Part shown: piece by piece, positions 1 to 64,000 of the stretch
Position numbering within the stretch: the first letter of the stretch is position 1
Layout of the letters: the number at the start of each line of letters is the position of its first letter
Source of the DNA: Pseudomonas phage PhiPA3
Strand: one strand, 5' to 3'
Sequence record: HQ630627.1
DNA: 64,000 nucleotides
Program-made: the position numbers and the translations under genes
The notes under the pieces: generated by a model
Databases searched by the model: none
What the model saw: only the letters and a program-made list of their open reading frames with translations
Told to the model about the DNA's origin: nothing

Positions 1-20
1 GGATGTAAGCGGTATAAAGC

Positions 21-58
21 GGGAGCCTTCGGGCTCCCTGCTTTTCCTTTTCTTTTTT
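21..58 (+). terminator. rho-independent terminator (GGGAGCC-UUCG-GGCUCCC plus T-run)
   Basis: perfect 7-bp GC stem with UUCG tetraloop followed by tgcttttccttttcttttttg. Confidence 0.7.
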
Positions 59-80
59 GCCATTAAATTTTATTTCAAAT

Positions 81-89
81 CTATATTAC
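81..89 (+). promoter_or_regulatory. promoter-like element, core CTATATTAC (class A: AT-rich upstream, ACgtctttgct downstream)
   Basis: one of 8 copies of a conserved 9-mer, located after a terminator and ~40 nt upstream of ATG 128. Confidence 0.5.
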
Positions 90-127
90 GTCTTTGCTGA
101 ACCAACACTCAATCATTAGGGGTAATC

Positions 128-916
128 ATGATCACGCTTAAAAAGTCGCTGACCCAGTGCACGCTGGATAGCTGGTATACCTTCATGGCTGAGAACAGCC
201 TGTCTCGTTTTGATTGTCTGATTGATATTGGCTATCTGGATGAACCACTGCGTAAGATTCTGGAGAAGCACCCGATGTACCGTGGGGATGGTACCATTCT
301 CCTGAACCTGTCTGTGAATGCCTGTAAGCACATTAACTACAGAGGCGATGCATTTACCGGTGAGATCGGTCTTCAGGGTCGTCCGACTTCCCTGTATATC
401 CCGTACCATGCGTTCGTTTCATTGCAGATTCCGCTGTCGGAAACGGCTACAGTAGAAGCCAGTTTCCCGATCTACGACCGACTGGTATTCGATGCTCAGA
501 ACCCCACCTTCGTACACCCGTACGCTGAAGCTGGGCAACAATCGCTCCTCACTATTGCTCCTGAAGCTGTAGTGAAGTGGATGCACAATGAAGGCCACAC
601 TGAGTGTAATGTCCACAACGTCGGTGAGTTCATTAAGTACGTATGGCCTAATGGTGTACCGATGGAAGTCCAAGAATATTTGGTCGAAGAAACCGCCAAT
701 ATGCTCCGCGACCATCAAATGGCTGTACTGCAAAAGCAGTCTGCACAAGCTCCGGTTCCTTCGAATGACGATCGTATCCCGTTTGAAGAAGCTGAAATCA
801 AACCCCTGCTGGAATTCCCTGATCTCTCGGCCAATAAAGTTGTTCTGCAACAGCCGGTGGCGTCGAAGTTCAAAGGCAAGCCAACCCTGACTCTGATTAA
901 AGGAGGTAAGAAGTGA
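128..916 (+). CDS. SspB-like ClpXP adaptor protein (substrate-binding domain, acidic linker, C-terminal ClpX-binding-like tail KPTLTLIKGGKK)
   Basis: 262-aa ORF. N-terminal ~110 aa match SspB hallmark motifs by eye (WYtFmaENsLsRFdcLIDI ; RGDGtIlLNlSvnAckhInY ; FtGeiGLqGRPtSLyIPyhAfvSLqI). The C-terminus resembles the SspB RPALRVVK tail. Confidence 0.55.
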   Translation: MITLKKSLTQCTLDSWYTFMAENSLSRFDCLIDIGYLDEPLRKILEKHPMYRGDGTILLNLSVNACKHINYRGDAFTGEIGLQGRPTSLYIPYHAFVSLQIPLSETATVEASFPIYDRLVFDAQNPTFVHPYAEAGQQSLLTIAPEAVVKWMHNEGHTECNVHNVGEFIKYVWPNGVPMEVQEYLVEETANMLRDHQMAVLQKQSAQAPVPSNDDRIPFEEAEIKPLLEFPDLSANKVVLQQPVASKFKGKPTLTLIKGGKK

Positions 917-1182
917 GTGCTTCTGTCGTTGTAGGTCTTCCGACTGTTCTGCTTAGTACCATTCTCACTGCTGGGGTACAAGGTCCTGCGGGTAATAGTC
1001 AACTGGCCCAGGACTTCGAGTCTAAGGAAGCTTGCTGGCAAGCAATAGGTGCAATTCAACAAGCAACAGGTACCAATGGCGTAAAAGTACACCAGATCGA
1101 ACAAGGTGTTGTCCTTGAATATAGTTTTGAGGGCAAGAACATCCGTCGTGAAATGGTTTGTGTTAGCAAGCACAAACAGTGA
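913..1182 (+). CDS. small protein with N-terminal hydrophobic segment (possible signal peptide)
   Basis: 89-aa ORF; start overlaps previous stop (GTGA context); followed by terminator. Confidence 0.55.
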   Translation: MSASVVVGLPTVLLSTILTAGVQGPAGNSQLAQDFESKEACWQAIGAIQQATGTNGVKVHQIEQGVVLEYSFEGKNIRREMVCVSKHKQ

Positions 1183-1186
1183 ATGA

Positions 1187-1212
1187 GGGGAGTCCTACGG
1201 GACTCCCTTTAT
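1187..1212 (+). terminator. rho-independent terminator (GGGAGUCC-UACG-GGACUCCC plus UUUAUAU)
   Basis: 8-bp stem directly after stop of 913..1182. Confidence 0.7.
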
Positions 1213-1240
1213 ATCCCCTTCTCTTTTAGAGGCTTTAACA

Positions 1241-1993
1241 ATGAACCGACACAATTCCGAGGAAGTTCGCCAACTGATCGCCGATACGGCTGTGCAACTG
1301 GATACGCTGATGGAGAGTAATCACCTCAATGGCATCCGTTTCACTTTCGTGGCACCCAGTGAGGAGACCTTCAACGAACTGTCCAAGATCATTCATGAAG
1401 TTGAAAACCTGGGTCACACCATGCGTGTGCTGCGTGGGTCTCTCCATGACTTCAAAGAAATCATGGACGCTCAAGACTTTATCGTCACCGCTGGTAACAG
1501 TTACGGACACATGACTGGTGGTCTGGATGGTGCTCTGGCTGATATCTATCCTGATCTGATCAAACGCGTTCCATCTACCATTGCTCTTAAGTGTCATGGC
1601 GAGCTCAATGTGGGTGATGGTGTACTGGTGCATCGACATATCCAAGAACCCATCTACGAGAAGATCGTGTACAAGGATCAATACCTGGTTTACGTGCCGA
1701 CCATGCGTACTCCACGTCGGTTGGCAAAAGGTAGTGATGTACCTTATCTGGCTACCCACAAGGCCCTGAGTCTGATTCGCCAAGGCCTGATCCAACATCC
1801 TACCTTCCGTAATGTGTTCATGACCCTCATGGGTACTGGCACTGGTAACATTCCCGTGAAGGTAGCAGTCGAGCAATTCCTGCTGGCTCTTCGGAAAGCT
1901 ACTCGGATTGTCAATGTTAAGAAGCTGTTCGATGATGGTAAAGACGTCGACCATGAACTGGTTAACATTTGGAAAAGGTATGGCAATGAGTAA
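1241..1993 (+). CDS. macro-domain (ADP-ribose binding/hydrolase-like) protein
   Basis: 250-aa ORF containing FIVTAGNSYGHMTGGLDGALA, which matches the macro-domain signature (vNAAN..L.GGGGVDGAIh) by eye. Confidence 0.75.
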   Translation: MNRHNSEEVRQLIADTAVQLDTLMESNHLNGIRFTFVAPSEETFNELSKIIHEVENLGHTMRVLRGSLHDFKEIMDAQDFIVTAGNSYGHMTGGLDGALADIYPDLIKRVPSTIALKCHGELNVGDGVLVHRHIQEPIYEKIVYKDQYLVYVPTMRTPRRLAKGSDVPYLATHKALSLIRQGLIQHPTFRNVFMTLMGTGTGNIPVKVAVEQFLLALRKATRIVNVKKLFDDGKDVDHELVNIWKRYGNE

Positions 1994-2381
1994 GGACAAC
2001 GTGGGGTTAACGGTCGCACAGCGCAAGATTTACTTGGATGCGCTGGATCCAGTTATTCAAAAGATCGCATATGTCATCGATAAGGATCACAAAGGTTACG
2101 AGCCTGAAGTGCAGGTGAACTTAGCTAATCGCAGCTATGACATTATCTGCACGGAGTTCATGAAGTTCAATATGCAGCGTCGAGATGACAGTCCGCAATG
2201 GCAGTCGTTCTTCGACCAGCTCAAAGTGCCTCGTGAACTTCCCCCACGTGAGTCTGAGCAAACTGAGTACGAATGGCTGTCGATGGCTGCCCGTTCTCAG
2301 AAAGCCAAAGAGATGCAAGCAGCAATGAAGTTAGACTCTGTTGACAGAGACTACGTCAATACTTGGACGGGAAAAGTATGA
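1980..2381 (+). CDS. hypothetical protein
   Basis: ORF in track 1908..2381; first ATG downstream of the upstream stop region is at 1980 (MAMSKDNV...), overlapping the macro gene stop. Confidence 0.55.
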   Translation: MAMSKDNVGLTVAQRKIYLDALDPVIQKIAYVIDKDHKGYEPEVQVNLANRSYDIICTEFMKFNMQRRDDSPQWQSFFDQLKVPRELPPRESEQTEYEWLSMAARSQKAKEMQAAMKLDSVDRDYVNTWTGKV

Positions 2382-2629
2382 GCGAAGAAGATTACGTCGC
2401 ATCTCAAATTCAACATGGTATTTGTCAGGAATTCCGTAAGGCTTACAAAGCAAAGATTGCTGTCTACAACTGCGAAGACATGCGAGTCAGCTTGGTCTAC
2501 GAAGATGGCCGTGTTGAACACTACCAACTCCAACACCCGACCGTCGTTTGCGATCCCGATGCTAGTCGTATCGTAGATGTCACCTACGACTTCTCCATGA
2601 TTGTCGGCAACAAACCAACTCTCCACTAA
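2378..2629 (+). CDS. hypothetical protein
   Basis: ORF 2363..2629; ATGA overlap start at 2378 (MSEEDYV...). Confidence 0.55.
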   Translation: MSEEDYVASQIQHGICQEFRKAYKAKIAVYNCEDMRVSLVYEDGRVEHYQLQHPTVVCDPDASRIVDVTYDFSMIVGNKPTLH

Positions 2630-2638
2630 GGAAATACA

Positions 2639-4069
2639 ATGCACGCTTATCTCCAGCTGTTGGAAGACATCAAGAAATACGGTGTCTTCAAAGGAGATCG
2701 AACCGGGACTGGTACTCAGTCCCTTTTCGGTCGTCAGTTCCGTTTTGATCTGAAAGACAACAACCTGCCGGTTGTGACCACCAAGTTCGTTCATACCCCG
2801 TCGGTTGAAGTCGAACACGTCTGGATGAAGAACGGTCTCACTAACCTGAAGTTCCTGCTCGATCACAACGTGCGGATCTGGAACGAATGGTGCAAGCCGG
2901 GTACTGAAGTGCGCGTACCGGTGGACGAAGGTGAGCTGGTTGATCTGGTTCAACGCAAGTTCAAGTACGTTGACTTCGAAATGCACCACAGCAATGAAAT
3001 CGAAGAAGACTACAAGTTCATCCTAGATGGTGCTCGTACCAACGGCGAGAAAGGTGCGGTACTGCTGATGAGTGGTAAAGCCTGGATGGATGTCGAGCGT
3101 TTCGGCCCAGGCCCCACTACTTACGACTTCTATGGTCATGCTCGTCGAGTCTGGCAAATCGTCTGCGGAGAAACTACTACCCTTAAAGTAGGGGAAGACG
3201 GCTTTGTTTACCGTCTCGTAGATGGTGATCTGGGTCCGGTGTATGGTAAGACCTGGCGTAATATCGAGGACACTCGGATCATCAAGAAGGCTGAACTCCA
3301 GAACTTCTTGGATCGTAAGTTCACATTCGTGGTGGATGTACCGGGTACATCTCTGGAAACCGATCGAGCTGTAGTTACCCGTAATATCGATCAACTGGCT
3401 GAACTGCTCCATGACCTGGAACACAATCCGGATTCGCGGCGTCTGATCATCTGTGCCTGGGACCCGGCTCTGGTTGATGAACAGGCATTGCCTCCGTGCC
3501 ACGCATTTATTCAGTTCTGGACTCGTAAGCTGGAACTGTCCGAACGTCTGAGTCTGTGGGTTTCCAATAATGCCAATGAATTCATCAAGCATCTGTTGGA
3601 TTATAAGGGGGATTGGCCGACTCAAAACGTTATTGACATCGTCAACACTGGCGAATACCAACAAGTCATTACTCAGGTAGCCGAAAGTGATTGGCTGAAG
3701 TTTGTAGAAGCATCGGGTATTGATCTGACTGGTATTCCTGAACGAGGCATTAGTTGCCAACTCTACCAGCGATCAGTTGACGCATTCCTTGGTTTGCCCT
3801 TTAACATCACCTTCTACTCGATCATGACTCATGCACTGGCCAACCAGTTCAACATGGTTGCAGAAGAGTTCATCTGGACTGGGGGTGATTGCCACATTTA
3901 TTCCAACCACCAAGAACAGACTGATCTACAACTGACTCGGAATACGTTCCCGACTCCGAAGATTCATTTCCGTGAGAAAGGTAAACCGTATCTGGAACTG
4001 GACGTAGGTGATTTCGTGATCGAAGGTTATGAGTATCACCCACACATTGCTGGCAAGGTAGCCGTCTAA
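2639..4069 (+). CDS. thyA: thymidylate synthase family (ThyA-like, dUMP-specific Asn retained) with three large insertions
   Basis: 476 aa. Contains ThyA motifs YLQLLEDI..G..KGDRTGTGTQSLFG.QFRFDL, VVTTKF, IWNEW, DLGPVYGKTWR, NPDSRRLIICAWDP, PPCHAFIQFW, SCQLYQRSVDAFLGLPFNI, WTGGDCHIYSNH. Inserts of ~110, ~30 and ~60 aa versus E. coli ThyA (264 aa). RBS aaggaaatacaATG. Confidence 0.85.
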   Translation: MHAYLQLLEDIKKYGVFKGDRTGTGTQSLFGRQFRFDLKDNNLPVVTTKFVHTPSVEVEHVWMKNGLTNLKFLLDHNVRIWNEWCKPGTEVRVPVDEGELVDLVQRKFKYVDFEMHHSNEIEEDYKFILDGARTNGEKGAVLLMSGKAWMDVERFGPGPTTYDFYGHARRVWQIVCGETTTLKVGEDGFVYRLVDGDLGPVYGKTWRNIEDTRIIKKAELQNFLDRKFTFVVDVPGTSLETDRAVVTRNIDQLAELLHDLEHNPDSRRLIICAWDPALVDEQALPPCHAFIQFWTRKLELSERLSLWVSNNANEFIKHLLDYKGDWPTQNVIDIVNTGEYQQVITQVAESDWLKFVEASGIDLTGIPERGISCQLYQRSVDAFLGLPFNITFYSIMTHALANQFNMVAEEFIWTGGDCHIYSNHQEQTDLQLTRNTFPTPKIHFREKGKPYLELDVGDFVIEGYEYHPHIAGKVAV

Positions 4070-4329
4070 TGGAAAAGACCACGTTATCGTTGGAAGAACG
4101 TTGTACCTATGGAGCTCGTCAATCGATCCGTAAGGAAAGTGAGGCATCCAATGGGTATTTTGTTTGCAACAGTTTCACAATCGGTAACGTGGCTTCTCTC
4201 AAGATCTGGCAGAAGCCCAATGTCACCGATGAAGAACTACACGTCAAGTTAGATCAGATGGGTTATCCGAAATATCTGGAAGACGTGGATCCTGTTGACC
4301 TTGTTAAACAAGAAGATACCAATGTATAA
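4069..4329 (+). CDS. hypothetical protein
   Basis: 86-aa ORF, ATG overlaps thyA stop (TAATGG). Confidence 0.55.
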   Translation: MEKTTLSLEERCTYGARQSIRKESEASNGYFVCNSFTIGNVASLKIWQKPNVTDEELHVKLDQMGYPKYLEDVDPVDLVKQEDTNV

Positions 4330-4549
4330 ACATGTAGTAGATGGAAATGAATTGAGCAGTGCAGCCATTGATGTATTCCGCAGACTGTTCAAGAAAGGTT
4401 CCCAAGATGATGGTGATCTACCGTCCAAGTCGGGGATGCTGGAACTGATCCGTTGTGGCTTCGCCATGAAGGATTACACTATGGAATTACCTAACCGGCT
4501 GACGGTGGTAGGTCAGGAAGCTGCTGAACGTTTCTTTGGAGTACGTTAA
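4322..4549 (+). CDS. hypothetical protein
   Basis: track ORF 4295..4549; ATG 4322 (MYKHVVDG) is the first start not deeply embedded in the upstream gene; the alternative start at 4295 is possible. Confidence 0.45.
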   Translation: MYKHVVDGNELSSAAIDVFRRLFKKGSQDDGDLPSKSGMLELIRCGFAMKDYTMELPNRLTVVGQEAAERFFGVR

Positions 4550-4854
4550 TGCTTGAACAATCCCAGAACTGCTTCAAAATCAACTACGCTGAAATCATCG
4601 GTAACGAAGGTAAAACCGACGGTAAGCCGCTTACTGCTTTCGGTGATGAAGCCGAAGTTCAACGTCGGCTGCAAGAGCTGGTTGACAAAGACATCCTGCG
4701 TTGTTCGATTCATTGGGGCGCGCATGACTACGCCACCTTCGATATCGATGTTCCGGGTACCGACCAGGTTCAAATCCTGAAGCCCGGTGACCGTGTGAAT
4801 TTCGTTGGTGATTCGTACGAAATCGTTATCGATCCATCTAACAAGGAAGAGTAA
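4549..4854 (+). CDS. hypothetical protein
   Basis: 101-aa ORF, TAATG overlap start. Confidence 0.6.
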   Translation: MLEQSQNCFKINYAEIIGNEGKTDGKPLTAFGDEAEVQRRLQELVDKDILRCSIHWGAHDYATFDIDVPGTDQVQILKPGDRVNFVGDSYEIVIDPSNKEE

Positions 4855-5540
4855 TGTCTACGACTAGACTGGAATACATCCTCGAAAAGATTGCCATCTC
4901 TGGTAATGGTGAACAATTCAAGCACAACTTCTGTACTTACCGAAATGGTCAAGTACTTGGGTTGGGTCGTCCTGGCGTCACCAGTCGGAAACTACGTGAT
5001 TGGTTGTTCACCCAGAATGCTCACCAGTTCCTGAGTGAAGAGGACATTAGTTATCTGATTCACTGCATGGACGCCTACAGCGCAACTGTGCATGATGACC
5101 TCAATGAGTTCCTTTGTGAGCTGGGTCTGTGGTCTCCGGGGAAAGAATCTCCTGTGGATTGTCTGGCTGCGTTCACCTACCGTCTGTTCCATGGAGACTT
5201 CGTTTCGTACGAGCGTTTCCAGCGTAACAGTCGTTTTGCTGAGGCAGCTTATGGCGCTGATATGGCTACTGAGGTATCTTACAGTAAGCCTATACCAGTA
5301 TTCACCAAGACACTGGAAGAGGCTGACCTCTGGTACGAATTTGGACAAGAGATCGCTCCGATCAATGAAGATGGTATTCGCCGTCTACCTGAGGACAAGA
5401 AGATTGTCCGGGACTGGTTGAACCAGCACAATCTCCCGTTGGTGTACACCTGCTTCGACTTCAGTCCGGAGCCTGTACCCGAGGTTGATGCATCCGATGG
5501 TGAAAAGGTTCAGGAACACAAGTGTGCCATCTGTCAATAA
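4854..5540 (+). CDS. hypothetical protein (C-terminal HKCAICQ)
   Basis: 228-aa ORF, TAATG overlap start. Confidence 0.65.
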   Translation: MSTTRLEYILEKIAISGNGEQFKHNFCTYRNGQVLGLGRPGVTSRKLRDWLFTQNAHQFLSEEDISYLIHCMDAYSATVHDDLNEFLCELGLWSPGKESPVDCLAAFTYRLFHGDFVSYERFQRNSRFAEAAYGADMATEVSYSKPIPVFTKTLEEADLWYEFGQEIAPINEDGIRRLPEDKKIVRDWLNQHNLPLVYTCFDFSPEPVPEVDASDGEKVQEHKCAICQ

Positions 5541-5650
5541 CTACTCAAGTAACGACATGAGGCTAAGGAGAACTCCATGGGTACTCTGAAGACGGACTAC
5601 ATACGCTGCCCCACTCCGCAAGGGGGTGGGGGCGAATGTGAGTCAATCAA

Positions 5651-5908
5651 ATGTCAAGCGACAAATCCAAAAAGCAGTATCGTCATCACCATGAGCAACG
5701 CCACGTTAAAGCACAGGTGGCTATCTGGCGGTTCTACAACCAACAGGCAGCCAGTCTCGACGACCGCCGGCTCGGTCGGATGCGTAAAGAACACGCATTA
5801 AACTGTGGTCGCTCTCACTGTATGCTCTGTGTGAATCCTCGTCGGACTTGGGGTCGTAAGACTCTGGCCGAAAAGGTAGCGGATATTCGCTTTAAGGAAC
5901 AACAATAA
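5651..5908 (+). CDS. small basic Cys/His-rich protein (possible Zn-binding nucleic-acid-binding protein)
   Basis: 85-aa ORF rich in K/R/H with CGRSHCMLC; ends right before terminator 5911-5937; weak RBS. Confidence 0.45.
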   Translation: MSSDKSKKQYRHHHEQRHVKAQVAIWRFYNQQAASLDDRRLGRMRKEHALNCGRSHCMLCVNPRRTWGRKTLAEKVADIRFKEQQ

Positions 5909-5910
5909 TA

Positions 5911-5937
5911 GAGGGGGCTTCGGCCCCTTCTTTTATT
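5911..5937 (+). terminator. rho-independent terminator (GGGGGC-UUCG-GCCCC plus UUCUUUUAUU)
   Basis: GC stem, UUCG loop, T-run. Confidence 0.7.
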
Positions 5938-5954
5938 CCCTCAAGGAAAATACA

Positions 5955-6263
5955 ATGCGGATAAATGATGACATGGGTTACGGGAATCTGATTGACTTCC
6001 CCGAAGAGAAATTCATGAAAGCGGGTGAGTTGGTGCTGATCCGCAAAAGAACTGCCTACGCAGGTGAAACCCCCATTGGGCTTTACCAAGTGGCGGAGGA
6101 TTGTTCTTTACCCAGACGCTACGAAGGGGAAGTCCGTGCAGACCTAGTATGGTCTGCCAAGGATAACGAGAACAGAATGCTGATCGAAGACGTTGAGAAC
6201 CTGGTTGAACAGGGTAAGCTCAAGCCAGTCGAACATACATCTATCTACTATCGGGACGAGTAA
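5955..6263 (+). CDS. hypothetical protein; ~100-aa domain paralogous to the C-terminal part of 6265..6975
   Basis: RBS caaggaaaatacaATG; shares KAGElVli..LYqVaEDC.lPrR..G.V and LVeQGKLKPvehTSiyY with the neighbouring gene. Confidence 0.7.
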   Translation: MRINDDMGYGNLIDFPEEKFMKAGELVLIRKRTAYAGETPIGLYQVAEDCSLPRRYEGEVRADLVWSAKDNENRMLIEDVENLVEQGKLKPVEHTSIYYRDE

Positions 6264-6264
6264 C

Positions 6265-6975
6265 ATGTCAATCACAATTATTGTTTTCTCTAAGGAAGAA
6301 CCGAGTGATTCCGACATCATGACGTATGTCGGTGCTATCCCTGGACTCAGTGGAGAAGATTTCCGTTACCGTCTGGCATGGAGACATCGCTGTAATAATG
6401 ACATTCACAGCACCTTGTTTCAGATTTACGATGACGAGCATCATTCCGATAACTGTCATCTGTTGTTCAGGAATGGCCTGGTTACTGTCACAACTATGAC
6501 CGAAATTGCAGAGTTCACTCAGAACCTGCAAGACGAAATTAACTTCTACAGTAGTAACTTTGAGGAAGGGGTTAAAGCCGAAGTTTACTCGATCAGCAAT
6601 GGCGATACCTTGTACATTTTCCCTGATCAGGCCCATCGTGTTCATCATCTTCTTAAAGAAGATCTGAAATTGGTCTCCGACGACGAGAAAGAAGTAGCCG
6701 AATATACGTTGCTGGATAAGGACTATGAACTCAAAGCTGGGGAAATTGTCCAGGTGTACACCCACGTTAAATATGAAGGTGTATACGGCCACGAGTTATA
6801 CGAGGTCATCGAGGACTGCGTTATTCCCAAACGTGCTAGCGGTAGCGTTCTGAATCGCTACTTTGAAAAGGATGGTCGTAGGCAGAGAAACTACGATGAC
6901 GTTCAGACCTTAGTGGACCAAGGCAAACTGAAACCTATTAAATGCACCAGTGTTATCTACAAGGCCGAAATATGA
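6265..6975 (+). CDS. hypothetical protein with C-terminal domain paralogous to 5955..6263
   Basis: track ORF 6193..6975; the ATG at 6265 (MSITIIVFSK) follows the stop of the upstream gene; C-terminus ...LVDQGKLKPIKCTSVIYKAEI. Confidence 0.65.
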   Translation: MSITIIVFSKEEPSDSDIMTYVGAIPGLSGEDFRYRLAWRHRCNNDIHSTLFQIYDDEHHSDNCHLLFRNGLVTVTTMTEIAEFTQNLQDEINFYSSNFEEGVKAEVYSISNGDTLYIFPDQAHRVHHLLKEDLKLVSDDEKEVAEYTLLDKDYELKAGEIVQVYTHVKYEGVYGHELYEVIEDCVIPKRASGSVLNRYFEKDGRRQRNYDDVQTLVDQGKLKPIKCTSVIYKAEI

Positions 6976-7172
6976 GAAATCCATTTAGTGGCAGCAGTCT
7001 GTTCGACCTCCCTGAAGAAACCCCTGAAGAGAAGCTGCGTGCGATGTTCCATCCCTTCGGCGGTGCTTTCCGCGGCGAGATGAAATCGGATCATGGCGAA
7101 CGTACCAACCGAAAGATCAAAGATCAGCCGTTCTATCAACGTGGTCCGAAGAAGCAGATGAGGAAATACTGA
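6972..7172 (+). CDS. hypothetical protein
   Basis: ATGA overlap start; 66 aa. Confidence 0.5.
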   Translation: MRNPFSGSSLFDLPEETPEEKLRAMFHPFGGAFRGEMKSDHGERTNRKIKDQPFYQRGPKKQMRKY

Positions 7173-7438
7173 TGTATCCGTTCGCTATTGCGGTTAGTCA
7201 CGTGATCGCTGTATTCCTCGTCGTCTACGCTGTTGGTGGTATGGTCATTACAGCTCGTCACGTCATTGCCTTCGAGCGAATAAAACGTTTGTTCGCTGAA
7301 GGGAAACTCCAGGAGGTTATCGCCTTTCGAAAGATGACTAAGTACGATACCCAGATGGATGGCCTGACGTATTGGTGTTGTTGGGGGTTGGGTATTACAA
7401 TCGCGATGTTGATCATTGCTGCGGGGTTAGCGCCATGA
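7172..7438 (+). CDS. small membrane protein (2 predicted TM helices)
   Basis: 88-aa ORF; hydrophobic N- and C-terminal segments; TGATG overlap start. Confidence 0.6.
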   Translation: MYPFAIAVSHVIAVFLVVYAVGGMVITARHVIAFERIKRLFAEGKLQEVIAFRKMTKYDTQMDGLTYWCCWGLGITIAMLIIAAGLAP

Positions 7439-7818
7439 GATATGAAACCTGGATTAACGCCTATCTAGCGGCTATTGAAACGTTGCGCAAGCGTCATGGA
7501 TTGCGTGCGTATTACGACAAGCCGCTGGTTGAGCCGTACTACGAGCTGGAATTCAAAATGTTCAGTAAGCCTGATGAACCTCCAGCATACCTGGTCGCTT
7601 TCATGTACGAAGGACAACGGATCCAACTCCTGGTATTTGAGAATGATTCAGGTATTCAAGGACAGTTGTATAGCCTAGCTGCTGAACTTGGCGTTGCGAT
7701 CGATTTTGACCGTGATCCTTTTGGGGCTGACACTGTATTGGTTAATACACTTGGTCCATTCGTTAAGTTGATCCACCATCTGGTATTGGATGGTTACGGG
7801 GGACGGAATGCACTATAA
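7436..7818 (+). CDS. hypothetical protein
   Basis: track 7372..7818; ATGA overlap start at 7436 (MRYETWINAY). Confidence 0.55.
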
Positions 7819-8161
7819 GCTCAAGTTCTATGACATGCTCTTCCAGAACATCGTTCAGTTCCATCTGGAGGAGGGGAGTAGCTTCAAGGACTTCGAGGTT
7901 GAAAGTACCCTTGGACATAAACTCCTCTTCCGCCGTATTCGAAATGATGGCGTGGATAAGATGTCATGGGAAATCAGGATCTCTCATGAAACTGTAGAAA
8001 TTACAGCCGATCTCAACGTCCCTGGTTACGATATCAAGATCAATAAGATCCTTGACTATGAATGGAAAGAGGTTAGTTTGGATGATCCGCGTGCGGTATT
8101 CATCGCCAGTCGGTGTTGTGCGGTTTTCGTTCGATTAATGGAGGACCAGTGGTATGTCTAG
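7806..8161 (+). CDS. hypothetical protein
   Basis: track 7790..8161; ATG 7806 (MHYKLKFYDM) after a gggggacgg RBS-like run. Confidence 0.55.
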
Positions 8162-8621
8162 AAAGGTCAAGTTCTATTCGCGCTTGGCTGCAATGGCTGT
8201 GACACAACCACATTACGTGATCTCCATTGGGGAAGCAAATGACGGCTGTGTATTGGACCCCGAACACAAATCGGTACTGCGTCTGGAGTTCGACGATATC
8301 CCTTATCACGTCGATGGGTATCGTCTGTTCTCGTTGACTGACGCAAGACGAATTTTAAGGTGGCTACGAGACGTTCCTGAGAACGAAACCGTTATAGTCC
8401 ACTGTGAGGCAGGGGTCAGCCGATCGGCTGCTGTAGCGCAATTCATGGTCGATCACCAGGGGTATGAACTGGAGAAAGATCAGTACTGTAATGGGAGCTT
8501 CCTGTGTGCCAATGGCCATGTTTACGGCACACTAAGAATGACTGCGTTGGAAATTACTGACCAGTACCTTCTTATGGAAGCTGAATATGATCGCAAAGTA
8601 AAGGGTATTCCCCAATGGTAG
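8154..8621 (+). CDS. Cys-based protein phosphatase fold (dual-specificity/PTP-like; could act on protein or nucleic-acid substrates)
   Basis: 155 aa; catalytic signature VIVHCEAGVSRSAAV = HCxAGxxR(S/T) P-loop; upstream Asp-containing region. Confidence 0.7.
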   Translation: MSRKVKFYSRLAAMAVTQPHYVISIGEANDGCVLDPEHKSVLRLEFDDIPYHVDGYRLFSLTDARRILRWLRDVPENETVIVHCEAGVSRSAAVAQFMVDHQGYELEKDQYCNGSFLCANGHVYGTLRMTALEITDQYLLMEAEYDRKVKGIPQW

Positions 8622-8827
8622 CATCACGCTTAGCGCCACCTCCTCCACCGGGTTCTATTCTGGTGAAGGATGTACGAGATCACATCCAGGAGATGGTTGC
8701 ATCGGAAATGGGTCCGATCGAGAATGCTTGGAAATTGGAAGACTGTAAGTACATACCCAAGGCTGGGCTGGCTCTACTACAGGAAGACATCCACAAGCTT
8801 CTACGTAAACACTTTCGAGGAGAATAA
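8615..8827 (+). CDS. hypothetical protein
   Basis: 70-aa ORF overlapping the previous stop. Confidence 0.45.
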   Translation: MVASRLAPPPPPGSILVKDVRDHIQEMVASEMGPIENAWKLEDCKYIPKAGLALLQEDIHKLLRKHFRGE

Positions 8828-8829
8828 CC

Positions 8830-9189
8830 ATGAGCATCACTCTGAACCAACCGCTGGTCCCTGCACTCCGGGAATTCATGTGGGACGTAAGTCGCTCCGA
8901 AGGGGGTATGGTGCGAACCCAAGCCGACCAAAGTGCGATCATCGATGTCGGTAGACCTGATGAAGATTTAATTGAGAATCCGACGGTCCGCGAAAACGAA
9001 GCCTACAACTACGGGGTAATTGCGGGTTCCCTGGGGTTGATGGATTACTTGGTTGACAAGGGGTATTCCATTATTGATCCGGCTGGAATCAAGGTGGAGC
9101 GAGCAGAGAACAAAAGCTTCCTGGAAACCTTCTCTGAGAAAAACTGGCTTAATGTAGCTACTGGCGAAACCGACGACGCGCCTTTCTAA
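8830..9189 (+). CDS. hypothetical acidic protein
   Basis: 119-aa ORF; RBS gaggagaataaccATG. Confidence 0.6.
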   Translation: MSITLNQPLVPALREFMWDVSRSEGGMVRTQADQSAIIDVGRPDEDLIENPTVRENEAYNYGVIAGSLGLMDYLVDKGYSIIDPAGIKVERAENKSFLETFSEKNWLNVATGETDDAPF

Positions 9190-9228
9190 GACTAATGGCG
9201 TCGTAACTAATCTAAATAAGGAAAATAC

Positions 9229-10620
9229 ATGGAAAACGTACTGGCCGAACTGAAACCCATTAAGGAAGGTTTCGGTGTCGTTGAAGAGACTCGCAAACTA
9301 GCGCGTATCGTCGAGATCGATGACGTAATCAAACACCCCAATGCCGATGCACTTGAACTGGCCATCGTTGGTGGTTGGCAACTGTGTGTGAAACTCGGTG
9401 AATACAAGAAGGGTGATCGCGCGATTTATTGCGAGATTGATTCTCTCCTGCCCCTGTCCAATATCGAACTCTTCGGTTTCCTCGAAGCGCGTCGTTCGGA
9501 CAACCGTCGTGTTAACGGCGTGAACTACCACCGGCTGAAGACCATCAAACTGCGTAAGGAACTTTCGCAGGGTCTGCTGGTGCCGGTACCGGCTGAATTC
9601 AAAGATGAACCAGTTGATACCAACCTGACCCTGAAGCTGGGTATTCTGAAATATGAATCCGCTCCGCAGATGGAACCCAAGGCTCGTATCGGTCGTGACG
9701 CCCCGTTCTTCGTGAAACTGGGCGCTCGGCTGATCGGTGATCTGGGCGGTGCTCTGCTCCCGTGGCCGAGCATGCTGACTAAGTCGGACCAAGATCGCAT
9801 TCAGAACAAAGGCGTAGCTTTCCATACTGTCAAGGAACAAGGTGACGACATGGAAGTCACCTACAAACTCGACGGTAGCTCGATGACCGTGTTCTGTGTG
9901 AATGACAAGGTTGTCCGCACTGGCGTCTGTTCGCGTAACTACGAACTGGGTACCAGTGAAGCCAACTGGACCTTCACTGAACAAGTACGTTACTGGCTGG
10001 GGAACTTCCTGATCCGTAACCGTAACGTGTTCAAGCTGAGGACCTGGTTCCGTCGTGAAGACGGCGTCCTGGAAGGTCCGCGTAAACCACGTTGGGGTCT
10101 GATCATTCCGGAATGGGTGAAGCGTGTCGATACCTCCGACAACAACTTCATCCGCGTTACTCGTGAACTTAAGATCCGCGAGAAGCTGGTGGACTACCTC
10201 CAGGCTACTGGTCGCTTCATTACTGTTCAAGGTGAACTGATTGGTCCGGATATCCAGGACAACTTTGAAGGTGTGGACAAGCCCGAATACTACGTGTACT
10301 CGGTGTACGAAGATGGTAACATCGTACTGCTCCCGAAAGAAGCACGTAAAATCGTAGCTGAACTCGGTCTGAACTACGTACCGCTGTTTGATCCCGAGTG
10401 GAAACCTACCGCTGAAACCACCGGCAAAGATGTTCTGGCGATGGCTGAAGGTCCGTCTGCGTTCAAGAACAAACGGGGCTACCGGGAAGGTCTGGTGTTC
10501 AAGTCCAATCAACGAGTACTGTCTTGGAAGGCAATCTCGAATCGCTACCTTCTGAAGCAAGAAGAAGAGCTGGAAAAGAAAGCCAAAGCCGAAGAAGCAG
10601 CTGAAGCTGTAGTAGCCTAA
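9229..10620 (+). CDS. ATP-dependent RNA ligase (nucleotidyltransferase KxDG superfamily) with N-terminal tRNA-binding-like OB (Myf/EMAP-type) domain
   Basis: 463 aa. The N-terminal VIKHPNADALELAIVGGWQLCVKLGEYKKGDRAIYCEIDSLLP resembles tRNA-binding OB domains. Motif I TYKLDGSS (KxDG), a YEDGNIVL-like motif III/IIIa region and motif IV REGLVFKS (EGxVxK) are present. RBS aaggaaaatacATG. Confidence 0.75.
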   Translation: MENVLAELKPIKEGFGVVEETRKLARIVEIDDVIKHPNADALELAIVGGWQLCVKLGEYKKGDRAIYCEIDSLLPLSNIELFGFLEARRSDNRRVNGVNYHRLKTIKLRKELSQGLLVPVPAEFKDEPVDTNLTLKLGILKYESAPQMEPKARIGRDAPFFVKLGARLIGDLGGALLPWPSMLTKSDQDRIQNKGVAFHTVKEQGDDMEVTYKLDGSSMTVFCVNDKVVRTGVCSRNYELGTSEANWTFTEQVRYWLGNFLIRNRNVFKLRTWFRREDGVLEGPRKPRWGLIIPEWVKRVDTSDNNFIRVTRELKIREKLVDYLQATGRFITVQGELIGPDIQDNFEGVDKPEYYVYSVYEDGNIVLLPKEARKIVAELGLNYVPLFDPEWKPTAETTGKDVLAMAEGPSAFKNKRGYREGLVFKSNQRVLSWKAISNRYLLKQEEELEKKAKAEEAAEAVVA

Positions 10621-10621
10621 C

Positions 10622-10654
10622 GGCATACGGGGAGGCTTCGGCCTCCCTTTCTAT
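10622..10654 (+). terminator. rho-independent terminator (GGGGAGGC-UUCG-GCCUCCC plus UUUCUAUUU)
   Basis: stem-loop plus T-rich tail after the RNA ligase stop. Confidence 0.7.
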
Positions 10655-10673
10655 TTAACAAGAGGCCATTACA

Positions 10674-10970
10674 ATGCGTTTAGTTTGGAAAGACCAAAGC
10701 GATGTGATGCTCGACTCCATCACGAAATTGGCTACACCGATTCCCATGGATCTAATACCCATGATCCGACGTGCATTGGAGGGGTTTGAAAAGCCCTACC
10801 ATATTTCCATCACGCTGGTTCTGAAAACCGACTGGCTTAATCTGTTCGCAAGAAAGTGGAACAGCATACCAACCCAGCGATACCACCTGCGGATGGAATA
10901 CAATACAGGATACGTCTGGGATACGCTGATTGATGCTAAGGGTACATGCACTAAGAGGGCCATTCAATGA
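10674..10970 (+). CDS. hypothetical protein
   Basis: 98-aa ORF; RBS agaggccattacaATG. Confidence 0.55.
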   Translation: MRLVWKDQSDVMLDSITKLATPIPMDLIPMIRRALEGFEKPYHISITLVLKTDWLNLFARKWNSIPTQRYHLRMEYNTGYVWDTLIDAKGTCTKRAIQ

Positions 10971-11434
10971 GTTGGCAACTACCCTACAACCATCCCAAGC
11001 GTAAGCTGGTTAAAACCAATCCATTGACTTGGATTCCTTATTTCATCCAATGGCTTCGCACCGGTAAGGGTTACCATAACCTGACCCCCATTGGTGAATT
11101 GTGGGCGTTGGGTTTGATCTTGCTGGTATGGCTCTTCTACATCTCCTATGCATGGTTCCTTTACGCGTTTCGTGCAAAGATGTGGATTGGTCGTGCTGAT
11201 CAGCTCGGGGACTGGATGCGGCAGAACTATAATCGTTATCAGTGCGATATGGCGTATTCTGCTGAAACGTTCAATGAACCCGATGCAATCGTAACGATCA
11301 CTATCCGTAAACACCCGATCTTCATAGGTCCAGAATTCATGCGGATTGAATCTCCGGGTTTCCGTGGGAAGATCCTGGAAGATAAAGTCTATTACTGGGA
11401 AAATAGGATTCCTGATGATCTCACGAAAAAGTAA
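10967..11434 (+). CDS. membrane protein (central TM segment)
   Basis: 155 aa; ATGA overlap; hydrophobic LGLILLVWLFYISYAWFLYAF. Confidence 0.6.
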   Translation: MSWQLPYNHPKRKLVKTNPLTWIPYFIQWLRTGKGYHNLTPIGELWALGLILLVWLFYISYAWFLYAFRAKMWIGRADQLGDWMRQNYNRYQCDMAYSAETFNEPDAIVTITIRKHPIFIGPEFMRIESPGFRGKILEDKVYYWENRIPDDLTKK

Positions 11435-11777
11435 TAAGCCTATTACGGGCTGTGAACCAAACTTGGCTACTATCATCATTATTGGTGGGTATTGCCTGGT
11501 GGTCTGTTTGCTCCACGTATTGTTCGTGGGGTGGTGGAAGTTCCTGTTTTGTCGGAAAGAATGGCATGTACTCGACTTGGGTGTGGCTACCGAAGACGAT
11601 ATCAACTGCCATTTTGCGCGTTCCGGTAAACTGGTTGAAAATGAACTGCATTCGATGTTGCATCGGTTCAATCGTCGTAAATGTGTTTACTGGGAAATTC
11701 GCCAACATCCGTTCTTTGTAGGGAACGATATTCTTATTATTCGCCAAGGTAATTTCAGGCGATGGGTCGTTGTTTAA
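11415..11777 (+). CDS. small membrane protein
   Basis: track 11346..11777; in-frame ATG at 11415 near the upstream stop; TM segment ATIIIIGGYCLVVCLLHVLFVGWW; start uncertain. Confidence 0.4.
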   Translation: MISRKSNKPITGCEPNLATIIIIGGYCLVVCLLHVLFVGWWKFLFCRKEWHVLDLGVATEDDINCHFARSGKLVENELHSMLHRFNRRKCVYWEIRQHPFFVGNDILIIRQGNFRRWVVV

Positions 11778-11826
11778 AAGATAACTAGGAACACTAATAC
11801 TCTGCTAATTGCTGTAAGGAGTTGTT

Positions 11827-12036
11827 GTGAACGAGCAAGAAAAGCTCAAGGAACTCAGTATCCGTGTACATCAGACTGGGGACTGGCAGATCTTCTGGAC
11901 GGTCTTGGTAATATTCTGGTGTGCCGGGGTTGCAGCAGGTAAAACAACACCTGAGAAATTCTTTGCCTTGATCCCACCCTATGGTGTCTATAAAGGCGTT
12001 GAACTGTTTTTGACCAAGCTAGGATTTTTGATATGA
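11827..12036 (+). CDS. small membrane protein (GTG start)
   Basis: 69 aa; strong RBS gtaaggagttgttGTG; TM WQIFWTVLVIFWCAGVAAG. Confidence 0.5.
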   Translation: MNEQEKLKELSIRVHQTGDWQIFWTVLVIFWCAGVAAGKTTPEKFFALIPPYGVYKGVELFLTKLGFLI

Positions 12037-12578
12037 CTCACGAAGAAGTAGTAACCGAACGCACTGAAACTCCCCTGAGCCCTGCGCAGGTCTACGACAT
12101 CGCTCGTGCTATCCCTCTAGTGGCACAGCGCATCAAAACTGAATGCATGGATGACGTGACTCCGGAAGAAAAAGACTTCAACGCTGACGTGGAACGTAAG
12201 TATAACCATGACAAAGGTCTGAAGCTGCTGGAGTCTATGGGTATTCCGAGTACTGTAGAAGGTGTTGCTGAGAAGACGGATTGGTACTTCCAAGCCGAAC
12301 TCATCGGTCCGGTACGTTACAAGAAAGGTGAATACATCGTTCTGTACCCGCAGGTGGGTTATTCTCCGCAGGATGTCACTCAGGGTACTCTGATCGCTGA
12401 AGTCCTTACCGATATTGAATTCCCGTCTGACGTTGATCTCAAGTCATCTTTTGGTGAAAATCTGGAATACGCATTGCGTCCCTATGTTGATGCTGGTCAG
12501 CTTCGTCTGATCAAGCCCACTGGCGCACGTATGTATACCAGTTATTCCAAATGGTCCTTCGAGGATAAATTTAAATGA
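12033..12578 (+). CDS. hypothetical protein
   Basis: 181-aa ORF, ATGA overlap. Confidence 0.65.
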   Translation: MTHEEVVTERTETPLSPAQVYDIARAIPLVAQRIKTECMDDVTPEEKDFNADVERKYNHDKGLKLLESMGIPSTVEGVAEKTDWYFQAELIGPVRYKKGEYIVLYPQVGYSPQDVTQGTLIAEVLTDIEFPSDVDLKSSFGENLEYALRPYVDAGQLRLIKPTGARMYTSYSKWSFEDKFK

Positions 12579-13162
12579 CAACCCTGAAAGAACAGCTGGA
12601 ACAACTGGGACTGACGGAGGAATTCAAAAACCTCTTCATGTTCCAACACCATGATGGAGAATTTTATCTTCAAAATGGCGTCAAAGATAAAGCTCGCGAA
12701 TGGCTCATCTCGAAAGGGGTGAGCGCTGCGGAATTTATTCCTAAGTTCCCAAAGCAGCCCACTAAGGTTCTTAAGTACGGAGACTTCTGTGTGAATCAGT
12801 GGGCTGTTGTGGCTCGTGCTAAGGTACAAGCCTACATTGATCTTAAGCTGAAACCGACTTATCAAGCGTTCTGCTATGAGATGGCTGTTCTTAAAGTGGT
12901 TGACCCCGAGCTTCTCCGAGGTTACCCAACAACAGTGGCGTTGCTTGAGCAATTCTTTAAGGAACACAATCTCGTGCTCCGACAGGAATTCCTTAACCCG
13001 TCACTGTTTGAATACGTAAACTCAGTCACTAATTACGAGCATTACGTAGCCTCACGTTACCAGATGCTGAACGGTTATCCGGAGTATTTCCATGACATTG
13101 TATCGGAAAGCAGCCGGGCGCCCGAGTACATCCATGATGGGTGGGCCAGCATCGGCGTATAA
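12575..13162 (+). CDS. hypothetical protein
   Basis: 195-aa ORF, ATGA overlap. Confidence 0.65.
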   Translation: MTTLKEQLEQLGLTEEFKNLFMFQHHDGEFYLQNGVKDKAREWLISKGVSAAEFIPKFPKQPTKVLKYGDFCVNQWAVVARAKVQAYIDLKLKPTYQAFCYEMAVLKVVDPELLRGYPTTVALLEQFFKEHNLVLRQEFLNPSLFEYVNSVTNYEHYVASRYQMLNGYPEYFHDIVSESSRAPEYIHDGWASIGV

Positions 13163-13433
13163 GAAAGTCGAACGTATGGGGAGTCGGGTTCCACCCGATC
13201 CCCTGTTTGACCGTGCGGTATTTGTACCAAAAGACGATCCCATTCCCCACAGTAAGGAAATCCGTGGGGAAGTCGTTCGTGATGAACCAAAGTGCAGCAC
13301 TCCGCTATCCACGGTGAATAATACTGAGGAGTTCCCAACTATAAGAACCTCAGTGATCATTCTACTACTCTTGTCGGGTATTGGAACGATTATTGCTGAT
13401 ACAATTGCTAACGCCTTAAGAGCAACCCACTGA
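13092..13433 (+). CDS. hypothetical protein with C-terminal hydrophobic segment (start uncertain; alternative ATG at 13176)
   Basis: 113-aa ORF overlapping the previous gene by 70 nt; C-terminal IILLLLSGIGTIIADTIANAL. Confidence 0.35.
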   Translation: MTLYRKAAGRPSTSMMGGPASAYKKVERMGSRVPPDPLFDRAVFVPKDDPIPHSKEIRGEVVRDEPKCSTPLSTVNNTEEFPTIRTSVIILLLLSGIGTIIADTIANALRATH

Positions 13434-13450
13434 CCTTAGGAACGATTGTC

Positions 13451-13759
13451 ATGAGTATTAAAGCCATTTGTAGTGAGCTTCTTTCCTGTGTTGATTTCGC
13501 CTTGACTATGGGGTTGGCGAATCGGTTGTTTGGCCAGGAACGCATAGAAGGGACTGGGGTGGAAGTGTCCCAGGTCATGGCTCATTATGAGAAATATGGT
13601 TGGAACGAAGAACGGAGTCTAGAGCTGGATCGGATGATCTATGAACTCGATGCGGACGCTCATTGGGTAGCTAAGATTATCCCATCGATGTTCAAGCCTG
13701 GCAAAGCCCGGTTTGTATTTCAAGGTGGTGGTTTCACCATAGACTACAACTTCGTTTAG
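13451..13759 (+). CDS. hypothetical protein
   Basis: 102-aa ORF. Confidence 0.55.
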   Translation: MSIKAICSELLSCVDFALTMGLANRLFGQERIEGTGVEVSQVMAHYEKYGWNEERSLELDRMIYELDADAHWVAKIIPSMFKPGKARFVFQGGGFTIDYNFV

Positions 13760-13769
13760 GATAATACAA

Positions 13770-14273
13770 ATGGAAAAGGTGTGGACATGCACCGAGGAAT
13801 ACCTCGAAGCATGGATGCGTTGCCTGTGGTTAGAACAGCCCATGCGTCTACCAGAAGCCGATCTGAATTATCTGGTAGGTAAGTTCTATCAAGCCGTGAA
13901 GATCTTCCATCAACGTGGGCCTACCACCAATGCCGCTATGTGGAATGGCTTGACTCGATACTGGTGGGCATGGCGATTTCTAACCGAAGAGCAACAGCGG
14001 GTATGGATGGAACATAATCCCGTGATGTGGGAATACTGGCAAACTGAAACAGCCTGTCATATTCCAGCAATGGAAGAAGCCATTAAGGAAGGCAAGGTTA
14101 CCGCCTCGGAAATATTCAGACCCGAAAGATACGTTATGGATATGTACAAGGTCGCAATGGCGTTCATTGGAATGCCAACTCAAGCTCAACAGGTGGCTTT
14201 GATTGAGAAACTTAAACCTGAGGTGGATAAATGCAAGTTGGAATTGGCGAAGGCTAAGCTGGGGTTAGCTTAA
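13770..14273 (+). CDS. hypothetical Trp-rich protein
   Basis: 167-aa ORF followed by a terminator. Confidence 0.6.
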   Translation: MEKVWTCTEEYLEAWMRCLWLEQPMRLPEADLNYLVGKFYQAVKIFHQRGPTTNAAMWNGLTRYWWAWRFLTEEQQRVWMEHNPVMWEYWQTETACHIPAMEEAIKEGKVTASEIFRPERYVMDMYKVAMAFIGMPTQAQQVALIEKLKPEVDKCKLELAKAKLGLA

Positions 14274-14274
14274 C

Positions 14275-14298
14275 GCTGCCTTCGGGCAGCTTTATGCT
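14275..14298 (+). terminator. rho-independent terminator (GCUGCC-UUCG-GGCAGC plus UUUAUGCUGUU)
   Basis: stem-loop immediately after the stop. Confidence 0.65.
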
Positions 14299-14325
14299 GT
14301 TTAATCAATGTAAAGAATTTCAAGG

Positions 14326-14334
14326 CTATATTAC
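14326..14334 (+). promoter_or_regulatory. promoter-like element, core CTATATTAC (class B: ..aaggCTATATTACaacaaTGAA)
   Basis: conserved 9-mer ~45 nt upstream of ATG 14379, downstream of a terminator. Confidence 0.5.
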
Positions 14335-14378
14335 AACAATGAATTTAACCCATCTAAAATCCAATAGGGAAATCAAAT

Positions 14379-14873
14379 ATGTTCTGCGTACAACAACCGA
14401 ATTCTACACCGCAGGTAATGCTGCAAGGTCCAGGTCCCACAATGAATAAATTAGATGCTCTGTACCTGATCCAGAAGGCCCAACTCGAAGCCATTCTGGG
14501 TGTCTACACAAGTCACTACCGAAAAGATGCCTGTAATGACTTCCAATCCCTCACCTTTGGTATGGATGGCAAAGACGCTACCGTCTATGCCGGTTGGATG
14601 TCTGAAGGTGGTTCTCGGAGTGTGGCTCATTTCAAGGTCGTCAACCTACGGACCAATCAATCATGGCTGTTCTGTCAGAACTACAATTTCAACGTCGCAA
14701 TGAACGTTGAGATCTGGAAAGGTGACGTGGACAATAATGAGAAACTCAAAGATGGTAATGAGGGCTTCACTCTGGACGAAAGCAATGAGTTCGAGTGGGC
14801 ATTGGGTTACTTGACCGAGAGTTTGGCCGAATGGATGGAGTACCATCCAACCAACAAAGATACAATCAACTGA
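14379..14873 (+). CDS. hypothetical protein
   Basis: 164-aa ORF; RBS agggaaatcaaatATG. Confidence 0.65.
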   Translation: MFCVQQPNSTPQVMLQGPGPTMNKLDALYLIQKAQLEAILGVYTSHYRKDACNDFQSLTFGMDGKDATVYAGWMSEGGSRSVAHFKVVNLRTNQSWLFCQNYNFNVAMNVEIWKGDVDNNEKLKDGNEGFTLDESNEFEWALGYLTESLAEWMEYHPTNKDTIN

Positions 14874-14874
14874 C

Positions 14875-14918
14875 GGCATAAGCCCTCTCCTTCGGGAGAG
14901 GGCGCTATGTCTATTTCT
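14875..14918 (+). terminator. rho-independent terminator (GGCAUAAGCCCUCUCC-UUCG-GGAGAGGGC plus U-rich)
   Basis: 9-bp stem, UUCG loop, tctatttcttt. Confidence 0.7.
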
Positions 14919-14980
14919 TTGGACTGGAAAAATATATCTGAGGTATACATTATCTGGGCGATGGCTGTAAGGAGCAGTAG

Positions 14981-15505
14981 ATGTCGACAGAAGAAATCCA
15001 TCCAGTGGTAAAAAACATCATCTACGAGGCTCTACGCAAAGGGCACGACGCCGTGAGCGCGATGGAGATGTACGAAGGGTTCTTATTGGACCTGGTCGAT
15101 AATGGGGTAAAAAGAAAAGGTATGTTGACGGCCTACGCTCAGAGTGGGTTTTTCATCAATATGAAATATCCTAAGACCACGCCACCTATAGCTCGTTACA
15201 TTACTCCCACTGGAGAACATTTAGGATTCATCGAGATCTTTACCCCGTATGACAACGTACGCAATAAAAGGCAAGCGGAGGAATACGATCATGGAACGCG
15301 CTGGTTCACTGTCATGTATGACCGCATCATGTACTTCGGTGCAGATGAGGGTAATTGCCTGACTATTGCTGAAATCAAGAAGACGTATACTGCATTAAAA
15401 GAGGTACCTCCGGATGATTTTATCTGGACGCGTAATGGGTATTTCTTTGATCCAACAGAATCCATTTTCAAACAAGCACTAGGAGAAACTAATGAATCTC
15501 AGTAA
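14981..15505 (+). CDS. hypothetical protein
   Basis: 174-aa ORF; RBS aggagcagtagATG. Confidence 0.65.
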   Translation: MSTEEIHPVVKNIIYEALRKGHDAVSAMEMYEGFLLDLVDNGVKRKGMLTAYAQSGFFINMKYPKTTPPIARYITPTGEHLGFIEIFTPYDNVRNKRQAEEYDHGTRWFTVMYDRIMYFGADEGNCLTIAEIKKTYTALKEVPPDDFIWTRNGYFFDPTESIFKQALGETNESQ

Positions 15506-16406
15506 AGAAGACATGGGCGTTGTGGTCGCGCACCTGTACGATGCCATCATCAATTGGCGTATTCGCGGGATAAAATTCACCACCGAAGACATGGTGCGAC
15601 TCGGTAAACAGTACAATATCACCAAGCGCAGTATTCTAGACATCATTGCCGGGATGATGCGTTGGGATATGATCAATCGACTGACCGCGGTGGCCAGTCT
15701 TGGTGATAGAGCCGATGCTCTTATTGATGGGACTATTCTTGGCTATTATGCCTTCGTGGCCGAAGATAAGACCATCCGTGATATCCCGCAGTTGGGATTG
15801 GTTCTAAAAGAAGCGCGGGTCACTCGCAGTGAAGAGTGGTACCAGAAAGGCCATCTCGTTGTGGCCATGACCCGTGAAAGCTTGATTTCCAACATCGCTG
15901 CAACCGTCCAAGTAAAGCGAGCCGATGGAGATTGGCGTTCTAATGACGAATACAGTTCGGGTTTCGCTGACTACGTCACAGCCATCGCGCGCCGACTCTT
16001 TGTCGAGTTTATTGATCGCGGTATTCAGACTAATTGTCAGGATGTAGACCAGCTCATCAAAAGAATGCAGATCATTGGAGCTGTCGACTATAACGGTTAT
16101 TTCGTTAACTTTGACAACAGGAAGTACTTGATTAGCTTCCGGGATAACATTGATATCGATGAGCTGTGCGATTATCAAACCCGTAAAGCTGAATACGTAC
16201 TGGGTCCACAACATGAAGAATGCATCAGTGAACGCGACTTTAAAGCATTTACTGAAACCATGAGTGATATCGGTTTCGTGGTTGCACAGAACGACATTTC
16301 TTCTTCCCATATGTCGTTCGCGTTGGGCGGTGTATACCCATTGCGTGTTACCGTTCAAGTTATAGGTCTAGAAGAACCTTTTAAGCCTTTCATGATCAAG
16401 GAGTAA
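15492..16406 (+). CDS. hypothetical protein
   Basis: 304-aa ORF overlapping the previous stop. Confidence 0.65.
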   Translation: MNLSKEDMGVVVAHLYDAIINWRIRGIKFTTEDMVRLGKQYNITKRSILDIIAGMMRWDMINRLTAVASLGDRADALIDGTILGYYAFVAEDKTIRDIPQLGLVLKEARVTRSEEWYQKGHLVVAMTRESLISNIAATVQVKRADGDWRSNDEYSSGFADYVTAIARRLFVEFIDRGIQTNCQDVDQLIKRMQIIGAVDYNGYFVNFDNRKYLISFRDNIDIDELCDYQTRKAEYVLGPQHEECISERDFKAFTETMSDIGFVVAQNDISSSHMSFALGGVYPLRVTVQVIGLEEPFKPFMIKE

Positions 16407-16409
16407 GTC

Positions 16410-17042
16410 ATGCACCAGGCTATCAATATTGCAAACATGGCGAATCAGGTAAAAGCGATTGTCCGTCAATATCCCACAACACTACACATCGATACCAACA
16501 ACAGCATCAACAAGGCAGCATATTTCTGCGTCAGTGCCTCCAATGCCTTGGGGTTGACTCGTTCGGATAAAACCACTCCGGCGTGGTATCACCAATACTG
16601 GGCAGTGGAAGTTGGCAAGCTGTTTGGGTTGGCACCGGGGGATCTGACCATTCTGTGGTTGCACGATATCGTGGAAGACACTGGCTGGACTCATGAGCAG
16701 ATCTTCCAGCATTTCAGTGGTTATGTGGCTAAGGGTGTTAAAGCCCTAACCCATGAGAAACCTGAAGGTATGGTTCGTTGTGAGTGGATCGCGCTATATC
16801 ACCAGCAATTGGCCGATTCTATCGACACCTATCAGACTATCAAACTGATCGAGTCGATGACTAATCTCTGCACGATTCTGGATGGATCGAAGAAACAAAA
16901 ATTTGCTAAGGTATGGTTGGCTGAGCAGGTCCAGCTACATACCAAACTCGTTAAGGCCCATCCGGTTGTACGCGACGTTTATCATCACCTGCTATCTGAA
17001 ACCCTGGATCGTTACAACGAACTGGTGAATCAAGCAGCATAA
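16410..17042 (+). CDS. HD-domain (p)ppGpp hydrolase-like protein (small alarmone hydrolase, Mesh1/SpoT-hydrolase type)
   Basis: 210 aa; H..(~25 aa)..LWLHDIVEDTGWTHEQIFQHFSGYVAKGVKALT matches the RelA/SpoT HD hydrolase signature (aLLHDvvEDT..t.eei...FG..Va.lV.gvTK). Confidence 0.65.
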   Translation: MHQAINIANMANQVKAIVRQYPTTLHIDTNNSINKAAYFCVSASNALGLTRSDKTTPAWYHQYWAVEVGKLFGLAPGDLTILWLHDIVEDTGWTHEQIFQHFSGYVAKGVKALTHEKPEGMVRCEWIALYHQQLADSIDTYQTIKLIESMTNLCTILDGSKKQKFAKVWLAEQVQLHTKLVKAHPVVRDVYHHLLSETLDRYNELVNQAA

Positions 17043-17049
17043 TGAATAT

Positions 17050-17088
17050 CCCTCCCTTCGGGGAGGGTTTATTCAATTTTCTTTTTTA
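17050..17088 (+). terminator. rho-independent terminator (CCCUCCC-UUCG-GGGAGGG plus UUUAUUCAAUUUUCUUUUUU)
   Basis: stem-loop plus long T-run. Confidence 0.75.
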
Positions 17089-17108
17089 GATTTAAAGCAA
17101 TTAAAAGG

Positions 17109-17117
17109 CTATATTAC
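17109..17117 (+). promoter_or_regulatory. promoter-like element, core CTATATTAC (class B: tttaaagcaattaaaaggCTATATTACaaactCGAA)
   Basis: conserved 9-mer 35 nt upstream of ATG 17153. Confidence 0.5.
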
Positions 17118-17152
17118 AAACTCGAATATCCATTAGGAAAACGGAGTTTGGT

Positions 17153-17491
17153 ATGGACCGCATTAATCTACTCATTACTAACAACAAAGAACGCTACGGC
17201 GTTCGTTCTCCCTTCACTGACATTGACGTAGTGAAACACCCGGTGGTAAATGTGGCAGTACGCCGTGATAACCGTCTGGTCATTATGGAGCTGGCGCGCG
17301 ATAAAGCAGCCAATCTGGTAATTGTGATGGACTTCAAACGTGCTGGTGTACGCAGCGCACTGGATTCCTTCTTACGTGCAATTAATATTCCTTGCACCTA
17401 CGACTTGGTCGGTACCTACAATTATAACGGGGCTGAACCGATCGAGCGCACGTTTCGAACCAACCAATACTTGATTCAGGGGGCGGCATGA
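17153..17491 (+). CDS. hypothetical protein
   Basis: 112-aa ORF. Confidence 0.6.
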   Translation: MDRINLLITNNKERYGVRSPFTDIDVVKHPVVNVAVRRDNRLVIMELARDKAANLVIVMDFKRAGVRSALDSFLRAINIPCTYDLVGTYNYNGAEPIERTFRTNQYLIQGAA

Positions 17492-17838
17492 AATACCTAG
17501 TGCTGATCTGGTTACTACTGTTTGTCGGATGTCAACCGTCGTTTGCTGAACGTGATATCCAGATCACCGATAAATCCTGCCAAGTGGCTGTAGACATTGC
17601 TAAAGTGGCAATGAGCCATTATCGCAAAGGGGCTAATCAATACGACGTAATGTCGGCAGTAAATGGATTCAAGGTAGAAAATAACGAGGAAGCATACGCT
17701 GGTAAAGTGTATGCTCAACTCGCTGTCTTGGATATACAAAAGAACATTCGTCGAGGTTACACCAACACCGATATCCTGAAAGTCTATGTTGAAAACTGTA
17801 AAGGTATTCGGGGTTCCAAATTCGCAAAAGGAAAATAA
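17488..17838 (+). CDS. putative lipoprotein / secreted protein
   Basis: 116 aa; N-terminus MKYLVLIWLLLFVGCQ contains a lipobox-like FVGC; ATGA overlap. Confidence 0.6.
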   Translation: MKYLVLIWLLLFVGCQPSFAERDIQITDKSCQVAVDIAKVAMSHYRKGANQYDVMSAVNGFKVENNEEAYAGKVYAQLAVLDIQKNIRRGYTNTDILKVYVENCKGIRGSKFAKGK

Positions 17839-17840
17839 CC

Positions 17841-17906
17841 ATGAAGCGCAGCACTGTCATCATTGCTATTGCAGCCGTCATTATTGCATGTTGTATTTTT
17901 GAGTAA
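17841..17906 (+). CDS. tiny hydrophobic peptide (MKRSTVIIAIAAVIIACCIFE)
   Basis: 21-codon ORF with RBS ggaaaataaccATG immediately after the previous stop and before a terminator; not in the track (<60 aa). Confidence 0.3.
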   Translation: MKRSTVIIAIAAVIIACCIFE

Positions 17907-17908
17907 AC

Positions 17909-17958
17909 GGCCATAAGCCCTCCCTTCGGGGAGGGCCGTGCCTACTAAATTTTTTTTC
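17909..17958 (+). terminator. rho-independent terminator (GGCCAUAAGCCCUCCC-UUCG-GGGAGGGCCGUGCC plus U-run)
   Basis: long GC stem, UUCG loop, then aaattttttttc. Confidence 0.7.
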
Positions 17959-17962
17959 ACAT

Positions 17963-17971
17963 CTATATTAC
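17963..17971 (+). promoter_or_regulatory. promoter-like element, core CTATATTAC (class A: ttttttttcacatCTATATTACgctaatggc)
   Basis: conserved 9-mer directly after the terminator, ~27 nt upstream of ATG 17998. Confidence 0.5.
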
Positions 17972-17997
17972 GCTAATGGCAAACAAAGGAAACTGTA

Positions 17998-18162
17998 ATG
18001 ACCCACGAAGAAAAGAAACTAGGTTGGCACGCTGTCCTTGCAGTTGTACTGGTGGGGGCGTTCGTCATCTTTTCAATCTATCATCAGGGTAAACGTAAGC
18101 AAGAACAATGCGAACGTTATCCGCTCATCTGTAAGTCGGAATCAACCAATGAATCAAAGTGA
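17998..18162 (+). CDS. small single-pass membrane protein (54 aa)
   Basis: ATG with aaggaaactgtaATG RBS; TM WHAVLAVVLVGAFVIFSIY; not in the track (<60 aa). Confidence 0.45.
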   Translation: MTHEEKKLGWHAVLAVVLVGAFVIFSIYHQGKRKQEQCERYPLICKSESTNESK

Positions 18163-18376
18163 CTATTTACATACGCTCGACCGCAGCCAGTCTCGTGGTA
18201 CTGACCGTGTTGCGGCTTTGATGCGAACTGCGACTCTGGCACTGGAACGACATCCTGACTTGAAAGATAGGCTGAAGTCAGTTGAAGTAAATTGGGTTGG
18301 CGAGGGGAATGAACGCCAACCCAATATTCGGATTGAATTCACTGATGGTGAGGTGCGTAACCATGTCCCGGATTAA
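18148..18376 (+). CDS. hypothetical protein
   Basis: track 18038..18376; ATG 18148 (MNQSDYLHTL) overlaps the preceding small gene. Confidence 0.45.
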
Positions 18377-18893
18377 GGCTACTATCTATGGTACATGGGT
18401 ACCCAATGGCGATGGTTACGAACTGGCTATTTATCCCATCGTACAGCGCTGGCGTGATGATGGAGATCGTATCATGCCTCAGGGTAGTTTCTCATTGATT
18501 AATCTTCACGACGATAAAACGTTGGAAAAGATCCTAGATGAGGACTACCGGTTCACATCGGAGATGAAAGTCCGTACCGTCTGCAATGAAGACGACGACA
18601 TTCAGAACTTCTTCGCTGCGGTTAAGAACGAGCAGTACACGCCTACTCTGGAACTGCACAACCTTGGCGAGTTCCAAGATAAGGAAGGTTTCGAATACGA
18701 AGTCTACCTCATGATCACCAACTATAACCTGACGGCTACGCCTACCTCCAGTAAGTATGCTTGGGATGGCATGTATTTGCTGGAAGACATCGAACTGGAT
18801 GAAGATGAGGAACTCGAACGCGAGATCCTAGCTACTCTTCGTAAACTCAAAGGCCCGGCTACGTTCAGTGCTGGCCGAGTGGAGAAACCGTAA
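18363..18893 (+). CDS. hypothetical acidic protein
   Basis: track 18297..18893; ATG 18363 (MSRIKATIYG). Confidence 0.6.
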   Translation: MSRIKATIYGTWVPNGDGYELAIYPIVQRWRDDGDRIMPQGSFSLINLHDDKTLEKILDEDYRFTSEMKVRTVCNEDDDIQNFFAAVKNEQYTPTLELHNLGEFQDKEGFEYEVYLMITNYNLTATPTSSKYAWDGMYLLEDIELDEDEELEREILATLRKLKGPATFSAGRVEKP

Positions 18894-19159
18894 TGGATTC
18901 CACAATCCATGTCGCTTATAGTTACAGTATCATACGGCTATGCCAAGACTCGCCCCGCACCAGCCATACGCGACGTCGGTCATGGTCAGTTCAACGCAAT
19001 AGTTACAAAGAAAGTAACGGTGAATACCTACGTTATCCATCTAAAGCCGATGCAATAACCGGCTGGTTTTCTGCTACCAATGCACGGATTGCCAAGAAGC
19101 AGGCAAAGAGATACCTCAAACTCAACATTAACAAGTTCAAAGAACAGGTGCAAGCATGA
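18893..19159 (+). CDS. hypothetical basic protein
   Basis: 88-aa ORF, TAATG overlap. Confidence 0.5.
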   Translation: MDSTIHVAYSYSIIRLCQDSPRTSHTRRRSWSVQRNSYKESNGEYLRYPSKADAITGWFSATNARIAKKQAKRYLKLNINKFKEQVQA

Positions 19160-19509
19160 CTATTTATTTCGAAGGTAATGGTGAATCCAAGCCGGTTACC
19201 CTGAGCCAAACCCGTGACCAGTTCATGCTGGCTATCAAGAACAAGCGCGATGAGGTTCTGTCAAATCCGCTGCTGGAAACTTACGAAGACCCGGCACAGC
19301 GTGACCGCGTAGTGGCAGATGCTACTATTAAAGGTGTTCTACAAGTGCTGGATGGTGAATCCAATGACTTCCCAGCAGTGGAACTCAAGCCGTTCGTTCC
19401 AGAAGAAGACATCACCGAAGCAAAAGAAGCAGGTGCGGATTACTTAGATCCAGAATGTGCTGATTTCGGTCAAGGGTTGGCTGAGTACTGGAACTTGATC
19501 TCTTCCTAA
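19156..19509 (+). CDS. small acidic protein, member of tandem paralog family (C-terminus ...EYWNLISS)
   Basis: 117 aa; central ATIKGVLQVLDGESNDF core motif and conserved C-terminal tail shared with neighbours. Confidence 0.65.
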   Translation: MTIYFEGNGESKPVTLSQTRDQFMLAIKNKRDEVLSNPLLETYEDPAQRDRVVADATIKGVLQVLDGESNDFPAVELKPFVPEEDITEAKEAGADYLDPECADFGQGLAEYWNLISS

Positions 19510-19514
19510 GGAGG

Positions 19515-19769
19515 TTGGTGATGGCAACGTTGAAAGAGGATGTCCTCGGTCAAATATCATTCGAGTTGCTAGAACTGCGCCAGGCTTTGCTTGACGACGT
19601 TCCTAACATGACCCCGAGCAAGCTGATTGATCGAGCTATCACTGGTGCAACTACGGTATTGGAAAAGAATTTTGAATTCAAAGCCAAGGCCGTTCAGGAA
19701 TGCAACGGTGATCCCCACTGGTGTGTTGGTATAACCGAGAAATACTGGGAAGACCTTACAAGCGGTTAG
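19515..19769 (+). CDS. small acidic protein, paralog family member (C-terminus ...KYWEDLTSG)
   Basis: 84 aa; RBS ctaaggaggttggtgATG; core LIDRAITGATTVLEKNFE. Confidence 0.65.
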   Translation: MVMATLKEDVLGQISFELLELRQALLDDVPNMTPSKLIDRAITGATTVLEKNFEFKAKAVQECNGDPHWCVGITEKYWEDLTSG

Positions 19770-19777
19770 GAGGGCAC

Positions 19778-20347
19778 ATGCGGATTAAACCAGAGAGGGT
19801 GTTGATGGTAGTCAACCAAACTATCTATCACCCGGATATGCCGAGTACAGTTGTTTTCCACAAGGGGGATACTCTTGAGGTTAAGGACGATGGAACGTTG
19901 GTCTACCTCAATAATGATCCCTTTACGCGGTTTCCCAAACCGGCAACACCAATGAGTAAGCAGGCTTACGATCAGTTCGTTAAACCTTATCTGGATAAAT
20001 TTCCATCGCCGGCACCTAAACCGGTACGTCCATCTCTTAAAGAACAGTGGGCGGCCGTAGGGATTGATCTGGACAAGTGGGATCCAACCACCAGACCTGA
20101 ATACGATGGACCTTCCCCTCAACTGTCATACACTCGTGAAGCTTTGCGTGCACTAGCAGACAAGAAGGTAATCGACATGTACGGGATCGTTAAGGGGGCG
20201 AAACAACAGGCTCTCATGACGCAGTTGATCCAAAGTACTGTGGTGGACACAGTGAAGGTCATTGACAAACATCTGGTTATTCAGGACGACTACCATGAAG
20301 ATGTTTGGGGGATTACTGAACAACTCTTCAACGACATCAGTAACTAG
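19778..20347 (+). CDS. paralog family member with N-terminal extension (C-terminus ...EQLFNDISN)
   Basis: track 19721..20347; ATG 19778 with RBS ggagggcacATG; C-terminal half carries the core-like LIQSTVVDTVKVIDKHL. Confidence 0.65.
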   Translation: MRIKPERVLMVVNQTIYHPDMPSTVVFHKGDTLEVKDDGTLVYLNNDPFTRFPKPATPMSKQAYDQFVKPYLDKFPSPAPKPVRPSLKEQWAAVGIDLDKWDPTTRPEYDGPSPQLSYTREALRALADKKVIDMYGIVKGAKQQALMTQLIQSTVVDTVKVIDKHLVIQDDYHEDVWGITEQLFNDISN

Positions 20348-20355
20348 GAGGTCAT

Positions 20356-20925
20356 ATGTTCTTCCTCACTGAAGATACAGAATGCAGTATCAATGGGCGC
20401 ACTGTCAAAGTTTCGGAAGGGACAGTGGTTGCACCGGAAGGGCTTATCGACCTGGATATGATCCCGGTACGATTCCCTGGGCATGATGACAGCAGTACGC
20501 ATTTCCTGCCGGTCTCATCGCTACAATGGAAATACGAACCTGACCAACTGCTATTGCGTGAAGCAGTTGAAGAAACCACCGAACAGATTATTGAGGGTGT
20601 TGGGATCTATGATAACGACATCTCGTTCAATAATGCCCTCGAACGGTTGGCGAAAGTACGAAAAGATCTGCACAGGGATGTAAACAACTATCTCCCTGAA
20701 AGCATGCAAACTGTCGTTCACCTGTTGGTAGATGAATCCATCGCAGCTGGGATGAACGTGATCGCCGAGAACTACGAGCTACGTGGCGATATGCGGTATG
20801 GTCCGGATGAAGAAAATGCCATCGAGGTTTCCTACGAAACTACCCAGTCGGTCAATGATTCTCTGTGGAACACTATCTTCGAGCTAGAAGTAGATAAGCT
20901 CCAGGAGATCAGTGATGAGCAGTGA
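20356..20925 (+). CDS. acidic protein, divergent paralog family member (core LVDESIAAGMNVIAENYE)
   Basis: 189 aa; RBS aggaggtcatATG. Confidence 0.65.
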   Translation: MFFLTEDTECSINGRTVKVSEGTVVAPEGLIDLDMIPVRFPGHDDSSTHFLPVSSLQWKYEPDQLLLREAVEETTEQIIEGVGIYDNDISFNNALERLAKVRKDLHRDVNNYLPESMQTVVHLLVDESIAAGMNVIAENYELRGDMRYGPDEENAIEVSYETTQSVNDSLWNTIFELEVDKLQEISDEQ

Positions 20926-21036
20926 AATTAATCACGTCCTTGATCCCAAGAAATAAATACGCTCGTGTGTTAGCTTGTGTGATGATTGTCGTCATCGTTC
21001 AAGCTAGCTCATTTAAATTCATCTAGGAGTAATACA

Positions 21037-21654
21037 ATGGCTGAAGTTAAATTCGAGATCACCTCGGATAAAGCTCATCTGGGTAAGACCCTGCTGGGTG
21101 CTGAACTTGTGCGCCAACTGCGTAAAGCTGGCTTTCCGGTGGTCACCGAATGCATAGACGGTGATCTGGAGTGCCGGGTTGAAGACGACGAGACTGATCA
21201 CAATCATCGCCTGAAAGAGCTGGGGAAGTTCTTCCAGGACAATGGTCATGCGGTTAAAGTGGTCGAGTACTTGACTGTTCCGCTAGCGCGCTATCCACTT
21301 TTTGATCAGCAAACCCGTGTGGTCATGCCTGTTCCGAACGGTGTTGAAAACCCCGCCGCCTTTGCAGAGGAAGTCAATGCCGCAGTGAAGGGTATCTTCG
21401 AACGGTATGGGGTACCACCAGAAGCATATGCCAAGCTTCGACAATCCAGTCTCTATGGTCGGCCGTTATCCCGTGCCGTGCTCGAACTGGATAAAGATAA
21501 CCCGGATCCATCGCATACGGCTCAACTCGTTCAAGATGCGATCAATGAGTCTGCCCATCGTGCGTTCCCACTGGGTGACCCGCGTGATCAACGTCAGGAT
21601 GTCTCTGACGCCATCGCTAATGCCAACAATGTTGTACTGTCCAAGAAACCCTAA
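21037..21654 (+). CDS. hypothetical protein (possibly a distant family member)
   Basis: track 20986..21654; ATG 21037 with RBS taggagtaatacaATG. Confidence 0.6.
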   Translation: MAEVKFEITSDKAHLGKTLLGAELVRQLRKAGFPVVTECIDGDLECRVEDDETDHNHRLKELGKFFQDNGHAVKVVEYLTVPLARYPLFDQQTRVVMPVPNGVENPAAFAEEVNAAVKGIFERYGVPPEAYAKLRQSSLYGRPLSRAVLELDKDNPDPSHTAQLVQDAINESAHRAFPLGDPRDQRQDVSDAIANANNVVLSKKP

Positions 21655-21667
21655 TAGGAGCTTTACC

Positions 21668-21982
21668 GTGGAAGAAATTGAAATGACCCAAGCGCAAGAA
21701 AACAAAGAAATCGTTCGTACCTCCTACGCAGCTACCGTGCTGGCTGGAGTGGTTGAATTCGGTGGTGATCTGCTGCGCGATGTACCGAGTGATAGCGCCG
21801 CACATGCTCTGGTCCCTCAAGCCATTGCGGGTACTCTGGACGCCGTACAGAACGCCTACCACCTCGTACCGAAGATCGAGTATGTGGGTGATGACCTGCG
21901 TGATCGCGAAGCACCGGTAAATACCGAGAGCACCAAGCTTAGCGGTCTGCTGGATGAGCTCTGGGATAAGGTCTCTGGCTAA
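21668..21982 (+). CDS. small acidic protein, paralog family member (GTG start; C-terminus ...DELWDKVSG)
   Basis: RBS taggag, then GTG at 21668 (alternative ATG 21683); core QAIAGTLDAVQNAYHLV nearly identical to the 22632 gene. Confidence 0.55.
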   Translation: MEEIEMTQAQENKEIVRTSYAATVLAGVVEFGGDLLRDVPSDSAAHALVPQAIAGTLDAVQNAYHLVPKIEYVGDDLRDREAPVNTESTKLSGLLDELWDKVSG

Positions 21983-22121
21983 TGCCTACGGTTTTTGATA
22001 TAGCTGAAAACCGAGCCCGTTTCGTTACTTCTGTAATTAAGGAAGATAAGGCAATTCATCTGCGCTTATCTAAATCCACCGATAGTGGCGTGCTTATCGA
22101 TATCTGGAAGGATGTTTGATT

Positions 22122-22412
22122 ATGAGTGAACAACTGAAGATTCGCGGTTGTAGCGAGATCCTAACGGATTTCAACAACCATCTGGTCGAAAAGCTGATTG
22201 CGGTACGTGATAACTGCACTACTGAATTTGACATCGCTCCTGAGGTGGTGAACAAGATCGTTGGTAGTACAGTTGAGGTCATGGAGACCACCTGTCGTAT
22301 TCTACCCGACTACGACAAGATCCTGACCGAGGAAGAGAAGAAAGCCGAACTCACTTTGGTCTGGAGTCCTGTGGGTTACACTGAGGCTTTCTGGAATGCC
22401 GTCAGCAACTGA
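22122..22412 (+). CDS. small acidic protein, paralog family member (C-terminus ...EAFWNAVSN)
   Basis: track 22116..22412 begins at an in-frame TTG; ATG at 22122 (MSEQLKIRG); core VVNKIVGSTVEVMETT. Confidence 0.6.
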   Translation: MSEQLKIRGCSEILTDFNNHLVEKLIAVRDNCTTEFDIAPEVVNKIVGSTVEVMETTCRILPDYDKILTEEEKKAELTLVWSPVGYTEAFWNAVSN

Positions 22413-22590
22413 AATTGATCTGGTAGAGGCAGTCACTCGTACTGCACCTCTACCAGTCGAGAAGAATCTCTCTATTCGAGAGAAGAACGTTATCCGTCGC
22501 GTGAACCGTAAATGTAAAGCTGAACGTAAGCGTATTCATAACGCTACGCTAGGTATGTTACGTCGCATGGTGCTCGAATCGGTTAACTAA
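22396..22590 (+). CDS. small basic protein
   Basis: 64-aa ORF overlapping the previous gene's end; weak RBS. Confidence 0.35.
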   Translation: MPSATEIDLVEAVTRTAPLPVEKNLSIREKNVIRRVNRKCKAERKRIHNATLGMLRRMVLESVN

Positions 22591-22631
22591 CCCAAGGCTT
22601 AGATACCCTTGGTCAATATCTGGAGACGGGA

Positions 22632-22958
22632 ATGACTACCCAATTCTTTGGTGCTGTAAAAGAAGCTCGACAAGCGGCTATCGACCTCTACAAGACTCAG
22701 CTCACTGATGAGCAGGTCCGTGAAGCGGTCAAAGGTATGGGTGCCGACGAAATCATTGCTCACTTCACTGGTATCCGGGAACAGCGTGCAATGGATGCAA
22801 TCGACATGGCCATTGGTGGTACCCTCGATGCAGTGGAAAACCACTACGAGGAAATCATCGAAGCCACGGCCTCTGACTCGGAAGGGACGGAGATCGAAGT
22901 GAGTGTATCGTGTGTCAGCAGTCTGGCTGCTTCGTTCTTTGACGAGATCAGCAATTGA
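22632..22958 (+). CDS. small acidic protein, paralog family member (C-terminus ...ASFFDEISN)
   Basis: 108 aa; RBS ctggagacgggaATG; core MAIGGTLDAVENHYEEI. Confidence 0.65.
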   Translation: MTTQFFGAVKEARQAAIDLYKTQLTDEQVREAVKGMGADEIIAHFTGIREQRAMDAIDMAIGGTLDAVENHYEEIIEATASDSEGTEIEVSVSCVSSLAASFFDEISN

Positions 22959-22969
22959 TGTAACGGCAT

Positions 22970-23010
22970 ATCGGCTCTCCTTCGGGAGAGCCGGTGTGTT
23001 CATTTCTTTT
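22970..23010 (+). terminator. rho-independent terminator (CGGCUCUCC-UUCG-GGAGAGCCG plus U-run)
   Basis: stem-loop then gttcatttcttttttgg. Confidence 0.7.
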
Positions 23011-23023
23011 TTGGAATAAAACA

Positions 23024-23458
23024 ATGACGGTAACCAATTTCTTCATTTGTTTCGCCTGTGCTGGTGTGATAGTATTCATCTGGCGGTTCCTGGGTCATTT
23101 GGCTCTTGCTAAACAACAACTCTTGCAAGGCCCGGTCAACACTGACAGCCTGATGGATCTGATCATCTACCGTATGGAACATTTATACGGGGACGTTATT
23201 GAAACTTCTGCTGTCTTTCAGTTCTTGAGAATTCCATTCCAACCTGGTCGTTCGGTCTATTACCTACTGTGTTACAAGGATCGGGTTCAGGTATTCACCA
23301 CGTCTGATCAAGCAAACAATGCAGCCAATGAAGAAGCTTATTCCATTGTTGAATTGGAGATGATCGGCAAGCCTGATTTTACTGTTAAAATCAGGCAGAT
23401 GACATCGCATCATGCTGGAGTAGAAACCCATCTGCATTGGGGTGTGCAAACCCGGTGA
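23024..23458 (+). CDS. membrane protein (N-terminal TM)
   Basis: track 22994..23458; ATG 23024 (MTVTNFFICFACAGVIVFIW). Confidence 0.55.
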   Translation: MTVTNFFICFACAGVIVFIWRFLGHLALAKQQLLQGPVNTDSLMDLIIYRMEHLYGDVIETSAVFQFLRIPFQPGRSVYYLLCYKDRVQVFTTSDQANNAANEEAYSIVELEMIGKPDFTVKIRQMTSHHAGVETHLHWGVQTR

Positions 23459-23518
23459 TTCTAACAGATGTTATGTATTAGCAATCCCGCTGATACTTTC
23501 ATAGCTGGAGAAACACCA

Positions 23519-23875
23519 ATGGCGATTCTCAGTCTTGTGCAAGCGGGCGAACAGCTGGCTGCCAACGAGATTGCTCCGTTCGAAGCGGACATTAACAACT
23601 ACCTGTCTCAGCCGACAACGGTTGACTTCCTGAACAACCCTGATCAGGAAGTTCACTTTGTGTTCCGTACCTACAAGGGCGTGAAAATCGCTCAGGCTTC
23701 AGTAGATGCTCTGAAAGCAGCTATCGAAGCAGCTGGTTGGAAGTCCGTAGAAGTTACCCTGGTTGGTGACGTTCTGGATGTCAAGTTCTACGTCGAAGAG
23801 CAAACTGCTGAACCCGAACCGCCGGTATCCGGTGGTGACGAAGGCGGTGAACCGGATCCGGCTCCGACTGAGTAA
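23519..23875 (+). CDS. acidic protein with Pro/Glu-rich C-terminal tail
   Basis: track 23468..23875; ATG 23519 after a ctggagaaacacc RBS. Confidence 0.6.
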   Translation: MAILSLVQAGEQLAANEIAPFEADINNYLSQPTTVDFLNNPDQEVHFVFRTYKGVKIAQASVDALKAAIEAAGWKSVEVTLVGDVLDVKFYVEEQTAEPEPPVSGGDEGGEPDPAPTE

Positions 23876-23882
23876 CAACATA

Positions 23883-23912
23883 ATTGCCCTCTCCTTCGGG
23901 AGAGGGCGTTAT
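23883..23912. terminator. bidirectional rho-independent terminator (GCCCUCUCC-UUCG-GGAGAGGGC)
   Basis: palindromic GC stem flanked by A/T on both sides; terminates + transcription and the convergent small - gene. Confidence 0.65.
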
Positions 23913-23916
23913 GCTG

Positions 23917-24087
23917 TCAAACGTCTTTATAGCTTGCACCTATCTGGACGTTCTCAACGGAGGCCTTTTGATCAGCCTTGTTGAATTCTTTGGCTACCTT
24001 TTGTGGGATACCCACTTTCTTAGCAAATTCCTTTGAATGTGCGGCAGCAGCCATAGTACGCTTTTGTTTCTCACTAACTGAAGGCAT
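23917..24087 (-). CDS. small basic/lysine-rich protein (56 aa), lone minus-strand gene inside the + block
   Basis: ATG with strong RBS GAGGAGtatgcccATG on the minus strand; sequence MPSVSEKQKRTMAAAAHSKEFAKKVGIPQKVAKEFNKADQKASVENVQIGASYKDV; ends before the bidirectional terminator; not in the track (<60 aa). Confidence 0.4.
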   Translation of the reverse strand: MPSVSEKQKRTMAAAAHSKEFAKKVGIPQKVAKEFNKADQKASVENVQIGASYKDV

Positions 24088-24131
24088 GGGCATACTCCTC
24101 TGACTTTCATATATTTAAAGCATTTAAAACC

Positions 24132-24140
24132 CTATATTAC
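24132..24140 (+). promoter_or_regulatory. promoter-like element, core CTATATTAC (class B: tttaaagcatttaaaaccCTATATTACaaatgTGAT)
   Basis: conserved 9-mer 44 nt upstream of ATG 24184; divergent from the small minus gene. Confidence 0.5.
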
Positions 24141-24183
24141 AAATGTGATCTAACCCCTTCAAATACCAATAGGAATCTTCAAA

Positions 24184-24561
24184 ATGCAACAGATTAAAAA
24201 CGCTATGGAAGCTGTAGTTGTAGTTGGTGCTGTAGTTATCGCCGCTGCGGCCATGGTCATCATGGCTTCTCAAGCTATGCAGGAAGAAAGTTCTCCACGC
24301 CCGGTAAGACCGCGTCCTCAACCGCGTATCTGGTACACCACTCCAGAGATGCATGCTTTCATTGACGAACGCTTTGAACGCATGTACGAACGCATGGTCT
24401 TCCTGTTCGACCAACGTGAACAGCAGCTGTACTTCCATGAAGAATGCATGCGCATTGCAGTAATCGTGGAAAAGATGAGTCCCACCAGTCATCACGCTCT
24501 GGACTACCTGGATTACCTCGAACGTAAGAAACGTGAATTCCGTATCGAACACAACATCTAA
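24184..24561 (+). CDS. membrane protein (N-terminal TM, Pro/Arg-rich segment)
   Basis: 125-aa ORF; RBS aggaatcttcaaaATG. Confidence 0.6.
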   Translation: MQQIKNAMEAVVVVGAVVIAAAAMVIMASQAMQEESSPRPVRPRPQPRIWYTTPEMHAFIDERFERMYERMVFLFDQREQQLYFHEECMRIAVIVEKMSPTSHHALDYLDYLERKKREFRIEHNI

Positions 24562-24570
24562 GGACTAACC

Positions 24571-25218
24571 ATGCAACTGTTACGCAGCATTGAGATCACT
24601 CGCACTACCCATGGCTACCCAGAAGTGGCCCAACTCGACATCTATCTGGACTGGATGAACACAGTCCCGGTTTATGCCGTCCACACACCGCATGCAATGG
24701 ACTCCGAACGTGAGGTTCGTCTGCATGCTCGTTACTTCGTTTCCCGCCCCCATGTGCGGGAATTCGTGGAGGAGTACAGCAAGTGCTTCGGCCTGGGGGC
24801 TGAGTCGATCGAGATCGATAAGGGGTATTGTTGGGCAGAGCTACATCAATTGATGTTCCTGCAAGATATCGACGCTCCTAATCCATGGCGGGTGCGCATC
24901 ACCAACCATGCCGAGCTGTTCAGTGGCATACACCGTTACGTCGGCATCGACCTCAGTAACCAAGCTCCCACGGTAACGTACGAACAGCATCAAGCAGCAA
25001 AGTTCCACAGTCAGGCTCTGGCGAGCGTCATTGCCATGACCTACACCAGCGCAGCTTGTAAACCAGTATTCAACAGTCTACTGGAAGAGCTGGATAACGA
25101 GCTGATTTTCATCGTGGAACGTTACGACGATGTCGATGGTTCGTGGAAGGAATTCTGTGCACCCGACTTCGTCAGCCGTCAACCAGTCATTCAATACAAC
25201 GACTCGATAGGCCTGTAA
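24571..25218 (+). CDS. hypothetical protein
   Basis: 215-aa ORF; RBS aaggactaaccATG. Confidence 0.65.
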   Translation: MQLLRSIEITRTTHGYPEVAQLDIYLDWMNTVPVYAVHTPHAMDSEREVRLHARYFVSRPHVREFVEEYSKCFGLGAESIEIDKGYCWAELHQLMFLQDIDAPNPWRVRITNHAELFSGIHRYVGIDLSNQAPTVTYEQHQAAKFHSQALASVIAMTYTSAACKPVFNSLLEELDNELIFIVERYDDVDGSWKEFCAPDFVSRQPVIQYNDSIGL

Positions 25219-25257
25219 TACCCCAACCTCAATTCAATACACAAAAGGAATATACCC

Positions 25258-25497
25258 ATGCAACTGCAATCCAAAGCTATTTTCGGTGGTGCTCGTCAGA
25301 TCGACCTGGATCCGGTTCTGATGATGTCCGAACGCAACGTACTGGCAGTACGCTGCCTGGTGGCCTCCAAGCTTGGTCATGAAGCGCGCGCCTTCTACCA
25401 GGTCAACACCAAGGGTTACCCGTTCATCGAGGTCTGGGGCGGCGACAAAGATAAGCGCGACGAGTTCGAAGCCGAACTGCGTAAAGTCTTCCATTAA
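25258..25497 (+). CDS. hypothetical protein
   Basis: 79-aa ORF; RBS aaaggaatatacccATG. Confidence 0.55.
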   Translation: MQLQSKAIFGGARQIDLDPVLMMSERNVLAVRCLVASKLGHEARAFYQVNTKGYPFIEVWGGDKDKRDEFEAELRKVFH

Positions 25498-25510
25498 TAA
25501 GGAGCTATCA

Positions 25511-26017
25511 ATGGAACTGAAGCTGAAAAAGATGCCGGGTCGTGGACCTTGCATTGAAATGTACGGTCACTGGGTAACGGAGCGGGTACATGAAGTTGTG
25601 TCCCGTATGTTGAACAATAACTGGATGGGCTCTCCGGTCTATCAAGCCAAGCAACTGGCAAAGCCTTTCTTCCAAGGCGGCTTCGATAATCCGAAGGGTC
25701 GATGGATCCTCATCGAATTCTGGAATCATGATATCGATGAGTCCTGTGAATTCATTCGCCTGCTGCAAATCGGCGTCAACGACGTCCTGGGGAAATACGA
25801 ACAGAAGATCATGGTTAACCCGTACAAGATGGGTTACGATAATGGTGGTGGCTCTTATGGTGTTATCCACATGATCCAACAAGAGACCGGATGTCCTGCT
25901 GATTGGGGAGATAGCATGTCACCCATCACGTTCCTTCCGGAAAACAACAACCAGTTCTCGCAGGTCATGAGTCTGTGCGAACTGTTTGAACTGCCGGTAA
26001 CCCCGGTAAACATGTAA
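25511..26017 (+). CDS. hypothetical protein
   Basis: track 25373..26017; ATG 25511 with RBS taaggagctatcaATG. Confidence 0.65.
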   Translation: MELKLKKMPGRGPCIEMYGHWVTERVHEVVSRMLNNNWMGSPVYQAKQLAKPFFQGGFDNPKGRWILIEFWNHDIDESCEFIRLLQIGVNDVLGKYEQKIMVNPYKMGYDNGGGSYGVIHMIQQETGCPADWGDSMSPITFLPENNNQFSQVMSLCELFELPVTPVNM

Positions 26018-26083
26018 CAAAGTACGACCTTGCAAGATCGTTTAGTAAGATAATCCAAAGATTAAATATTAGGAGTTACAACA

Positions 26084-26545
26084 ATGCAAGCTACCACCCA
26101 AGTTATTGAATCCCTGCTGCTCGAAACTTTGGCCAGCAATCGTGATCTGGATATTTCTGAGAACGGTTTGGGGTTCCATGGGTTGTACCATATTTCGCAT
26201 CCGGTTAAGGAAGATCTGGAACTGATCCAAGCCAAAGCTGTTGTCAAGGATATCATGCCTGACCTCCTGGTGTGGGAGCAGCTGGATGAGAAAAACATCC
26301 GTGCTGGTTACATGACCCTGGGTGGTTACCTGGATTCCGTCAAGTTGATGCAAGTCAGCTATGCTTACCTGGCTAATATGACTGATGAGGAAATGGTTCT
26401 CGTCCGTCGTCAGCTTGAGCATATCGACCGTCATCACCGCGTGGCCTGTGCTCAGGCTATGAGTGACAAGCTCTGCCTGTACATCGACGTAAAGGGTACT
26501 CACTACGCCCTCACCATCAACGTCATGAACCTGGCAGTGAACTAA
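26084..26545 (+). CDS. hypothetical protein
   Basis: 153-aa ORF; RBS aggagttacaacaATG. Confidence 0.65.
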   Translation: MQATTQVIESLLLETLASNRDLDISENGLGFHGLYHISHPVKEDLELIQAKAVVKDIMPDLLVWEQLDEKNIRAGYMTLGGYLDSVKLMQVSYAYLANMTDEEMVLVRRQLEHIDRHHRVACAQAMSDKLCLYIDVKGTHYALTINVMNLAVN

Positions 26546-26549
26546 TCCA

Positions 26550-26581
26550 TAGGGAGCCTTCGGGCTCCCTTTTATTTTTTG
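26550..26581 (+). terminator. rho-independent terminator (GGGAGCC-UUCG-GGCUCCC plus UUUUAUUUUUU)
   Basis: same stem sequence as the terminator at 21-58. Confidence 0.75.
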
Positions 26582-26601
26582 TCCAATAGGAAGATATCAA
26601 A

Positions 26602-26913
26602 ATGATACCACTTGAAGAAATGCCGACTCCCGTTGATCTGCATGACCTGATGAGTTCCAACGACGAGCTTGTTTACAACAGTCTACAACGGCGACTTGTA
26701 GATGCCATGAACGTACGTGAGAACTGGAGATTCGCCCAACATGCTTTGGGCGCCTATTTCGAAAAGGATTTCTCTGTCGATAAGACCATGGGTGTCTCCC
26801 CTCTGGTAATACAGAGGTTGCGCAACAACCTTCGTGCGTGTGGCTATGTCAGTATTCACGTTGGTATTCAGGTAGGAAACGGTGACTTGCGTGTGGGGTT
26901 CTTCTGTCCATGA
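26602..26913 (+). CDS. hypothetical protein
   Basis: 103-aa ORF. Confidence 0.55.
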   Translation: MIPLEEMPTPVDLHDLMSSNDELVYNSLQRRLVDAMNVRENWRFAQHALGAYFEKDFSVDKTMGVSPLVIQRLRNNLRACGYVSIHVGIQVGNGDLRVGFFCP

Positions 26914-27332
26914 CCACACAAGAGAAACTCAATTACATCCGGGAATTCTGTCCACGCATGTTGGACGTCGAACTGAACTTCCCTGGTAATGCTCAACTAT
27001 GGCAACTGCTCGGCACGTCATCGATCAAGCATGGCAGTTACGTAGCTTTGGGTGGGGGTGACAGCAGTAAGAAGCCCTATGACGAGGAACTGTGGACTCG
27101 TTGTCTGGAGGTCAACACCTGGGTAGCCGTTATTGCTCGCTTGGTTGAACGGCAACAGAGAAAGTACAGTTGGGAAAATCCGATCAATACCAACAAATCA
27201 ATCATTGCCTGGGCACCATCATTTGATGAAGCAGTTGGCATTCTGTACAACTGGATAAAAGAACACGCTACTGACGAACGCGGTGCAGAATACTCGACAT
27301 CGCTGGAGCGTCGCTTTGTAAAATTCGACTGA
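26910..27332 (+). CDS. hypothetical protein
   Basis: 140-aa ORF, ATGA overlap. Confidence 0.6.
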   Translation: MTTQEKLNYIREFCPRMLDVELNFPGNAQLWQLLGTSSIKHGSYVALGGGDSSKKPYDEELWTRCLEVNTWVAVIARLVERQQRKYSWENPINTNKSIIAWAPSFDEAVGILYNWIKEHATDERGAEYSTSLERRFVKFD

Positions 27333-27342
27333 GGGGAACAAT

Positions 27343-27615
27343 ATGTCAAGGGACATCAAGCTGGTTAAACGTGGGGATAAAGGTTGGGTTGCTGAACTAC
27401 TGGGCACTGACCGGCGTTTCAACTTTGATCTCGATGATCAACAAACTTGGGTATCCCTTGGCATTCACCCCGAGGGCGCAGTTCGTTTCGAATGTGATAT
27501 GCGCGGTAATCTGGAACGTGTAACACTCGTGAACGGTGACGTTGAACTGGATAACCTGATCATTCCTGCCGGTAAGGCTCTGTATAACGCGGTGAACATA
27601 ACAACAGCGATCTAG
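27343..27615 (+). CDS. hypothetical protein
   Basis: 90-aa ORF; RBS gaggggaacaatATG. Confidence 0.55.
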   Translation: MSRDIKLVKRGDKGWVAELLGTDRRFNFDLDDQQTWVSLGIHPEGAVRFECDMRGNLERVTLVNGDVELDNLIIPAGKALYNAVNITTAI

Positions 27616-27624
27616 GAGTAGTAC

Positions 27625-28044
27625 ATGGAAGAAGATAAACTGATTCTGCTTTTTAACTTCCTGATTATCGGGGGCGCATACTTCGCATTTTGGCTCGTCA
27701 TGACCTACATCTCTAAACCGGTGTTGGAGTTTCATGTACGCGCTGTGTATTTGCAGCGACTGCGAGTACGTTGCACCGAACTACGTGGTGGATTCAAACT
27801 ACGGCGTGGTAACAATGGTTTCTATGTTATCATTGGCCTAGACAACAACGTTCGGTATCAACTACCAGGCAATAGCTTCAGGATAGCTCAGCAGAATCCC
27901 GACAACATTATCTTCCAGGTTCAGGCATTCGTTAAGAAAGGGCGTGTAATCAAATACGATTACATCCAGATCTCCAAACACAACGCCTCGCTGGATTGGG
28001 AAAGCCTCCCTATTGGCAATCCTATGCAAGCCGTTTCGGCGTAG
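27625..28044 (+). CDS. membrane protein (N-terminal TM)
   Basis: 139 aa; RBS taggagtagtacATG; LILLFNFLIIGGAYFAFWLVMTYI. Confidence 0.6.
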   Translation: MEEDKLILLFNFLIIGGAYFAFWLVMTYISKPVLEFHVRAVYLQRLRVRCTELRGGFKLRRGNNGFYVIIGLDNNVRYQLPGNSFRIAQQNPDNIIFQVQAFVKKGRVIKYDYIQISKHNASLDWESLPIGNPMQAVSA

Positions 28045-28050
28045 TCAATT

Positions 28051-28503
28051 TTGGAGCAAGTAATGACCGCAGCACGTAAACCGGGTAGTGTACCCGTGTA
28101 CCTTGAAGGTGTTAACGACAAGTTCTTCTTTAAAGACCCGACCAAACCCATGGAGTACGTCATGTACACTGACGGTAGTGGTCGCCACGTGGCTACCGGT
28201 GCAATCGTACCAGGTGTTAAGTTTGATATCTGGGCACTGTGTAAACAAGAGCCGGGTCAGGAACTGCGTAACATCGTGATCGATGCCATTGTGTATCGTG
28301 ATGTTGATGGCTCCATTCAGGAATACAGCCGTGAGCATCAAGCGATCGCTGTGGATCGTCGCAACTGGGAATTCGGCTTCGTGTCGAAGTTGGCCGGTTT
28401 GCGCTGGGGCTTTACGCTTTCGATCACGCCGGAAACTGGTGAGAGCTTTATCCATGTTGATCTGAAGTCTCCTATTCTGGGGATCAAGTTCCACTTCGAA
28501 TGA
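28051..28503 (+). CDS. hypothetical protein
   Basis: 150-aa ORF; RBS ttggagcaagtaATG. Confidence 0.65.
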   Translation: MEQVMTAARKPGSVPVYLEGVNDKFFFKDPTKPMEYVMYTDGSGRHVATGAIVPGVKFDIWALCKQEPGQELRNIVIDAIVYRDVDGSIQEYSREHQAIAVDRRNWEFGFVSKLAGLRWGFTLSITPETGESFIHVDLKSPILGIKFHFE

Positions 28504-28504
28504 C

Positions 28505-28538
28505 GACATAATGCCCTCCTACGGGAGGGCTTATGCCG
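28505..28538 (+). terminator. rho-independent terminator (CAUAAUGCCCUCC-UACG-GGAGGGCUUAUG)
   Basis: extended 13-bp palindromic stem including the GGCATAA/TTATGCC-type flanks. Confidence 0.65.
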
Positions 28539-28558
28539 CAATACAATTATTGTTAGAT

Positions 28559-28567
28559 CTACATTAC
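28559..28567 (+). promoter_or_regulatory. promoter-like element, core CTACATTAC (class A: tgttagatCTACATTACgtctttgcta)
   Basis: downstream 11 nt identical to the copy at 81-89 (ACgtctttgct). Confidence 0.5.
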
Positions 28568-28598
28568 GTCTTTGCTATACGTAATCGCTTGAGGTTTT

Positions 28599-28703
28599 GA
28601 TGTCGAACCAACAATTCAAGAACAGTCCCATCAACTCCATCCTAGACCAGTCTTGGAGGAAGCGTAACGAACAGACCCGTCCCAGTAGTAAGGAGCAAAA
28701 ACA
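28599..28703 (+). CDS. short upstream ORF (34 aa) translationally coupled to 28704 (ATGA overlap)
   Basis: RBS gaggttttgATG; MSNQQFKNSPINSILDQSWRKRNEQTRPSSKEQKQ. Confidence 0.35.
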
Positions 28704-29006
28704 ATGAGCAGTCTTGGTTCGGTAGTGAACGTCGGTATTGACCTGTTCAGTGCCCTGGCTAAATCTGACGTAGTGCGCGGCATGGTTCTACAGGCCGCTC
28801 GTGATGTATTCATCACCCGCACTGATCGTGACAAAGGTTTCAATGAGTATAAATATGCACGTGAGGGCGACGACTTGGAAGTCATCGGTGAAGACACCGA
28901 CAATCCAGACGGCGGTTTCCGTGTGATAAACCGCGACAACTACGACCAGATCGAAACCGTACAGATGAGAGATCTGGAAGATACCTTCAACGAGTATGGG
29001 AAGTAA
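28704..29006 (+). CDS. hypothetical acidic protein
   Basis: 100-aa ORF; RBS agtaaggagcaaaaacaATG. Confidence 0.6.
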   Translation: MSSLGSVVNVGIDLFSALAKSDVVRGMVLQAARDVFITRTDRDKGFNEYKYAREGDDLEVIGEDTDNPDGGFRVINRDNYDQIETVQMRDLEDTFNEYGK

Positions 29007-29219
29007 ACAAGCTGATGAACCAGCCGTACTACCAACGCATTCGTTCTGGCAAGATGAAGGGGTATTGAGGCATGTATTGGAAAGTAACCGCTTTCAACGG
29101 TACCGAGTGGACTTCCCCGGTATCTCAAACATTGATCGAAGCAGTGGAGATGTTCTGTGAACGGAACCAACTCCATATGCAAGACATCAAAATCATTGAA
29201 CGCATTGATTGAGGTAATC

Positions 29220-29417
29220 ATGACTGAAGGTGAAGTCGTCTACGCAAATGGTCAGATCACTGCCAACGTGAATGACAATGGTCGACCGTTGGTTCTAGCG
29301 CAAGACGGGGAACGTCTCCGTATCGTTGCTGAATACCCCGACGGTCAGTTTCAAGTGGAGCCGACTAACGATCCGGGTAATACGTTCTACGCCTCTCGTT
29401 ATCAACTTCGCTACTGA
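29220..29417 (+). CDS. hypothetical small protein
   Basis: track 29157..29417; ATG 29220 with RBS ttgaggtaatcATG (MTEGEVVYANG). Confidence 0.5.
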   Translation: MTEGEVVYANGQITANVNDNGRPLVLAQDGERLRIVAEYPDGQFQVEPTNDPGNTFYASRYQLRY

Positions 29418-29472
29418 TCGAGACTTTTAACTAGCCCGTTCAATGTAGTAGTTAATTGGCGGAACTGTTAAT

Positions 29473-29814
29473 ATGTTTTATGGTGAATCGGACTATCGGA
29501 TGTGGTCATCCACTACTCACGGTAGAGGTAAGCGTAAGGAAATCGTAACAACCGGAGCGTACTGTGTCGTACATGTAGGAACTGGTAAGTTCATTGTAGG
29601 TACGTCAAAGAACGTGTCCACTGAAGTAGATCGCCTGATCGTTGAAATTAAAAGCGGTCGTTCCAAATGGCCCAAGTTCAACAAACTAGTCTCTGGTGAA
29701 CCTGAGAACAGCGATCTGGAATTACTCGAATTTCCAGCTAACATGAAAGATGCTAAAGCGATTGAAGCTCGCATTCGAAAAGCAGTAGTTCCGAGTTGGT
29801 TGTTACTCAATTGA
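29473..29814 (+). CDS. free-standing GIY-YIG nuclease-domain protein (113 aa)
   Basis: GAYCVVHVGTGKFIVGTSKNVSTEVDRLIVEIK matches GIY-x10-YIG..S/T.N...R hallmark spacing. Confidence 0.55.
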   Translation: MFYGESDYRMWSSTTHGRGKRKEIVTTGAYCVVHVGTGKFIVGTSKNVSTEVDRLIVEIKSGRSKWPKFNKLVSGEPENSDLELLEFPANMKDAKAIEARIRKAVVPSWLLLN

Positions 29815-29823
29815 GGTAAGGCT

Positions 29824-30450
29824 ATGTCAGAGATCGATGATACAAAAATCTTCGACTACGCCCACAACGTGGCACGTAATCACAAACGTATTGTTGAAGA
29901 ACTTCGTGCCGAGTTGCAGGATAAAGACTACATCATCTACACCCGTGCCGGAAGCCCCATTGAATTCCCTAAGGTACAGTTTACCATTGGGAGTTTGAAA
30001 GATGATCTACCAGATTTCGTCATGACTGGGGAACTGGCACGGGAAGGCGTGGAAGCGTTCATTAAGCTCTGTCGCGATCATCTGATTAGACGAGTGCCTG
30101 AACACGTAACGCGCCTGTTGATGCATGTAGACGAGATGGTCAAGATCATCAACGAAGAGCTTGCGGCCAATGGTAACGAATTTGATGTTCGTGCTATTGC
30201 TATTGATACGTCGCAGTTCATGTGGGGCGTTGGGATGAACGCTCGGCGTTTCTATGGGGATTACGCCGAAGACGTGAAAGTGATTCAGTTGCAAGTTGCG
30301 CGTGGCGGTGTCTTCCCTGAAGATATTCATTATCCACAAGCACTGTATCCTCAGCCGTTACTGCCGACTAGTGGCTTTGGTAACTATCGTACTCCGATCC
30401 CACAGTGGGTGAAGATGCAGCGACAGTACCAAATTCACCGGTTCAACTGA
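29824..30450 (+). CDS. hypothetical protein
   Basis: 208-aa ORF; RBS gaggtaaggctATG. Confidence 0.65.
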   Translation: MSEIDDTKIFDYAHNVARNHKRIVEELRAELQDKDYIIYTRAGSPIEFPKVQFTIGSLKDDLPDFVMTGELAREGVEAFIKLCRDHLIRRVPEHVTRLLMHVDEMVKIINEELAANGNEFDVRAIAIDTSQFMWGVGMNARRFYGDYAEDVKVIQLQVARGGVFPEDIHYPQALYPQPLLPTSGFGNYRTPIPQWVKMQRQYQIHRFN

Positions 30451-30460
30451 GGTACAGGTT

Positions 30461-30811
30461 ATGTCATGGCAATGGGATTCACGTTGGGCTCTCACGGGTC
30501 GTAACACAATCTATCCGAGTGAGAGCCCGTATTACGTGGCAATCTTTGACGAGGCACAGACTGAGGTCATGTGCTTCGTTCGCACTAAGGGCGAGAAACT
30601 GGGTCACTGGGCTACTGAGCCTGCTGACAACATAGAACTCGTCCGCTGGAAAGATTACCTCCAAGGTTGTAGGGCACTTCCAATGATCGCTAACAATGTC
30701 GATACATTGGAACAGCTCCGCCGTGCTGGATTCCCGTCTGGTACGTACAAATGCACACTCGTGAACCAACGCGATAACGAACGGAGTGTGTCTCAACTGA
30801 TCTACATTTAA
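30461..30811 (+). CDS. hypothetical protein
   Basis: 116-aa ORF; RBS gaggtacaggttATG. Confidence 0.6.
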   Translation: MSWQWDSRWALTGRNTIYPSESPYYVAIFDEAQTEVMCFVRTKGEKLGHWATEPADNIELVRWKDYLQGCRALPMIANNVDTLEQLRRAGFPSGTYKCTLVNQRDNERSVSQLIYI

Positions 30812-30822
30812 AGGACATTACA

Positions 30823-31308
30823 ATGAGCAATCTGGGTATGGTTGTACGTGACAATAAAGTTCTCGTGGCAACCGATGATGTGGCAATGGCTCTGTTCCAA
30901 TACTGGGCTCCCAAAGGTACGATGGAAATCGAATACCAGCGGGTTAACCAGCGTGTGAAATACGTGGTAGTCGCGCAAGGCACGGCTGCGGATCGGGAAA
31001 CGATGCGTCAGTCACTGTCCACATCCCAGGCGCTCAGTCCCTGGCATATCGAAACGATTCTGCGTCAATGCGAAACACTGGGCGTGGAAGTTCGTCTGAT
31101 CGTGGAAGGTGGTGCCCATGTGTTTCAATCCATCCGTGGGGAAATGAAACATGGATTCGTTAAGGATCGTACCATGTTCTTCTCGGGAGACAATGATCAG
31201 AAGCGTAAGGCATTGTACAAGTACGGCGACCAATTCGGCCCTGACCTCAAGCGGGCTGTGCAGGATGACATCGTCCTGGGTCACTTCGACTTCGTTACCG
31301 TGCTGTAA
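30823..31308 (+). CDS. hypothetical protein
   Basis: 161-aa ORF; RBS aaggacattacaATG. Confidence 0.65.
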   Translation: MSNLGMVVRDNKVLVATDDVAMALFQYWAPKGTMEIEYQRVNQRVKYVVVAQGTAADRETMRQSLSTSQALSPWHIETILRQCETLGVEVRLIVEGGAHVFQSIRGEMKHGFVKDRTMFFSGDNDQKRKALYKYGDQFGPDLKRAVQDDIVLGHFDFVTVL

Positions 31309-31309
31309 G

Positions 31310-31345
31310 GCATAATGGCCCTCCCCAACAGGGAGGGCTTTCTAT
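31310..31345 (+). terminator. rho-independent terminator (GGCAUAAUGGCCCUCCCC-AACA-GGGAGGGCUUUC)
   Basis: GC stem after the stop. Confidence 0.6.
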
Positions 31346-31365
31346 AACGTCAAGAGGAAATTACA

Positions 31366-31737
31366 ATGGATAAACGCCCCGATGTAAAGAATACGAGTAT
31401 GTGCTTGGTGCAATACTCGGGTAAGTGCATGATGGATTGGTGGATTAATCGCCGTCTTTGTCAGGAACTGTGTGAAGTCCTGCATGTTAGCCTGAAGCGT
31501 CTGGATACGCTATTTCAGATCGTGGAAGACTCTGACGATGCGCTCTACGACAAGCTTCGGGATGAATTGCTGTTCTTCAGTGGTAGTTACAAGGAACTGA
31601 TGGACCTGCTATTCCGTTATCAGGGTTTGTACAAATCCCGTCACATGGATCTGGCCGTACTGGCCATCGATTCAATCATCGGTATTACCGCTGACATTCA
31701 TTACAAAGATGAATGTTACGGCAGTGAATTTCATTAA
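31366..31737 (+). CDS. hypothetical protein
   Basis: 123-aa ORF; RBS agaggaaattacaATG. Confidence 0.6.
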   Translation: MDKRPDVKNTSMCLVQYSGKCMMDWWINRRLCQELCEVLHVSLKRLDTLFQIVEDSDDALYDKLRDELLFFSGSYKELMDLLFRYQGLYKSRHMDLAVLAIDSIIGITADIHYKDECYGSEFH

Positions 31738-31748
31738 GGAGAAACCAC

Positions 31749-32300
31749 ATGTTTCTTGGCACAGTTTACAGTAAGGATGGGATATTCCTGATCAGCGATG
31801 GGAAAGATACCCTCCAACAGAAAGCCGATCAAAACGTCTGGTTTGATTTCGGTACATCGAAATGCAACCAACGGGTCTTGGTGTGGGATGACCACTACAA
31901 GAACAAGATCCACGGTTTCATGCTCACTGTAAAGGATCCCGGTAAACGGGAGATCCTGCGCAACAAGCTGTACGCCATCAAGGCGTTCAACGAAACGCAC
32001 GATGAGAGCATTATCATCGAGGCACTGAGCGAGCTGAAACAAGACGACGAAGCGGCTGTACTGTTGATCACGGACTACGGTCTGCACCTGTACCAACCCG
32101 CTATCCGTCCTCAAGTCCGTAGGGTACATCTCCCGTACGAACGTCGGGATGGTTGCACTGCATTAGGGGAACTCGACAAGCGCCTGAAAGAAGAGTGCCT
32201 GAATCGTCCGTTGAATGAGTGTATCGGGATGATCAACTACAACCCGGATTTCTTCCTGATTGACGGGATGGTGTTTGAAGGAGCGGACCACTATGAGTAA
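31749..32300 (+). CDS. hypothetical protein
   Basis: 183-aa ORF; RBS aaggagaaaccacATG. Confidence 0.65.
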   Translation: MFLGTVYSKDGIFLISDGKDTLQQKADQNVWFDFGTSKCNQRVLVWDDHYKNKIHGFMLTVKDPGKREILRNKLYAIKAFNETHDESIIIEALSELKQDDEAAVLLITDYGLHLYQPAIRPQVRRVHLPYERRDGCTALGELDKRLKEECLNRPLNECIGMINYNPDFFLIDGMVFEGADHYE

Positions 32301-32727
32301 GGTGGTTCCGTTCATCCCACAGTGGAAACGTGATCAGAACAATTACGATCATCGTTACTCATGGGTCGTGACGCAACATCGTGATTACATGTTCATCGAG
32401 CGGCGAGTGTATTACCGCCGTCGTAAACAGGGGGATATCCAGTTCGATACCATTCAGGTAATCCATCTGGGTAAAGATCGTCACTTCACATTTGTTCAAC
32501 GTGGCAACGATCCAATGCCAGAGTTCTCCATGGCATGGTTGATCGGTGAATTCGATAACGTGAACAAAGCACGTTACAGTGCGTTCTACGCTACCGAAAC
32601 CATCGCTGATCTACAGGCCCTGGCAAAACGACAAAACATCGTCATAGCCACTTGGGCTATCGCCTTCAACAAAGAAGTCGTCATTACACCCGAGCGCCTG
32701 CTCTGGTCTGACGTTCGGCATGAATGA
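32293..32727 (+). CDS. hypothetical protein
   Basis: track 32260..32727; ATGA overlap start at 32293 (MSKVVPFIPQW). Confidence 0.6.
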   Translation: MSKVVPFIPQWKRDQNNYDHRYSWVVTQHRDYMFIERRVYYRRRKQGDIQFDTIQVIHLGKDRHFTFVQRGNDPMPEFSMAWLIGEFDNVNKARYSAFYATETIADLQALAKRQNIVIATWAIAFNKEVVITPERLLWSDVRHE

Positions 32728-32739
32728 AAGGAAATTCCA

Positions 32740-33261
32740 ATGAAACTTGTACCGCTCAACAGCGTCGTTGGTAAATGCGATGGCGTTAGCATCATCCCAC
32801 GTGATGTTCCCAAATTCGCTAAGATCTGGGAAGGTCTGAAAGAACGTGACGTGGTAGTTGCTGAAGATAAGGATGCCATCAGCATCCATCTCCCACGGAA
32901 TCCTTCCGAACAAGAACAGGCTCTGTTCAAAGAAGCCCAAGCGTGGGTTGCTGAAGTCATGAAACCTAGCTTCCTTGACTCGTCGGAAGTTGACGAATAT
33001 GCTCGCTTCATTGCCGATGTCCTCAGTAAAAATACGCGGGCCCTTCTCGAATTGCGTAACAACAATTCATTTGGTCATTACGTGATTGCTGAAGATCACT
33101 TGTGGTATGTCCAGTTTAACCCACACGGGGAGACTGGCAAGATGCATTTCCGCCGTTACATTGGAAGACGTACTTCCATTCCTGAGTACGCTCCGATTTG
33201 GAGCGACGTGGATATGGAATTTAAAGTGGATTACAACTTGAAGGGTCGCCTCGATGGCTAA
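32740..33261 (+). CDS. hypothetical protein
   Basis: 173-aa ORF; RBS aaaggaaattccaATG. Confidence 0.65.
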   Translation: MKLVPLNSVVGKCDGVSIIPRDVPKFAKIWEGLKERDVVVAEDKDAISIHLPRNPSEQEQALFKEAQAWVAEVMKPSFLDSSEVDEYARFIADVLSKNTRALLELRNNNSFGHYVIAEDHLWYVQFNPHGETGKMHFRRYIGRRTSIPEYAPIWSDVDMEFKVDYNLKGRLDG

Positions 33262-33691
33262 ATCTAAAGAACAAAAACGTACTGAAGCTAAGGAACGTAA
33301 CGCCCTTAGTTACATGCGCCATCACATGCCTGAACTGAGCCGTCGGTTACCGGGCGGTGAATACTGGCTCCTCTGTGGTGATCACCTGTATTCGTCTAAG
33401 GATGCTGTTAAAGCCTTAGCACACATGACGCGTATCTGCAACGAGATGGGTATCACTCTGACCGGTTCCAAATCGTACGATACCTTCATGAGTTGGGCTC
33501 CGGAACAGCAGTTTGATTTCCTGTTGCATGGTAATAACCTGAATGACCTACGTGAAGGAATGGCACGTACTTACAACATGCGTTTTGGTACGATGGATGA
33601 CGCCTTCATGGTTGATGAAAGTAAGACTCGCGCCGCTATCCGAGATCTGAAACAACATATCACCGCAACGGTAGGTAAAATCAAAGCATAA
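33254..33691 (+). CDS. hypothetical protein, paralog of 35037..35447 (shared N-terminus M[AP]KSKE.KR.EA.ER...LPGGE.[YW])
   Basis: 145-aa ORF, ATGG overlap. Confidence 0.65.
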   Translation: MAKSKEQKRTEAKERNALSYMRHHMPELSRRLPGGEYWLLCGDHLYSSKDAVKALAHMTRICNEMGITLTGSKSYDTFMSWAPEQQFDFLLHGNNLNDLREGMARTYNMRFGTMDDAFMVDESKTRAAIRDLKQHITATVGKIKA

Positions 33692-33701
33692 GGAATTTGC
33701 A

Positions 33702-34049
33702 ATGACCATTGGGGTAGTGAAGATTCAAACAAAAGAACAAAGACTGAATCAACTGCGTCGGGACTACATGCTCAAGCATTTCCCGAAGTGGGCGATGAAA
33801 GCACCTAAGATGCCTGGCTTCACCAACTGGGATGATTTCATCAAAGCAACGATTGAACTCAATGCTCGCTCGATAGAAGCTCAGGTCAGTCTGTCTGGTC
33901 GTCATTGGCCGGACGATGATTTGGAAACCCTACGTAACCGTCCCATCGGTCGTTTGATCAAACGTGTGCGTGAACGTGGGTATCCGGCTCACTTGATCGC
34001 ATCTTTCGAAAACGAAGCCCTGAAACAGGGTATTCTTCAGGCAGCATAA
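33702..34049 (+). CDS. hypothetical protein
   Basis: 115-aa ORF; RBS aaggaatttgcaATG. Confidence 0.6.
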   Translation: MTIGVVKIQTKEQRLNQLRRDYMLKHFPKWAMKAPKMPGFTNWDDFIKATIELNARSIEAQVSLSGRHWPDDDLETLRNRPIGRLIKRVRERGYPAHLIASFENEALKQGILQAA

Positions 34050-34061
34050 AAGGAAAATATA

Positions 34062-34532
34062 ATGCAACAGAACCATGCCGACGCCATCCGCAGGCTGGCC
34101 GACGAAAAACCCGAACTGTACCAACACTATCTGCGGATTAAGTTCCCCCTCTGGATGTCGTATACCCCTGGTGGGCATAACTACAGTAAGGGTTATACCA
34201 ACATCGATCGTCAGTTGCATCTGATGGCCTGGGCTGCTGAAACTCGTGAACTATGTAAGCTCGCTGAAGAACTCGGCATCCGCATCGACGGAATGCCTTT
34301 CCATCACCAGTACGACAAGTCCGTTGAGCTGCTGATGATCCGCTATTCCCAAGCGGCCAATCTGCGCAAACTCCGTAACTCCTGGAAACAGGTTCTGGAG
34401 GAACTGGGTCTCAACGTCCCTGATTCGGATTGGCGGCGCGCTCGTCAACATCACGATGAATGGGCTGAGGAATGGAAACATTTCCGTAAGACCATCAACC
34501 TCGCCTACGGTCATCTGGTTATCAACAAATAA
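34062..34532 (+). CDS. hypothetical protein, tandem paralog of 34547..35044
   Basis: 156 aa; shares FP.[WY]MSYTPGG..Y, RI DG.P and WRR...[HK]EHD[EW].[ED]EW..FR.T[IV] with the next gene. Confidence 0.65.
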   Translation: MQQNHADAIRRLADEKPELYQHYLRIKFPLWMSYTPGGHNYSKGYTNIDRQLHLMAWAAETRELCKLAEELGIRIDGMPFHHQYDKSVELLMIRYSQAANLRKLRNSWKQVLEELGLNVPDSDWRRARQHHDEWAEEWKHFRKTINLAYGHLVINK

Positions 34533-34546
34533 CAGGAACATACAAA

Positions 34547-35044
34547 ATGAACGAAACCAAATCGCAGAAAATCATGGTCCTCATCCAGAACCCGATGTAC
34601 CGTGTTCTGGTGAAAGAACTCTTCCCGAAATACATGTCCTATACTCCAGGAGGGGATCGCTACGTACGTGGTATGTCCGATGAATATATGTACATCCATG
34701 TGATCTCCTGGGGACAAGTAGCGCAAGAAATTGCTCTGGTTGCCAACCAACTCAACGTTACCGTCGACGGCTTCCCTCGCAGCATCACCAGCGAGGACGA
34801 ACACATGACCAAGTTGATGCAGCGCCACTCCCATGCCGCGTCCCTGCGTGACAGCCGTAACCGTTGGAAGAAGGTCATGAAAGTACCGGCCTTCGACAGT
34901 GATGACTCCCTGTGGCGTCGTTCCGATCAAAAGGAACATGACTGGACGGATGAATGGACTCGCTTCCGCGATACCGTTCATCGCTACCTGAACCAAGATA
35001 CCTATCTGAATACCGAAGGTGTGTTGGAGGAACATCATGCCTAA
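34547..35044 (+). CDS. hypothetical protein, tandem paralog of 34062..34532
   Basis: 165-aa ORF; RBS aacaggaacatacaaaATG. Confidence 0.65.
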   Translation: MNETKSQKIMVLIQNPMYRVLVKELFPKYMSYTPGGDRYVRGMSDEYMYIHVISWGQVAQEIALVANQLNVTVDGFPRSITSEDEHMTKLMQRHSHAASLRDSRNRWKKVMKVPAFDSDDSLWRRSDQKEHDWTDEWTRFRDTVHRYLNQDTYLNTEGVLEEHHA

Positions 35045-35447
35045 AAGTAAGGAACTCAAACGGCTGGAGGCGCAGGAGCGTAAACGGGAAATGTTGCTTA
35101 CCCATCATCTCCCTGCTTTGTTTGAAGTGCTACCGGGTGGGGAGCGGTATGACCCCACTCACGAATACTACTACCGCATGGTAAATGACCGAGCCAGAAA
35201 CGTACTGAAAATAGCTCGTGAATCCAAAACGGATATCGACTTTGCGCACTACTGGAACGGTAAGATCGATCAGATGGGTACTCGTTCTTACATTCGTATC
35301 GCTTTCCAAGGTACGAGCGGTGAGTACTATATTCGGTCGTTCAACAAGTATATGTCGATTCATTACCCCAGCTTCAAACCTGTAGCCGTACCGCATTACA
35401 TGGCCCCTCGGGTAGACGAAGCATTCCTCGCGAACATCGAGGATTAA
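35037..35447 (+). CDS. hypothetical protein, paralog of 33254..33691
   Basis: track 35019..35447; ATG 35037 with RBS ggaggaacatcATG; N-terminus MPKSKELKRLEAQERKREMLLTHHLPALFEVLPGGERY. Confidence 0.65.
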   Translation: MPKSKELKRLEAQERKREMLLTHHLPALFEVLPGGERYDPTHEYYYRMVNDRARNVLKIARESKTDIDFAHYWNGKIDQMGTRSYIRIAFQGTSGEYYIRSFNKYMSIHYPSFKPVAVPHYMAPRVDEAFLANIED

Positions 35448-35454
35448 GTGAGAT

Positions 35455-35498
35455 CCTACTTACCTTCCTAATGGTGGGAGGTAAGTAGGTTTTATGCC
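35455..35498 (+). terminator. rho-independent terminator (11-bp stem CCUACUUACCU...AGGUAAGUAGG plus UUUUAUGCC)
   Basis: long perfect stem with 13-nt loop, T-run. Confidence 0.6.
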
Positions 35499-35520
35499 AA
35501 TTTGCAATAAGGAATCTGTA

Positions 35521-36054
35521 ATGAATCAATGGGATCTCGTTCGTAGTATCACTGGCATGCGCGCAACCCCGACTGGCACATGCGCTATGCGTAAAGACAT
35601 GATGGTCATGCGGGAACAGCCGATGTACTACCATTGGAACCTGGTTGAGCTACGGTCATTCAATGAAATGCCTTCCGTCCATTGCTGCACCAGTGGTGCT
35701 ATGAACGGCGCCTACACCATCACGGGTGAAGCGGCTGAGCCGGTCCAGTATTCCACTATCATGGTCTATGCAGAGGCAAAGGAAACCGCTGAAGAAGTAG
35801 CTCGCTTGCTCCAAGGAGCTAAATCGCACAAAGGTGATGACCTGTTCGAGCTGGCGAAAGTCAAACGTGCAATCATCTACCCGGTGACTCAAAATGGGTG
35901 GTTGTTCTATGATGGCCTGGTTGCGGCTCGGCATGAACGCAAGCAGATTACCGATATTTATCCGCCCCATGTGGTAGATCAAATCATCAGCCATGGTTTG
36001 GAGCTGCAATCAATGCCCAAAACTAAGCTTGATGATATATTCACAGCAGCCTGA
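35521..36054 (+). CDS. hypothetical protein
   Basis: track 35494..36054; second ATG 35521 has RBS aaggaatctgtaATG. Confidence 0.6.
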   Translation: MNQWDLVRSITGMRATPTGTCAMRKDMMVMREQPMYYHWNLVELRSFNEMPSVHCCTSGAMNGAYTITGEAAEPVQYSTIMVYAEAKETAEEVARLLQGAKSHKGDDLFELAKVKRAIIYPVTQNGWLFYDGLVAARHERKQITDIYPPHVVDQIISHGLELQSMPKTKLDDIFTAA

Positions 36055-36063
36055 TTAATTGCC

Positions 36064-36579
36064 ATGGAAAATCCAGAATTTCTTTATCATGGTTCCCTGT
36101 ACAAACAGAAGGAACTTATGCCAGGGTTTAAACGCTCTGGTCAACTATCGGTGTGGGATGGTGTTGAGTCTAACCTTAATCTCTACGCAACCACCAGTAA
36201 GGAGGAAGCGTACGACCTAGGGATCGGTTCAGCTACTGAGAAGAACTATGACTCGGATCGTTTCACCACGATCGATGGGAATATCTGGGTTTTCTGCCAG
36301 AAGCCGATTGATATCACGCAATGGTTACAGATGGAGCTTTACTGCTACACTATTCCATTTCGTGAAACGGATGGTTGGGTTAAGAACAAGAACCCGTACA
36401 ACAACATTGATACTGAGTGGACTACTCGTAAGACTGTTCACAATGTCAGTGTTGAGCAAGTAGACATGCGTACCGTGCTCAAAGGTCGTTGCGTAACGAT
36501 CACACAAGCGCCTATGGACGTCGATCTGTCTCAACTACTCCGTAAGTACCGGGACGTTACGAAAGTTTACCATATCTAA
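36064..36579 (+). CDS. hypothetical protein
   Basis: 171-aa ORF. Confidence 0.65.
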   Translation: MENPEFLYHGSLYKQKELMPGFKRSGQLSVWDGVESNLNLYATTSKEEAYDLGIGSATEKNYDSDRFTTIDGNIWVFCQKPIDITQWLQMELYCYTIPFRETDGWVKNKNPYNNIDTEWTTRKTVHNVSVEQVDMRTVLKGRCVTITQAPMDVDLSQLLRKYRDVTKVYHI

Positions 36580-36582
36580 GCG

Positions 36583-36610
36583 TAGAGCCCCCTACGGGGG
36601 CTTTATGCCA
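36583..36610 (+). terminator. rho-independent terminator (AGCCCCC-UACG-GGGGCU plus UUAUGCC)
   Basis: stem-loop after the stop. Confidence 0.65.
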
Positions 36611-36626
36611 TCACTAGGAGAATACA

Positions 36627-37034
36627 ATGTGTAAGCGTTACGAGTTCGATGATTTGGTCGTTCATCAGGCTTCTCGTTTTGGGACTGGTTCGCCATTCGC
36701 TTTGTCGGACTTGGGCTTTGATACACCCACGGATGCACGACTGTATATCGAAGACGTAATCAAATACATGGCCAATGAAACAGCCATCGATGAAGAATAT
36801 GTCGATCGTTGTCTGAGCAATGGGTGGGTAATGACCATCCGCTTTACTCCACAGAAGAAGACCGCATTCATTGAGCTGTTCATCTGTTCAGCTTCACATC
36901 AAGTAACTTTCAATCTTCGGTTGAAGTTGAAACGTCAGCCAGGTTGTCGTTACGACAAGATGATTGACATCCGGGAGCGGTTCGTTAATTGGATCCATGC
37001 TCGTCTGGATGATGAATTCAACGAAATTTTCTAA
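36627..37034 (+). CDS. hypothetical protein
   Basis: 135-aa ORF; RBS ctaggagaatacaATG. Confidence 0.6.
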   Translation: MCKRYEFDDLVVHQASRFGTGSPFALSDLGFDTPTDARLYIEDVIKYMANETAIDEEYVDRCLSNGWVMTIRFTPQKKTAFIELFICSASHQVTFNLRLKLKRQPGCRYDKMIDIRERFVNWIHARLDDEFNEIF

Positions 37035-37080
37035 AAGGAAATTCCAACGTTAGCATTTATCTCAAACGGTAGAGGTTGAT

Positions 37081-37446
37081 ATGAATACGTTGATTGTGCG
37101 GGTGAATACTAGTCGTCGTTTCGATAGCCTGATGGAGTCCGTTTTGCGCATGGGTCTTGTGGTAAAGGAACCTGTACATCACGATGGGATCAAGGACGAA
37201 TACATTCTGGTATTCGCTGAAGATCCTACTACCTGTCAGATTATCCGTGATGAGAAGCTTATTGGCTACTACTCGGCTAGTAAGTCTATGCGTGTATTGC
37301 ATAGCCTCATTCGTATGGAGGAGTTCTTTGCTCCTGGTGGTTATGAGACGATCTACATTGATCGTCATCAGTTAGATAATCGAGGTCGTATCCATCTCTC
37401 TTTCCTTGAGAAAGGTAAAGAAGAGGATGTAGAATTTTACCCATAA
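37081..37446 (+). CDS. hypothetical protein
   Basis: 121-aa ORF; RBS gtagaggttgatATG. Confidence 0.6.
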   Translation: MNTLIVRVNTSRRFDSLMESVLRMGLVVKEPVHHDGIKDEYILVFAEDPTTCQIIRDEKLIGYYSASKSMRVLHSLIRMEEFFAPGGYETIYIDRHQLDNRGRIHLSFLEKGKEEDVEFYP

Positions 37447-37458
37447 GCAGAATAAGGT

Positions 37459-37490
37459 GAGGGGCTGAGTGCCCCTCTTTATTCTTCTCT
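37459..37490 (+). terminator. rho-independent terminator (GAGGGGC-UGAGU-GCCCCUC plus UUUAUUCUUCUC)
   Basis: stem-loop plus T-rich tail. Confidence 0.65.
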
Positions 37491-37527
37491 TATATAAACA
37501 TCTACAGCTATACCGAAGGTATACCCG

Positions 37528-37746
37528 ATGTCTAAATGTAAACCGGAATACACCTGGGATCGACTTCAAGAGGAGATCCTTAATAATGGAATCAAACATG
37601 TAACCCTACTAGCAACAATGCCAGATCGTGATCCTCCAAGGATCATTCATGGTGGTACATGTGAGTGCATTCACCCAATAAGAGAATTCAAAAATGCAAA
37701 ACGAGATCACCGACCCCTCTGTTATAATCTTCACTGGTTGGGATGA
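37528..37746 (+). CDS. small Cys/His-containing protein
   Basis: 72-aa ORF; RBS ccgaaggtatacccgATG; overlaps the next ORF by ~50 nt in another frame. Confidence 0.4.
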   Translation: MSKCKPEYTWDRLQEEILNNGIKHVTLLATMPDRDPPRIIHGGTCECIHPIREFKNAKRDHRPLCYNLHWLG

Positions 37747-38521
37747 GCAACAAGTCGCATTGGAGTATATCCATGCTCAACGGTTGCAAGATCTGCTGGA
37801 AATCATCCTGATGGGTAAAGATGACAACGATAATACCTATTTCGTTATCCGTCCCACGAAGGTTGCTCTGCGTGAACCAGCTGGTAGTTGGGTTAAGCAT
37901 CTGACTGCCCTCGTGTACCGCATTCGCAGTAGACAACAAAATCATTCTTCTGTACGCGTATACGCGTACAAAGTACCGCTTGACACCATCTATTCGTTCG
38001 TGACGGTTGGGGGTAGCCTCTACACGTTTACTGACGCTGAACGTGCTGAGTGTCGTTCTCTGGAACCCAAGAGCTGGTATCTCCCGATTGACGGTTACCC
38101 CAAGATCTTGAAACTTCAGATCTGTGGTAATCCTATTGCTGTGCGTAGCGCTTACAAATACCTGCGTAACGAAATGCGCACGCGTACCTACATTGGTGTA
38201 CGGGACATTAAGAAAGCCATGGCATTGATGATGGCAAGTGGTGGGGATAAGGCCTACTTGCTAGCTATCACTGAAAATGGGGTGGTCGTTAAGATCGATC
38301 AAACCAAAATGTCCATCATGGAAAGCAAGAACGAATCCAACTGGCTCATGATGGATCTCATTGCCAACCACTTCACTCAACGAGACTGTACCAAGGTCGC
38401 TGAGAACCCTGAGCGACTGTGGGATGAATGGGACCAACTCCGGAAAGACTATATTCGTGCGATGCGCAACATTGCCGAACACAAAGTCCCCAATCTCAAC
38501 GTTTCTGTAAATAACTACTAA
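37694..38521 (+). CDS. hypothetical protein, tandem paralog of 38531..39313
   Basis: 275 aa; shares Y[FL][VL]IRP motif and a ~70-aa C-terminal block (LK..[IL]..G......RS.[YR].[LW].......[IR].....[IV]..AM..M.S.......[IL]TE[ND]G.V..[IL]) with the next gene. Confidence 0.6.
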   Translation: MQNEITDPSVIIFTGWDEQQVALEYIHAQRLQDLLEIILMGKDDNDNTYFVIRPTKVALREPAGSWVKHLTALVYRIRSRQQNHSSVRVYAYKVPLDTIYSFVTVGGSLYTFTDAERAECRSLEPKSWYLPIDGYPKILKLQICGNPIAVRSAYKYLRNEMRTRTYIGVRDIKKAMALMMASGGDKAYLLAITENGVVVKIDQTKMSIMESKNESNWLMMDLIANHFTQRDCTKVAENPERLWDEWDQLRKDYIRAMRNIAEHKVPNLNVSVNNY

Positions 38522-38530
38522 GGCATTCCA

Positions 38531-39313
38531 ATGACTGACAAAGTAGCAGTAATCGCTATCCCGCGCCCACTTAGCCCCGAACACATGATCTACCTGTACA
38601 ACATGGTCGATCGACATAATGAGTCGCTCCCTGATCCTTTCTTCAACCTGGAAATGGTTGAAGATGAGGAAGGTGGTGATGGTCTCTACCTCATTCGCCC
38701 CAATGCTGGATATTACTGGGCTAGACATCGTTATACTGAAAACCTGGAAGTAATGAAATCGGAACTGATAGCACAAGATATTGGCTATCACGACTTCACG
38801 TTCGTCCGTGTTATTTTCAAAGCGATGGATACACTGAGCTATAACGGTAACCTACGCATCTTTAAGAGTCCGGAATGTGACTCTTACGAACTGGACATTC
38901 GCAAGGTAGATGTACACCTGCCGATTCCTGGAATCAGACCCAAGCTCAAGCGTATCCTGCTCACAGGCGAACATAATAGCCTTCGTAGTGTGCGTCGTTG
39001 GTTGAAATGGAACATCATCCACAACCGCGGTCGTCTGTGCCAAAACGTTATCCATGAGGCCATGAAACGCATGGGGTCTAGTAGTGTTCACTTCATCACT
39101 GAAGATGGCTTCGTGGCACGCTTGACCAAGCAAGGCATCAACATGGTGTTCGCTAATCCTCAAGCTACTGCGGTGCGAATGACTGCTTTGGCTAATGGGT
39201 TGGAGGAAGACATTTTGGTCAAAGGGCTGCGCCGTACGGAATCCCCGCCGCATGCCCCGATGTGGACCGTAATGCATGACGTCTACAGCTACAACCAAGC
39301 ATTTGCTATGTAA
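38531..39313 (+). CDS. hypothetical protein, tandem paralog of 37694..38521
   Basis: 260-aa ORF; RBS aaggcattccaATG. Confidence 0.65.
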   Translation: MTDKVAVIAIPRPLSPEHMIYLYNMVDRHNESLPDPFFNLEMVEDEEGGDGLYLIRPNAGYYWARHRYTENLEVMKSELIAQDIGYHDFTFVRVIFKAMDTLSYNGNLRIFKSPECDSYELDIRKVDVHLPIPGIRPKLKRILLTGEHNSLRSVRRWLKWNIIHNRGRLCQNVIHEAMKRMGSSSVHFITEDGFVARLTKQGINMVFANPQATAVRMTALANGLEEDILVKGLRRTESPPHAPMWTVMHDVYSYNQAFAM

Positions 39314-39379
39314 TGGAATTGGACCCTTGTCAGAAATGACCGGGGTCCATCCATTTATAATCGATAACAGGAGACTCCA

Positions 39380-40165
39380 ATGAATCGTCGTACCGAATAC
39401 CGTTTCTCTCTGTCATACGACCGTGAGCTGGTCGCTGCTAATCCACTGGGTTTCGTGGTTGAAGAATTCCTTGGAGGCTGGTTCAAAGAACTCGAAGAAA
39501 AGATCAATCGAGATTATGTAGCTAGCTATAATGTGCCTTTCCATGGTAGCTGGAACTACTTTGAGTTGGAGCAATTCCAAAACAATGCTTTCTTCAACCA
39601 GTACCACGAAGTAATGCAGTCCCTCGAAGCATTGGAAAAACAACTGGGCGAACGCGCCGGATTGCGCATCCAGATCACAAAACCTGAGTGTGCTCTTACC
39701 CATGTACTGATTGGTCAGGATAAGATTTTGTTGTCTCCTGATTGTGGTCACGTGGGTATCCGTGTTCCAGAAGGGACAGTGGTGGCTAGCGAAAGATGGG
39801 GTGACCATAGAGATCGTAACGTAGATTCCATTGCTGTGTTTGGTGAGCATTCCAAGATGCGCTACGTTGCCAAGCAGGTGCGCTACGCATTGAAGCAAAA
39901 AGGTGTAACCACGATCGCTAACAGTTCGATGGCGCGATTCCTACATGACCTCTTCCACCCCACCTACGAAAACAACCAAAAGTACAAGTTCAACATGATC
40001 ATGTCTGACGTGTATGTATTGGTGTTATTCAAGGATGGTGGTGCTGAGATCTATGGCAAGGATCTGGGAGAGATCTTCGAAAACCATAACCTGATATTCC
40101 TAGAACGGGAATACACCATTTGTGGACAACATTTCCCGATGTTGACTGGAGACCGTTTGGTATAA
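39380..40165 (+). CDS. hypothetical protein
   Basis: 261-aa ORF; RBS aggagactccaATG. Confidence 0.65.
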   Translation: MNRRTEYRFSLSYDRELVAANPLGFVVEEFLGGWFKELEEKINRDYVASYNVPFHGSWNYFELEQFQNNAFFNQYHEVMQSLEALEKQLGERAGLRIQITKPECALTHVLIGQDKILLSPDCGHVGIRVPEGTVVASERWGDHRDRNVDSIAVFGEHSKMRYVAKQVRYALKQKGVTTIANSSMARFLHDLFHPTYENNQKYKFNMIMSDVYVLVLFKDGGAEIYGKDLGEIFENHNLIFLEREYTICGQHFPMLTGDRLV

Positions 40166-40167
40166 TC

Positions 40168-41694
40168 ATGGAAACATTGATACATTACTACGACCTGTTC
40201 ATGACAATCAGTCAGAAGAACATGGTCATGGGGGGTGTAATTGGAGCGGGGATTGGTGCTTTCTTCTGGAGTGTCCTTCGGGGCATTCCGAGGAAGACCA
40301 TCAACGCGATTAAGTCGCAGTTGATATCCACGCTCCATATCACCAACGTGGGGAATCAGTTTAACGAGAAAAACTTCGATGCTTTCATGGAGTGGTATCA
40401 GAAGCAACCGTTGGCTGGGTATAACCGAAGACTCAGTGCGAACACAGTTGACGACTGGGTATCGTCCGATGAGAGAAAACCAACGATTGGGGTTGGCTTC
40501 GGTTTACACTTCTTCATGTACCGTGGGCGACTGTTTTGGTTTAATAAAGTTCGGATCGACGGTAACCAATCTGCCGTAGATAAGCAGGAGATTCTGATCC
40601 ATGGGTTGACACGTGATAAACAGCTCCTGGTAGACATGGTGGAAGAGTACCGTGTTAAGCGAAAGAAGAATGGCCTGACGATCTGTCATTGGGACGGCAA
40701 TCGCTGGGGCAACGAGATTGAAGTCACCAAACGTGATCTATCAACCGTTGTTCTGAACAATGAGATCAAAGCTGGACTGATGCGTCGAATGGAGGAATTC
40801 TATTCTGGACGCGCGTGGTATGATGAACGTGGGCTACCCTACAAGTTCACGGTAGTTTTCCACGGGCCACCGGGTACAGGTAAATCGTCTTTGGCTAAAG
40901 CATTCGCTTCTCACTACAATAAAAATGTCAGCACGATGTCTTTGGCAGCCATGTCGAACGATACCCTGCGGCGAGCTTTCCTGACGCTGCCTAAAGGGAA
41001 CATCCTACTCATCGAGGACTTTGACGATACACCTGCTGTCAAAGATCGCTTGTCTTCTGATCCCGTTAAATTGGAAAACGAGATTAAGCGAATGGAACGT
41101 GAATATAAGCTGGAGTATATCGGCCATCTGTTTCCGGACATGCAGGAGTATGAGAACAGTGTCCAGCGCTACGTAGCTATCGATAAAGTTGCCATTATGG
41201 CAGACCTTAGCCACGAGCCTGCCGGTCTCAGTGTCAGCATGGGTGGTGTTCGTGATGAGATTGAAAGCCAGGGCTACCAGATGGGCCCCGTCAGTATTGA
41301 TGACTACGCAATTTGTCAACGGTACGCTGAGCTTTTGGTTAAGCGCGATCAGGGTGTACAGTTTGATACGAGTTCAGGCTTGACTTTATCGGCGCTGCTC
41401 AATGCGCTCGATGGGATCGTTCCTTTGGATGAAACGATGGTTATCATGACTACTAACCATCCAGAAAACCTGGACGCTGCATTGACTCGTAAGGGTCGTG
41501 TGGATTACATGGTCGAGATCCCGTTGTTCCAAGATGCGGAGGTACGTGAGTACATCAATCTCATGTTCCCGGATTACGAGGTCCCTACGGATATTCGTTT
41601 CCGGCCCATTGCAGGTTGCGATGTCATGGCGGCCTTCAGTGAAAACCGGACCTGTCCAGAATCGATGATTCGCGCCCTACCTAAAGTAGCATAA
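40168..41694 (+). CDS. BCS1-like AAA+ ATPase with N-terminal transmembrane anchor
   Basis: track 40120..41694; ATG 40168 after the upstream stop. N-terminal TM MVMGGVIGAGIGAFFWSVL. Regions HFFMYRGRLFWFNKVR, VVLNNEIKAGLMRRMEEFYSGRAWYDERGLPYKFTVVFHGPPGTGKSSLAKAF, ILLIEDFDD and LLNALDGIV align by eye with mitochondrial BCS1 (HWFRYRGRWIWVERSR, ...YLLYGPPGCGKSSF, LVLLEDVDAAF, LLNALDGV). Confidence 0.85.
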   Translation: METLIHYYDLFMTISQKNMVMGGVIGAGIGAFFWSVLRGIPRKTINAIKSQLISTLHITNVGNQFNEKNFDAFMEWYQKQPLAGYNRRLSANTVDDWVSSDERKPTIGVGFGLHFFMYRGRLFWFNKVRIDGNQSAVDKQEILIHGLTRDKQLLVDMVEEYRVKRKKNGLTICHWDGNRWGNEIEVTKRDLSTVVLNNEIKAGLMRRMEEFYSGRAWYDERGLPYKFTVVFHGPPGTGKSSLAKAFASHYNKNVSTMSLAAMSNDTLRRAFLTLPKGNILLIEDFDDTPAVKDRLSSDPVKLENEIKRMEREYKLEYIGHLFPDMQEYENSVQRYVAIDKVAIMADLSHEPAGLSVSMGGVRDEIESQGYQMGPVSIDDYAICQRYAELLVKRDQGVQFDTSSGLTLSALLNALDGIVPLDETMVIMTTNHPENLDAALTRKGRVDYMVEIPLFQDAEVREYINLMFPDYEVPTDIRFRPIAGCDVMAAFSENRTCPESMIRALPKVA

Positions 41695-41725
41695 ACAGAG
41701 AGGCCTTCGGGCCTCTCTTTATATT
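41695..41725 (+). terminator. rho-independent terminator (AGAGAGGCC-UUCG-GGCCUCUCU plus UUAUAUU)
   Basis: stem-loop after the AAA gene. Confidence 0.7.
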
Positions 41726-41741
41726 CAAATCCATTTAAAGC

Positions 41742-41750
41742 CTACATTAC
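41742..41750 (+). promoter_or_regulatory. promoter-like element, core CTACATTAC (class B: ccatttaaagcCTACATTACaagctTGAT)
   Basis: conserved 9-mer 27 nt upstream of ATG 41778. Confidence 0.5.
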
Positions 41751-41777
41751 AAGCTTGATAACCCAAGGAGTTAAATT

Positions 41778-42128
41778 ATGTCTATCAATCTAATCCGAGA
41801 GGATTGCCGTTATGCCCTGAAGTACGCAGATCTTTTCGTAGCCGCTGCGCTCCAGGGTTCTTCGGACTTTTATATCGACTCGTGCATGGGTATGCTTGCC
41901 GCGCACGGCGATAAGTCCGAGCAGTATCGTGACTACTGGGTCTCCCGTGGTCTCGACTATAAACGGGCTCAGCTGGTTTACCTGCTGACCTTCACCAAAC
42001 TGTTGGGGGCTACTCCGAAGCATCATTCGAAAGAGTGGGTGCTGACGAACTACCACAACTACGTCCCCATCTTTGAGCAACTGGAGCGTGATCATGGAAC
42101 TGAACAAACGCATCAAACTTCTTCATGA
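41778..42128 (+). CDS. hypothetical protein
   Basis: 116-aa ORF; RBS ccaaggagttaaattATG. Confidence 0.6.
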   Translation: MSINLIREDCRYALKYADLFVAAALQGSSDFYIDSCMGMLAAHGDKSEQYRDYWVSRGLDYKRAQLVYLLTFTKLLGATPKHHSKEWVLTNYHNYVPIFEQLERDHGTEQTHQTSS

Positions 42129-42417
42129 AATCCTGGGTCAATTCTCACCACTCGGTTCGATCATGAGTGACTACGAGGATGTGACCTTCGTCAATCTAAC
42201 AGTAACCAAGCGTGAGCCTGGCGTACTGGAATACAAAGTTACTTATAAACCCAAAGGTGATCTGTTCAAGCAGGTCGGTGCTTGGGATGCAGTGGTTGTG
42301 CTGAAAAGCCAATCGCAGGTCATTAACCAAGTTATCCTGAAGTCGATATTCGGTAAGTCCATCGAATGGGTATCGACCATGGACGACGTTGCAGAAGAAC
42401 TCTCGCCTACCACCTGA
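42094..42417 (+). CDS. hypothetical protein (start uncertain)
   Basis: track 42073..42417; in-frame ATG at 42094 (MELNKRIKLL) overlapping the upstream gene. Confidence 0.45.
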   Translation: MELNKRIKLLHEILGQFSPLGSIMSDYEDVTFVNLTVTKREPGVLEYKVTYKPKGDLFKQVGAWDAVVVLKSQSQVINQVILKSIFGKSIEWVSTMDDVAEELSPTT

Positions 42418-42428
42418 GAGTGAAAGGT

Positions 42429-42590
42429 ATGAACAAACTGCTAAAATGGGAATTGGACTGGGTGGCTAGCCACCCAGAACACTATCGCGACGCACGGCAT
42501 CAGTCGTATGTACAGAAACGAATTGCCGCGCGTTATCTCCTCAACTGGTTCACTAAAGCAGCTCGTGTAAAAAATCACCAGAGTTCCTAA
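42429..42590 (+). CDS. small basic protein (53 aa)
   Basis: track 42366..42590; ATG 42429 with RBS gagtgaaaggtATG; followed by a hairpin. Confidence 0.4.
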   Translation: MNKLLKWELDWVASHPEHYRDARHQSYVQKRIAARYLLNWFTKAARVKNHQSS

Positions 42591-42616
42591 TGTTTTAGGA
42601 AGGAACTCTGGCTGTT
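42578..42616 (+). terminator. hairpin (CCAGAGUUCC...GGAACUCUGG) - weak terminator candidate (no clear T-run)
   Basis: 10-bp stem with inner sub-stem; overlaps the stop of the upstream small ORF. Confidence 0.4.
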
Positions 42617-42654
42617 CAATAACAAAAATCTTGGACTCAGGCCGAAAGGCTTTT

Positions 42655-43602
42655 ATGTCCGCAAACTTCAAAGATCAAAAGGGAACGAAAATGAGTGCAT
42701 GGTTGGTTGATAAGGTAATGGCTCGTATTCGTCAGTTCGACATTCAAAGGGAAGTCGAACAGGCTGCTGAACAACCGCAAGCAATCGAAGAAGTCGCACA
42801 GCAGCCAGAAACTAAGGCAGATCCCACCATGTTGGAATTCCTGCGTGGGCTTGATAATGAACTGCCGGTAATGGAAAAAGAAGAGAATCCAAAGAAAGAA
42901 AGGAGCACCACCGATATGTTCTTCGAGGACTTGAAGACCAAAGCTTTCGAAATGACCAGCTACGTTCTGCGTCGCTACATGGCCGACTATACCAATACTC
43001 AAACTGCTCCGAAAGGTAAGTCCATTACCTTTGCAGCAGTAACCAGCATCACTGGTGAAGTATGGCTGGGGGAATCCAAAGATCCGCAAGCGGTCTTTAA
43101 TCGTTTCAAGTCTGGTAAGAATCTACCGAAGAATCTCCAGGACTTGGTTGATGATGGTCAGAAACTGCATATCTATGCAACGGCGCGGGAAATCGATGTT
43201 GACTCGCTCCGCAGGGAATTGGAAGATATGGATGTCCTACTGGCTCGTACCGCACCTAACCGTCGTGGGGACGTCTGTGGGTATGTGTACGTATGCCGTC
43301 ATCGCCGCACCGGCAATTACTTCCTGAAGAAAGCTCGTGGCGCTACCCCTAACCCGGAATTGGTTCTGTCTATGTTCCTTGGTTATCTCAACAATACCAA
43401 ACAAACCTACATGGCCCACAGCAATAAACTGCTTCACAGCTTCGTTACCCAGAATGCTGCTGATTGCCTTAACAAGCAGAACTTCACTGTGGATGTGGTC
43501 GCCAAATTCAACAATGTCGATCATGCAATTGAAATCATGAATGAGTTCATGATCAATTCCATTATGGGTGTTTGCCTGAATCGCGGTTTCACCCGCCACT
43601 AA
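42655..43602 (+). CDS. hypothetical protein (start uncertain: 42655 or 42691)
   Basis: track 42631..43602 begins on TTG; ATG 42655 with RBS ccgaaaggcttttATG. Confidence 0.6.
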   Translation: MSANFKDQKGTKMSAWLVDKVMARIRQFDIQREVEQAAEQPQAIEEVAQQPETKADPTMLEFLRGLDNELPVMEKEENPKKERSTTDMFFEDLKTKAFEMTSYVLRRYMADYTNTQTAPKGKSITFAAVTSITGEVWLGESKDPQAVFNRFKSGKNLPKNLQDLVDDGQKLHIYATAREIDVDSLRRELEDMDVLLARTAPNRRGDVCGYVYVCRHRRTGNYFLKKARGATPNPELVLSMFLGYLNNTKQTYMAHSNKLLHSFVTQNAADCLNKQNFTVDVVAKFNNVDHAIEIMNEFMINSIMGVCLNRGFTRH

Positions 43603-43665
43603 AATATACAGGGGTGGTATTATCTTTGAGGTGATACCACTTCTAATGAATTAAAAGGAAAGCAC

Positions 43666-44328
43666 ATGTCTGCACAAATCGTAAATCTTCCATTTGTTAC
43701 ATTGATCGTACAACGAATCAACGATTACACTGTTAATCACCAATCAGGTACTGACAACATTCCGCATCTGTGCGTGAAGGTAAAACATGCCAACGGTTTT
43801 GCATGGTTTGGTATCAACGTCATGCCTGGTTTTGAACAACGCAACTGGACATCGTCTGAATCCAATCAGGTTCGTGAACGTTTCCTGGACGCGATTCACC
43901 TGCTTACTGACGTAGTCGAGATGGTTAGCAACGTCGACCGTCTGATGGACAGCCTGCAATCGATCGTCTCGGGTCATAAACGTTCGATCCAGATCTGTGC
44001 ACCCCATAACGAGTTCCTCCAGTGCTACCTCAACAACAATATCCAACTGGATGTGTATCGTGAGGAAGTCAATGAGGAAATCATGTCCTATGGTGGCTTC
44101 TTCTTCACGGTGAACATTCGCAATCAAGACTACCCTGGTTTCCTGTACCATCGCGGTATCATCCTTTACAACTATATCGACGAGGATGAAGCCAAGCTCC
44201 TGATCTCGTCCAATTTGGATACCCTGTATCCGGAATTGATCGGTTGTGATCTGGAAGCCGATGATATCATCATCCACAAGGTGGTGGAGCGTACTCGTAA
44301 CCGCGCTAATCGCCGGGAGTATGCGTAA
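43666..44328 (+). CDS. hypothetical protein
   Basis: 220-aa ORF; RBS aaaaggaaagcacATG. Confidence 0.65.
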   Translation: MSAQIVNLPFVTLIVQRINDYTVNHQSGTDNIPHLCVKVKHANGFAWFGINVMPGFEQRNWTSSESNQVRERFLDAIHLLTDVVEMVSNVDRLMDSLQSIVSGHKRSIQICAPHNEFLQCYLNNNIQLDVYREEVNEEIMSYGGFFFTVNIRNQDYPGFLYHRGIILYNYIDEDEAKLLISSNLDTLYPELIGCDLEADDIIIHKVVERTRNRANRREYA

Positions 44329-44745
44329 GTGTCTTCACAGCTTGTTGTCGTTGACCTACTTCGTGGTTGGAGAAAGGTCAACTTCAGCGAGTTGGCAAGG
44401 GAACCACATGAAAGCCTGATGGACTACGTTGGTGAAGAAACCGAGCTGGCGTCGCTCCATCAGTTCTCGTACCATCGTGAGTACAGCGACCGACCATCGT
44501 ATCAAATCGATATCTGGTGGGACGAGGTACCCCAGCAAGCCAGACCGGAGAATTATGAACCCTCAGTTAAAGAGGCATTCGTTCACCGGCTGTGCAAGCT
44601 TTACGCAGCGGCCCTAGGCGGTTTCGTCGAAGGGGTTAAACATATCGGCCAAACCACTCACGTTTATATCAAGGTCAAAGAAGAAAAGGCCTTGCCGGTA
44701 AACTTGGATTGGATCCGGAATGAGCTGCCAGTTACAGAGGACTAA
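44329..44745 (+). CDS. hypothetical protein (GTG start)
   Basis: 138-aa ORF starting at GTG 44329, right after the previous stop. Confidence 0.5.
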   Translation: MSSQLVVVDLLRGWRKVNFSELAREPHESLMDYVGEETELASLHQFSYHREYSDRPSYQIDIWWDEVPQQARPENYEPSVKEAFVHRLCKLYAAALGGFVEGVKHIGQTTHVYIKVKEEKALPVNLDWIRNELPVTED

Positions 44746-44936
44746 TTGCGCAATACTATGCGTGAGTATTTCCTTTACGATGCTCTTTCGACAATACGGT
44801 TAAGAATGTTTAACAACATTCGCTAGAACATGTTGGGTTCGAGTCCCAACAACCCATCAGGGGTTATCAATCGGTCAACCCCCGCTCCACTGAAAAGCCT
44901 TGAGTGAGCTTTGATGTAGAGTAATTGTAATATGTA

Positions 44937-44965
44937 AGCCCCACCTTCGGGTGGGGTTTATTTCC
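44937..44965 (+). terminator. rho-independent terminator (GCCCCACC-UUCG-GGUGGGGUU plus UAUUUCCCCUUU)
   Basis: stem-loop in the 240-nt noncoding gap. Confidence 0.6.
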
Positions 44966-44987
44966 CCTTTAAAATTTGGAGCTTATA

Positions 44988-45476
44988 ATGACACAAGAAT
45001 TGAACCTGACTTTCTATCACTTGAAGTACGATGAATTGATCACCGTTCTACGTTTGATGGCTGGTGAATACAACGGAATGTCCGATCAAGGTTGCCGTGA
45101 TATGGTTCATGGTAATGCGTTCGGTACCGGCGCCAAAGTAATCGCCCAAGATTTTTCTGTCATGAATGGCTACGTGGCCATCACTGGTCCTATCCCTTCT
45201 GTACTCTTTAAAGGGGAAGAACATACCTTGTCCACAGCTGTGCTCGATCTTCCGGAACTGAGTCTACATGACTACACCGAAGAGATGTTGCACGACCTGA
45301 TTCGACGCAAGATGAGTGAGAAACTAGGTTGGTACTATACCGCTCAAGCTAATAAGGCGATCCTGGAACAACGTGAAGCTGCTGGACGTTTGACTTTCGC
45401 CAAAAGCCAACTTCCCAAACGCGCAGGAAATCCCAGCGTGGAATCGGTAAACGTCGAAGTTCAGGTCAAGCTGTAA
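44988..45476 (+). CDS. hypothetical protein
   Basis: track 44976..45476 begins on TTG; ATG 44988 in the context tttggagcttataATG (MTQELNLTFYHL). Confidence 0.6.
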   Translation: MTQELNLTFYHLKYDELITVLRLMAGEYNGMSDQGCRDMVHGNAFGTGAKVIAQDFSVMNGYVAITGPIPSVLFKGEEHTLSTAVLDLPELSLHDYTEEMLHDLIRRKMSEKLGWYYTAQANKAILEQREAAGRLTFAKSQLPKRAGNPSVESVNVEVQVKL

Positions 45477-45485
45477 GGATTCATA

Positions 45486-45890
45486 ATGGCCCGCGATATT
45501 CAAGTTACTTTTACCGTACTTCCTCCACAAGTGTTGACTATTGCACTGCGTCAACATTACGTGAAGAATGCTCGTCCGGAAAAACGACGGGAAGGAGCAT
45601 TCACAGAGACCGTTGGTCAATCACGTGGATTCGGTAAAGCTATTGACTTCATGATCATCAACGGAATCGTCGAAGCAGACGAGCGACCGATGATCAAGTT
45701 CGTGTGCGACAAGACTGGTGCCAACGTTCAGTGGCAGTTCCCCTCTATTGGGAAATCGGTTACCACTGAGCAACAAGTCGTGAATCTGGTACGAGAACGC
45801 GTGTGCAAGATTCTGCTGGAATACAATCTGTTTGATCCTAAGCAGGTTGAGATGGAAAAACGTGGTTGGGAAAAGTTACTCGCAGCGTAA
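45486..45890 (+). CDS. hypothetical protein
   Basis: 134-aa ORF; RBS aaggattcataATG. Confidence 0.6.
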   Translation: MARDIQVTFTVLPPQVLTIALRQHYVKNARPEKRREGAFTETVGQSRGFGKAIDFMIINGIVEADERPMIKFVCDKTGANVQWQFPSIGKSVTTEQQVVNLVRERVCKILLEYNLFDPKQVEMEKRGWEKLLAA

Positions 45891-46306
45891 TGATATACGT
45901 GGAAACATTTCCCAACTAGACCGAGGTTACAGCTGGACCATCTCCCCTAGGGCTTCCCGTCGCCTAAACTAGGGTGCCACCTGTGGCCTCACTTATCAAC
46001 CCTCTGCTTTCGGTGTGAGGGGTGGTCTCTCCGTATAGAGGAGAGACGCTATAGCGCAGCTCGCCAAGCTGCAAGCCGAAGCGTGATGTCTTACCTGGCT
46101 GGTATGACTAGCGAAGTTACGACGTGGTGTACTTTCCGAAGGCCAAAGGCGCCCCGGCCCATCAGAGTAGCGCTTTCGTTTTCCTTAGAGGCTGCCCTAA
46201 GCAGGCTCGCACTGGCCAGTGAGGAAAACGTCTGTATTCGAAACCAGCATAGCCCCGCCCCATCCGGGCGGGGTTTATGCCCTTAAATATACAAGAGGAG
46301 CTTATA
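45891..46306 (+). other. GC-rich, highly self-complementary noncoding region (candidate structured RNA; strand not established)
   Basis: no credible ORF; local GC clearly above surroundings; multiple hairpins (GGAAACAUUUCC, CUCUCC-GUAUAG-GGAGAG, CGCUAUAGCG, CGUUUUCC...GGAAAACG enclosing two sub-hairpins); ends with terminator 46250-46280. Confidence 0.35.
46250..46280 (+). terminator. rho-independent terminator (CCCCGCCCC-AUCC-GGGCGGGG plus UUUAUGCCC)
   Basis: GC stem plus the TTATGCC flank. Confidence 0.6.
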
Positions 46307-47041
46307 ATGTCGATTGTTGTTTATGATGGTGAGAATCTGCTGGTAGATAAGATCACCACTGCTACCCACGACCATTATCGAAAGGTAGATGGTAAGGATG
46401 TCGAGTACTATTCTGAACTCGACTGCAAAATAAATTTCCCCAAAGGGGCGGACACCTTCAACAATAAGCTCTATGGTCGTACCGTCTCTGCTTACACGTT
46501 AGTTGGTGACACCCGAGATCAACATCGGGTAATGTTCCTACTCAACTCTGAAGTCGTGATCGACCTGCGCTGTATTTCCGATACGGCAGTGGCCTGGCCG
46601 GAGATAGGCGTATTGTCCCCTGAGACCACCCACCTTTTCATCAATGAGGATGGCGGCCTAATCGAAATGACCATGGAGATTGATCCGGATAAGGGGACCT
46701 ACAAGGTCATCGATAATATTTATCACCCAGAGAGCTTGGCTAAGGTAGGTCCGGCGGTCTTTGGCCAGCCTTCTGCCTTCCTCAACAGTTACAACCGTCA
46801 CCTGCTCCGTCGTAATTTCACTGCGTTGGAACTGATGGTGTTCGGCATGTCTCGTTATCCAGGCCTGGGACGTCGCTTCGATCATTGGCATCGCCCTACT
46901 GGCAAACTGACCAAGGATATCCTGCTGTCGGATAGGCAGCGTAGACATATTCTAAATAAGATCGCAAAGGATTCGGCACTTGTGGACCTAGCGCCGGTGA
47001 AAACACTACAGGAGTTGTACACCGATGAGAAGCTTACCTGA
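46307..47041 (+). CDS. hypothetical protein
   Basis: track 46277..47041; ATG 46307 in the context acaagaggagcttataATG (same ggagcttataATG context as 44988). Confidence 0.6.
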   Translation: MSIVVYDGENLLVDKITTATHDHYRKVDGKDVEYYSELDCKINFPKGADTFNNKLYGRTVSAYTLVGDTRDQHRVMFLLNSEVVIDLRCISDTAVAWPEIGVLSPETTHLFINEDGGLIEMTMEIDPDKGTYKVIDNIYHPESLAKVGPAVFGQPSAFLNSYNRHLLRRNFTALELMVFGMSRYPGLGRRFDHWHRPTGKLTKDILLSDRQRRHILNKIAKDSALVDLAPVKTLQELYTDEKLT

Positions 47042-47164
47042 GGAGCGTTTAAAGCGCCAACAAAGCGCTATGCGCAAAGATCTCCTTCAGCGCTACCTGT
47101 GCTGGGGTTTCATCGGAGCGTGCGTTATACACGCTCTTTACAACCTTACAAAAGGAATTTTTTA

Positions 47165-47659
47165 ATGATCTTCATCAATAAGCCGTATCTTCCCGAAGAC
47201 CAAACCGCTCTCTGGGAAATGTTCCGTGAATCCGCCGATAATGCCTGTAGTGGGAATTATGCCATTGATCCGGAAATGCTCCCGATTATTCAGGAGTTCA
47301 ACCGTATCGAGGGTGTTACTACTCGTTACTGCTGTGAGGGTCACCCGGATGATCTCGGCGTAGATAACGCCTACGTCATGCTCGTCTGCGATCAATCTGG
47401 TCTCGAAAAGCTGATGCGTTTCAATATGCATCAAGCTTTCCATTGGATCAGTGAGAACGAGGGTGGCCAAGTCTGGCGCCTCGAACATTCCATGGCAGTG
47501 GTAGTAAATAATCGTGGTACTGAGTTTTGGTATCCGTGCGTTGTCTTGCGTAGTAACGATGGAGACAACAAGGCGACCACCACTCGTTACAACGCTTTCC
47601 TGCTCCAACAACTCCAGGGCTTTAACCGTGCCAAAACAACTGAACATCCGGAAGGTTAA
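47165..47659 (+). CDS. hypothetical protein
   Basis: track 47099..47659; ATG 47165 (MIFINKPYLPE) after ggaattttttaATG. Confidence 0.6.
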   Translation: MIFINKPYLPEDQTALWEMFRESADNACSGNYAIDPEMLPIIQEFNRIEGVTTRYCCEGHPDDLGVDNAYVMLVCDQSGLEKLMRFNMHQAFHWISENEGGQVWRLEHSMAVVVNNRGTEFWYPCVVLRSNDGDNKATTTRYNAFLLQQLQGFNRAKTTEHPEG

Positions 47660-48002
47660 ACGTGAGTTCTTCGCCAATGAGCGCAGTTATCAGGCAGCGC
47701 TTTATTGCGTGGAGCGCTGCAACGCGATTATCCGGCTGGTGAACCAAGGTTACATGATCTCCGATGGAGACCAACTCATGAAACCAGAGATCACCATGGC
47801 CTACAACCCGCCTAAGGATATCGAGGATAGCCATGATGTCGATTGGGTGATTGGCATCCGCGAACGACCAAAAGGGGGGCAAACCATCATTGCTGGGTGG
47901 TGCTGGGCAGACAACGGTAAGATCTACCTTACCAAGAAAGAAATCAACGAGTACTTCTCGAAATGGCGAGCAGTACATCCGAAACACCTGATCAAACTTT
48001 AA
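47514..48002 (+). CDS. hypothetical protein (start uncertain; candidate in-frame starts at 47752 and 47776 downstream of the 47659 stop)
   Basis: ORF frame continuous from 47514 but overlaps the upstream gene by 146 nt; RBS ggagaccaactcATG at 47776. Confidence 0.4.
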   Translation: MVLSFGIRALSCVVTMETTRRPPLVTTLSCSNNSRALTVPKQLNIRKVKREFFANERSYQAALYCVERCNAIIRLVNQGYMISDGDQLMKPEITMAYNPPKDIEDSHDVDWVIGIRERPKGGQTIIAGWCWADNGKIYLTKKEINEYFSKWRAVHPKHLIKL

Positions 48003-48024
48003 TCAACCAAAAGGAAACTACAAC

Positions 48025-48843
48025 ATGGGTATTCTTGCCGATTATGTTAACTTCCGCCGTAAGAACGGCAAAAGCGTCGCAGTACTGACCAGCATTGGCT
48101 CCAGCCTGGTAAGCCCGCGTCTGCAATCTTTCGAAGTCATTTCTGCACGGAATGGTTTCCTGCAAATCGATCACCCTCAGCTGGGGATACTCGATATCAA
48201 AGTCGATGTGGAATCCCAACAGGTAACCCACGACGGCTATATCCTCTGCACGGCTGACCGGGAACACTTCGCTAACTATCGTCGTGTTAATGAACACCCT
48301 GAACTACCGATCGCTACCGTACTGGTGGATATCAAATCCATCAGTCATCGTTTCGCTAAGGCCAGTGAACTACTACATATGCCATGGACTGTCCAACGTA
48401 AAACCAAGAACGGTATTGAACGCCGTAAGGTGGTACGTACGGAAACCACCAATGGTTTTGTCCAGGTGGAAGGCGAAACCGATCTCACCTGCATCTACGG
48501 TGAACACATCCTGCGTGATAAGGATGTAATCGCCAAAGGTGAGTCGCCCTGGGTGATCGATCCGAGCTGCCCGCTGTTCAACGAAATGAACCGTCTGTTC
48601 CGTCTCTACATGGAGAAAGTTACGGTCGATCATTTCCAAGCAATGCGTGCAGCACTGCCATGGTCCAAGCTTGCCTACATGCATAACCCGGCTCTCTCCA
48701 CTGCACCTGGTCGTGTAGTGGTACTGTTGGTTGATCCTGTTGGGCGGACCAGTGGTTATCGTGTAACCCACGACGGCAAGTTCGCATGGACCAATATCAA
48801 TGAACGCGCCTGGGCCAATGAAGGTTACGACATCGTCGACTAA
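48025..48843 (+). CDS. hypothetical protein
   Basis: 272-aa ORF; RBS aaaaggaaactacaacATG. Confidence 0.65.
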   Translation: MGILADYVNFRRKNGKSVAVLTSIGSSLVSPRLQSFEVISARNGFLQIDHPQLGILDIKVDVESQQVTHDGYILCTADREHFANYRRVNEHPELPIATVLVDIKSISHRFAKASELLHMPWTVQRKTKNGIERRKVVRTETTNGFVQVEGETDLTCIYGEHILRDKDVIAKGESPWVIDPSCPLFNEMNRLFRLYMEKVTVDHFQAMRAALPWSKLAYMHNPALSTAPGRVVVLLVDPVGRTSGYRVTHDGKFAWTNINERAWANEGYDIVD

Positions 48844-48844
48844 C

Positions 48845-48900
48845 GGCATAAAACCCCTCTCCTTCGGGAGAGGGGTCTATGTCTTTTTTTTCTTTTTGCT
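48845..48900 (+). terminator. strong rho-independent terminator (CCCCUCUCC-UUCG-GGAGAGGGG plus U8CU5) ending the + strand block
   Basis: 9-bp GC stem, UUCG loop, tcttttttttctttttg. Confidence 0.8.
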
Positions 48901-49054
48901 GTTCTTCGAGGCGAGTTCGATAAACATGGTTATACCTCACGCCAACAGGGCATAGGCAAGGTAGTTGGACTGTTCCTCCAACTACCCTACCACCAAGGTA
49001 TCTGATGCAAGCATCAACCTCATATAATTGCATGTCTATGAGGATATGTCTTTA

Positions 49055-49246
49055 TTACCGCGGAGTGATGCGGAACGCTTTAGTCCACAGGTCTATCCGG
49101 AAGAACGGGCGGTATTCATTGCGACCGCCGCCAGCACGAATCATCTCGTTCCCTGGGGTGAGGGTCAGTCGTTCTACCCGATAGTTCGTAGCCTTGTGAA
49201 TAATGCCGTTGAACTTACGAGCGATTTCCAGCTTATTGAATTTCAT
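49055..49246 (-). CDS. small hypothetical protein (63 aa)
   Basis: minus-strand ATG with RBS gggagtaatctATG; competing + ORF 49028..49276 lacks an RBS. Confidence 0.4.
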   Translation of the reverse strand: MKFNKLEIARKFNGIIHKATNYRVERLTLTPGNEMIRAGGGRNEYRPFFRIDLWTKAFRITPR

Positions 49247-49269
49247 AGATTACTCCCGTCCTGTTTGAG

Positions 49270-49296
49270 GGCATAAAGGTAGTCTTGCGACTACCC
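49270..49296 (-). terminator. terminator hairpin downstream of the tRNA-Ser/Thr unit (minus strand reads GGUAGUC-GCAA-GACUACC plus UUUAUGCCC)
   Basis: 7-bp stem with GNRA loop and the TTATGCC flank on the minus strand. Confidence 0.5.
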
Positions 49297-49452
49297 CGTG
49301 CGGCTGTACCTGCGTCCACTCTTTCGACTGGTTTTACCCTACAGCTAGGCTCATCAGTAATGAATTTTGCCAGCGCACATTTAGGAGGCGACAACTGTTA
49401 ATAGGTCGGGGGTGATAGCATTTGGGCCCAGTCTTTAACAGTGTCGCCAATT

Positions 49453-49541
49453 TGGCGGAAGCGCAGAGATTCGAACTCTAGGGGCCCTTTGGACCCGTCT
49501 GATTTCAAGTCAGGTGCCTTAAACCACTCGGCCACGCTTCC
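49453..49541 (-). tRNA. tRNA-Ser (anticodon UGA), type II with long variable arm, CCA encoded
   Basis: minus strand: GGAAGCG acceptor, GCCGAGUGGUUUAAGGC D-arm, anticodon loop CUUGAAA, variable arm CGGGUCCAAAGGGCCCC, T-arm UAGAG-UUCGAAU-CUCUG, acceptor CGCUUCC-G-CCA. Confidence 0.8.
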
Positions 49542-49547
49542 ATTGTA

Positions 49548-49640
49548 CATTAGTCGTAACGATGTTTTAACCAGCGTAAACTACCGGCCCGAAGGTGGGC
49601 CGCCCGAGGGTGTTGAACCCCCGATTCTTCGTTACGACTA
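49548..49640. other. structured spacer between tRNA-Ser and tRNA-Thr with a 12-bp terminal inverted repeat (UAGUCGUAACGA ... UCGUUACGACUA) and internal GC hairpins; possible degenerate tRNA or processing element
   Basis: inverted repeat plus GGCCC-GAAGGU-GGGCC and GGGGG-UUCAACA-CCCUC (T-arm-like on the minus strand) but no canonical cloverleaf. Confidence 0.3.
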
Positions 49641-49652
49641 AATTTCTGAATA

Positions 49653-49729
<77 letters not shown>

Positions 49730-49813
49730 AATATGTGACTAGGTAGAACGAGTGCACTTTTCGCATCCAATCAACCCAAGTTAGGAAGATAGATACCACG
49801 CGCAATACCCTAG

Positions 49814-49838
49814 TCACATATGGTAATACACTGAGTAT
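49814..49838 (-). promoter_or_regulatory. minus-strand bipartite motif ATACTCA-N11-TATGTGAC (~85 nt upstream of tRNA-Thr)
   Basis: member of the WTACTCA...TATGTRR family (7 copies on the minus strand). Confidence 0.4.
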
Positions 49839-49884
49839 AGTTTTACTTACAATGACGCAATGGACCACAGTTCGTTATTCTGGC

Positions 49885-49925
49885 TAGATCCGGCATAAAG
49901 GGAACCCGAAGGCTCCCTTTATTCG
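49885..49925 (-). terminator. terminator after the Kelch gene (minus strand reads AAAGGGAGCC-UUCG-GGUUCCCUUUAUGCC)
   Basis: near-perfect stem, UUCG loop on the minus strand, TTATGCC flank. Confidence 0.6.
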
Positions 49926-49944
49926 CTGCTGGTATCTGACCACA

Positions 49945-51804
49945 TTAACTAGGGTTATACACGTACAGTGTTTTCTGTATAACGTTCCCAGGCTGTACGC
50001 CACCCGACACATATATCATGCCATTGACAGATGCACACGAAATGTCGTTACCAATTACAGGTAGATCAGGTAGTTGTTTCCATGTATTAGCAACCACATC
50101 ATATTCCCAGAAATCACTGAACGTTTGTGAAGCTGAAGCACCACCGACAATGTAAACCTTATTGCCAACTGACGCCATACCAAACGAAACTCTTGCCTGT
50201 ATAGCGGTGGGGACATTGGCTAGCTTTGTCCATACACGGGTATTCAAATCCAGTACATGGACATCCCTCGACATGGTAGTTCCATTCAACCAACCAAATG
50301 CCAAGACTAGTTTACCCGCAGCAATAGCCATCCGACCATTCTTGCGTGGTGGGGGTGTGGAACCAGAAACCGATGGTTTAGTCCATTTATTTCCAGTACC
50401 GTCCAGATTGTACTGATAAAGGGCATTGTCAGTTGGACCACTATCACCGAACATATAAAGACTTCGTCCATAAGAAGCCATGCAGTGACCCATTCTCCAA
50501 CTGGGCATTGCGCCATCAGTAATTGAACTCCAGGTATTTACACTGGGGTCGTATGCAAACATATCCGGTGAAGAATTAGATCCACTGAAAATATAAGTCT
50601 TCCCATCTATTGTTGCACCAGCGGTTTCATGCCTTCCTGGTCCTTGGACAGCATCTTCGCTCCATGTGTTCGTATATGGATCGTAACTGTAATTGGTATT
50701 TGTTACCACCGCGCCAGTAGATCCGTAAAGAACCCTGTATTTACCAGCACTCTCAACCCCAACAGCACTCCGGCGACCCGCAGGCATATCGGCTAGCTGT
50801 GTCCATTGGTTCTTCTCAATTGATGGGGCTAATCGAATGCGATAGACATCTTCTAAGAGGTTTGCTTTCAAGAAATATCCTTGGCTGGACATTGGAACCT
50901 TGGTACCACCACTGACAATCATATCCCCATTACCCATCGGTGCAACGGAAACGATGTTTCTATAAGGGATATTCAACTTCAGTGGTTCAGCAAATCGCTT
51001 AGTTTTAATGTGGAATCGTTGTGCATACATTTCACCATTAACGACGTTAATATAGTTGTAGTAATCGCCAGTAACGTATCCGTTACCCTGCCACACCACT
51101 CCTTTATCTTCCGGTAACGTCATCCATGGCGTTTGTTCCCAGGTACCTGCTGCATTATTGTATCTATAAACGTCGAGATACAATCCACCCTTGTCATTAT
51201 TCCAACCACCAAAATGGTAGAAGTAACCATCGTAGTAAAAAAGCTGCTGCCCTGAGCGTGTATCACCGGCGTAGTTTTGACCAGCTTTCCAATCATTAGT
51301 AGCCGGACGGAGTCTAATAGAGTTATTGGAAGTACCGTTCGCTATCATTACGTCGGTACCACCGTCAGAAGCTGCCGCTGTACCATAGAACGAAAATGGC
51401 CCAGGTACAGTGCTCACTCTGGCGCCAGTTGCCTTAGTAAAGCGCTGCATTCTATTGGTCAGACCAGTACCGCCCATACCCGCAGAGTCATATCCGGTGA
51501 TACCACCGAATGTAAAGAACTCTCCGTTATGCATTACATGGTAGCCGATAGAAAAACCAGGGGAGAACGTTCCAGCTGTGGTTGATCCAATATACGAGAA
51601 AGGTTCCAACGTATACTGCCTGAATACGGTCCCTGCTACTGAACCTTCAGTATGGTGACCAGAACCAACAAACAGTGTGTTACCATCCACGTAAGAAGAT
51701 GAACCTCCTAACGCTACTCCTAAATCACCTAGTTTATCTATCCTCCCAAAACCGGTTAAAGGTAGCTGCTCGCCTTTTCCTGACGAAAGTAATATTTCAA
51801 ACAT
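49945..51804 (-). CDS. Kelch-repeat beta-propeller protein (galactose-oxidase-like fold; candidate tail fibre / host-recognition or carbohydrate-binding protein)
   Basis: 619 aa with repeated Kelch-type units (e.g. VYIVGGASASQTFSDFWEYDVVANTWKQLPDLP, IYVSGG...LYVYNP, FYHFGGWNNDKGGLYLDVYRYNNAAGTWEQ). Confidence 0.7.
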   Translation of the reverse strand: MFEILLSSGKGEQLPLTGFGRIDKLGDLGVALGGSSSYVDGNTLFVGSGHHTEGSVAGTVFRQYTLEPFSYIGSTTAGTFSPGFSIGYHVMHNGEFFTFGGITGYDSAGMGGTGLTNRMQRFTKATGARVSTVPGPFSFYGTAAASDGGTDVMIANGTSNNSIRLRPATNDWKAGQNYAGDTRSGQQLFYYDGYFYHFGGWNNDKGGLYLDVYRYNNAAGTWEQTPWMTLPEDKGVVWQGNGYVTGDYYNYINVVNGEMYAQRFHIKTKRFAEPLKLNIPYRNIVSVAPMGNGDMIVSGGTKVPMSSQGYFLKANLLEDVYRIRLAPSIEKNQWTQLADMPAGRRSAVGVESAGKYRVLYGSTGAVVTNTNYSYDPYTNTWSEDAVQGPGRHETAGATIDGKTYIFSGSNSSPDMFAYDPSVNTWSSITDGAMPSWRMGHCMASYGRSLYMFGDSGPTDNALYQYNLDGTGNKWTKPSVSGSTPPPRKNGRMAIAAGKLVLAFGWLNGTTMSRDVHVLDLNTRVWTKLANVPTAIQARVSFGMASVGNKVYIVGGASASQTFSDFWEYDVVANTWKQLPDLPVIGNDISCASVNGMIYVSGGVQPGNVIQKTLYVYNPS

Positions 51805-51867
51805 GAGTATGATCTCAAGTAATCCATCGTTGCATAGGATTAACCTTTATTATAATTGGGTAGACGA

Positions 51868-51898
51868 TATAAACCCACCCGCAATGGGTGGGTTTATG
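51868..51898. terminator. bidirectional-looking terminator (AAACCCACCC-GCAAU-GGGUGGGUUUAUGCC)
   Basis: 7-bp GC stem flanked by A-run and T-run; downstream of minus gene 51902..52783. Confidence 0.6.
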
Positions 51899-51901
51899 CC
51901 A

Positions 51902-52783
51902 TCAGACTAAAATAACCCTAGCTACCGGATGGAATCTTCCACCAAATTCTGGCTCTACTTCACGGGTTTCCCCTACCAGATTTATTTGGACAAAGTATCC
52001 AGGTCTAGTTGGACTTTCAGTGGAGGTTATATACCAAGCATCAGGAGGATCTTGTATATAGCCATAATCGGTCCTGTACGGTACTTTATCTCCACGCATC
52101 ATGATAGCTGGACCTACGTACTTAATGAACTCATCCACCGTAGGACACCAACAGAACATTCTTACGCCAGCAATACCGTTATAACTGCGCGATTGAATAA
52201 CACTACCACCAAATGCGCTGATAGCTTCGGGACTAAATACCGTGGACATGTCTTTCTGGTCACCGGTTCTATCGCCCAACCAACTCCAGTTATACAAAGC
52301 TGTTACGGACCAACCGTCGGCAGCCGGGTAAATACTGGTGCAGATGTATTCATCGTCGTAGGTATAGATTCTTAACCGAGTGCGAAAAAGATCATCATCC
52401 ATGCCATGACCCCTGTCACCGGTTATATCAGTAAAATCAATCCATCTTGGCGGTCTAATACCAGCCCAAGACACAGCGACCAAAGAATTATGCTCGGACG
52501 TTTCTCTAAAACCATAAGGCGCCAATACTCCAAGTCTTGGATCATTATGCCTGAATGTTTTAACATCCGAATAATAGCTTCCCCAATCCATTACATATTC
52601 AAGTAAGTACCAATACTGGAAACCCAGTAAGGTATTGTACTCGATGATACCTATCGTACCTGGATAACTTACCCAATCAGTCGGTAATGTATCTTTTGTA
52701 AATGGCTCGTTAGCCACGTACAGTCGATATTCCTTAGGCAAGTTTAGAGAAATGGTTGGATCTAAATAAAGATGGATGCGCAT
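51902..52783 (-). CDS. hypothetical protein (Trp/Tyr/Gly-rich; likely structural or carbohydrate-binding, operon with the Kelch gene)
   Basis: 293-aa ORF. Confidence 0.65.
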   Translation of the reverse strand: MRIHLYLDPTISLNLPKEYRLYVANEPFTKDTLPTDWVSYPGTIGIIEYNTLLGFQYWYLLEYVMDWGSYYSDVKTFRHNDPRLGVLAPYGFRETSEHNSLVAVSWAGIRPPRWIDFTDITGDRGHGMDDDLFRTRLRIYTYDDEYICTSIYPAADGWSVTALYNWSWLGDRTGDQKDMSTVFSPEAISAFGGSVIQSRSYNGIAGVRMFCWCPTVDEFIKYVGPAIMMRGDKVPYRTDYGYIQDPPDAWYITSTESPTRPGYFVQINLVGETREVEPEFGGRFHPVARVILV

Positions 52784-52784
52784 G

Positions 52785-53642
52785 TTATCCTCCGTTACCG
52801 ATCAAGCGCAGCGCCACTTTCCAATAAATTTTATACAAACTGGTATTCACATCCGGTGCAGTGATAAAATTGTCAGGATAAAATTTAGTCAGTCCAGCGC
52901 GGGAGTATAGCTTCTGTGTCACGTAGGAGGAAATCCTGTTTGCAACTACGATCGTATCTTCAGCTACATTAAGGAAACCAGCAGCGGCTTCAACGATACT
53001 CTTACCCCGTACTTCATGCTCTATATTCTCCAAGTACTCGGCATCGCTGTCGCAATAACTGTTCATGATGTATTCAGCCGTATTGGACATATCGAAAGCA
53101 TAGGTGAAATCGTTGATGGTGATTAACTTACCACTAGACAGCTCGGTGAGCACGTCATATAAATTCTCTGGCAGTATCTGTAAGTAACCCCCCAATGCAG
53201 TGTAGTAGTAATCACCGTTAAGATCATTGAGCTTAGTCCACTTATTGGTCCAGTTACCAATCACCAGTCCAGGTATATTCAATGCAGTGATCAATTCATC
53301 AGCCGTAGGCAATTGAGGGTCTTGTGTTACCCCAATAACCTTACCGAAGACATGTTGGCTCATTGACGAGCGCAGTTCACTACCAGGACCGTATAGACCA
53401 CTTGCCTTCATGGTAAACTGAGGACTAATGGCCTTGGTATTATTGAACACTGTCTGAATACGGTAGTTATACGTCGACCCACCAACTGCGGTAACGTCCC
53501 TGAAAGAGTTAGCAAATCCATCCAATACTGCAATGGGTGAATCTGTCGGGTCTTCTGGGATTGGGGTATCCACTGGAGTACGGAAAATGTTTATAACTGT
53601 ACGATCGGGTGGATTGGGGTTCTTAAATTCAAACTGAATCAT
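52785..53642 (-). CDS. hypothetical protein
   Basis: 285-aa ORF; start overlaps the upstream stop (ATGA). Confidence 0.65.
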   Translation of the reverse strand: MIQFEFKNPNPPDRTVINIFRTPVDTPIPEDPTDSPIAVLDGFANSFRDVTAVGGSTYNYRIQTVFNNTKAISPQFTMKASGLYGPGSELRSSMSQHVFGKVIGVTQDPQLPTADELITALNIPGLVIGNWTNKWTKLNDLNGDYYYTALGGYLQILPENLYDVLTELSSGKLITINDFTYAFDMSNTAEYIMNSYCDSDAEYLENIEHEVRGKSIVEAAAGFLNVAEDTIVVANRISSYVTQKLYSRAGLTKFYPDNFITAPDVNTSLYKIYWKVALRLIGNGG

Positions 53643-53977
53643 TAATACACCTCAAACGTCGGCATGTACGGAGTAGCGAACTCTACTTTAAGATCAGTTA
53701 CGGGTTCAGCATGGGCGTCCATTGGGTCTTCTAATCTAACCTTAATAAGACGTGCAGGCAAGCTGCCTCCGAGGTAATTAATAACGACGTAAATGATGTT
53801 GTCTTTACCCGCACAGATGGTATCTTGGCCGGACTGGTGAGGGTGGTCTATATTGCGAAGAACGGCACTCCAACGTCTGTTCAACGGCATCCATTGATAT
53901 ACTGGGAATCTAGGATTACTCGATATCGGGAATAAAGTCGACGGAACATAGAACAGTGTATCACGCCAGATATGCAT
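53642..53977 (-). CDS. hypothetical protein
   Basis: 111-aa ORF. Confidence 0.55.
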   Translation of the reverse strand: MHIWRDTLFYVPSTLFPISSNPRFPVYQWMPLNRRWSAVLRNIDHPHQSGQDTICAGKDNIIYVVINYLGGSLPARLIKVRLEDPMDAHAEPVTDLKVEFATPYMPTFEVY

Positions 53978-53984
53978 TCAACCT

Positions 53985-54015
53985 TTTGACGGAATAAAAG
54001 AGTAGCCGAAGCTAC
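53985..54015 (-). terminator. terminator after the tRNA-Asn/Tyr unit (minus strand reads GAGAGUAGC-UUCG-GCUACUCUUUUAUU)
   Basis: 8-bp stem, UUCG loop on the minus strand, T-run. Confidence 0.6.
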
Positions 54016-54026
54016 TCTCGTTATAT

Positions 54027-54112
54027 GGTGGTTGAAGGAAGGAATTGAACCTCTAGCCTAGGCGGGGGTGTTACAGACCCCTGACAGTAGCCATCTGTCT
54101 ATACATCAACCG
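54027..54112 (-). tRNA. tRNA-Tyr-like (anticodon GUA), type II length (86 nt), non-canonical D-arm
   Basis: minus strand: acceptor GGUUGAU/UUCAACC-A-CCA, anticodon arm GGGGU-CUGUAAC-ACCCC, T-arm AGAGG-UUCAAUU-CCUUC closely resembling E. coli tRNA-Tyr; the D-arm region (GACAG...CUGUC) does not fit standard spacing. Confidence 0.5.
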
Positions 54113-54267
54113 AAGGTGTGGAGACTCCATTTGACCGCTCTGGAACCTCTCCGAATTTGGGCGGCATTTTTATTATACTGAGCTCCCCGCAGTCTCTCAG
54201 TCCCAGGCGGCCAGCTTTGGGCTGCTGACCTTACGCTCGGTGTGACTGTTGTTAACAGTCAGTGTTT

Positions 54268-54343
54268 GGCTCCGGAAACATGATTCGAACATGTGACCCA
54301 CAAGTTAACAGCTTGTTGCTCTACCAGCTGAGCTATTCCGGAA
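54268..54343 (-). tRNA. tRNA-Asn (anticodon GUU), CCA encoded
   Basis: minus strand: UCCGGAA-UA-GCUCAGCUGGUAGAGCA-ACAAG-CUGUUAA-CUUGU-GGGUC-ACAUG-UUCGAAU-CAUGU-UUCCGGA-G-CCA. Confidence 0.85.
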
Positions 54344-54475
54344 GGAAATTTGACGGTTTGCTTTTTCAGAGTGGGGGAACACCGACAACCCTCTCACCAA
54401 TGCAAGCGTTTGCTCACCTGGCTTTGCGAGGACAGAATCGTTAGCCCAGTGGGCGATTGCATTTCCTCGTATACT

Positions 54476-54492
54476 ATTACATACTGAGTAAG
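54476..54492 (-). promoter_or_regulatory. minus-strand motif TTACTCAG-TATGTAAT immediately after the stop of 54493..54732 (~133 nt upstream of tRNA-Asn)
   Basis: short-spacer member of the WTACTCA/TATGTRR family. Confidence 0.45.
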
Positions 54493-54732
54493 TTATTTAT
54501 TTTCATCGCAACGCCAACCGTACACTGTGTAGTTCCCATTATCAGAAACTTTCATGGCGGTAGCTGTGCGTTGAATCTCTACGTTCGGTAGATTCTTGAA
54601 CTTACTGTATTGTATTTCTAGGTGGTTGAGGCATTGGGGCATGGAGTCAAACTGAATGTAGGACTTCTCTACATTAGTAATACCAAACAACCCTACCTTA
54701 GCAACCAGTGCTAACATGGCTACCTTGACCAT
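54493..54732 (-). CDS. hypothetical small protein
   Basis: 79-aa ORF. Confidence 0.5.
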   Translation of the reverse strand: MVKVAMLALVAKVGLFGITNVEKSYIQFDSMPQCLNHLEIQYSKFKNLPNVEIQRTATAMKVSDNGNYTVYGWRCDENK

Positions 54733-54739
54733 TGCTATC

Positions 54740-55033
54740 TTATTCCGTGTGCTTCAGATATTTCTCCAAAGCTTCGTGGGCTCGGTTGAAATACACCAGC
54801 GGAACGAACGAAACATTGGTGACTCGATGTTCGTCATGCAGTTCCCACTTGATAGCCTTTACTTGGCCATTGGGGAGAATGATATCAAGACCATTAGGGA
54901 ACAATACAATCCCTTCGTCAATCCTGATATGCTCGGGAGCAGCAGCTCCACCACGAAAAGCCGGGTTGAAAGTCAGGTTGTATAGTTTTTGAATAAGCGG
55001 CGTAATAATCGCCTGTTGCATTTGACTTTCCAT
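54740..55033 (-). CDS. hypothetical protein
   Basis: 97-aa ORF. Confidence 0.5.
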   Translation of the reverse strand: MESQMQQAIITPLIQKLYNLTFNPAFRGGAAAPEHIRIDEGIVLFPNGLDIILPNGQVKAIKWELHDEHRVTNVSFVPLVYFNRAHEALEKYLKHTE

Positions 55034-55380
55034 TATCTTCCCCTATTGTTGTTGTATGGGGTAACGGTTGCAACTATCGACATGCCCTTAAAGAAAGGAT
55101 GATAATCAAACGCAAGAATACCGGTTTCCTGTACCAGCCAGAAGGTAAGCCTGAGTGTATCTCCATTGTCCCCACGAATGGATATCTTACCTTCTGTACG
55201 GCTACGCTTGTCTACGTAACCGACTTGCACTTTGGCAGCGGGATAGATTTGACCGCGACTGTTCATCAACCGAACGTTAGAAATCCCAAACGAGTCGGTG
55301 ATCTCCGGCTGAACATTCAAGTCCTTGTAAATCGGATAATGGTTTTGTGCAATCGGAATCGTTACGTCTTGGTCAATCAT
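55033..55380 (-). CDS. hypothetical protein
   Basis: 115-aa ORF, ATGA overlap with the downstream gene. Confidence 0.55.
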   Translation of the reverse strand: MIDQDVTIPIAQNHYPIYKDLNVQPEITDSFGISNVRLMNSRGQIYPAAKVQVGYVDKRSRTEGKISIRGDNGDTLRLTFWLVQETGILAFDYHPFFKGMSIVATVTPYNNNRGR

Positions 55381-55502
55381 GCCATGCTTCCTTTAATAAT
55401 GGCTACGGTACCGGACCGAAACCGGTGACTGCTCGCAGTACCCCGCAGCGGATACCCAGTGTTGAATCCAAGGAGTATGCAGAGACTGTCGAGATCTCCA
55501 CA

Positions 55503-55528
55503 TACCAATTCCCTTTGAGTAACTTTTA
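55503..55528 (-). promoter_or_regulatory. minus-strand bipartite motif TTACTCA-N11-TATGTGGAG directly after the stop of 55526..56032
   Basis: long-spacer family member, ~120 nt upstream of ATG 55380. Confidence 0.4.
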
Positions 55529-56032
55529 GCTAAAGCGGATTACGAGGATGTCATTTCCAAAGGTGTCTGCTACCCATTGGTTGAATTCCTTATCAGTAAT
55601 CCCTCGAAGATTTAAATTGTAGGAAGCATTGTCTACAAGTAGATACTTTAGCCGTTTGGAGATATCTGAATTGAAGTCTTTTTGGATCGAGTATTGCTCG
55701 GGGTGACGAATGTACTTACGTAGCCTTTCAGTGATTAGATACGGTAATGTCAAGCCTGGACTCTTAGACTGAATACCCCGTTGAATTTTATCGTCCGTGA
55801 ATACAGCCAGGCATTCCCCTTGATGTCGAGTAGCGAATTCAACGAGTGCACTACTGCTACCACATTGACGACCTACAAAGAACCCTACGGTACGACATTC
55901 GCGAATCAACACGTGTGACGAGATATTACCTCGATGGTATTCCCAACCTTCATTGGTTTTTTGGATCAATGCATCCAGGATGTCCTGGTAATTTACAATA
56001 GTTCTTACGAACCGATTATAGCCATTGGCCAT
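55526..56032 (-). CDS. hypothetical protein
   Basis: 168-aa ORF. Confidence 0.6.
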   Translation of the reverse strand: MANGYNRFVRTIVNYQDILDALIQKTNEGWEYHRGNISSHVLIRECRTVGFFVGRQCGSSSALVEFATRHQGECLAVFTDDKIQRGIQSKSPGLTLPYLITERLRKYIRHPEQYSIQKDFNSDISKRLKYLLVDNASYNLNLRGITDKEFNQWVADTFGNDILVIRFS

Positions 56033-56304
56033 GATTATCTCCGGTATTACAATGCAACATAAAGTCCCGCCCTAGGGCAGGACCTGATGCCGACTTTGGA
56101 AAGGTCTCGTCGTCCCTTCCTCATCTACATGCGAACTTTGTTAGTGGATACAAATAACGAGATTCGCGCGTCTTTAGTCGCCCCAACGACTTCCCACAGT
56201 ACCATTAACTTTCCACTAATCGTCTCTGGTTTTCCGGGTGCTATAAGCATATCAAGTCAATGCAGTCTGCGGGGCTCGGGTGAGAGTGGCACCGCCTCGA
56301 TATG

Positions 56305-56347
56305 GTAGCAATTAGCTACATATCATCGCAACGCCAGTATATTTTCA
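56305..56347 (-). promoter_or_regulatory. degenerate minus-strand motif AATATACTGGC-N10-TATGTAGC after the stop of 56348..56704
   Basis: shares the AATATACTGGC 11-mer with the copy at 57545-57575. Confidence 0.3.
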
Positions 56348-56704
56348 CTACCAGCGACTGGCACTGAATGGACGAGGATATTCAAGGCCAGCAATATCTT
56401 TACCGTTAACCACGACTACCCATTGATTCATGGTGGCGGTCTCACGGTAAACGATTGTTGGTTTAATCTCTTCACGAGTATACGTGGTTGCATACCATTC
56501 ACGCCAAACATCAATCAGACGGGCTTCCATGATTTCACGTAGTTGAGCCATGTTCCAGGTGCTATTTCCCGCTAGATCAGCCACTACCTCGCGAAGTCCA
56601 TCTAGGTATTTCTCATTTACATGGGGTTCGCCCCGGTTAGCCAATAGCTTCTCGTTGTTTGCATCCCGATCTGCTTGACTTATGAATATACGATTCGTAG
56701 TCAT
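56348..56704 (-). CDS. hypothetical protein
   Basis: 118-aa ORF; ATGA overlap with the upstream gene. Confidence 0.55.
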   Translation of the reverse strand: MTTNRIFISQADRDANNEKLLANRGEPHVNEKYLDGLREVVADLAGNSTWNMAQLREIMEARLIDVWREWYATTYTREEIKPTIVYRETATMNQWVVVVNGKDIAGLEYPRPFSASRW

Positions 56705-57171
56705 TTTCTCAGTCCCTCAATCTCAGCACGTAAAAATGAACTAATCATACCTGCTGCTTTTCGAGTGGGCGAATCAAACATTTTGTCATTCCCGGCTACT
56801 GAGTCAGTAACTTTCTGAGCTAGTATCAGTCCAGGGATATAAGCACGATTACCATGAGTTGCGATGCGTGGTTGATCACGATAATACTCAACGTGATGAT
56901 AGCCACTAGGATGCACTACGATAACTTTGATGCTATCTCGTTCCCTAGTAATTTCGATCTTGAAATCGGACAATCCATCTTCAATCAAAGCAATCGTCAG
57001 CTTGCATTCCAGGACCTGGAAGAGTAGCTTGTCTGTGAGATGCGGTTGATTCTGAATCGTAATGGGCGCATTGAAATACAGCAAATCCCTGATACGGGCA
57101 CCGAATACTTTCTGTTCAGTGGTATCCAGATCTCTTTGCAGTTGTTCTTCGTTGTTTTGGCTCATTACCAT
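56701..57171 (-). CDS. hypothetical protein
   Basis: 156-aa ORF. Confidence 0.6.
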   Translation of the reverse strand: MVMSQNNEEQLQRDLDTTEQKVFGARIRDLLYFNAPITIQNQPHLTDKLLFQVLECKLTIALIEDGLSDFKIEITRERDSIKVIVVHPSGYHHVEYYRDQPRIATHGNRAYIPGLILAQKVTDSVAGNDKMFDSPTRKAAGMISSFLRAEIEGLRK

Positions 57172-57300
57172 TGTCCTTTGTCTCTATGAATTTTGTCGTA
57201 TTTGATATAATAGTCTCTACCGCAGTGGGCACACCACTTGTAAAGACGGCCGCCTTGACATTGATTTCCAACTAGCTTGTGGCCCAATAGCCAGCACAGT

Positions 57301-57528
57301 TTACACCGTATTGAGTAGAGCTTCGACACGTTGCGTCCCCTGGCAAACCAGAACTGGTACTTCGATACCTTTCTCCTCGCAGTATTTTACGAGATCTTCA
57401 TGTGCCTTTCGCCACTGCTCCAGCAGCTGCCGATTCCGAATGCGATTAGCTTCCTTTTCTTCGGGAGTCAGTTCTGTTATATTACGAACACTGAGCTTGG
57501 GGATGGGATGGTATTCAGCAGATTTCAT
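57301..57528 (-). CDS. hypothetical small protein
   Basis: 75-aa ORF with RBS ggagatccaatATG on the minus strand. Confidence 0.55.
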   Translation of the reverse strand: MKSAEYHPIPKLSVRNITELTPEEKEANRIRNRQLLEQWRKAHEDLVKYCEEKGIEVPVLVCQGTQRVEALLNTV

Positions 57529-57544
57529 ATTGGATCTCCGTTTT

Positions 57545-57575
57545 CTCTATAATGGAAAGGAAGCCAGTATATTCT
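57545..57575 (-). promoter_or_regulatory. minus-strand motif AATATACTGGC-N11-TATAGAG ~20 nt upstream of ATG 57528
   Basis: family member positioned like a promoter for 57301..57528; divergent from + promoter element 57590-57598. Confidence 0.4.
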
Positions 57576-57589
57576 AAATATCTAGAGGC

Positions 57590-57598
57590 CTATATTAC
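57590..57598 (+). promoter_or_regulatory. promoter-like element, core CTATATTAC (class B: tctagaggcCTATATTACaattgTGAT)
   Basis: 52 nt upstream of ATG 57650. Confidence 0.5.
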
Positions 57599-57649
57599 AA
57601 TTGTGATATCCAGAAGAGATATCATTCAATAACCTAAGAGGAAACTACA

Positions 57650-57844
57650 ATGAACGACAACATCATCGATTTCGAAGCTTACCGTAACAAGAACAACGGT
57701 AAGCGCAAGATGAAGAAGATCAAGAACGGCGTGTTCAAAGCCATCGACGAAACGCTGGATGATCGGGTCATAGAAAAAGTCCGTGACGTTACTATCTGCG
57801 CGGCTGTGGTTGGTATCGTCTGGTATTGCCTCACCCGTGATTGA
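57650..57844 (+). CDS. small protein with C-terminal TM segment
   Basis: 64 aa; RBS gaggaaactacaATG; followed by a terminator. Confidence 0.55.
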   Translation: MNDNIIDFEAYRNKNNGKRKMKKIKNGVFKAIDETLDDRVIEKVRDVTICAAVVGIVWYCLTRD

Positions 57845-57847
57845 TTA

Positions 57848-57895
57848 TTAGGGAGCCCTTCGGGGCTCCCTTCTATATCTTTTTTCTTTTTGTCT
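57848..57895 (+). terminator. rho-independent terminator (GGGAGCCC-UUCG-GGGCUCCC plus U-rich)
   Basis: stem-loop then ttctatatcttttttctttttg. Confidence 0.75.
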
Positions 57896-57908
57896 GATAC
57901 GACATAAA

Positions 57909-57932
57909 GGAAGTAGCCACCGCTACTTCCTT
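57909..57932 (-). terminator. terminator after tRNA-Leu (GGAAGUAGC-loop-GCUACUUCC, A/T flanks both sides)
   Basis: 9-bp perfect stem immediately downstream of the tRNA 3' end. Confidence 0.55.
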
Positions 57933-57940
57933 TATTTAAT

Positions 57941-58025
57941 TGGTACCCGAAGTGGGACTCGAACCCACACGTCACAAGGACAACTGATTTTAAGTCAGCA
58001 GCGGCTGCCTTTACGCCATTCGGGC
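57941..58025 (-). tRNA. tRNA-Leu (anticodon UAA), type II, CCA encoded
   Basis: minus strand: GCCCGAAUGGCGUAAAGGCAGCCGCUGCUGACUUAAAAUCAGUUGUCCUUGUGACGUGUGGGUUCGAGUCCCACUUCGGGUACCA, closely resembling E. coli tRNA-Leu(UAA). Confidence 0.85.
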
Positions 58026-58162
58026 ATATAGAGAACAGACGACAAGGCCATGTTGTAGCTTTCGCTAGTTATACGTATCTCATTCCCTAGGGAAGTGCCT
58101 AACGGCTTCTTTCGTACAACATTCATGGCTTTACAGACGTTGCTCAGCCCTCGTGAGCTGTT

Positions 58163-58190
58163 CTCTACATATTAGATAACACTTGAGTAT
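58163..58190 (-). promoter_or_regulatory. minus-strand bipartite motif ATACTCA-N12-TATGTAGAG directly after the stop of 58190..58660, ~138 nt upstream of tRNA-Leu
   Basis: long-spacer family member. Confidence 0.45.
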
Positions 58191-58660
58191 TATCTTGGTC
58201 GCGGTCGATTCCCTGGACTCTGGCGATGAATCACCCGAGCAGGCATGTTAGGTACTTCGACAGCAGGCTTAAATAAGATCTTTGCAATCATGCGATCGAT
58301 TGCATCTTTCTGATCTTGAATAAACTCAAAGTGTTCTTCTGGTGGATCAGAGAACTTAGTGCGTGACTTACTTTGCCACTCTTCGTCTTTGGGATGGATA
58401 TATCCACCAATGACTCCGAATCGCAAGAAGTTGTCTGCTATGCCCAGACCTGGTTGACTTTCAAAACAGACCACTCGATCTGCACCACGTGAATGGCCGA
58501 TATAGAAGTCTGCTTGTGGTGGGCAAGTATCAGGCTTGCCCTTATCCATGATTACTTCTACACCTCGTTGGGTGAGGTAATCAACAATCGCAGCGTAGTA
58601 AGCCCGAGCTACATCGTTATTGATGAACAGGGGATTACCGGTGATTAGAACGGCCTTCAT
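58190..58660 (-). CDS. hypothetical protein (GHSRG nucleophile-elbow-like motif; possible small alpha/beta-hydrolase-like fold)
   Basis: 156-aa ORF; N-terminus MKAVLITGNP and IGHSRGA. Confidence 0.55.
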   Translation of the reverse strand: MKAVLITGNPLFINNDVARAYYAAIVDYLTQRGVEVIMDKGKPDTCPPQADFYIGHSRGADRVVCFESQPGLGIADNFLRFGVIGGYIHPKDEEWQSKSRTKFSDPPEEHFEFIQDQKDAIDRMIAKILFKPAVEVPNMPARVIHRQSPGNRPRPR

Positions 58661-58690
58661 GGCGAAGCCTCCGAGTGAATCTCATAAGAT

Positions 58691-58912
58691 TCAGGCTTCG
58701 ATAGGCTCAACTACACGACGATGTTGTACAGTACCCCTGTCTGTAACTACCGTGATGGTGTTCTGGTTGTCAATAGCTACTACCTTCACCCCTTTAATAG
58801 TGGTGTGAATAGCTGCTGCCATCTCCGCTTTGGAGTAACGCCAATTGGCCATCAGGATTGCCGATACCTGGGTTTGAAGTTGTTTCAGTTCATTGATGTT
58901 TACAGACTGCAT
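58691..58912 (-). CDS. hypothetical small protein
   Basis: 73-aa ORF. Confidence 0.5.
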   Translation of the reverse strand: MQSVNINELKQLQTQVSAILMANWRYSKAEMAAAIHTTIKGVKVVAIDNQNTITVVTDRGTVQHRRVVEPIEA

Positions 58913-58967
58913 GGTTGTTTCCTTTTAGAGGGGATTTCATGAGATTAAACGTATCAGTAAAATACAA

Positions 58968-59000
58968 CATAAAGCCCCTCCCGAAGGAGGGGCTGTTATG
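58968..59000 (-). terminator. hairpin on the minus strand (CAGCCCCUCC-UUCG-GGAGGGGCUUUAUG) between the 59125 motif and gene 58912
   Basis: 9-bp stem, UUCG loop on the minus strand. Confidence 0.5.
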
Positions 59001-59124
59001 CCAACCATCAACACAACAAGGAGAATCCCTCGACAGTGAGTCTTGCTCACTAGAAGCCACTTGGAAGGGTTAGTGGCTCCGGCGCGCCGAGTGTAGGAGA
59101 ACGAGGAGTAGGCATTCTTCTACA

Positions 59125-59148
59125 TAACATTACATATTGAGTAACTTA
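59125..59148 (-). promoter_or_regulatory. minus-strand motif GTTACTCAA-TATGTAATG immediately after the stop of 59146..59847
   Basis: short-spacer family member; plus strand here reads ACATTACATATTGAGTAAC. Confidence 0.45.
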
Positions 59149-59847
59149 ATTATTAATCAGTTTCTCGATACGTTCTGCAATATCGGTCTCTCCAATATTA
59201 CTGGAGAAGTCTTCCAGCCCAACATTCACACCATCGATCATGCGGACTCCAATGCGGAGAGCTTGTTTAGCATCATCCTTAAGTCCATCCTGACCGGCTT
59301 GCTTTAATGATGTCTGATATCGTTTTAGAGTTTGAACGTCTGTACTCTCAAAACTCAGATGTATATAAAGAGTTATGGGTTTATCGACGTATGATTCCAT
59401 TCCTGGACGGACCATGACCTGACCTTTGACCAACTTGGCAGCGTAATCACCTTTAATCGTTTTGTTGATGTAGCTGTTCAACCCACGTCCTATTTGTGCC
59501 AGTTCAATCATGTTGGCCAGGTAGATTGGAGGCAATGATTTGATCGAGTACAGATAAAATGAGTTATCACCAAATGCAACAAGAATCCATTGACCCTGTA
59601 CGAATTTATAACTCTGGACATTGGATTTTCCTGATAGATTCATGTAAGGAATCATTCCACCTAAGCTATTCAGAATCGCTGAGGCATTCTGAATCACAGG
59701 CGTAGGACTGGGTTGCTCATCTGGGTCCACGTCAGCACCAGATCCATCGGCAACCTGATCAAAGAAATCCTCGATGTAATCCATCAAGTTGAATTCTTCT
59801 TCAATAGAGATATTGGTTTTCATGAGCTCTACCAAAATGTTTGACAT
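59146..59847 (-). CDS. hypothetical acidic protein
   Basis: 233-aa ORF. Confidence 0.65.
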   Translation of the reverse strand: MSNILVELMKTNISIEEEFNLMDYIEDFFDQVADGSGADVDPDEQPSPTPVIQNASAILNSLGGMIPYMNLSGKSNVQSYKFVQGQWILVAFGDNSFYLYSIKSLPPIYLANMIELAQIGRGLNSYINKTIKGDYAAKLVKGQVMVRPGMESYVDKPITLYIHLSFESTDVQTLKRYQTSLKQAGQDGLKDDAKQALRIGVRMIDGVNVGLEDFSSNIGETDIAERIEKLINN

Positions 59848-59863
59848 AGAATTAACGGCATAC

Positions 59864-59887
59864 AGCCCTCCCTTCGGGGAGGGCTGT
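59864..59887. terminator. hairpin (CAGCCCUCCC-UUCG-GGGAGGGCUG) between two minus-strand genes
   Basis: 10-bp stem; GGCATA / TATAC flanks. Confidence 0.5.
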
Positions 59888-59894
59888 ATACTTA

Positions 59895-60317
59895 CTACTT
59901 CAGGATCTTGGTCTGACCCGAACTCATCTTAAGGATCGTAACCTCAGCTCCTACACGTGGTTCGCTATTGCTAATGGCTTCTACGAGTTGCTTGGAGCCA
60001 TCAACATCAACAACCATGTTGCAGGTATAGGTCTTCACGGACGAGACATCATTTCCAATGGCGCTTCCGATAGCTGCGCCTGCCAGTCCGCCGATCCATC
60101 CCCCAGATTTGCCGAACAGTGCTTTTTCAACAACTGCACCACCGACACCCCCAGCCGTCCCCCCGACGGCAGTCCCTACTACAGAAGTATCTTTCGCTAC
60201 CAGAGTACAATCACTCCTGCGAACGACACCTGTGGATTCTGATACGATCTCATCTGCATGGACCGTAGTACTGCCCAACATCAGAATCAGGGCAATCGCT
60301 TTAAAGTTCGAATTCAT
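59895..60317 (-). CDS. secreted glycine-zipper protein (signal peptide plus GxxxG-rich segment, SlyB/Rick_17kDa-like)
   Basis: track 59895..60473; likely start MNSNFKAIALILMLGSTTVHA-DE at 60317 (RBS aagggcgaactggATG), which overlaps the last ~17 nt of nrdB; the Gly-zipper GGTAGGVGGAVVEKALFGKSGGWIGGLAGAAIGSAIG. Confidence 0.5.
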   Translation of the reverse strand: MNSNFKAIALILMLGSTTVHADEIVSESTGVVRRSDCTLVAKDTSVVGTAVGGTAGGVGGAVVEKALFGKSGGWIGGLAGAAIGSAIGNDVSSVKTYTCNMVVDVDGSKQLVEAISNSEPRVGAEVTILKMSSGQTKILK

Positions 60318-61446
60318 CCAGTTCGCCCTTATCATCCATGAGGTTGACCATATAATCGCCCTTCTTCTCTTCCTGAGCGCTACCTTGGTTAGCACCCATG
60401 TCCAGCCATTCAGCCATGTAGGGGAGCGGGTTCTTGGATGGCCATGCGAAACCATAACCTGCCAGGTCTTCAAACTCTTTACTGTAACGAACAGCTACGT
60501 CTTCTTGGATATTCAGGAAGGTGGCAGCAGCGTTACCGTTGAACAGAACCCAGTTGATGAGTTTCTGTGCATTCATGCCGGTCAGTTCACGACCTTCAGA
60601 GAACAGGTATTGAACCCAGGTAACTTCCGTACGGATGATTTCCCACAGTAGTTCCACGATCTGGTCATGGCACTGGCTGTAGGCAGTCATGCCACGTTCG
60701 GTTTTCAGCAGAGCCTTGATGACTTCTTGGCCGAACTGTGCATGAATCTCGAATTCGTCTTGAGCAATCTTCTTCACGGCATTCGCAATGGGCTGGAATT
60801 GACCAGTCTTACCAATAGCGAAAGTCACAGCGAACGACGCCAGGAACTGAATACGCTCCAGGAAGTACAGTGCAATGAAGAACATGAAGATCTTGTTGTA
60901 GAGTTCTTGGTTGTTCTCTACTTGACCCAGGGAGTAACGGTGCGACCAGTCGTGGGCTTCACCCATGACCTTAGCAACTGCCACCATGCGCTCTTGTGCT
61001 TCTTCTACGCGAAGGATCTCATCGAGGATCGCTGACGGGTTGCTGAAGCTGTTACGCACGATCTCCGAGTACGTCAGAGCGTGTACGTTTTCATTGTCAT
61101 TGATACGAACGTAACCCGACCAAACACGAGAATCGGACATGACCGGAGCCAAGATGTTCACAATCGAACGGCTGGCCACAGAGTCAGCTTCCCACTGCCA
61201 GGCTAGCGTCTTGATCATCATGTCGTAAGTGGACCGATCACAGGTCTCGAACTCCACCAGGCAGTCGCCATAGGGGAATTCGTTCTCATCCCAGTCCAGC
61301 ATCTTCAGACGCTTGTACAGGCCCCACAGCACCGGGTAATGATTGTGGATAGTATCCAGCAGCCCCGGTTCTTGACCCAGAATGATTTCCGGGACGGCGT
61401 AGTCGTCTTTCTTGGTGTTAAAAATCTTGCGATGAAGCTCGGCCAT
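60301..61446 (-). CDS. nrdB: ribonucleotide reductase class Ia beta subunit
   Basis: 381 aa; di-iron/tyrosyl-radical motifs (e.g. FFIALYFLERIQFLASFAVTFAIGK vs E. coli ALEAIRFYVSFACSFAFAE); C-terminal acidic tail ...DDKGELDEFEL. Confidence 0.9.
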   Translation of the reverse strand: MAELHRKIFNTKKDDYAVPEIILGQEPGLLDTIHNHYPVLWGLYKRLKMLDWDENEFPYGDCLVEFETCDRSTYDMMIKTLAWQWEADSVASRSIVNILAPVMSDSRVWSGYVRINDNENVHALTYSEIVRNSFSNPSAILDEILRVEEAQERMVAVAKVMGEAHDWSHRYSLGQVENNQELYNKIFMFFIALYFLERIQFLASFAVTFAIGKTGQFQPIANAVKKIAQDEFEIHAQFGQEVIKALLKTERGMTAYSQCHDQIVELLWEIIRTEVTWVQYLFSEGRELTGMNAQKLINWVLFNGNAAATFLNIQEDVAVRYSKEFEDLAGYGFAWPSKNPLPYMAEWLDMGANQGSAQEEKKGDYMVNLMDDKGELDEFEL

Positions 61447-61550
61447 TTTGAAACGTCCTAATTGGTCTTAATATTTCTCACACTAGATAACCATCTAGAG
61501 TAATTTATCTTGGGCATAAAGCCCCAGCTTTCAAACTGGGGCAGTATGTC

Positions 61551-63839
61551 TTACAGTGAGCAGGCGCCACCGGCGCAACCGCGAGTACCGTCATTATTCT
61601 CCAGCGCGGTTTCCAGCGCTTCGAGGGACAGGCTTGCAGTGGTTTCGGTGTTAATGTAGTAACGGGTCTTCACGCCCATCTTGACCGAATAGAAATGGTT
61701 AGAAAGCATCTCGTTCGAAGAGATCTTCTCGGCACCTACGATACGGCGCCACCAGTCACCAGAGATGGCCTGGTCAGTGAACTTCTGTGTGATGGCATAC
61801 ATATCGATCTGGTCTTTGATCTTGATATCGTAAGCCAGTTCGTAAACGTAAGCAGGATCGTCGCTATAGGGGGCAGCCCACTTGATCTTGTTATTAAGAT
61901 CGGATTTACCTAGAACCTTACGACGAACCGGGTACATGGAATTCGCACCACCCAGCGCTTTAGAAGACGCCTCGCCTGGCATGTAAGCAACCAGACTGGA
62001 GTGAGCGATACCACCTTGTTCGATGATCTGCTCGCGCAGCTTCTCCCAGTTGAAGTAGCTATCAAAGCCGCCTTCAACAATGGTGTCCACATTACGGTTA
62101 TAGGTATCGATCGGCAGCCAGCCTTCCGGCCACTTGGTCTTGTGAATCCACGGAGCATTACCACGTTCTTTGGCAATACGCAGAGAAGCTTCGATCATGT
62201 GGTACATGTGGCGTTCGGCCACAAAGTGAATCTCTTGCTTACCGTTGGGTTCAGAATACTTCAGACCAGCTCTAGCCAGATGAGTTGCCAGACCCATGAT
62301 ACCAACACCAGCATTCATACGTTGCTTGGCAGTGAACTCCAGGTGCGGGAACGCGTACTCTGCGTTGTTGATGCAGTAGTCGATCATCTTCAGAGCGTAG
62401 TAGCAAGCTTTCTGATACGTTTCCTTGTCCGGGATATTATCGACAGGAATGGCTGCCAGCGAGCAAGTCGAGATCTCACCACGACCATGGTCTTCTGTGG
62501 AATACAGATCGATCATGTTGTAGTAAGGGGCAGTCGGCTGAGTGATCTCCAGGCACAGGTTCGAGCTGTAGATCGGGTCTTTGAACGGAGTATGCCGGTT
62601 GATCTCGGAGATGTTCGCCATGTAGGCGGTACCCGTCTCGAAGCCTTCGTTCAGTACAACCTTCAGCAGATCACGTGCGTTGACGTAAACCTTCTTGAAA
62701 TTCGGGTCAGCTTCGTAGCGTTCGTAGATCTCTTTGAACAGTTCTTGATCCTTACCATAGAAAGCGGCATGCAGATCAGGAGCTGTGTAGACGTTGAACA
62801 GGAAGACTTCACCGCCCTTCTGTGCAGCCTTCTGGTTGAACAAGGTATTGTTGACCAGAGCGTAGTGCAGATCACGGTTCTTCTTGTCTTCAGTCGAACG
62901 CGGGTTACGCAGCTGAGAGATCAGCTCGCCTTCTGGATCGAACGCATTGTAGTAGAAGGTGATAGCACCACCACGACCTGCTTGGATGTTAGCACGAACA
63001 GCTTTACCCAGTGCATCGATGTAGGGTTTCTTACCGTTGTGAATAATGAGACCATTACGAACGGGGTCACCGATCGAACGACACATCATGTTCATGCCGA
63101 TCCCAGCAGATTTCTGGGTCATCATGTTCGCGATAAAGTCTCCAGTAGCCAGCGACTCGCCAGTATCACCAGAAGCAATGAGACAGCAAGAAGCGAAGCC
63201 ACGAAGAACAGTACCAAGGTTAACGTAGTTCGGAGTAGGTGCCGACAGCTGCTTACGAGAGAAGAGCTCGTAAAAATTCTTAACATGTTCCAGTCGCTCC
63301 GCTTTGGGTTCTTTCTCCGACAGAGTCATTGCCATCCGCATGTACACGAACTGAGGAGTTTCGTACTCCTTCTTGGTCAGTCGGTTTTGCAGAGCGTACT
63401 TGCTGCGAATGTGGTGCAGGGCAAAATGAGGAGTTTGCAGATCCAGTTCATGGTTCATGAACTTCTCGATCTGCTCGTATTCTTGGGTACTATAGTTCAG
63501 CTTGACCATAATACCATCTTTGCGCATGCGAGTGTGCAGCGCTTTAACGGTGGGGATACCGTCGTTCCCATAGAACTTCTTACGCAGCCATACGGCGTAC
63601 AGGCGCCCTGCCATCAGGTAGTAGGACCAAGTATCGCGGCTCAAGCATTCTTCAATCAGTTTCATCTGAAGTTCTTGAGAAGTCACGCGCTCGGGCAGGT
63701 GTTGGACAGTGTCCATTACCACAGAGCCCCAATCTACCATGTCGCCCAAAGTTGCAGCAGCCCATTCACCCCAGCGATTCAGTTTACCAGGGTTGAATTC
63801 CTGCTCGGTATTATCCAGCTTAATGATGGTCTTAATCAT
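61551..63839 (-). CDS. nrdA: ribonucleotide reductase class Ia alpha subunit
   Basis: 762 aa; N-terminal ATP-cone; C-terminal redox Cys pair ...CAGGACSL typical of NrdA. Confidence 0.9.
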   Translation of the reverse strand: MIKTIIKLDNTEQEFNPGKLNRWGEWAAATLGDMVDWGSVVMDTVQHLPERVTSQELQMKLIEECLSRDTWSYYLMAGRLYAVWLRKKFYGNDGIPTVKALHTRMRKDGIMVKLNYSTQEYEQIEKFMNHELDLQTPHFALHHIRSKYALQNRLTKKEYETPQFVYMRMAMTLSEKEPKAERLEHVKNFYELFSRKQLSAPTPNYVNLGTVLRGFASCCLIASGDTGESLATGDFIANMMTQKSAGIGMNMMCRSIGDPVRNGLIIHNGKKPYIDALGKAVRANIQAGRGGAITFYYNAFDPEGELISQLRNPRSTEDKKNRDLHYALVNNTLFNQKAAQKGGEVFLFNVYTAPDLHAAFYGKDQELFKEIYERYEADPNFKKVYVNARDLLKVVLNEGFETGTAYMANISEINRHTPFKDPIYSSNLCLEITQPTAPYYNMIDLYSTEDHGRGEISTCSLAAIPVDNIPDKETYQKACYYALKMIDYCINNAEYAFPHLEFTAKQRMNAGVGIMGLATHLARAGLKYSEPNGKQEIHFVAERHMYHMIEASLRIAKERGNAPWIHKTKWPEGWLPIDTYNRNVDTIVEGGFDSYFNWEKLREQIIEQGGIAHSSLVAYMPGEASSKALGGANSMYPVRRKVLGKSDLNNKIKWAAPYSDDPAYVYELAYDIKIKDQIDMYAITQKFTDQAISGDWWRRIVGAEKISSNEMLSNHFYSVKMGVKTRYYINTETTASLSLEALETALENNDGTRGCAGGACSL

Positions 63840-64000
63840 GTTCCGTTGAGTCCAGTGTCACGTAAAAAGTGTGGAACGAATCCGTTAACATAAACTAAAT
63901 TCATCCCAGTAATTTTACTTCCCCCGCGAATTAAAAATCTATTGCATAAGGTTGGAAGAAACTTACCGACCATAAAGAAGATAATGTGCAGATCTCTGCG

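Follow-up and report, generated by a model that had tools for sequence, protein, structure and literature searches.

Genomic context and a recurrent intergenic motif

The stretch of Pseudomonas phage PhiPA3 DNA analysed here (HQ630627.1; 64,000 nt, referred to as the window) shows synteny to phiKZ (region gp235-gp306) and to PA1C, 49 of its 125 predicted proteins having matches in the same order. NrdA and the gp286-like AAA+ protein are 71-74% and 55% identical, respectively, to phiKZ-group or PA1C-group proteins, and the matches of the gp287 orthologue are confined to Pseudomonas jumbo phages. As judged from sequence, these resemblances to phiKZ gp235-gp306 and PA1C in gene order and protein sequence support membership in the phiKZ-like family. 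The family assignment in turn suggests that the phage genome encodes a virion RNAP; no RNAP subunit genes were found within the 64-kb window. The GC content, taken in 4-kb windows, is 45-50%. As separate observations, positions 45915-46000 of the window encode a structured non-coding RNA with covariation, and regions of tRNA and non-coding RNA are preceded by probable promoters of the middle type (GTTACTC...TATAC/TATG).

Searching the 64,000 nt for CTAYATTAC returned exactly eight matches, all on the + strand, at 81, 14326, 17109, 17963, 24132, 28559, 41742 and 57590; these are the same eight positions at which a first-pass annotation of this DNA had placed intergenic copies of CTA(T/C)ATTAC. 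By chance far fewer would be expected, as dinucleotide-preserving shuffles averaged 0.62 matches and never had more than 4, and none of 100 shuffles gave eight. All eight exact copies fall within the 10.1% of the window that is non-coding in our own gene model (p ~1e-8; a weak 36-codon ORF call overlapping the predicted +1 at 14341 was discounted). Allowing one mismatch in CTAYATTAC-N6-G yielded four extra matches, with a shuffle mean of 5.26 for the whole relaxed pattern. Two of them, at 39604 and 49050, were checked against the gene model and are not promoter-like; 49050 lies where an ORF on the - strand has its 3' end.

The placement of the copies is regular. From the end of the motif to the first ATG we measured, in site order, 38, 44, 35, 26, 43, 32, 27 and 51 nt, close to the 26-55 nt given earlier, and the predicted 5' UTRs at the eight sites are 20-45 nt long; in phiKZ, 5' UTRs are typically 31-40 nt. 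A terminator hairpin precedes seven of the eight sites. At six of these it is perfect, GC-rich and ends 23-42 nt upstream, and at 24132 it is more distant, ending 224 nt upstream. The earlier statement that each copy follows a terminator therefore holds with the exception of site 57590, which is found past a - strand gene, where transcription units diverge, and is without an upstream terminator hairpin.

A 37-bp element with two flank classes

Conservation extends well beyond the 9-bp motif of the first-pass annotation. Exactly 7 nt past the motif, all eight copies carry a G (p ~1e-5), and the base directly 5' of this invariant G is T in seven of them. Upstream, TTTAAA at about -23 and ATTYAAA at about -33 are conserved in most copies, giving a full element of ~37 bp (-36 to +1). 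The core TAYATTAC is present at 8/8 sites, two of which (28559 and 41742) use the TACATTAC variant.

Might these be promoters of the host sigma70-RNAP, with TATATT as the -10 hexamer, a start near the conserved G and the host dependence seen in T4 and T5? TATATT does match TATAAT at five of six positions, and the AT-rich upstream sequence could serve like an UP element. However, there is no -35 hexamer at 16-18 bp, as had been correctly noted before, an extended -10 (TGn) is absent, and a consensus scan of positions 1-20000 did not flag any of the four copies located there. What is conserved upstream lies 4 and 13 bp from TATATT, and neither the invariant A-C that follows the hexamer nor a G fixed 8 nt beyond it is a sigma70 feature. 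In addition, the tolerance for one mismatch is essentially nil, contrary to sigma70 promoters, and the identical element in phiKZ is part of a rifampicin-insensitive programme. We therefore consider a sigma70 origin highly unlikely.

Two flank classes had been proposed, and both are real. Class A comprises sites 81, 17963 and 28559, class B sites 14326, 17109, 24132, 41742 and 57590. TTTAAA (-23) and ATTYAAA (-33) are clear at the class B sites, arranged as ATTYAAA-N5-TTTAAA and combined with an initial transcript GA(A/T); class A sites have an alternative T/A-rich ...RAT-N form upstream and a non-A at +2. The downstream form originally given for class B, ACAAnnnTGAT, fits only three of its five sites, the common form being ACAA-N3-YGA(A/T). 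The split is common to the window phage, phiKZ and PA1C, the RAT-N form of class A also being present in the phiKZ gp031, 036, 054 and 242 promoters, and a non-A at +2 occurs at 9/10 class A sites versus 1/16 class B sites (Fisher p = 3e-5). In the literature searched, we found no description of this subdivision. That the classes represent functionally distinct early-promoter subclasses across several Chimalliviridae genera is a speculative and rather doubtful proposal; if true, timing or strength could set them apart, one class acting for instance immediately in the injection vesicle and the other slightly later, or they could rely on different co-injected specificity factors.

The eight sites

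For an independent ranking we used a PWM whose training set consisted of 16 phiKZ and PA1C sites only, with no window sites included. Among ~128,000 positions it ranked the eight window sites 1st to 8th, with scores of 13.1-45.6 and the next match at 9.7; none of the four relaxed one-mismatch matches was among the top eight. Note that the class A sites 17963 and 28559, at 13-16, score inside the best-hit range of some shuffled windows (maximum 19.2).

All eight predicted promoters, and the hairpins that precede them, are on the + strand. Promoter 1 (class A) spans 60-96, with the core CTATATTAC at 81-89, the predicted +1 G at 96 and the ATG at 128 (PWM score 25.2); a terminator hairpin at 21-38, 42 nt upstream, closes the preceding + strand unit. 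Promoter 2 (class B; 14305-14341) has its core at 14326-14334, the predicted +1 G at 14341 and the ATG at 14379 (score 26.5), and 35 nt upstream of it a hairpin followed by TTTAT (14275-14290) is in the style of phiKZ terminators. Promoter 3 (class B; 17088-17124; core 17109-17117, predicted +1 G 17124, ATG 17153, score 36.8) is likewise preceded, 41 nt upstream, by a hairpin and TTTAT (17050-17067). It lies directly 3' of the orthologue of phiKZ gp246 (16410-17042), and the phiKZ promoter at 240358 also follows gp246.

Promoter 4 (class A; 17942-17978) has the lowest score (13.1), with the core at 17963-17971, the predicted +1 G at 17978, the ATG at 17998 and a GC-rich hairpin at 17917-17936, 26 nt upstream. 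It is the positional orthologue of PA1C site 254200, and the upstream sequence is nearly identical in the two phages (TACTAAAATTTTTTTCAGATCTATATTAC). The top score, 45.6, belongs to promoter 5 (class B; 24111-24147; core 24132-24140, predicted +1 G 24147, ATG 24184), the one with the distant hairpin (23886-23907); its positional orthologues are the tandem PA1C sites 261193 and 261243.

Promoter 6 (class A, TACATTAC variant; 28538-28574; core 28559-28567, predicted +1 G 28574, score 15.8) follows a terminator hairpin and TTAT at 28513-28530, 28 nt upstream, and corresponds in position to PA1C site 265962. The short coupled uORF reported here before is indeed present: a 35-codon ORF starting at ATG 28600 overlaps, by ATGA, the gene at 28704-29006, an orthologue of phiKZ gp268. 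Promoter 7 (class B, TACATTAC variant; 41721-41757; core 41742-41750, predicted +1 G 41757, ATG 41778, score 43.1) is found downstream of the phiKZ gp286 (AAA+) orthologue and 23 nt after a hairpin and TTAT (41697-41718). Lastly, promoter 8 (class B; 57569-57605; core 57590-57598, predicted +1 G 57605, ATG 57650, score 31.4) precedes a lone 64-codon + strand gene within a - strand block of tRNA and structural genes, a setting that resembles that of phiKZ site 266882 upstream of the lone + gene gp293.2.

Comparison with phiKZ, PA1C and other phages

A motif search in related phages, as the first-pass annotation had suggested, located the element in both phiKZ and PA1C. In phiKZ, TATATTAC-N6-G stands upstream of gp005, 006, 010.1, 031, 036 and 041.3 as well as gp054, 241, 242, 246.1, 260 and 293.2. 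PA1C has eight such sites in the 100 kb examined, all on the + strand, and each of those compared with the annotation lies just 5' of an annotated gene. In both phages the ~37-bp element is found upstream of + strand genes, several positions being orthologous to those of the window, and an alignment of 24 sites from the three sources revealed a single common architecture.

These matches connect the window to promoters that are already described. TATATTAC is the predicted early-promoter core of phiKZ (PMC7058600), where transcription starts 6 nt downstream of the consensus (PMC5312081), and the early promoters of phiKZ and 201phi2-1 are conserved at -10, -20 and -30 (PMC11512511). Primary start sites have been mapped for phiKZ gp054 and gp260, that of gp054 with the early motif (PMC8244752). 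More generally, the early operons of all jumbo phages that encode an RNAP are preceded by an AT-rich motif of this kind, with its centre near -10, which has been attributed to the virion RNAP (PMC7598289). Since the core is identical to the published phiKZ early core and the conserved G fits the start mapped in phiKZ and AR9, we read the window elements as early promoters.

The likeness to phiKZ covers the core TATATTAC, the N5-T-G(+1) spacing, TTTAAA at -23 and ATTYAAA at -33, both flank subclasses, and a location between hairpin-plus-TTAT terminators and small early genes on the + strand; in phiKZ, 28-32 early promoter sites are attributed to the virion RNAP. There are also differences. The base before the core is C at all eight window sites but mostly G, A or C in phiKZ, and two window sites have TACATTAC in place of TATATTAC. 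Protein identity between the two phages is only ~30-75%, and many promoter positions are not common to both. Of the window sites, four have a positional orthologue in phiKZ or PA1C; promoter positions are conserved only in part among the three phages.

Beyond phiKZ, window sites 24132 and 17963 have near-identical counterparts in PA1C, at 261243 and 254200, respectively. The published consensus of 201phi2-1 (Serwervirus), ...TTTRARR_BTATATTACDWHDGTG (PMC7058600), agrees with the class B sites at nearly every base; in 12.6-kb syntenic stretches of 201phi2-1 and Phabio we found no motif copies. The EL form is WTTTYAAACCTACATTATY (PMC7058600), and the predicted promoters of EL and OBP end in ...ATTAT, whereas those of the window end in ...ATTAC. 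The early promoter of AR9 is AAATATATATTAT-(6N)-G+1 (PMC5312081). AR9/PBS1-type promoters likewise have an AT-rich core of ~10 nt centred near -10, followed by six bases and a G at +1; the enzyme that transcribes from them is an injected multisubunit virion RNAP, and single mismatches are not tolerated. They differ in their final core base, T instead of C, in their upstream region, and in belonging to phages with uracil DNA and a Bacillus host.

Promoters of the N4 virion RNAP and of T7-type phages are also phage-polymerase-specific, host-independent and long in conserved sequence, and the N4 polymerase is injected. N4 promoters, however, are DNA hairpins for a single-subunit enzyme and T7-type promoters 23-bp duplex sites; neither has sequence in common with the window element, and neither involves a multisubunit beta/beta'-like enzyme.

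Could the repeated sequence instead be an operator, bound by a regulatory protein of the phage, or a recombination or packaging signal? A sharply defined, repeated intergenic sequence would suit such a role. Yet all copies are co-oriented with the downstream genes, keep a fixed spacing to a conserved purine, have the start codon 26-51 nt away and follow terminators; the element has no dyad symmetry, and mapped early promoters of relatives carry an identical motif. We regard a non-promoter function as extremely unlikely.

The other alternative within the phage repertoire is that the early promoters proposed here are in fact middle or late promoters of the non-virion phage RNAP, or need an early phage activator or sigma-like factor. 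The T-1/G+1 pair does recall the TATG at the start site of late promoters in phiKZ, but it is the only part in common, the equivalents of T-3 and A-2 being variable. Promoters of the phiKZ non-virion RNAP also lack an extended upstream consensus, in contrast to the 30-bp upstream consensus of the window sites, and the promoters mapped to early, protein-synthesis-independent transcripts are those of the TATATTAC class. The genes downstream of the window sites are small hypothetical and nucleotide-metabolism genes in a gp235-gp291-like early region, and a separate motif, the GTTACTC...TATAC/TATG mentioned above, probably serves the tRNA and non-coding RNA genes. This explanation, too, is very unlikely.

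Putative early promoters of a virion RNAP

Taken together, the eight elements are very probably early promoters for the injected multisubunit virion RNAP of a phiKZ-like (Chimalliviridae-type) jumbo phage. The promoter type is already described for phiKZ-like phages and opens no new question. The first-pass annotation had favoured a phage-specific, non-sigma70 promoter starting a few nucleotides downstream, which the published core and the conserved G support at the sequence level; its more specific suggestions (host RNAP in modified form, a sigma factor or activator made by the phage, or a site bound by a regulator) are probably wrong, as early transcription in this family is attributed to the virion RNAP. 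In this family, early transcription is rifampicin-resistant and independent of new protein synthesis (phiKZ, AR9), and phiKZ-like phages have no sigma homologues. The published assignment to the virion RNAP relies on timing and on resistance to rifampicin and to chloramphenicol; to our knowledge, recognition of the early motif by a virion RNAP in vitro is not known for any phage. The virion RNAP subunits of phiKZ are gp80, gp149, gp178 and gp180.

For the window sites we infer that transcription starts at the G, that it is early and which polymerase carries it out. Each promoter would consist of ATTYAAA at ~-33, TTTAAA at ~-23 or the T/A-rich RAT-N variant, and TAYATTAC from -14 to -7, followed by five variable bases, T at -1 and G at +1. 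As in the homologous systems of phiKZ, 201phi2-1 and AR9, it would be recognised by the phage's own multisubunit RNAP, packaged in the virion and entering the cell with the injected DNA. Transcription could then begin at the G immediately upon injection, without host RNAP, sigma70 or new protein synthesis. Every promoter would open a + strand unit of small early genes reaching up to 14-16 kb before the next motif, with GC-hairpin-plus-TTAT terminators located between and inside these units.

For annotation, the motif would mark the starts of eight early transcription units, and it would put this phage with those whose transcription does not depend on the host. The promoter specificity attributed to the virion RNAP is conserved almost base for base, despite proteins that are only 30-75% identical. 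Such conservation may be useful for early-gene prediction in metagenomic Chimalliviridae and for the design of host-independent expression cassettes.

A conserved motif upstream of + strand gene blocks

The sequence CTAYATTAC occurs exactly eight times in the 64-kb window of PhiPA3 (HQ630627.1), always on the + strand, at the positions reported in the first-pass annotation (81, 14326, 17109, 17963, 24132, 28559, 41742 and 57590); dinucleotide-preserving shuffles gave a mean of 0.62 copies and a maximum of 4. All eight copies fall within the 10.1% of the window left non-coding by a simple codon-usage gene model (p ~1e-8), in keeping with their description as intergenic, and at every copy the first + strand ATG follows after 26-51 nt, inside the 26-55 nt claimed. 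The claim that each copy lies after a terminator holds for seven of the eight, which have a perfect GC-rich hairpin upstream, but not for 57590, which lies in a divergent region. Spacing between hairpin and motif is 23-42 nt at six sites and 224 nt at 24132.

The latter site, promoter 5 in coordinate order, is separated from the terminator at 23886-23907 by a 224-nt stretch (23908-24131), in which the gene model calls a candidate 56-codon ORF on the - strand (23917-24087), the sole - strand call in a long + strand early block.

Several conserved features had escaped the earlier reading. A G is found exactly 7 nt past the final C of the motif in 8/8 copies (p ~1e-5), it is immediately preceded by a T in seven, and further conserved blocks lie upstream of the motif. 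Were these host sigma70 promoters, a different set of signals would be expected: we found neither a -35 hexamer at 16-18 bp, the absence of which had already been remarked upon, nor an extended -10, and a sigma70 consensus scan of positions 1-20000 returned none of the four sites in that range. Nor do sigma70 promoters feature an invariant AC or a G at a fixed distance, and this explanation is unlikely.

The window corresponds to gp235-gp306 of phiKZ

No near-identical match to the window was obtained by megablast among 50,697 phage records. Searches for exact copies of the AAA+ protein and of NrdA retrieved no record, and viral and metagenome contig collections lacked an exact 40-mer from the window. 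The NrdA of the window has 74% identity to its counterparts in BRkr, PS119XW and PA1C (Pseudomonas phages of ~300 kb) and 71% to those in phiKZ-group phages, and the AAA+ protein shares 55% identity with phiKZ gp286; in IMG/VR, one distant relative was found, with an AAA+ protein 52% identical over part of its length and no copy of the motif. A 315-aa window protein has matches in Pseudomonas jumbo phages only, and the gp287 orthologue is likewise confined to such phages (in its case the phiKZ group, PA1C group, Phabio, 201phi2-1, Psa21, D6, RVTF4 and Viktualia). Local tblastn of 125 predicted proteins against the compared phiKZ and PA1C stretches gave 49 matches that keep the window order, by which the window corresponds to gp235-gp306 of phiKZ. 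The syntenic series runs from thymidylate synthase (gp235) through gp246, 248, 258, 268, 272, 282, 285, 286 and 287 to a - strand tRNA/structural block (gp297-304), followed by NrdB and NrdA (gp305, gp306). The window terminators, too, are of the type reported from phiKZ, with TTAT after a GC hairpin.

The motif has the sequence of a phiKZ-type early-promoter element

According to a review of RNA polymerases (RNAPs) in jumbo phages, each such phage that encodes one carries an AT-rich motif before its early operons, conserved over ~10 nt and centred near -10; transcript mapping has confirmed these motifs as early promoters, and it is the virion RNAP that 'must' recognise them (PMC7598289). In the AR9 study, which also demonstrated chloramphenicol-resistant early transcription, the early consensus is AAATATATATTAT-(6N)-G+1, and the start is said to be conserved in phiKZ and phiR1-37 too, 6 nt 3' of their own consensus (PMC5312081). 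For phiKZ, the table of predicted phage promoters in the N1M2 paper gives TATATTAC (PMC7058600); primary start sites are reported for gp054, which has the early motif, and for gp260 (PMC8244752). The link between TATATTAC and mapped starts is taken from textual statements (PMC5312081, PMC8244752, PMC7058600).

Inspecting 1-50 kb and 230-280 kb of phiKZ, we found TATATTAC-N6-G directly before gp005, 006, 010.1, 031, 036, 041.3 and 054 (nuclear shell protein), as well as before gp241, 242, 246.1, 260 and 293.2. PA1C has eight such sites in the 100 kb examined, exclusively on the + strand, and those compared with the annotation lie directly before annotated genes. When 8 window, 12 phiKZ and 4 PA1C sites were aligned on the G, one architecture proved common to all 24: tATTyAAA-N5-TTTaAAa-N2-(c/g)-TATATTAC-aaat-N-T-G(+1)-a-t, as exemplified by the window site at 24132 (ATATTTAAAGCATTTAAAACCCTATATTACAAATGTGAT) and that of phiKZ gp260 (GTATTTAAAGCATTTTAAACAGTATATTACAAATGTGAT). 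Judged by its sequence, the window motif is a phiKZ-type early-promoter element, CTAYATTAC-N6-G being the same architecture.

A position weight matrix was built from the 16 phiKZ and PA1C sites only (-36 to +4; the PA1C sites at 204-254 kb lie outside it and were inspected by sequence search) and used to scan both window strands. The eight window sites took ranks 1-8, scoring 13.1-45.6 compared to 9.7 for the next match and a window mean of -44. Allowing one mismatch in the motif raises the matches to 12, compared with a shuffle mean of 5.26; because these variants (26799 and 39604 on the - strand, 45264 and 49050 on the + strand) add only four matches, no more than chance, the element is sharply defined. 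None of the four ranks among the top 8 matrix matches.

We also considered a ninth site at 14946-14960 (+), TACATTAT-N6-G, with a terminator before it and an ATG at 14981, 35 nt downstream. Though plausible, it falls outside the top 16 matrix matches and was not counted. Its core resembles the EL/OBP-type cores ending in ...ATTAT and scores poorly with the phiKZ/PA1C matrix; the site could represent a weak promoter or one that has decayed.

Four sites have positional orthologues. The one at 17109 (+) follows the gp246 orthologue, like phiKZ 240358; 17963 (+) has its equivalent in PA1C 254200, the two sharing almost the same sequence upstream; 24132 (+) in the tandem PA1C sites 261193 and 261243; and 28559 (+) in PA1C 265962. 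The copy at 57590 precedes a lone 64-codon + strand gene within the - strand tRNA block, just as phiKZ 266882 precedes the lone gp293.2. A binding site for a regulator does not explain these data, since it leaves the strict co-orientation, the constant spacing to the G and the identity with mapped promoters unaccounted for.

Two classes of flanking sequence

The division of the sites into two flank classes was borne out in the window and is present in phiKZ and PA1C as well. In class A, the sequence upstream is T/A-rich and ends in RAT-N; its members are window sites 81, 17963 and 28559, those of phiKZ gp031, 036, 054 and 242, and PA1C 243920, 254200 and 278203. Class B is characterized by ATTYAAA...TTTAAA upstream and a predicted initial transcript of GA(A/T). 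The base at +2 is other than A in 9/10 class A versus 1/16 class B sites (Fisher p = 3e-5). We did not find this subdivision described in the literature searched, and it is the sole mildly novel aspect of the finding.

A second motif and non-coding RNA candidates

A different promoter-like motif, an A-rich stretch followed by GTTACTC-N4-5-GTAAT-N2-3-TAT(A/G), lies before non-coding RNA and tRNA regions: at 45877 (+) before an RNA candidate at 45915-46000, at 54490 (-) before the tRNA-Asn region, at 59143 (-) before the gap 58913-59145 and, as a looser variant seen in the sequence, at ~58189 (-) before tRNA-Leu. The shorter word AAATTACT precedes nrdB and nrdA (61499-61506 and 63908-63915, both -). 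Taken alone as a middle-promoter word it is not significant, with 4 copies versus 1.95 expected; the longer GTTACTC...GTAAT...TATAC/TATG pattern is more specific. Middle promoters of phiKZ carry a TACT motif ~22 nt before the start site, AAAATTACC; PHIKZ305/306 are named middle-motif genes, and the tRNA-Leu of 201phi2-1 is under a middle promoter. By sequence, the second motif and the AAATTACT sites fit these accounts of middle promoters.

The candidate non-coding RNA at 45915-46000 (+), in the gap 45891-46123, is predicted to form a long bulged hairpin of ~80 nt. PA1C (283810-283891) and phiKZ (263181-263262) have it too, conserved in an intergenic position that is syntenic with that of the window. 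A covariance model also detects it in Psa21 (E 3.6e-9), Phabio (6e-4) and 201phi2-1 (8e-3); these three further copies lie at 8312-8395 of stretch L010, 8806-8900 of L009 and 7195-7291 of L008. In these six Pseudomonas Chimalliviridae of several genera, it lies between genes, 3' of the gp287/gp288 orthologues. In the six-sequence alignment, which was fitted to the model and so favours structure, 98% of cells are paired and compensatory changes are seen in 16/20 pairs; when the partner was displaced by 1-3 columns as a control, the paired share fell to 33-48%. Conserved unpaired motifs are YATCTCYC, CCCGTC, GGTGCC and CRCCTAT, and in the window and PA1C more conserved sequence and a terminator follow 3' of the element. 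It has no match in Rfam and no mention in the phiKZ and 201phi2-1 transcriptome literature searched.

A second conserved non-coding stretch fills the gap 44746-44987 (+), 3' of the gp287.1 orthologue, with equivalents at PA1C 282552-282781 and phiKZ 262641-262781. The versions share the core TATG..TTCCTTTACGAT.GCTCTTT and end in a hairpin-plus-TTTAT terminator; those of the window and PA1C contain a hairpin resembling a tRNA T-arm (GGGTTCGAGTCCC). ARAGORN and Rfam made no call here, and we regard the stretch as a candidate small RNA whose transcript would begin at a start of the TATG type.

Five tRNA genes were called by ARAGORN on the - strand between 49453 and 58025 (Ser-TGA, Thr-TGT, Tyr-GTA, Asn-GTT and Leu-TAA); homologues of structural genes lie among them, an arrangement shared with phiKZ and PA1C. 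Four of the five are confirmed by Rfam, tRNA-Tyr (54030-54109) being the one left unconfirmed; the Rfam gathering and E<=0.1 scans otherwise returned one sub-threshold match, antisense to a tRNA. The product of an ORF at 49945-51804 (-) matches the Kelch-repeat beta-propeller (Pfam E = 2e-60), and ~293 residues of this protein are 51-53% identical to the virion structural protein gp298 of phiKZ and its PA1C counterpart.

Predicted early transcription by the virion RNA polymerase

A role for the CTAYATTAC sites as middle or late promoters of the non-virion RNAP, or as activator-dependent sites, is unlikely: those phiKZ promoter classes lack an extended consensus, and tRNA and non-coding RNA genes in the window have a motif of their own. 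The proposal of a phage-specific, non-sigma70 promoter stands, now as a phiKZ-type element, but the element is longer than noted and, by homology, the enzyme suggested was probably the wrong one. Instead, the eight elements would serve a multisubunit virion RNA polymerase, an enzyme that enters the cell together with the injected DNA of Chimalliviridae and would transcribe early genes at once, with neither host RNAP nor new protein synthesis. No RNAP gene lies within the 64-kb window. Transcription is predicted to start at the G at 96, 14341, 17124, 17978, 24147, 28574, 41757 and 57605, giving 5' UTRs of 20-45 nt; start site, early timing and polymerase identity are all features that we infer by homology. 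The eight sites represent a known kind of element in another genome.

Follow-up and report, generated by a model that had tools for sequence, protein, structure and literature searches.

Bacterial SspB adaptors, which deliver proteins to the ClpXP protease, have been defined by an architecture in which a native domain is followed by a disordered region and then by a short ClpX-binding segment (PMC9963277). The positions conserved among them make up the groove for ssrA and the interface of the dimer, and their flexible region of about 25-45 aa ends in a C-terminal G[KR]P-x-L-x-phi-phi-K motif. In this XB segment of E. coli SspB, the critical residues are Leu161 and Val164.

SspB homologues are also encoded by phages. 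One of them is gp18 of Pseudomonas putida phage pf16, a T4-like phage and not a chimallivirus; interference with the functions of host SspB has been suggested for it from in-silico work (PMC5587285). Its published description, which gives it high similarity to the host protein and an acidic linker carrying a deletion, sets it apart from the highly diverged protein considered here. For the chimallivirus Erwinia phage RAY, Prichard et al. [quoted passage not shown] S4J of the same study gp270 of PhiPA3, also a chimallivirus, was aligned as an SspB homologue; the table and this figure place both proteins in one orthogroup. A GFP fusion of RAY gp039 showed a diffuse cytoplasmic distribution and stayed out of the phage nucleus (PMC10299810). 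A literature search found no experiment on the PhiPA3 protein or its orthologues beyond this localisation, and no published test of ClpX N-domain binding or ClpXP stimulation by any chimallivirus orthologue.

The gene studied here lies near the start of the 64-kb stretch of PhiPA3 DNA that we analyzed (the window). Its product is 100% identical to PhiPA3 AVT69_gp268, annotated "hypothetical protein", and to 'Uncharacterized protein 270'; gp270 is the older numbering of the same protein, which we call gp268. Its identification as an SspB homologue was already known as a published in-silico annotation, which RefSeq does not carry on gp268. The features of the locus are listed in Table 1.

Table 1. 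Features of the gp268 locus, in window coordinates
Feature	Position	Strand	Details and basis
Terminator-like hairpin closing the preceding unit	16..44	+	GC stem 21-38, then TGCTTTTCC; terminator scan; RNAfold -20.0 kcal/mol
phiKZ-type early (virion RNA polymerase) promoter-like element	62..89	+	AT-rich upstream region, core TATATTAC at 82-89
Ribosome-binding site AGGGG	118-122	+	5 nt upstream of ATG; read from sequence
SspB-like protein gene, PhiPA3 gp268 / gp270	128..916	+	262 aa plus stop; ATG at 128
SspB-fold substrate-binding domain, residues 1-130	128..517	+	Predicted helix 8-22, then beta-sandwich; AF2, Foldseek, profile, hhalign
Variable, mildly acidic tether, residues 131-249	518..874	+	Low-confidence helices at residues 145-206 (nt 560-745)
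KPLLEFPDL, residues 225-233	800..826	+	PhiPA3 version of family motif KPLLDFG
XB-like core PTLTLIK and family-specific GGKK extension, residues 250-262 GKPTLTLIKGGKK	875..913	+	Conservation, tail match
Ribosome-binding site AGGAGG for downstream ORF	901..906	+	Inside 3' end of gp268 gene; read from sequence
Small ORF, 89 aa	913..1182	+	Hydrophobic N-terminus, two conserved Cys; overlaps gp268 end
Likely terminator of two-gene unit	1183..1212	+	13-bp GC-rich hairpin, then TTTATAT; RNAfold -22.8 kcal/mol

The SspB-like N-terminal domain and its cargo

As a single sequence, gp268 remained below the Pfam gathering threshold, scoring 13.8 bits against PF04386 (cut-off 27; E=0.061; residues 51-99 only). 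It reached PHROG 8945 at E=0.014 and PDB 1ou9 at E=0.017. In a word-index protein search, the single sequence matched gp268 alone and a 13-sequence profile matched only 4 proteins. The relatives of gp268 were recovered by an exhaustive HMMER search, and 13 phage relatives make up the family profile and alignment used here. By tblastn, orthologues were found in 68 jumbo-phage records. Identity across the phage orthologues is just 22-43%, and RAY gp039 was missed when the PhiPA3 protein was the tblastn query at E<=1. Megablast of nt 1-4200 against the phage collection gave just a short match within thyA, and PhiPA3 itself was not among the matches. With a closer family subset, the search for related loci added one IMG/VR jumbo-phage contig, and among 185,579 species genomes of bacteria and archaea it found no bacterial relative.

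The 13-member profile matched the H. influenzae and E. coli SspB structures in the PDB at E=7e-14 to 5e-12, and 11 of the 13 members matched PF04386 (best E=6.5e-8). Comparison of the family with Pseudomonas SspB by hhalign gave a probability of 98.9% and E=1.8e-17, with about 24% identity to bacterial SspB in the aligned region. In the AlphaFold2 model of gp268, residues 1-130 have a pLDDT of about 90. Foldseek matched this model to SspB at E=8e-7 with a target-normalised TM of 0.69-0.80; PDB ranks 1-19 were all SspB, and at rank 20 the probability dropped to 0.05. The alpha-proteobacterial proteins of C. crescentus (2QAS/2QAZ) and A. tumefaciens (2NYS) belong to the same fold family (probability 1.00); they resemble the model more weakly than gamma-proteobacterial SspB does, with a target-normalised TM of 0.53-0.59 and E of about 3e-3 to 2e-2, and are barely detected by the family sequence profile (E about 0.4). 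Detectable homology in the substrate-binding domain and a common fold are thus shared with bacterial SspB (PF04386; 1OX9, 1OU8, 8ET3; Pseudomonas). We conclude that gp268 is almost certainly homologous to SspB. The preliminary description had read the gene as an SspB-like ClpXP adaptor with an SspB-like N-terminal domain. Profile homology and the predicted structure confirm the domain, and together with the XB-pattern tail described below they support the adaptor reading.

The same description had the SspB motifs reproduced in this domain, which proved true only in part. The DGxI(V/L)LN...A strand, G84 and P92 are there, but RPYLLRA, TPH, RF and IYARENG are lost. Among the 44 positions that are invariant in the SspB proteins of E. 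coli, H. influenzae and Pseudomonas, gp268 is identical at 11 and similar at 21. It keeps the central DGxIxLN strand with its invariant Asn, as well as A65, G84 and P92 (A59, G78 and P86 in E. coli numbering, in which the lost RF pair is R75 and F76). PhiPA3 F76 is paired with V65 of Pseudomonas SspB in the hhalign columns. RAY gp039 retains more of these residues, 19 of 44 including YARE.

These positions bear on what the domain may bind. If gp268 were a canonical ssrA adaptor, it would bind the host tag (AANDDNY...) like host SspB and speed the ClpXP clearance of tmRNA-tagged fragments, recycling amino acids and freeing ribosomes during infection. The SspB fold, the retained strand with its Asn, A65, G84 and P92, and the XB-like tail would all suit such a protein. 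However, only 25% of the bacterial-invariant positions, from which the ssrA groove and dimer interface of the bacterial proteins are built, are kept; RPYLLRA, R75/F76 and IYARENG are not, and the host already encodes its own SspB. We therefore regard this role as unlikely. Because most of the invariant residues are replaced, ssrA may not be the cargo of gp268 at all; judging from the sequence, the cargo is probably not the canonical ssrA tag, or is not bound canonically. The six reading frames of the window contain no ssrA-like degron, and the window contains no tmRNA gene.

The tether and the XB-like tail

The segment between domain and tail had been called a long acidic linker. It is long, about 120 aa, but only mildly acidic: D and E make up 14% of residues 126-245 (net charge -10), whereas host SspB linkers are about half acidic by hand count on the sequences. 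It is also partly helical in the AF2 model, at low confidence. Residues 208-262 have a pLDDT below 55, in line with the disorder expected of SspB between domain and tail. Across the 13-member family, residues 131-249 could not be aligned. Within them, the KPLLDFG motif is kept in most of the Pseudomonas-phage members and is absent from bacterial SspB.

Outside the N-domain, only the tail is conserved throughout the family, and P252, L254, G259 and G260 are invariant or nearly so in the 13-member alignment. Its core P-x-L-x-phi-phi-K matches GRPSLKVVK of host SspB, GRPALRVVK of E. coli SspB and KKPTLTVVK of RAY gp039. The resemblance of KPTLTLIKGGKK to RPALRVVK, pointed out beforehand, is therefore real: of 200,000 shuffled sequences, 32 had P-x-L-x-[VLI]-[VI]-K within their last 20 aa (chance 1.6e-4), and the tail is conserved across the family. 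The strict bacterial form G[RK]P-x-L-[RK]-V-V-K is not matched, as gp268 has Thr for Arg/Lys and LI for VV, and GGKK follows. Because of this GGKK extension, the XB-like motif does not lie at the extreme C-terminus; the extension need not prevent docking, since the ClpX zinc-binding domain binds XB whatever its position in the polypeptide (PMC12373786). Searched by sequence against the PDB, the last 70 aa of gp268 gave no match. We also considered the tail as a tag common to several phage proteins and rejected this, as it occurs once in the 64-kb window, in the ORF 128..916 only.

The relatives show how this layout varies. The RAY gp039 tail, KPTLTVVK, has a core nearly identical to KPTLTLIK of gp268; RAY gp039 is, however, a compact protein of 150 aa with a short acidic linker, and its C-terminus is exactly ...VVK as in bacterial SspB. 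In phiKZ gp232 (read as Churi gp079), 201phi2-1 gp347 and Moabite gp216, an SspB-like N-domain is again combined with a C-terminus of the form ...phi-I-x-GGK-x, but the middle region differs completely from that of gp268 in length and sequence, with totals of 161 to 373 aa. The proteins of the phiKZ-like phages and of Serratia phage Moabite also lack the KPLLDFG motif.

Such a tail could act on its own. As a competitive blocker or anti-adaptor, gp268 would occupy the ClpX N-domains with the tail, and maybe with KPLLDFG, shielding phage proteins from ClpXP and excluding host SspB and other N-domain-dependent adaptors or substrates. This would fit a tail better conserved than anything else outside the N-domain, a second conserved motif 25 aa upstream and diverged groove-type residues, and binding to the zinc-binding domain alone can alter ClpXP substrate choice (PMC7804408). 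A tail alone would suffice for pure blocking, yet the SspB-fold domain with its invariant core residues is present in 13 of 13 aligned members and in additional orthologues read singly. Because fold and core residues are retained in all aligned members, the domain may still bind something, and we give a pure blocker little credence.

The transcription unit and the neighbouring genes

The gene had been described as the first of a promoter-to-terminator unit that also contains a small secreted protein, and the unit is supported by TATATTAC at 82-89 and the hairpins at 16-44 and 1183-1212. The window has 7 copies of TATATTAC, every one of them on the + strand, where 1.36 were expected; 0 of 100 shuffles reached 7, and 6 of the 7 copies share a common upstream context. 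The copy in front of gp268 lies 38 nt upstream of its ATG. A TATATTAC-type motif is listed as a promoter of phiKZ/201phi2-1, and such motifs are early vRNAP promoters in the jumbo phages profiled so far. A strict terminator scan missed the hairpin at 1183-1212 because its T-run is short.

The small ORF at the end of the unit is real and conserved in orthologous loci. Its GTG start at 913 overlaps the TGA stop of gp268 at 914-916. Its product is 50-51% identical to the products of the ORFs that overlap the orthologous genes of BRkr and HPP-Temi and 33% identical to Churi gp078 (E=3e-10), and it matches PHROG 32080 (E=3.5e-5). Its features make an exported or membrane protein plausible. The phiKZ-like phages share this overlapping ORF with PhiPA3, unlike RAY, whose gp039 has none. 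In both 201phi2-1 and PhiPA3, thymidylate synthase is encoded a few genes downstream of the SspB-like gene.

RVTF4, Psa21 and D6 have a BCS1/FtsH-like AAA+ gene one gene downstream of the orthologue. We considered gp268 as an adaptor for a phage AAA+ ATPase but rejected the idea that the linkage is conserved, as no AAA+ was present among the PhiPA3 ORFs scanned to about 10.6 kb downstream. The intervening RVTF4 gene and the Macro-like gene of PhiPA3 are not homologous (E=0.043).

Possible modes of action in the infected cell

We propose that gp268 is a diverged phage SspB adaptor, made early and acting in the cytoplasm, which tethers cargo to ClpXP through XB docking; we consider this reading reasonably likely, and it fits the published definition of SspB by architecture. 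Transcribed from the putative virion-RNA-polymerase promoter, the protein would be made early in infection and would stay in the host cytoplasm, the site of ClpXP. We infer that it dimerises. The SspB-fold domain at its N-terminus would recognise a peptide segment in the cargo, and the XB-like PTLTLIK at the end of the long flexible tether would reach the zinc-binding N-domain of host ClpX and dock there. The direction of its effect would then be to deliver the tethered cargo to ClpXP for degradation, and it would simultaneously be a competitor of host SspB and of whatever else uses the ClpX N-domain. Counted against this proposal are the single-sequence score below the Pfam threshold, the retention of only 11 of the 44 bacterial-invariant positions, the Thr after the tail Leu, the GGKK extension, the KPLLDFG motif and helical insert, which have no SspB counterpart, and the absence of an ssrA-like degron and of a tmRNA gene from the window.

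If gp268 docks on ClpX, PhiPA3 would be among the very few phages in which an adaptor of their own redirects a host AAA+ protease that could otherwise just be inhibited, and this would happen in the cytoplasm while the phage DNA is sealed in a protein "nucleus". The identity of the cargo could show which host or phage proteins need early removal in jumbo-phage infection, and the XB-like tail variants could inform bacterial targeted-degradation tools built on XB peptides.

A broader and rather doubtful extension of the adaptor proposal is that the GGK-tailed SspB-like proteins of the sampled Pseudomonas and Serratia jumbo phages form a re-engineered adaptor class for early ClpXP takeover. Such a class might combine a groove remodelled for cargo other than ssrA, such as a phage protein whose level has to be timed or a defence or stress protein of the host, with a bipartite tail (KPLLDFG and P-x-L-x-phi-phi-x-GGK) that out-competes host adaptors for ClpX, and might cooperate with the small envelope-directed protein whose overlapping ORF is translationally coupled to the adaptor gene.

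The least probable reading, which we think very unlikely, is that the SspB fold now serves a purpose other than ClpXP, in which case the tail (L-T-x-I-x-G-G-K) and KPLLDFG would dock on a phage protein or another host machine and the likeness to XB would be an ancestral remnant. In its favour, the GGK extension is more strictly conserved than the Leu (FSVIKGGKE in Moabite, LQVHEGGLK in 201phi2-1), none of the 185,579 bacterial and archaeal genomes carries the extended tail signature, and an AAA+ neighbour is at hand in RVTF4, Psa21 and D6. Against it, no such neighbour was present among the PhiPA3 ORFs scanned over the first 10.6 kb downstream, and the gene downstream of the RVTF4 orthologue is unrelated to that of PhiPA3. 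Moreover, two members of the same homologous group, RAY gp039 and P0012, end canonically in ...LTVVK and ...LKIVK, which argues for continuity of the gp268 tail with true XB tails.

SspB fold and surface of gp268

PhiPA3 is a nucleus-forming jumbo phage with a genome of roughly 309 kb, and the protein under study was 100% identical to its database protein AVT69_gp268 (gp270 in older numbering; here gp268). When gp268 was searched alone, all matches were sub-threshold and all pointed toward SspB: PF04386 in Pfam (E=0.061; 13.8 bits, under the cut-off of 27), PHROG 8945 "SspB-like" (E=0.014), and six weak PDB matches, all SspB chains, the best of which (E=0.017) placed query residues 13-127 on chain residues 13-122. 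An exhaustive HMMER search, run against 1.84 billion representative proteins, yielded no more than 12 clusters; by tblastn, orthologues turned up in nine related Pseudomonas jumbo phages. We built a family profile (A1) of 13 sequences from these HMMER and tblastn relatives, and it matched SspB structures from H. influenzae and E. coli with E-values between 7e-14 and 5e-12. The PF04386 match expected in the preliminary description was below cut-off for gp268 itself, but 11 of the 13 A1 members matched individually (best E=6.5e-8). Using hhalign, the gp268 family was aligned with eight Pseudomonas SspB over 85 columns (probability 98.9%, E=1.8e-17).

In the alignment-based AlphaFold2 model, residues 1-130 reached a pLDDT of about 90. 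Foldseek returned SspB for all of the top 19 PDB matches, after which the probability dropped to 0.05; target-normalised TM was 0.69-0.80 against gamma-proteobacterial and 0.53-0.59 against alpha-proteobacterial SspB. Therefore, we consider homology and fold settled: gp268 is, with near certainty, an SspB homologue having the SspB fold, as had been proposed for its N-terminal domain.

To gauge the conservation of the SspB surface, we aligned E. coli and H. influenzae SspB (PDB sequences) and one Pseudomonas SspB with the phage orthologues. Among 44 columns identical across the three bacterial proteins, gp268 keeps 11 (25%; 21 are at least similar), and the SspB-like protein gp039 of Erwinia phage RAY keeps 19. 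Every aligned sequence, bacterial or phage, has Asn54 (E. coli numbering). Kept positions include the central DGxI(V/L)LN strand, A59, G78 and P86, and lost ones include RPYLLRA, TPH, R75/F76 and the IYARENG segment; the SspB motifs noted earlier are thus reproduced only in part. In bacterial SspB, such invariant positions make up the ssrA groove and the dimer interface. The loss of most of them from gp268 suggests remodelling of the dimer interface, of the cargo groove or of both. Recognition of ssrA in the canonical way is doubtful on sequence grounds; gp268 retains the fold for it but few of the invariant positions, and we regard canonical ssrA delivery as unlikely.

Tether, C-terminal tail and probable role

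The region between the N-domain and the tail could not be aligned across A1. The "long acidic linker" described for it is long indeed, at about 120 aa, but its acidity is mild, with 14% D+E and a net charge of -10 over residues 126-245; by hand count, about half of the residues in host SspB linkers are acidic. Residues 145-206 are predicted helical with low confidence (pLDDT 53-69), and residues 208-262 disordered. A short helical module occurs in the tether of some members, including the mid-regions of P0006, P0008 and BRkr (for example SAYDLARAKGFTGTEEDFLSAAL in P0008). It had no Pfam match, and is similar to a module that many phage tail-fibre proteins share.

Outside the N-domain, only a KPLLDFG motif and the C-terminus (...SRYKGKPxLTxIxGGKx) are conserved, P252 being invariant and L254, G259 and G260 at least 90% conserved. 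The KPLL[DE]F[GP] motif is present in most Pseudomonas-phage members, with a counterpart VFFPDLD at a similar distance from the tail in 201phi2-1; it was not found in bacterial SspB, RAY gp039, phiKZ-like proteins or Moabite.

C-terminal tails of phage SspB-like proteins
Source	Tail
PhiPA3 gp268	GKPTLTLIK-GGKK
BRkr	GKPKLTVIK-GGKK
Churi gp079 (phiKZ-like; phiKZ gp232 orthologue)	GPPKLTVIK-GGKK
D6	PPHLRVIQ-GGKA
Psa21	GPNLTLIQ-GGKK
Serratia phage Moabite	NPFSVIK-GGKE
201phi2-1 gp347	EWLQVHE-GGLK
RAY gp039 (150 aa)	KKPTLTVVK, at C-terminus
P0012 (metagenomic)	KPPFLKIVK, at C-terminus

The resemblance of the tail to the ClpX-docking end of SspB was upheld for a loose core, which also occurs in E. 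coli SspB (...GRPALRVVK) and in all eight Pseudomonas SspB retrieved (...GRPSLKVVK; none confirmed as P. aeruginosa); against the bacterial form, gp268 has Thr for Arg/Lys, LI for VV, and GGKK after the core. Among 200,000 composition-preserving shuffles, 32 placed P-x-L-x-[VLI]-[VI]-K in the C-terminal 20 residues, and in the window the tail motif is confined to the gp268 ORF. Since the ClpX zinc-binding domain binds XB, the ClpX-binding motif of SspB, whatever its position in the polypeptide (PMC12373786), the GGKK extension is no argument against docking. We think that gp268 probably docks on ClpX via its tail.

The earlier observation is largely correct, and its reading as an SspB-like ClpXP adaptor finds support to the extent that computation allows. 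We propose that gp268 would be made early in infection, would be cytoplasmic like its RAY orthologue and, by homology, dimeric. Its N-domain would bind a cargo protein at a peptide segment, and the XB-like tail would anchor gp268 on the host ClpX N-domain; ClpXP would thereby receive the cargo, and host adaptors would face competition. Delivery of non-ssrA cargo is the most likely outcome, and a pure blocker is as improbable as canonical ssrA delivery. A partner other than ClpX, with which the lack of any confirmed relative of the extended-tail signature among 185,579 bacterial and archaeal species (one genome each) would agree, is less probable still, because the canonical ends of RAY gp039 and P0012 link the extended tails to XB-style termini.

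Distribution and earlier reports

A tblastn search with one family member matched 68 phage records, all from jumbo phages of about 266-309 kb, among them phiKZ-like, PA1C-like, Psa21, D6, RVTF4 and Serratia Moabite-like phages; P0012 as a second probe also weakly matched Phabio (E=3e-3). The annotation "stringent starvation protein B" is already in place for several of these records, as it is for 201phi2-1 and the Erwinia RAY group. A phage SspB was reported in 2017 in P. putida phage pf16 (PMC5587285). The SspB assignment is already published in silico for this very protein: Prichard et al. [quoted passage not shown] S4J and list AVT69_gp268 in their orthologue table. They class the gene as an accessory (non-core) chimallivirus gene, and a GFP fusion of the RAY orthologue was spread diffusely through the cytoplasm and lay outside the nucleus of the phage. 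The searchable part of their text says nothing of the GGK-extended tail, KPLLDFG, the small ORF coupled to the gene or how few SspB-invariant positions are retained. We found no functional experiment in the literature on these phage proteins.

Transcription unit and neighbouring genes

Features of the gp268 locus, the window and related loci
Feature	Position	Strand	Detail
Upstream flanking hairpin	16-44		-20.0 kcal/mol
Early-promoter-like core TATATTAC	82-89	+	
TATATTAC sites	82, 14327, 17110, 17964, 24133, 57591, 57478	+	
gp268 ribosome-binding site	5 nt upstream of ATG	+	AGGGG
gp268	128-916	+	262 aa
Helical tether module	~560-640		aa ~145-172
KPLL[DE]F[GP] motif	800-826		KPLLEFPDL, residues 225-233; about 25 aa upstream of tail
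Second-gene ribosome-binding site	901-906		AGGAGG
Second gene	913-1182	+	89 aa; GTG start overlaps gp268 stop (GTGA)
Downstream flanking hairpin	1183-1212		-22.8 kcal/mol
Macro-like ORF	1241-1993		250 aa
Thymidylate synthase	2639-4069		476 aa
RNA ligase; phosphatase-like ORF	9229-10620 and 8154-8621		
tRNA genes	49453-58025	-	five
AAA+ gene, RVTF4 (L002)	4918-6294		
AAA+ gene, Psa21 (L006)	2949 onward		
AAA+ gene, D6 (L007)	2855 onward		

The promoter-to-terminator unit was supported, with TATATTAC ahead of gp268 and strong hairpins at both flanks. All seven TATATTAC copies in the window are on the + strand; 1.36 copies would be expected, and seven was not reached in any of 100 shuffles. Six of them, including that of gp268, have an AT-rich TTAAA...TTTCAA-like element upstream in common and precede a start codon by 30-50 nt; the site at 57478 has no such AT-rich context. 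The core is tabulated as a predicted promoter of phiKZ and 201phi2-1 (PMC7058600), and such bioinformatic motifs are vRNAP early promoters in every profiled jumbo phage (PMC7598289), which makes early expression of gp268 in PhiPA3 likely.

The second gene encodes a product with two conserved Cys and a hydrophobic N-terminus without basic residues, plausibly secreted. Counterparts in BRkr and HPP-Temi (50-51% identity) and phiKZ-like Churi (33%, E=3e-10) show the same overlap; the gene pair is kept in PA1C-like and phiKZ-like phages, the small ORF being PHROG 32080.

Downstream of the unit lie the Macro-like ORF, thymidylate synthase and RNA ligase genes; in 201phi2-1, too, the SspB-like gene is followed within a few genes by thyA. 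The Macro-like ORF matched PHROG 2613 (E=2e-58) and, weakly, Macro and Macro_2 (E about 0.02-0.05), so its product may be a divergent protein that binds or hydrolyses ADP-ribose. PF00303 (266 positions) matched the thymidylate synthase in two stretches (E=2.6e-81), implying a large internal insertion. The RNA ligase carries a PHA02142 OB-fold domain (E=4.6e-24 and 1.1e-16), and the dual-specificity-phosphatase-like ORF matched at E=3.9e-6, under the Pfam cut-off. In RVTF4, Psa21 and D6, the SspB-like gene is followed, one gene downstream, by a gene for a BCS1/FtsH-like AAA+ ATPase; the PhiPA3 ORFs scanned over the first 10.6 kb on the downstream side included no AAA+ gene. The 64-kb window holds no tmRNA gene, and its tRNA genes are Ser-tga, Thr-tgt, Tyr-gta, Asn-gtt and Leu-taa.

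Follow-up and report, generated by a model that had tools for sequence, protein, structure and literature searches.

What purpose is served by a short C-terminal peptide that recurs along a row of otherwise diverged phage genes? PhiPA3, phiKZ and 201phi2-1 are model nucleus-forming phages and, to our knowledge, most of their small early genes are without known function. In PhiPA3, a nucleus-forming jumbo Pseudomonas phage, genes gp306 to gp313 form a block annotated as hypothetical proteins. From the letters of a 64,000-nt stretch of this genome (HQ630627.1; hereafter the window), the block had been predicted to hold a tandem array of seven to nine small acidic paralogs with a shared core and a conserved tail, the latter being a candidate docking or processing motif.

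Composition of the block

Membership was judged with a profile HMM built from 45 homologs from outside PhiPA3, which included no window sequence and was scored on the 497 open reading frames (ORFs) of the window. Firm members are gp306 and gp307 (E = 2e-18 for each), gp313 (7e-15), gp311 (3.5e-9) and gp312 (1.4e-6), while gp309 (0.009; residues 95-173) and gp308 (0.05; the C-terminal 52 residues) are borderline at ranks six and seven of the 497 ORFs, with the motif internal in the former and terminal in the latter. The first ORF from outside the array follows at E = 2.5. Since the seven genes named in the original prediction head this ranking, the family numbers seven and not nine: gp310, proposed as a distant member, and the ORF at 22396, credited with a weak resemblance in its tail, lack the tail and have no match to the external HMM at E ≤ 10, as is also the case for the ORF at 21982. 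For gp310 no BLAST ortholog was found in the arrays of related phages, and the two smaller ORFs are absent from the PhiPA3 protein collection. Similarity within the array is weak by BLAST, the best pair being gp311 and gp313 (E = 1e-3), with gp309 matching gp307 and gp311 at E = 0.03-0.14. The predicted acidity holds for the members (pI 4.1-4.6) with the exception of gp308 (pI 5.8).

The genes of the block are tightly packed, a ribosome-binding site lying within a few bases after each of gp306, gp307 and gp308, and a strong terminator closes the block downstream of gp313 (Table 1).

Table 1. Genes and other features of the PhiPA3 block, in window positions
Feature	Position	Strand	Product or structure	Membership	Tail or motif
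gp306 (YP_009217385.1)	19156..19509	+	117 aa, pI 4.1	firm	EYWNLISS
gp307	19515..19769	+	82-84 aa; annotated start 19521	firm	YWEDLTSG (variant)
gp308	19778..20347	+	189 aa; N-terminal extension and C-terminal family module	borderline	QLFNDISN
gp309	20356..20925	+	189 aa, pI 4.2; N-terminal extension and family module	borderline	LWNTIFE, internal (residues 170-176; 20863..20883), 13 residues beyond
gp310	21037..21654	+	205 aa, interspersed	non-member	
gp311	21668..21982	+	104 aa; core AIAGTLDAVQNAYH	firm	ELWDKVSG
Unannotated ORF	21982..22119	+	45 aa, in the gap between gp311 and gp312	non-member	
gp312	22122..22412	+	96 aa	firm	AFWNAVSN
Unannotated ORF	22396..22590	+	64 aa, basic, pI 10.9	non-member	
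gp313 (YP_009217392.1)	22632..22958	+	108 aa, pI 4.2	firm	
gp313 core helix	22809..22850	+	AIGGTLDAVENHYE		
gp313 tail	22932..22955	+			SFFDEISN
gp313 conserved heptad	22935..22955	+			FFDEISN
Terminator-like hairpin	22965..23000	+	16-bp stem, then T run; 7 nt past the gp313 stop codon		

Relatives of the family are scarce, with only 19 found among 1.84 billion representative proteins. Searches with hmmscan place gp306 (1.4e-50) and gp313 (2.6e-19), both over their full length, in PHROG 11061 ('unknown function'), which was not matched by gp307, gp308, gp309, gp311 or gp312; gp307 has a partial-length match to a PHROG labelled 'DNA methyltransferase', and the other four matched no PHROG. A Pfam search of the array returned nothing below E = 0.08, and none of its members was matched by the PADLOC models, a library of defence systems rather than counter-defence proteins. 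The earlier view that no described family fits the pattern must be qualified for the two genes covered by PHROG 11061, although no description of a function or motif for the array family was found in the searchable literature. The block holds a set of seven diverged paralogs, small, acidic and lineage-restricted to phiKZ-like Pseudomonas nucleus-forming phages.

The C-terminal tail and the central helix

All ORFs and all six tails originally quoted were found exactly as given. Of the ORFs with 30 aa or more in the six frames of the window, five (gp306, gp308, gp311, gp312 and gp313) end in the strict tail [FLYW][WF][NDE]x[ILV][ST][NSG]-COOH, each of them inside the block; 200 shuffles of the sequence average 0.01 such ends and never give more than one. 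The tail is terminal in six of the seven members, including gp307 with its one-residue-longer variant. At the level of the family, the proteins consist of N-terminal helices, a conserved central helix (consensus D-x-A-I-x-G-T-L-x-x-x-E), a short beta segment with a variable acidic loop and an amphipathic heptad, [YLF]-[FW]-x-x-[IV]-[SN]-[NSTG]-COOH. The core proposed earlier corresponds to this central helix, which is real across the family, but the exact pattern given for it is fully matched by gp311 and gp313 only. In several homologs, as in gp309, the chain runs beyond the motif, so that the array family does not require a free carboxylate. For the serines of the tail, some members use TCT and others AGC or AGT, a synonymous variation that places the constraint on the protein rather than on a DNA signal; stop codons and the sequence 3′ of the tails also vary between members.

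Conservation and age of the array

Orthologs of gp306, which is 100% identical to the PhiPA3 protein YP_009217385.1, are found in phiKZ (gp258; 48% identity), 201phi2-1 (gp369) and Phabio (gp366; about 60% identity for each of these two) and as one protein in PA1C. Those of gp307 are 201phi2-1 gp370 and Phabio gp367, gp311 has an ortholog in PA1C (E = 2e-8), and gp313 has orthologs in Phabio, PA1C and 201phi2-1. The original prediction had been staked on the persistence of the tail in related phages, and it is retained in homologs there: tandem arrays with the tail occur in Phabio (seven members), 201phi2-1 and PA1C (six members), phiKZ carries it on its single copy, gp258, and it is kept in metagenomic homologs. 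Because orthogroups are shared across several phages, the duplications are mostly old and predate the split between these phages. The family had been described as expanding; a diverged tandem expansion is indeed present, but the array is an old one that has diversified, not the product of recent growth.

The same tail on the gp186 family

The array heptad also forms the C-terminus of the phiKZ gp186 family (for example SFFEDVNS, HLFEDVSN and GLFDDISS), which includes 201phi2-1 gp283 and Phabio gp275 and corresponds to PHROG 16459 ('unknown function'). About 50 gp186 homologs all stop exactly at [IV][NS][NST]-COOH. Comparison of the two families with hhalign, in local and global modes, gave a probability of only 0.1-0.3%, and a gp186 HMM matches the array in the tail alone, which is far better conserved between the families than any other part. 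Foldseek yielded no cross-hits in either direction, the gp313 model being of low confidence (pLDDT 59), yet the same search with gp186 recovered relatives from chimalliviruses of Erwinia and Klebsiella that share 14-20% identity with it.

With a position-specific scoring matrix (PSSM) derived from array tails only, the seven best of the 1328 ORFs in one whole PA1C-like genome were the six array members and the gp186 ortholog (14.4), whose gene is about 56 kb away from the array; the next ORF scored 3.5 and the background was -25.5 ± 9.2. The reciprocal matrix of the gp186 tail alone ranked gp308, gp313 and gp312 as the top three of the 497 window ORFs, with gp308 highest. The families also agree at position -2 of the tail, where serine is present in six of six tail-ending PhiPA3 members and asparagine in six of six PA1C members: gp186 orthologs have serine in the 201phi2-1/Phabio clade, where array serine occurs, and asparagine in the clades of PA1C and phiKZ, from which array serine is absent (Fisher p = 0.005, uncorrected for phylogeny and drawn from few lineages). 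The occurrence of the same tail on two families with no detectable homology suggests a shared docking signal that is so far undescribed, the searchable literature having yielded no description of it, and for this reason the predicted common docking motif is more credible than when it was put forward.

Functional context in related phages

Published data on phiKZ separate the two kinds of tail-bearing protein. The gp186 gene took no transposon insertions where its neighbours take many, and its knock-down by antisense oligonucleotides (ASO) scored '+++' for both plaque loss and loss of the shell protein ChmA. At 10 min few phage proteins are as abundant as its product (log10 iBAQ 10.0), which is found in light fractions, and its mRNA continues to rise. 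Insertions are tolerated in gp258, which is dispensable and lies within the accessory region orf184-304; the array region is accordingly accessory. The gp258 protein is soluble, is detected at 10 min and has the same light-fraction peak as gp186 (fraction 3, with the 12-kDa gp187 in fraction 2). In PhiPA3, gp313 was biotinylated by the nuclear RecA-miniTurboID in two of three trials and its GFP fusion, for which the tagged end is not stated, was diffuse in the cytoplasm. The gp308 protein was labelled by both ChmA and RecA proximity labelling, and its GFP fusion, again with the tagged end not stated, formed cytoplasmic puncta (PMC10643120).

A proposed docking peptide or a possible element of the fold

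A tentative case can be made that the heptad is a putative docking peptide for one common partner, borne by the essential gp186 and by a fast-evolving accessory array; we favour this reading, at somewhat less than even odds. The heptad would dock to its partner in the cytoplasm early in infection. For gp186 this contact would serve a core function, whereas the array proteins would present the same anchor on variable bodies and could either deliver differing activities to the partner or modulate it through competition, the array being in that event a diversifying arsenal for host takeover or counter-defence. An extended form, in which the heptad acts as a transferable address tag for a hitherto unrecognised interaction hub of early infection, with gp186, an essential early factor required ahead of ChmA accumulation, and the accessory proteins sharing a receptor of host or phage origin and the array retuning the hub through competitors or adaptors for each host or defence, is doubtful. 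An anti-defence role as such is putative, and fits only the accessory, dispensable location.

The main competing explanation, possible though on balance rather unlikely, does without an external partner: gp186 and the array family would be remote homologs that share an ancient fold, with the array as a duplicated and degenerate offshoot, and the C-terminal helix and cap would simply be the part best conserved for folding or self-association, such as a helix packed on the sheet or swapped between protomers. Both families have a similar order of elements (N-terminal helices, a long central helix, two to three beta strands and a C-terminal helix), which leaves room for remote homology, and almost nothing separates the last strand from the tail helix, a long flexible linker being absent, which would suit an integral part of the structure equally well. 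Endings in N, S, T, G or D are typical of helix C-caps, the extensions past the motif in gp309 and some homologs are tolerated and show that docking would need no free carboxylate there, and the fraction 3 peak of gp186 and gp258 relative to gp187 would fit small oligomers. The gp186 model is confident and gives its final six residues a pLDDT of about 79; they are not predicted to be disordered and may pack on the domain rather than stand free. Against a shared fold stand the negligible hhalign probabilities and the lack of cross-family Foldseek matches from a query able to recover very distant relatives, although the poor gp313 model weakens the latter point. The tail is also much better conserved across the two families than any other part, a chain end as invariant as that of some 50 gp186 sequences is rare for purely structural terminal helices, and folding alone would not predict clade-wise co-variation of serine and asparagine across families, few as the contributing lineages are.

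Other readings of the tail

C-terminal hydrophobic or aromatic tags are common marks for ClpXP-, Lon- or Tsp-type proteolysis in bacteria, and the heptad might similarly be a degron or timing signal, read by a protease or adaptor of host or phage origin, that controls the lifetime of early proteins. Both families are made early, and genes for an SspB-like adaptor and an HslU-like protease are present in related chimalliviruses (bioRxiv 10.1101/2023.02.24.529968). However, such a role is improbable given that gp186 is highly abundant at 10 min with its mRNA still rising, that the members are acidic, soluble and found in light fractions, and that the tails end in [SN][NSTG], unlike the ssrA-type LAA-COOH.

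Nucleus-forming phages must sort their proteins, and we know of no linear import signal in them. Sorting of the tail-bearing proteins to the phage nucleus, the early-infection vesicle or the virion would agree with the proximity labelling of gp313 and gp308, but is about equally improbable: both GFP fusions were cytoplasmic (though a tag at the C-terminus might hide the tail), and the confinement of the tail to two families in the whole PA1C-like genome means that known nuclear proteins are without it. Mimicry of the ChmA or PhuZ C-terminus was rejected, 201phi2-1 ChmA ending in QTGPSSFY and PhuZ in VDEDGMVV, both unrelated to the tail. Virion packaging, one of the roles first suggested, is disfavoured, on indirect grounds, by these fusions, by the presence of gp258 at 10 min as a soluble protein of light fractions and by mass spectrometry of 201phi2-1, which in the region examined flags the nearby gp382 as a virion protein but not gp369-gp380, and none of the array members.

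Chance resemblance, or a ribosome-binding site, promoter or terminator laid over the ends of closely packed genes, is refuted by the shuffles, by the differing codons, stops and downstream sequence and by conservation of the tail in distant phages with other neighbouring genes.

Significance

A seven-residue tail on both an essential early protein and an accessory tandem family is a concrete and cheap experimental handle. It could lead to the partner of gp186, whose knock-down lowers ChmA and halts infection ahead of its accumulation, and it suggests a reason why seven 'hypothetical' genes form a block. If the tail does bind a hub, phiKZ-like phages would have their first described linear motif, which could be used to tag phage functions or to compete with them.

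Comparison with known systems

The closest counterpart of the array is phiKZ gp258 with PHROG 11061, alike in size, acidity, central helix and tail; it differs in being a single copy, against seven diverged paralogs in PhiPA3 of which most fall outside that PHROG. The gp186 family shares the heptad and is likewise small, soluble and early-expressed, but is single-copy, essential and very abundant, and neither profile nor fold searches detect any homology to the array. Tandem accessory or anti-defence gene arrays of phages resemble this one in being small, acidic, located in an accessory arm, poorly conserved between relatives and, as in phiKZ, dispensable, although a constant terminal motif shared with an essential protein is not known from such arrays.

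Docking of C-terminal tails to a hub is exemplified by gp43, gp55 and gp33, which bind the T4 clamp (gp45), by the beta-clamp motif QL[SD]LF and by the SSB tip DDDIPF. The array tails fit neither Q-L-x-L-F nor D-D-D-I-P-F, their last residues being small and polar: the clamp had been among the suggested targets, but none of the tails conforms to QL[SD]LF or QLxLxL (gp308 has Q-L-F only), and none has the SSB-type DDDIPF-COOH. The likeness would be one of concept, in that unrelated proteins appear to share a short acidic-aromatic end for a single partner.

Organization of the locus

Genes of the window include those for a ribonucleotide reductase, a thymidylate synthase, an RNA ligase and a BCS1-like ATPase, and the ribonucleotide reductase shares 74% identity with that of PA1C-like Pseudomonas jumbo phages. 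The ORFs designated g1 to g10 form a closely packed block transcribed throughout in one direction, which is followed by a very strong terminator-like hairpin. A search of the phage collection for near-identical DNA gave none, and the source was recognized from protein identity. The product of g1 is 100% identical to PhiPA3 'hypothetical protein AVT69_gp304 / protein 306', whereas g3 and g6 were equated with gp308 and gp311 by gene order, because the exact sequences looked up were absent from the protein collection. Neither g7 nor g9 has a match in the protein collection or a slot in the PhiPA3 gp306-gp313 numbering.

Coordinates of the block ORFs and of other features of the window
Feature	Position	Strand	Product	Remarks
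Thymidylate synthase	2639-4069	+		476 aa; Pfam match in two stretches, with ~140 extra residues inside the domain
RNA ligase	9229-10620	+		Overlapped by the following ORF
Opposite-strand ORF	9298-10626	-		442 aa, near full-length
g1	19156-19509	+	gp306	Exact look-up
g2	19515/19521-19769	+	gp307	Exact look-up
g3	19778 (start)	+	gp308	Inferred from gene order
g4	20356 (start)	+	gp309	Exact look-up
g5	21037 (start)	+	gp310	Exact look-up
g6	21668 (start)	+	gp311	Inferred from gene order
g7	21982-22119	+		45 aa; ATG overlaps g6 stop codon; ends 2 nt before g8
g8	22122 (start)	+	gp312	Exact look-up
g9	22396-22590	+		64 aa, pI 10.9; overlaps the end of g8
g10	22632 (start)	+	gp313	Exact look-up; last array gene
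Terminator-like hairpin	22965-23000	+		GC-rich 16-bp stem and T run; 7 nt after g10
BCS1-like AAA ATPase	40120-41694	+		BCS1_N and AAA domains; phage-encoded
Kelch-repeat protein	49945-51804	-		619 aa

A diversifying family with a conserved C-terminal heptad

The original prediction, made from sequence alone, was of seven to nine small acidic paralogs sharing a C-terminal tail. Pairwise BLAST similarity among the members is weak (best pair g6-g10, E 1e-3), and an HMM was therefore built from 45 homologs from other phages and metagenomes, with PhiPA3 sequences left out, and searched against all 497 ORFs of the window. The seven best matches (g1, g2, g3, g4, g6, g8 and g10) are exactly the seven genes named in the prediction, five of them firm and two, g4 (E 0.009) and g3 (E 0.05), borderline; the next ORF scores E 2.5. 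On the same test g5, g7 and g9 are not members, which removes g5, put forward as a possible distant one, and g9, credited only with a weak resemblance in the tail. No BLAST support was obtained for an N-terminal domain shared by g3 and g4. The members are acidic (pI 4.1-4.6), g3 (5.8) being the exception.

The tails quoted in the prediction are present exactly in the translated ORFs. Across a six-frame translation of the whole window, the strict form of the tail, [FLYW][WF][NDE]x[ILV][ST][NSG]-COOH, terminates five ORFs, all five in the block, compared with 0.01 in shuffled controls; the tail of g2 is a variant that is one residue longer, and in g4 the motif is internal. Chance resemblance is excluded as an explanation. 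A signal at the DNA level is likewise excluded, since the tail codons vary at synonymous sites (serine TCT vs. AGC/AGT) and the stop codons and downstream sequences also differ, so that the constraint acts on the peptide and not on overlapping DNA.

Orthologs of the array were detected by tblastn in phiKZ-like Pseudomonas phages only, and a related-locus search with g1 alone detected Phabio only. When translated, the syntenic loci proved to be tandem arrays with the same ending as in PhiPA3 (see the table of tails), and the tail is thus kept in Phabio, 201phi2-1 and PA1C as well as in the single-copy phiKZ gp258, after which the family is named here. Some g2-type homologs carry an acidic extension past the motif (e.g., ...YWDLVNDKGEE). 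Searched exhaustively with a profile, 1.84 billion representative proteins gave just 19 matches, and the family is therefore tiny and lineage-restricted. Best-hit analysis identified g1-, g2-, g6- and g10-type orthogroups common to several phages, which indicates that the duplications are old, and the lack of BLAST-detectable orthologs of g3, g4, g5 and g8 points to fast evolution of the locus. The array thus represents a real, old and diversifying family that ends in a conserved heptad, [YLF][FW]xx[IV][SN][NSTG]-COOH.

C-terminal tails in the gp258-like array family and the gp186 family
Family	Phage	Genes	Tails
gp258-like	Phabio	gp366-373, seven members	DYFSMVNS, EYFRVVNT, RFFNKVNT, KLWDDIST, KLFDEISN, KYFESVNS, LYFEEISN
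gp258-like	201phi2-1	gp369-380, array	EYWNQVSN, LYFEEVSN, KYWDMVNG, LLWEAVSN
gp258-like	PA1C	six members	all VN[STNQ]
gp258-like	phiKZ	gp258, one member	DYFIFVNRG
gp186	phiKZ	gp186	SFFEDVNS
gp186	201phi2-1		HLFEDVSN
gp186	Phabio		GLFDDISS
gp186	Noxifer		GLFDDINN
gp186	Psa21		DEIANINS

The PhiPA3 array genes are annotated as hypotheticals, and Pfam and PADLOC gave no match for array members. The claim that no described family fits the pattern stands for the tail, which is absent from the searchable literature, and fails for part of the family, since g1 and g10 belong to phrog_11061, a PHROG of 'unknown function'. Separately, g2 matches phrog_3008 ('DNA methyltransferase') with E 1e-17 over profile positions 121-207 of 244 only; this label probably derives from fused or mis-clustered members and is not transferable to g2.

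Occurrence of the tail in the gp186 family

Every ORF end was scanned for the tail in the assembled whole genome of the PA1C-like phage phiLBG22 (302.5 kb). Outside the array, a single 139-aa ORF located ~56 kb away terminates in ...NQLFEEVNT; this ORF is orthologous to phiKZ gp186, ~50 database homologs of which all end exactly at [IV][NS][NST]. No gp186 ortholog was retrieved from PhiPA3 itself. A PSSM constructed from array tails only put the gp186 ortholog in 5th place among 1328 ORF ends; two true array members scored below it, and the next score was far lower. Reciprocally, with a PSSM of gp186 tails alone, the three best-scoring ORFs among the 497 of the window were g3, g10 and g8.

At position -2 of the tail, serine is found in 6/6 tail-ending PhiPA3 members and asparagine in 6/6 PA1C members. 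In gp186 this position is serine in the 201phi2-1/Phabio clade (18/19 homologs) and asparagine in the PA1C, phiKZ, Noxifer and Psa21 clades. Array serine is confined to the serine clade (0/7 vs. 12/18; Fisher p = 0.005, without phylogenetic correction), which is at most suggestive of co-evolution with one putative partner.

In phiKZ, transposon insertions are tolerated in gp258, which lies inside the large non-essential region orf184-304, and gp186 received zero insertions whereas gp185 and gp187 received many (PMC12676376). Antisense knock-down of gp186 strongly lowered both plaques and the level of the nuclear-shell protein ChmA (PMC12571901 and preprint); the knock-down paper lists this essential early protein as 'non-core'. 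The heptad also closes the gp186 proteins, a second family without detectable homology to the array whose phiKZ representative is essential.

Interpretation of the shared heptad

The heptad is proposed to serve as a docking peptide whose single putative partner would act early in the cytoplasm. Both gp186, which is essential, and the array proteins, which are dispensable, would use the heptad, the latter as adaptors or competitors with variable bodies. On the main alternative, gp186 and the array would be remote homologs whose relationship escapes detection, and the heptad would contribute to folding or self-association. A similar order of secondary-structure elements in both families, the absence of a long linker ahead of the tail and the tolerance of extensions past the motif are consistent with this alternative. 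Beyond the tail, however, hhalign gave a probability of homology of just 0.1-0.3% (three modes, local and global). The AlphaFold2 model of gp186 is confident (pLDDT 90.6) and retrieved gp186 orthologs and distant chimallivirus relatives in Foldseek, with no array member, and no PDB structure resembles it. The g10 model (30-sequence alignment; pLDDT 59, too low to interpret) retrieved array-family members only. Structural relatives of gp186 at 14-20% identity occur in Erwinia and Klebsiella chimalliviruses, and UniProt W8D0I2 and A0A7R8MK93 are examples of such homologs outside Pseudomonas phages. In a search for the tail of a distant gp186 homolog of Erwinia phage PhiEaH1, the HMM had no match in the 99 of 218 kb read.

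Published data place some of these proteins in the infected cell. In PhiPA3, gp313 (g10) was labeled by nuclear RecA-miniTurboID in 2/3 trials and gp308 (g3) by RecA and ChmA baits, and GFP fusions (tagged end unstated) were 'diffuse cytoplasmic' for gp313 and formed 'cytoplasmic puncta' for gp308 (PMC10643120). Grad-seq of phiKZ at 10 min detected both gp186 and gp258 with a peak in light fraction 3, gp186 being very abundant (log10 iBAQ 10.0; PMC10914614). The SEC-MS supplements of PMC10449902 yielded no partner. That the tail serves instead as a degron or a sorting signal is less likely than docking.

Several candidates were rejected. The Kelch-repeat protein of the window was considered as a receptor for the tail, but over its N-terminal half (residues 1-326) it shares 54% identity with a 'virion structural protein' of phiKZ, and its C-terminal half, a Kelch beta-propeller, is missing in phiKZ, although phiKZ has both tail families; it looks like a fibre-like virion protein with a swapped distal domain. 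Mimicry of the C-terminus of ChmA or of the phage tubulin PhuZ was dismissed, as those termini bear no resemblance to the tail. The Avs5 trigger JADA proved to be another protein.

The searchable literature yielded no paper on gp258, gp306-313 or the tail, nor on its sharing with gp186. Shared C-terminal docking tails are in themselves a known kind of device, exemplified by the clamp-binding tails of T4; what is new here is the motif, its carriers and the putative partner.
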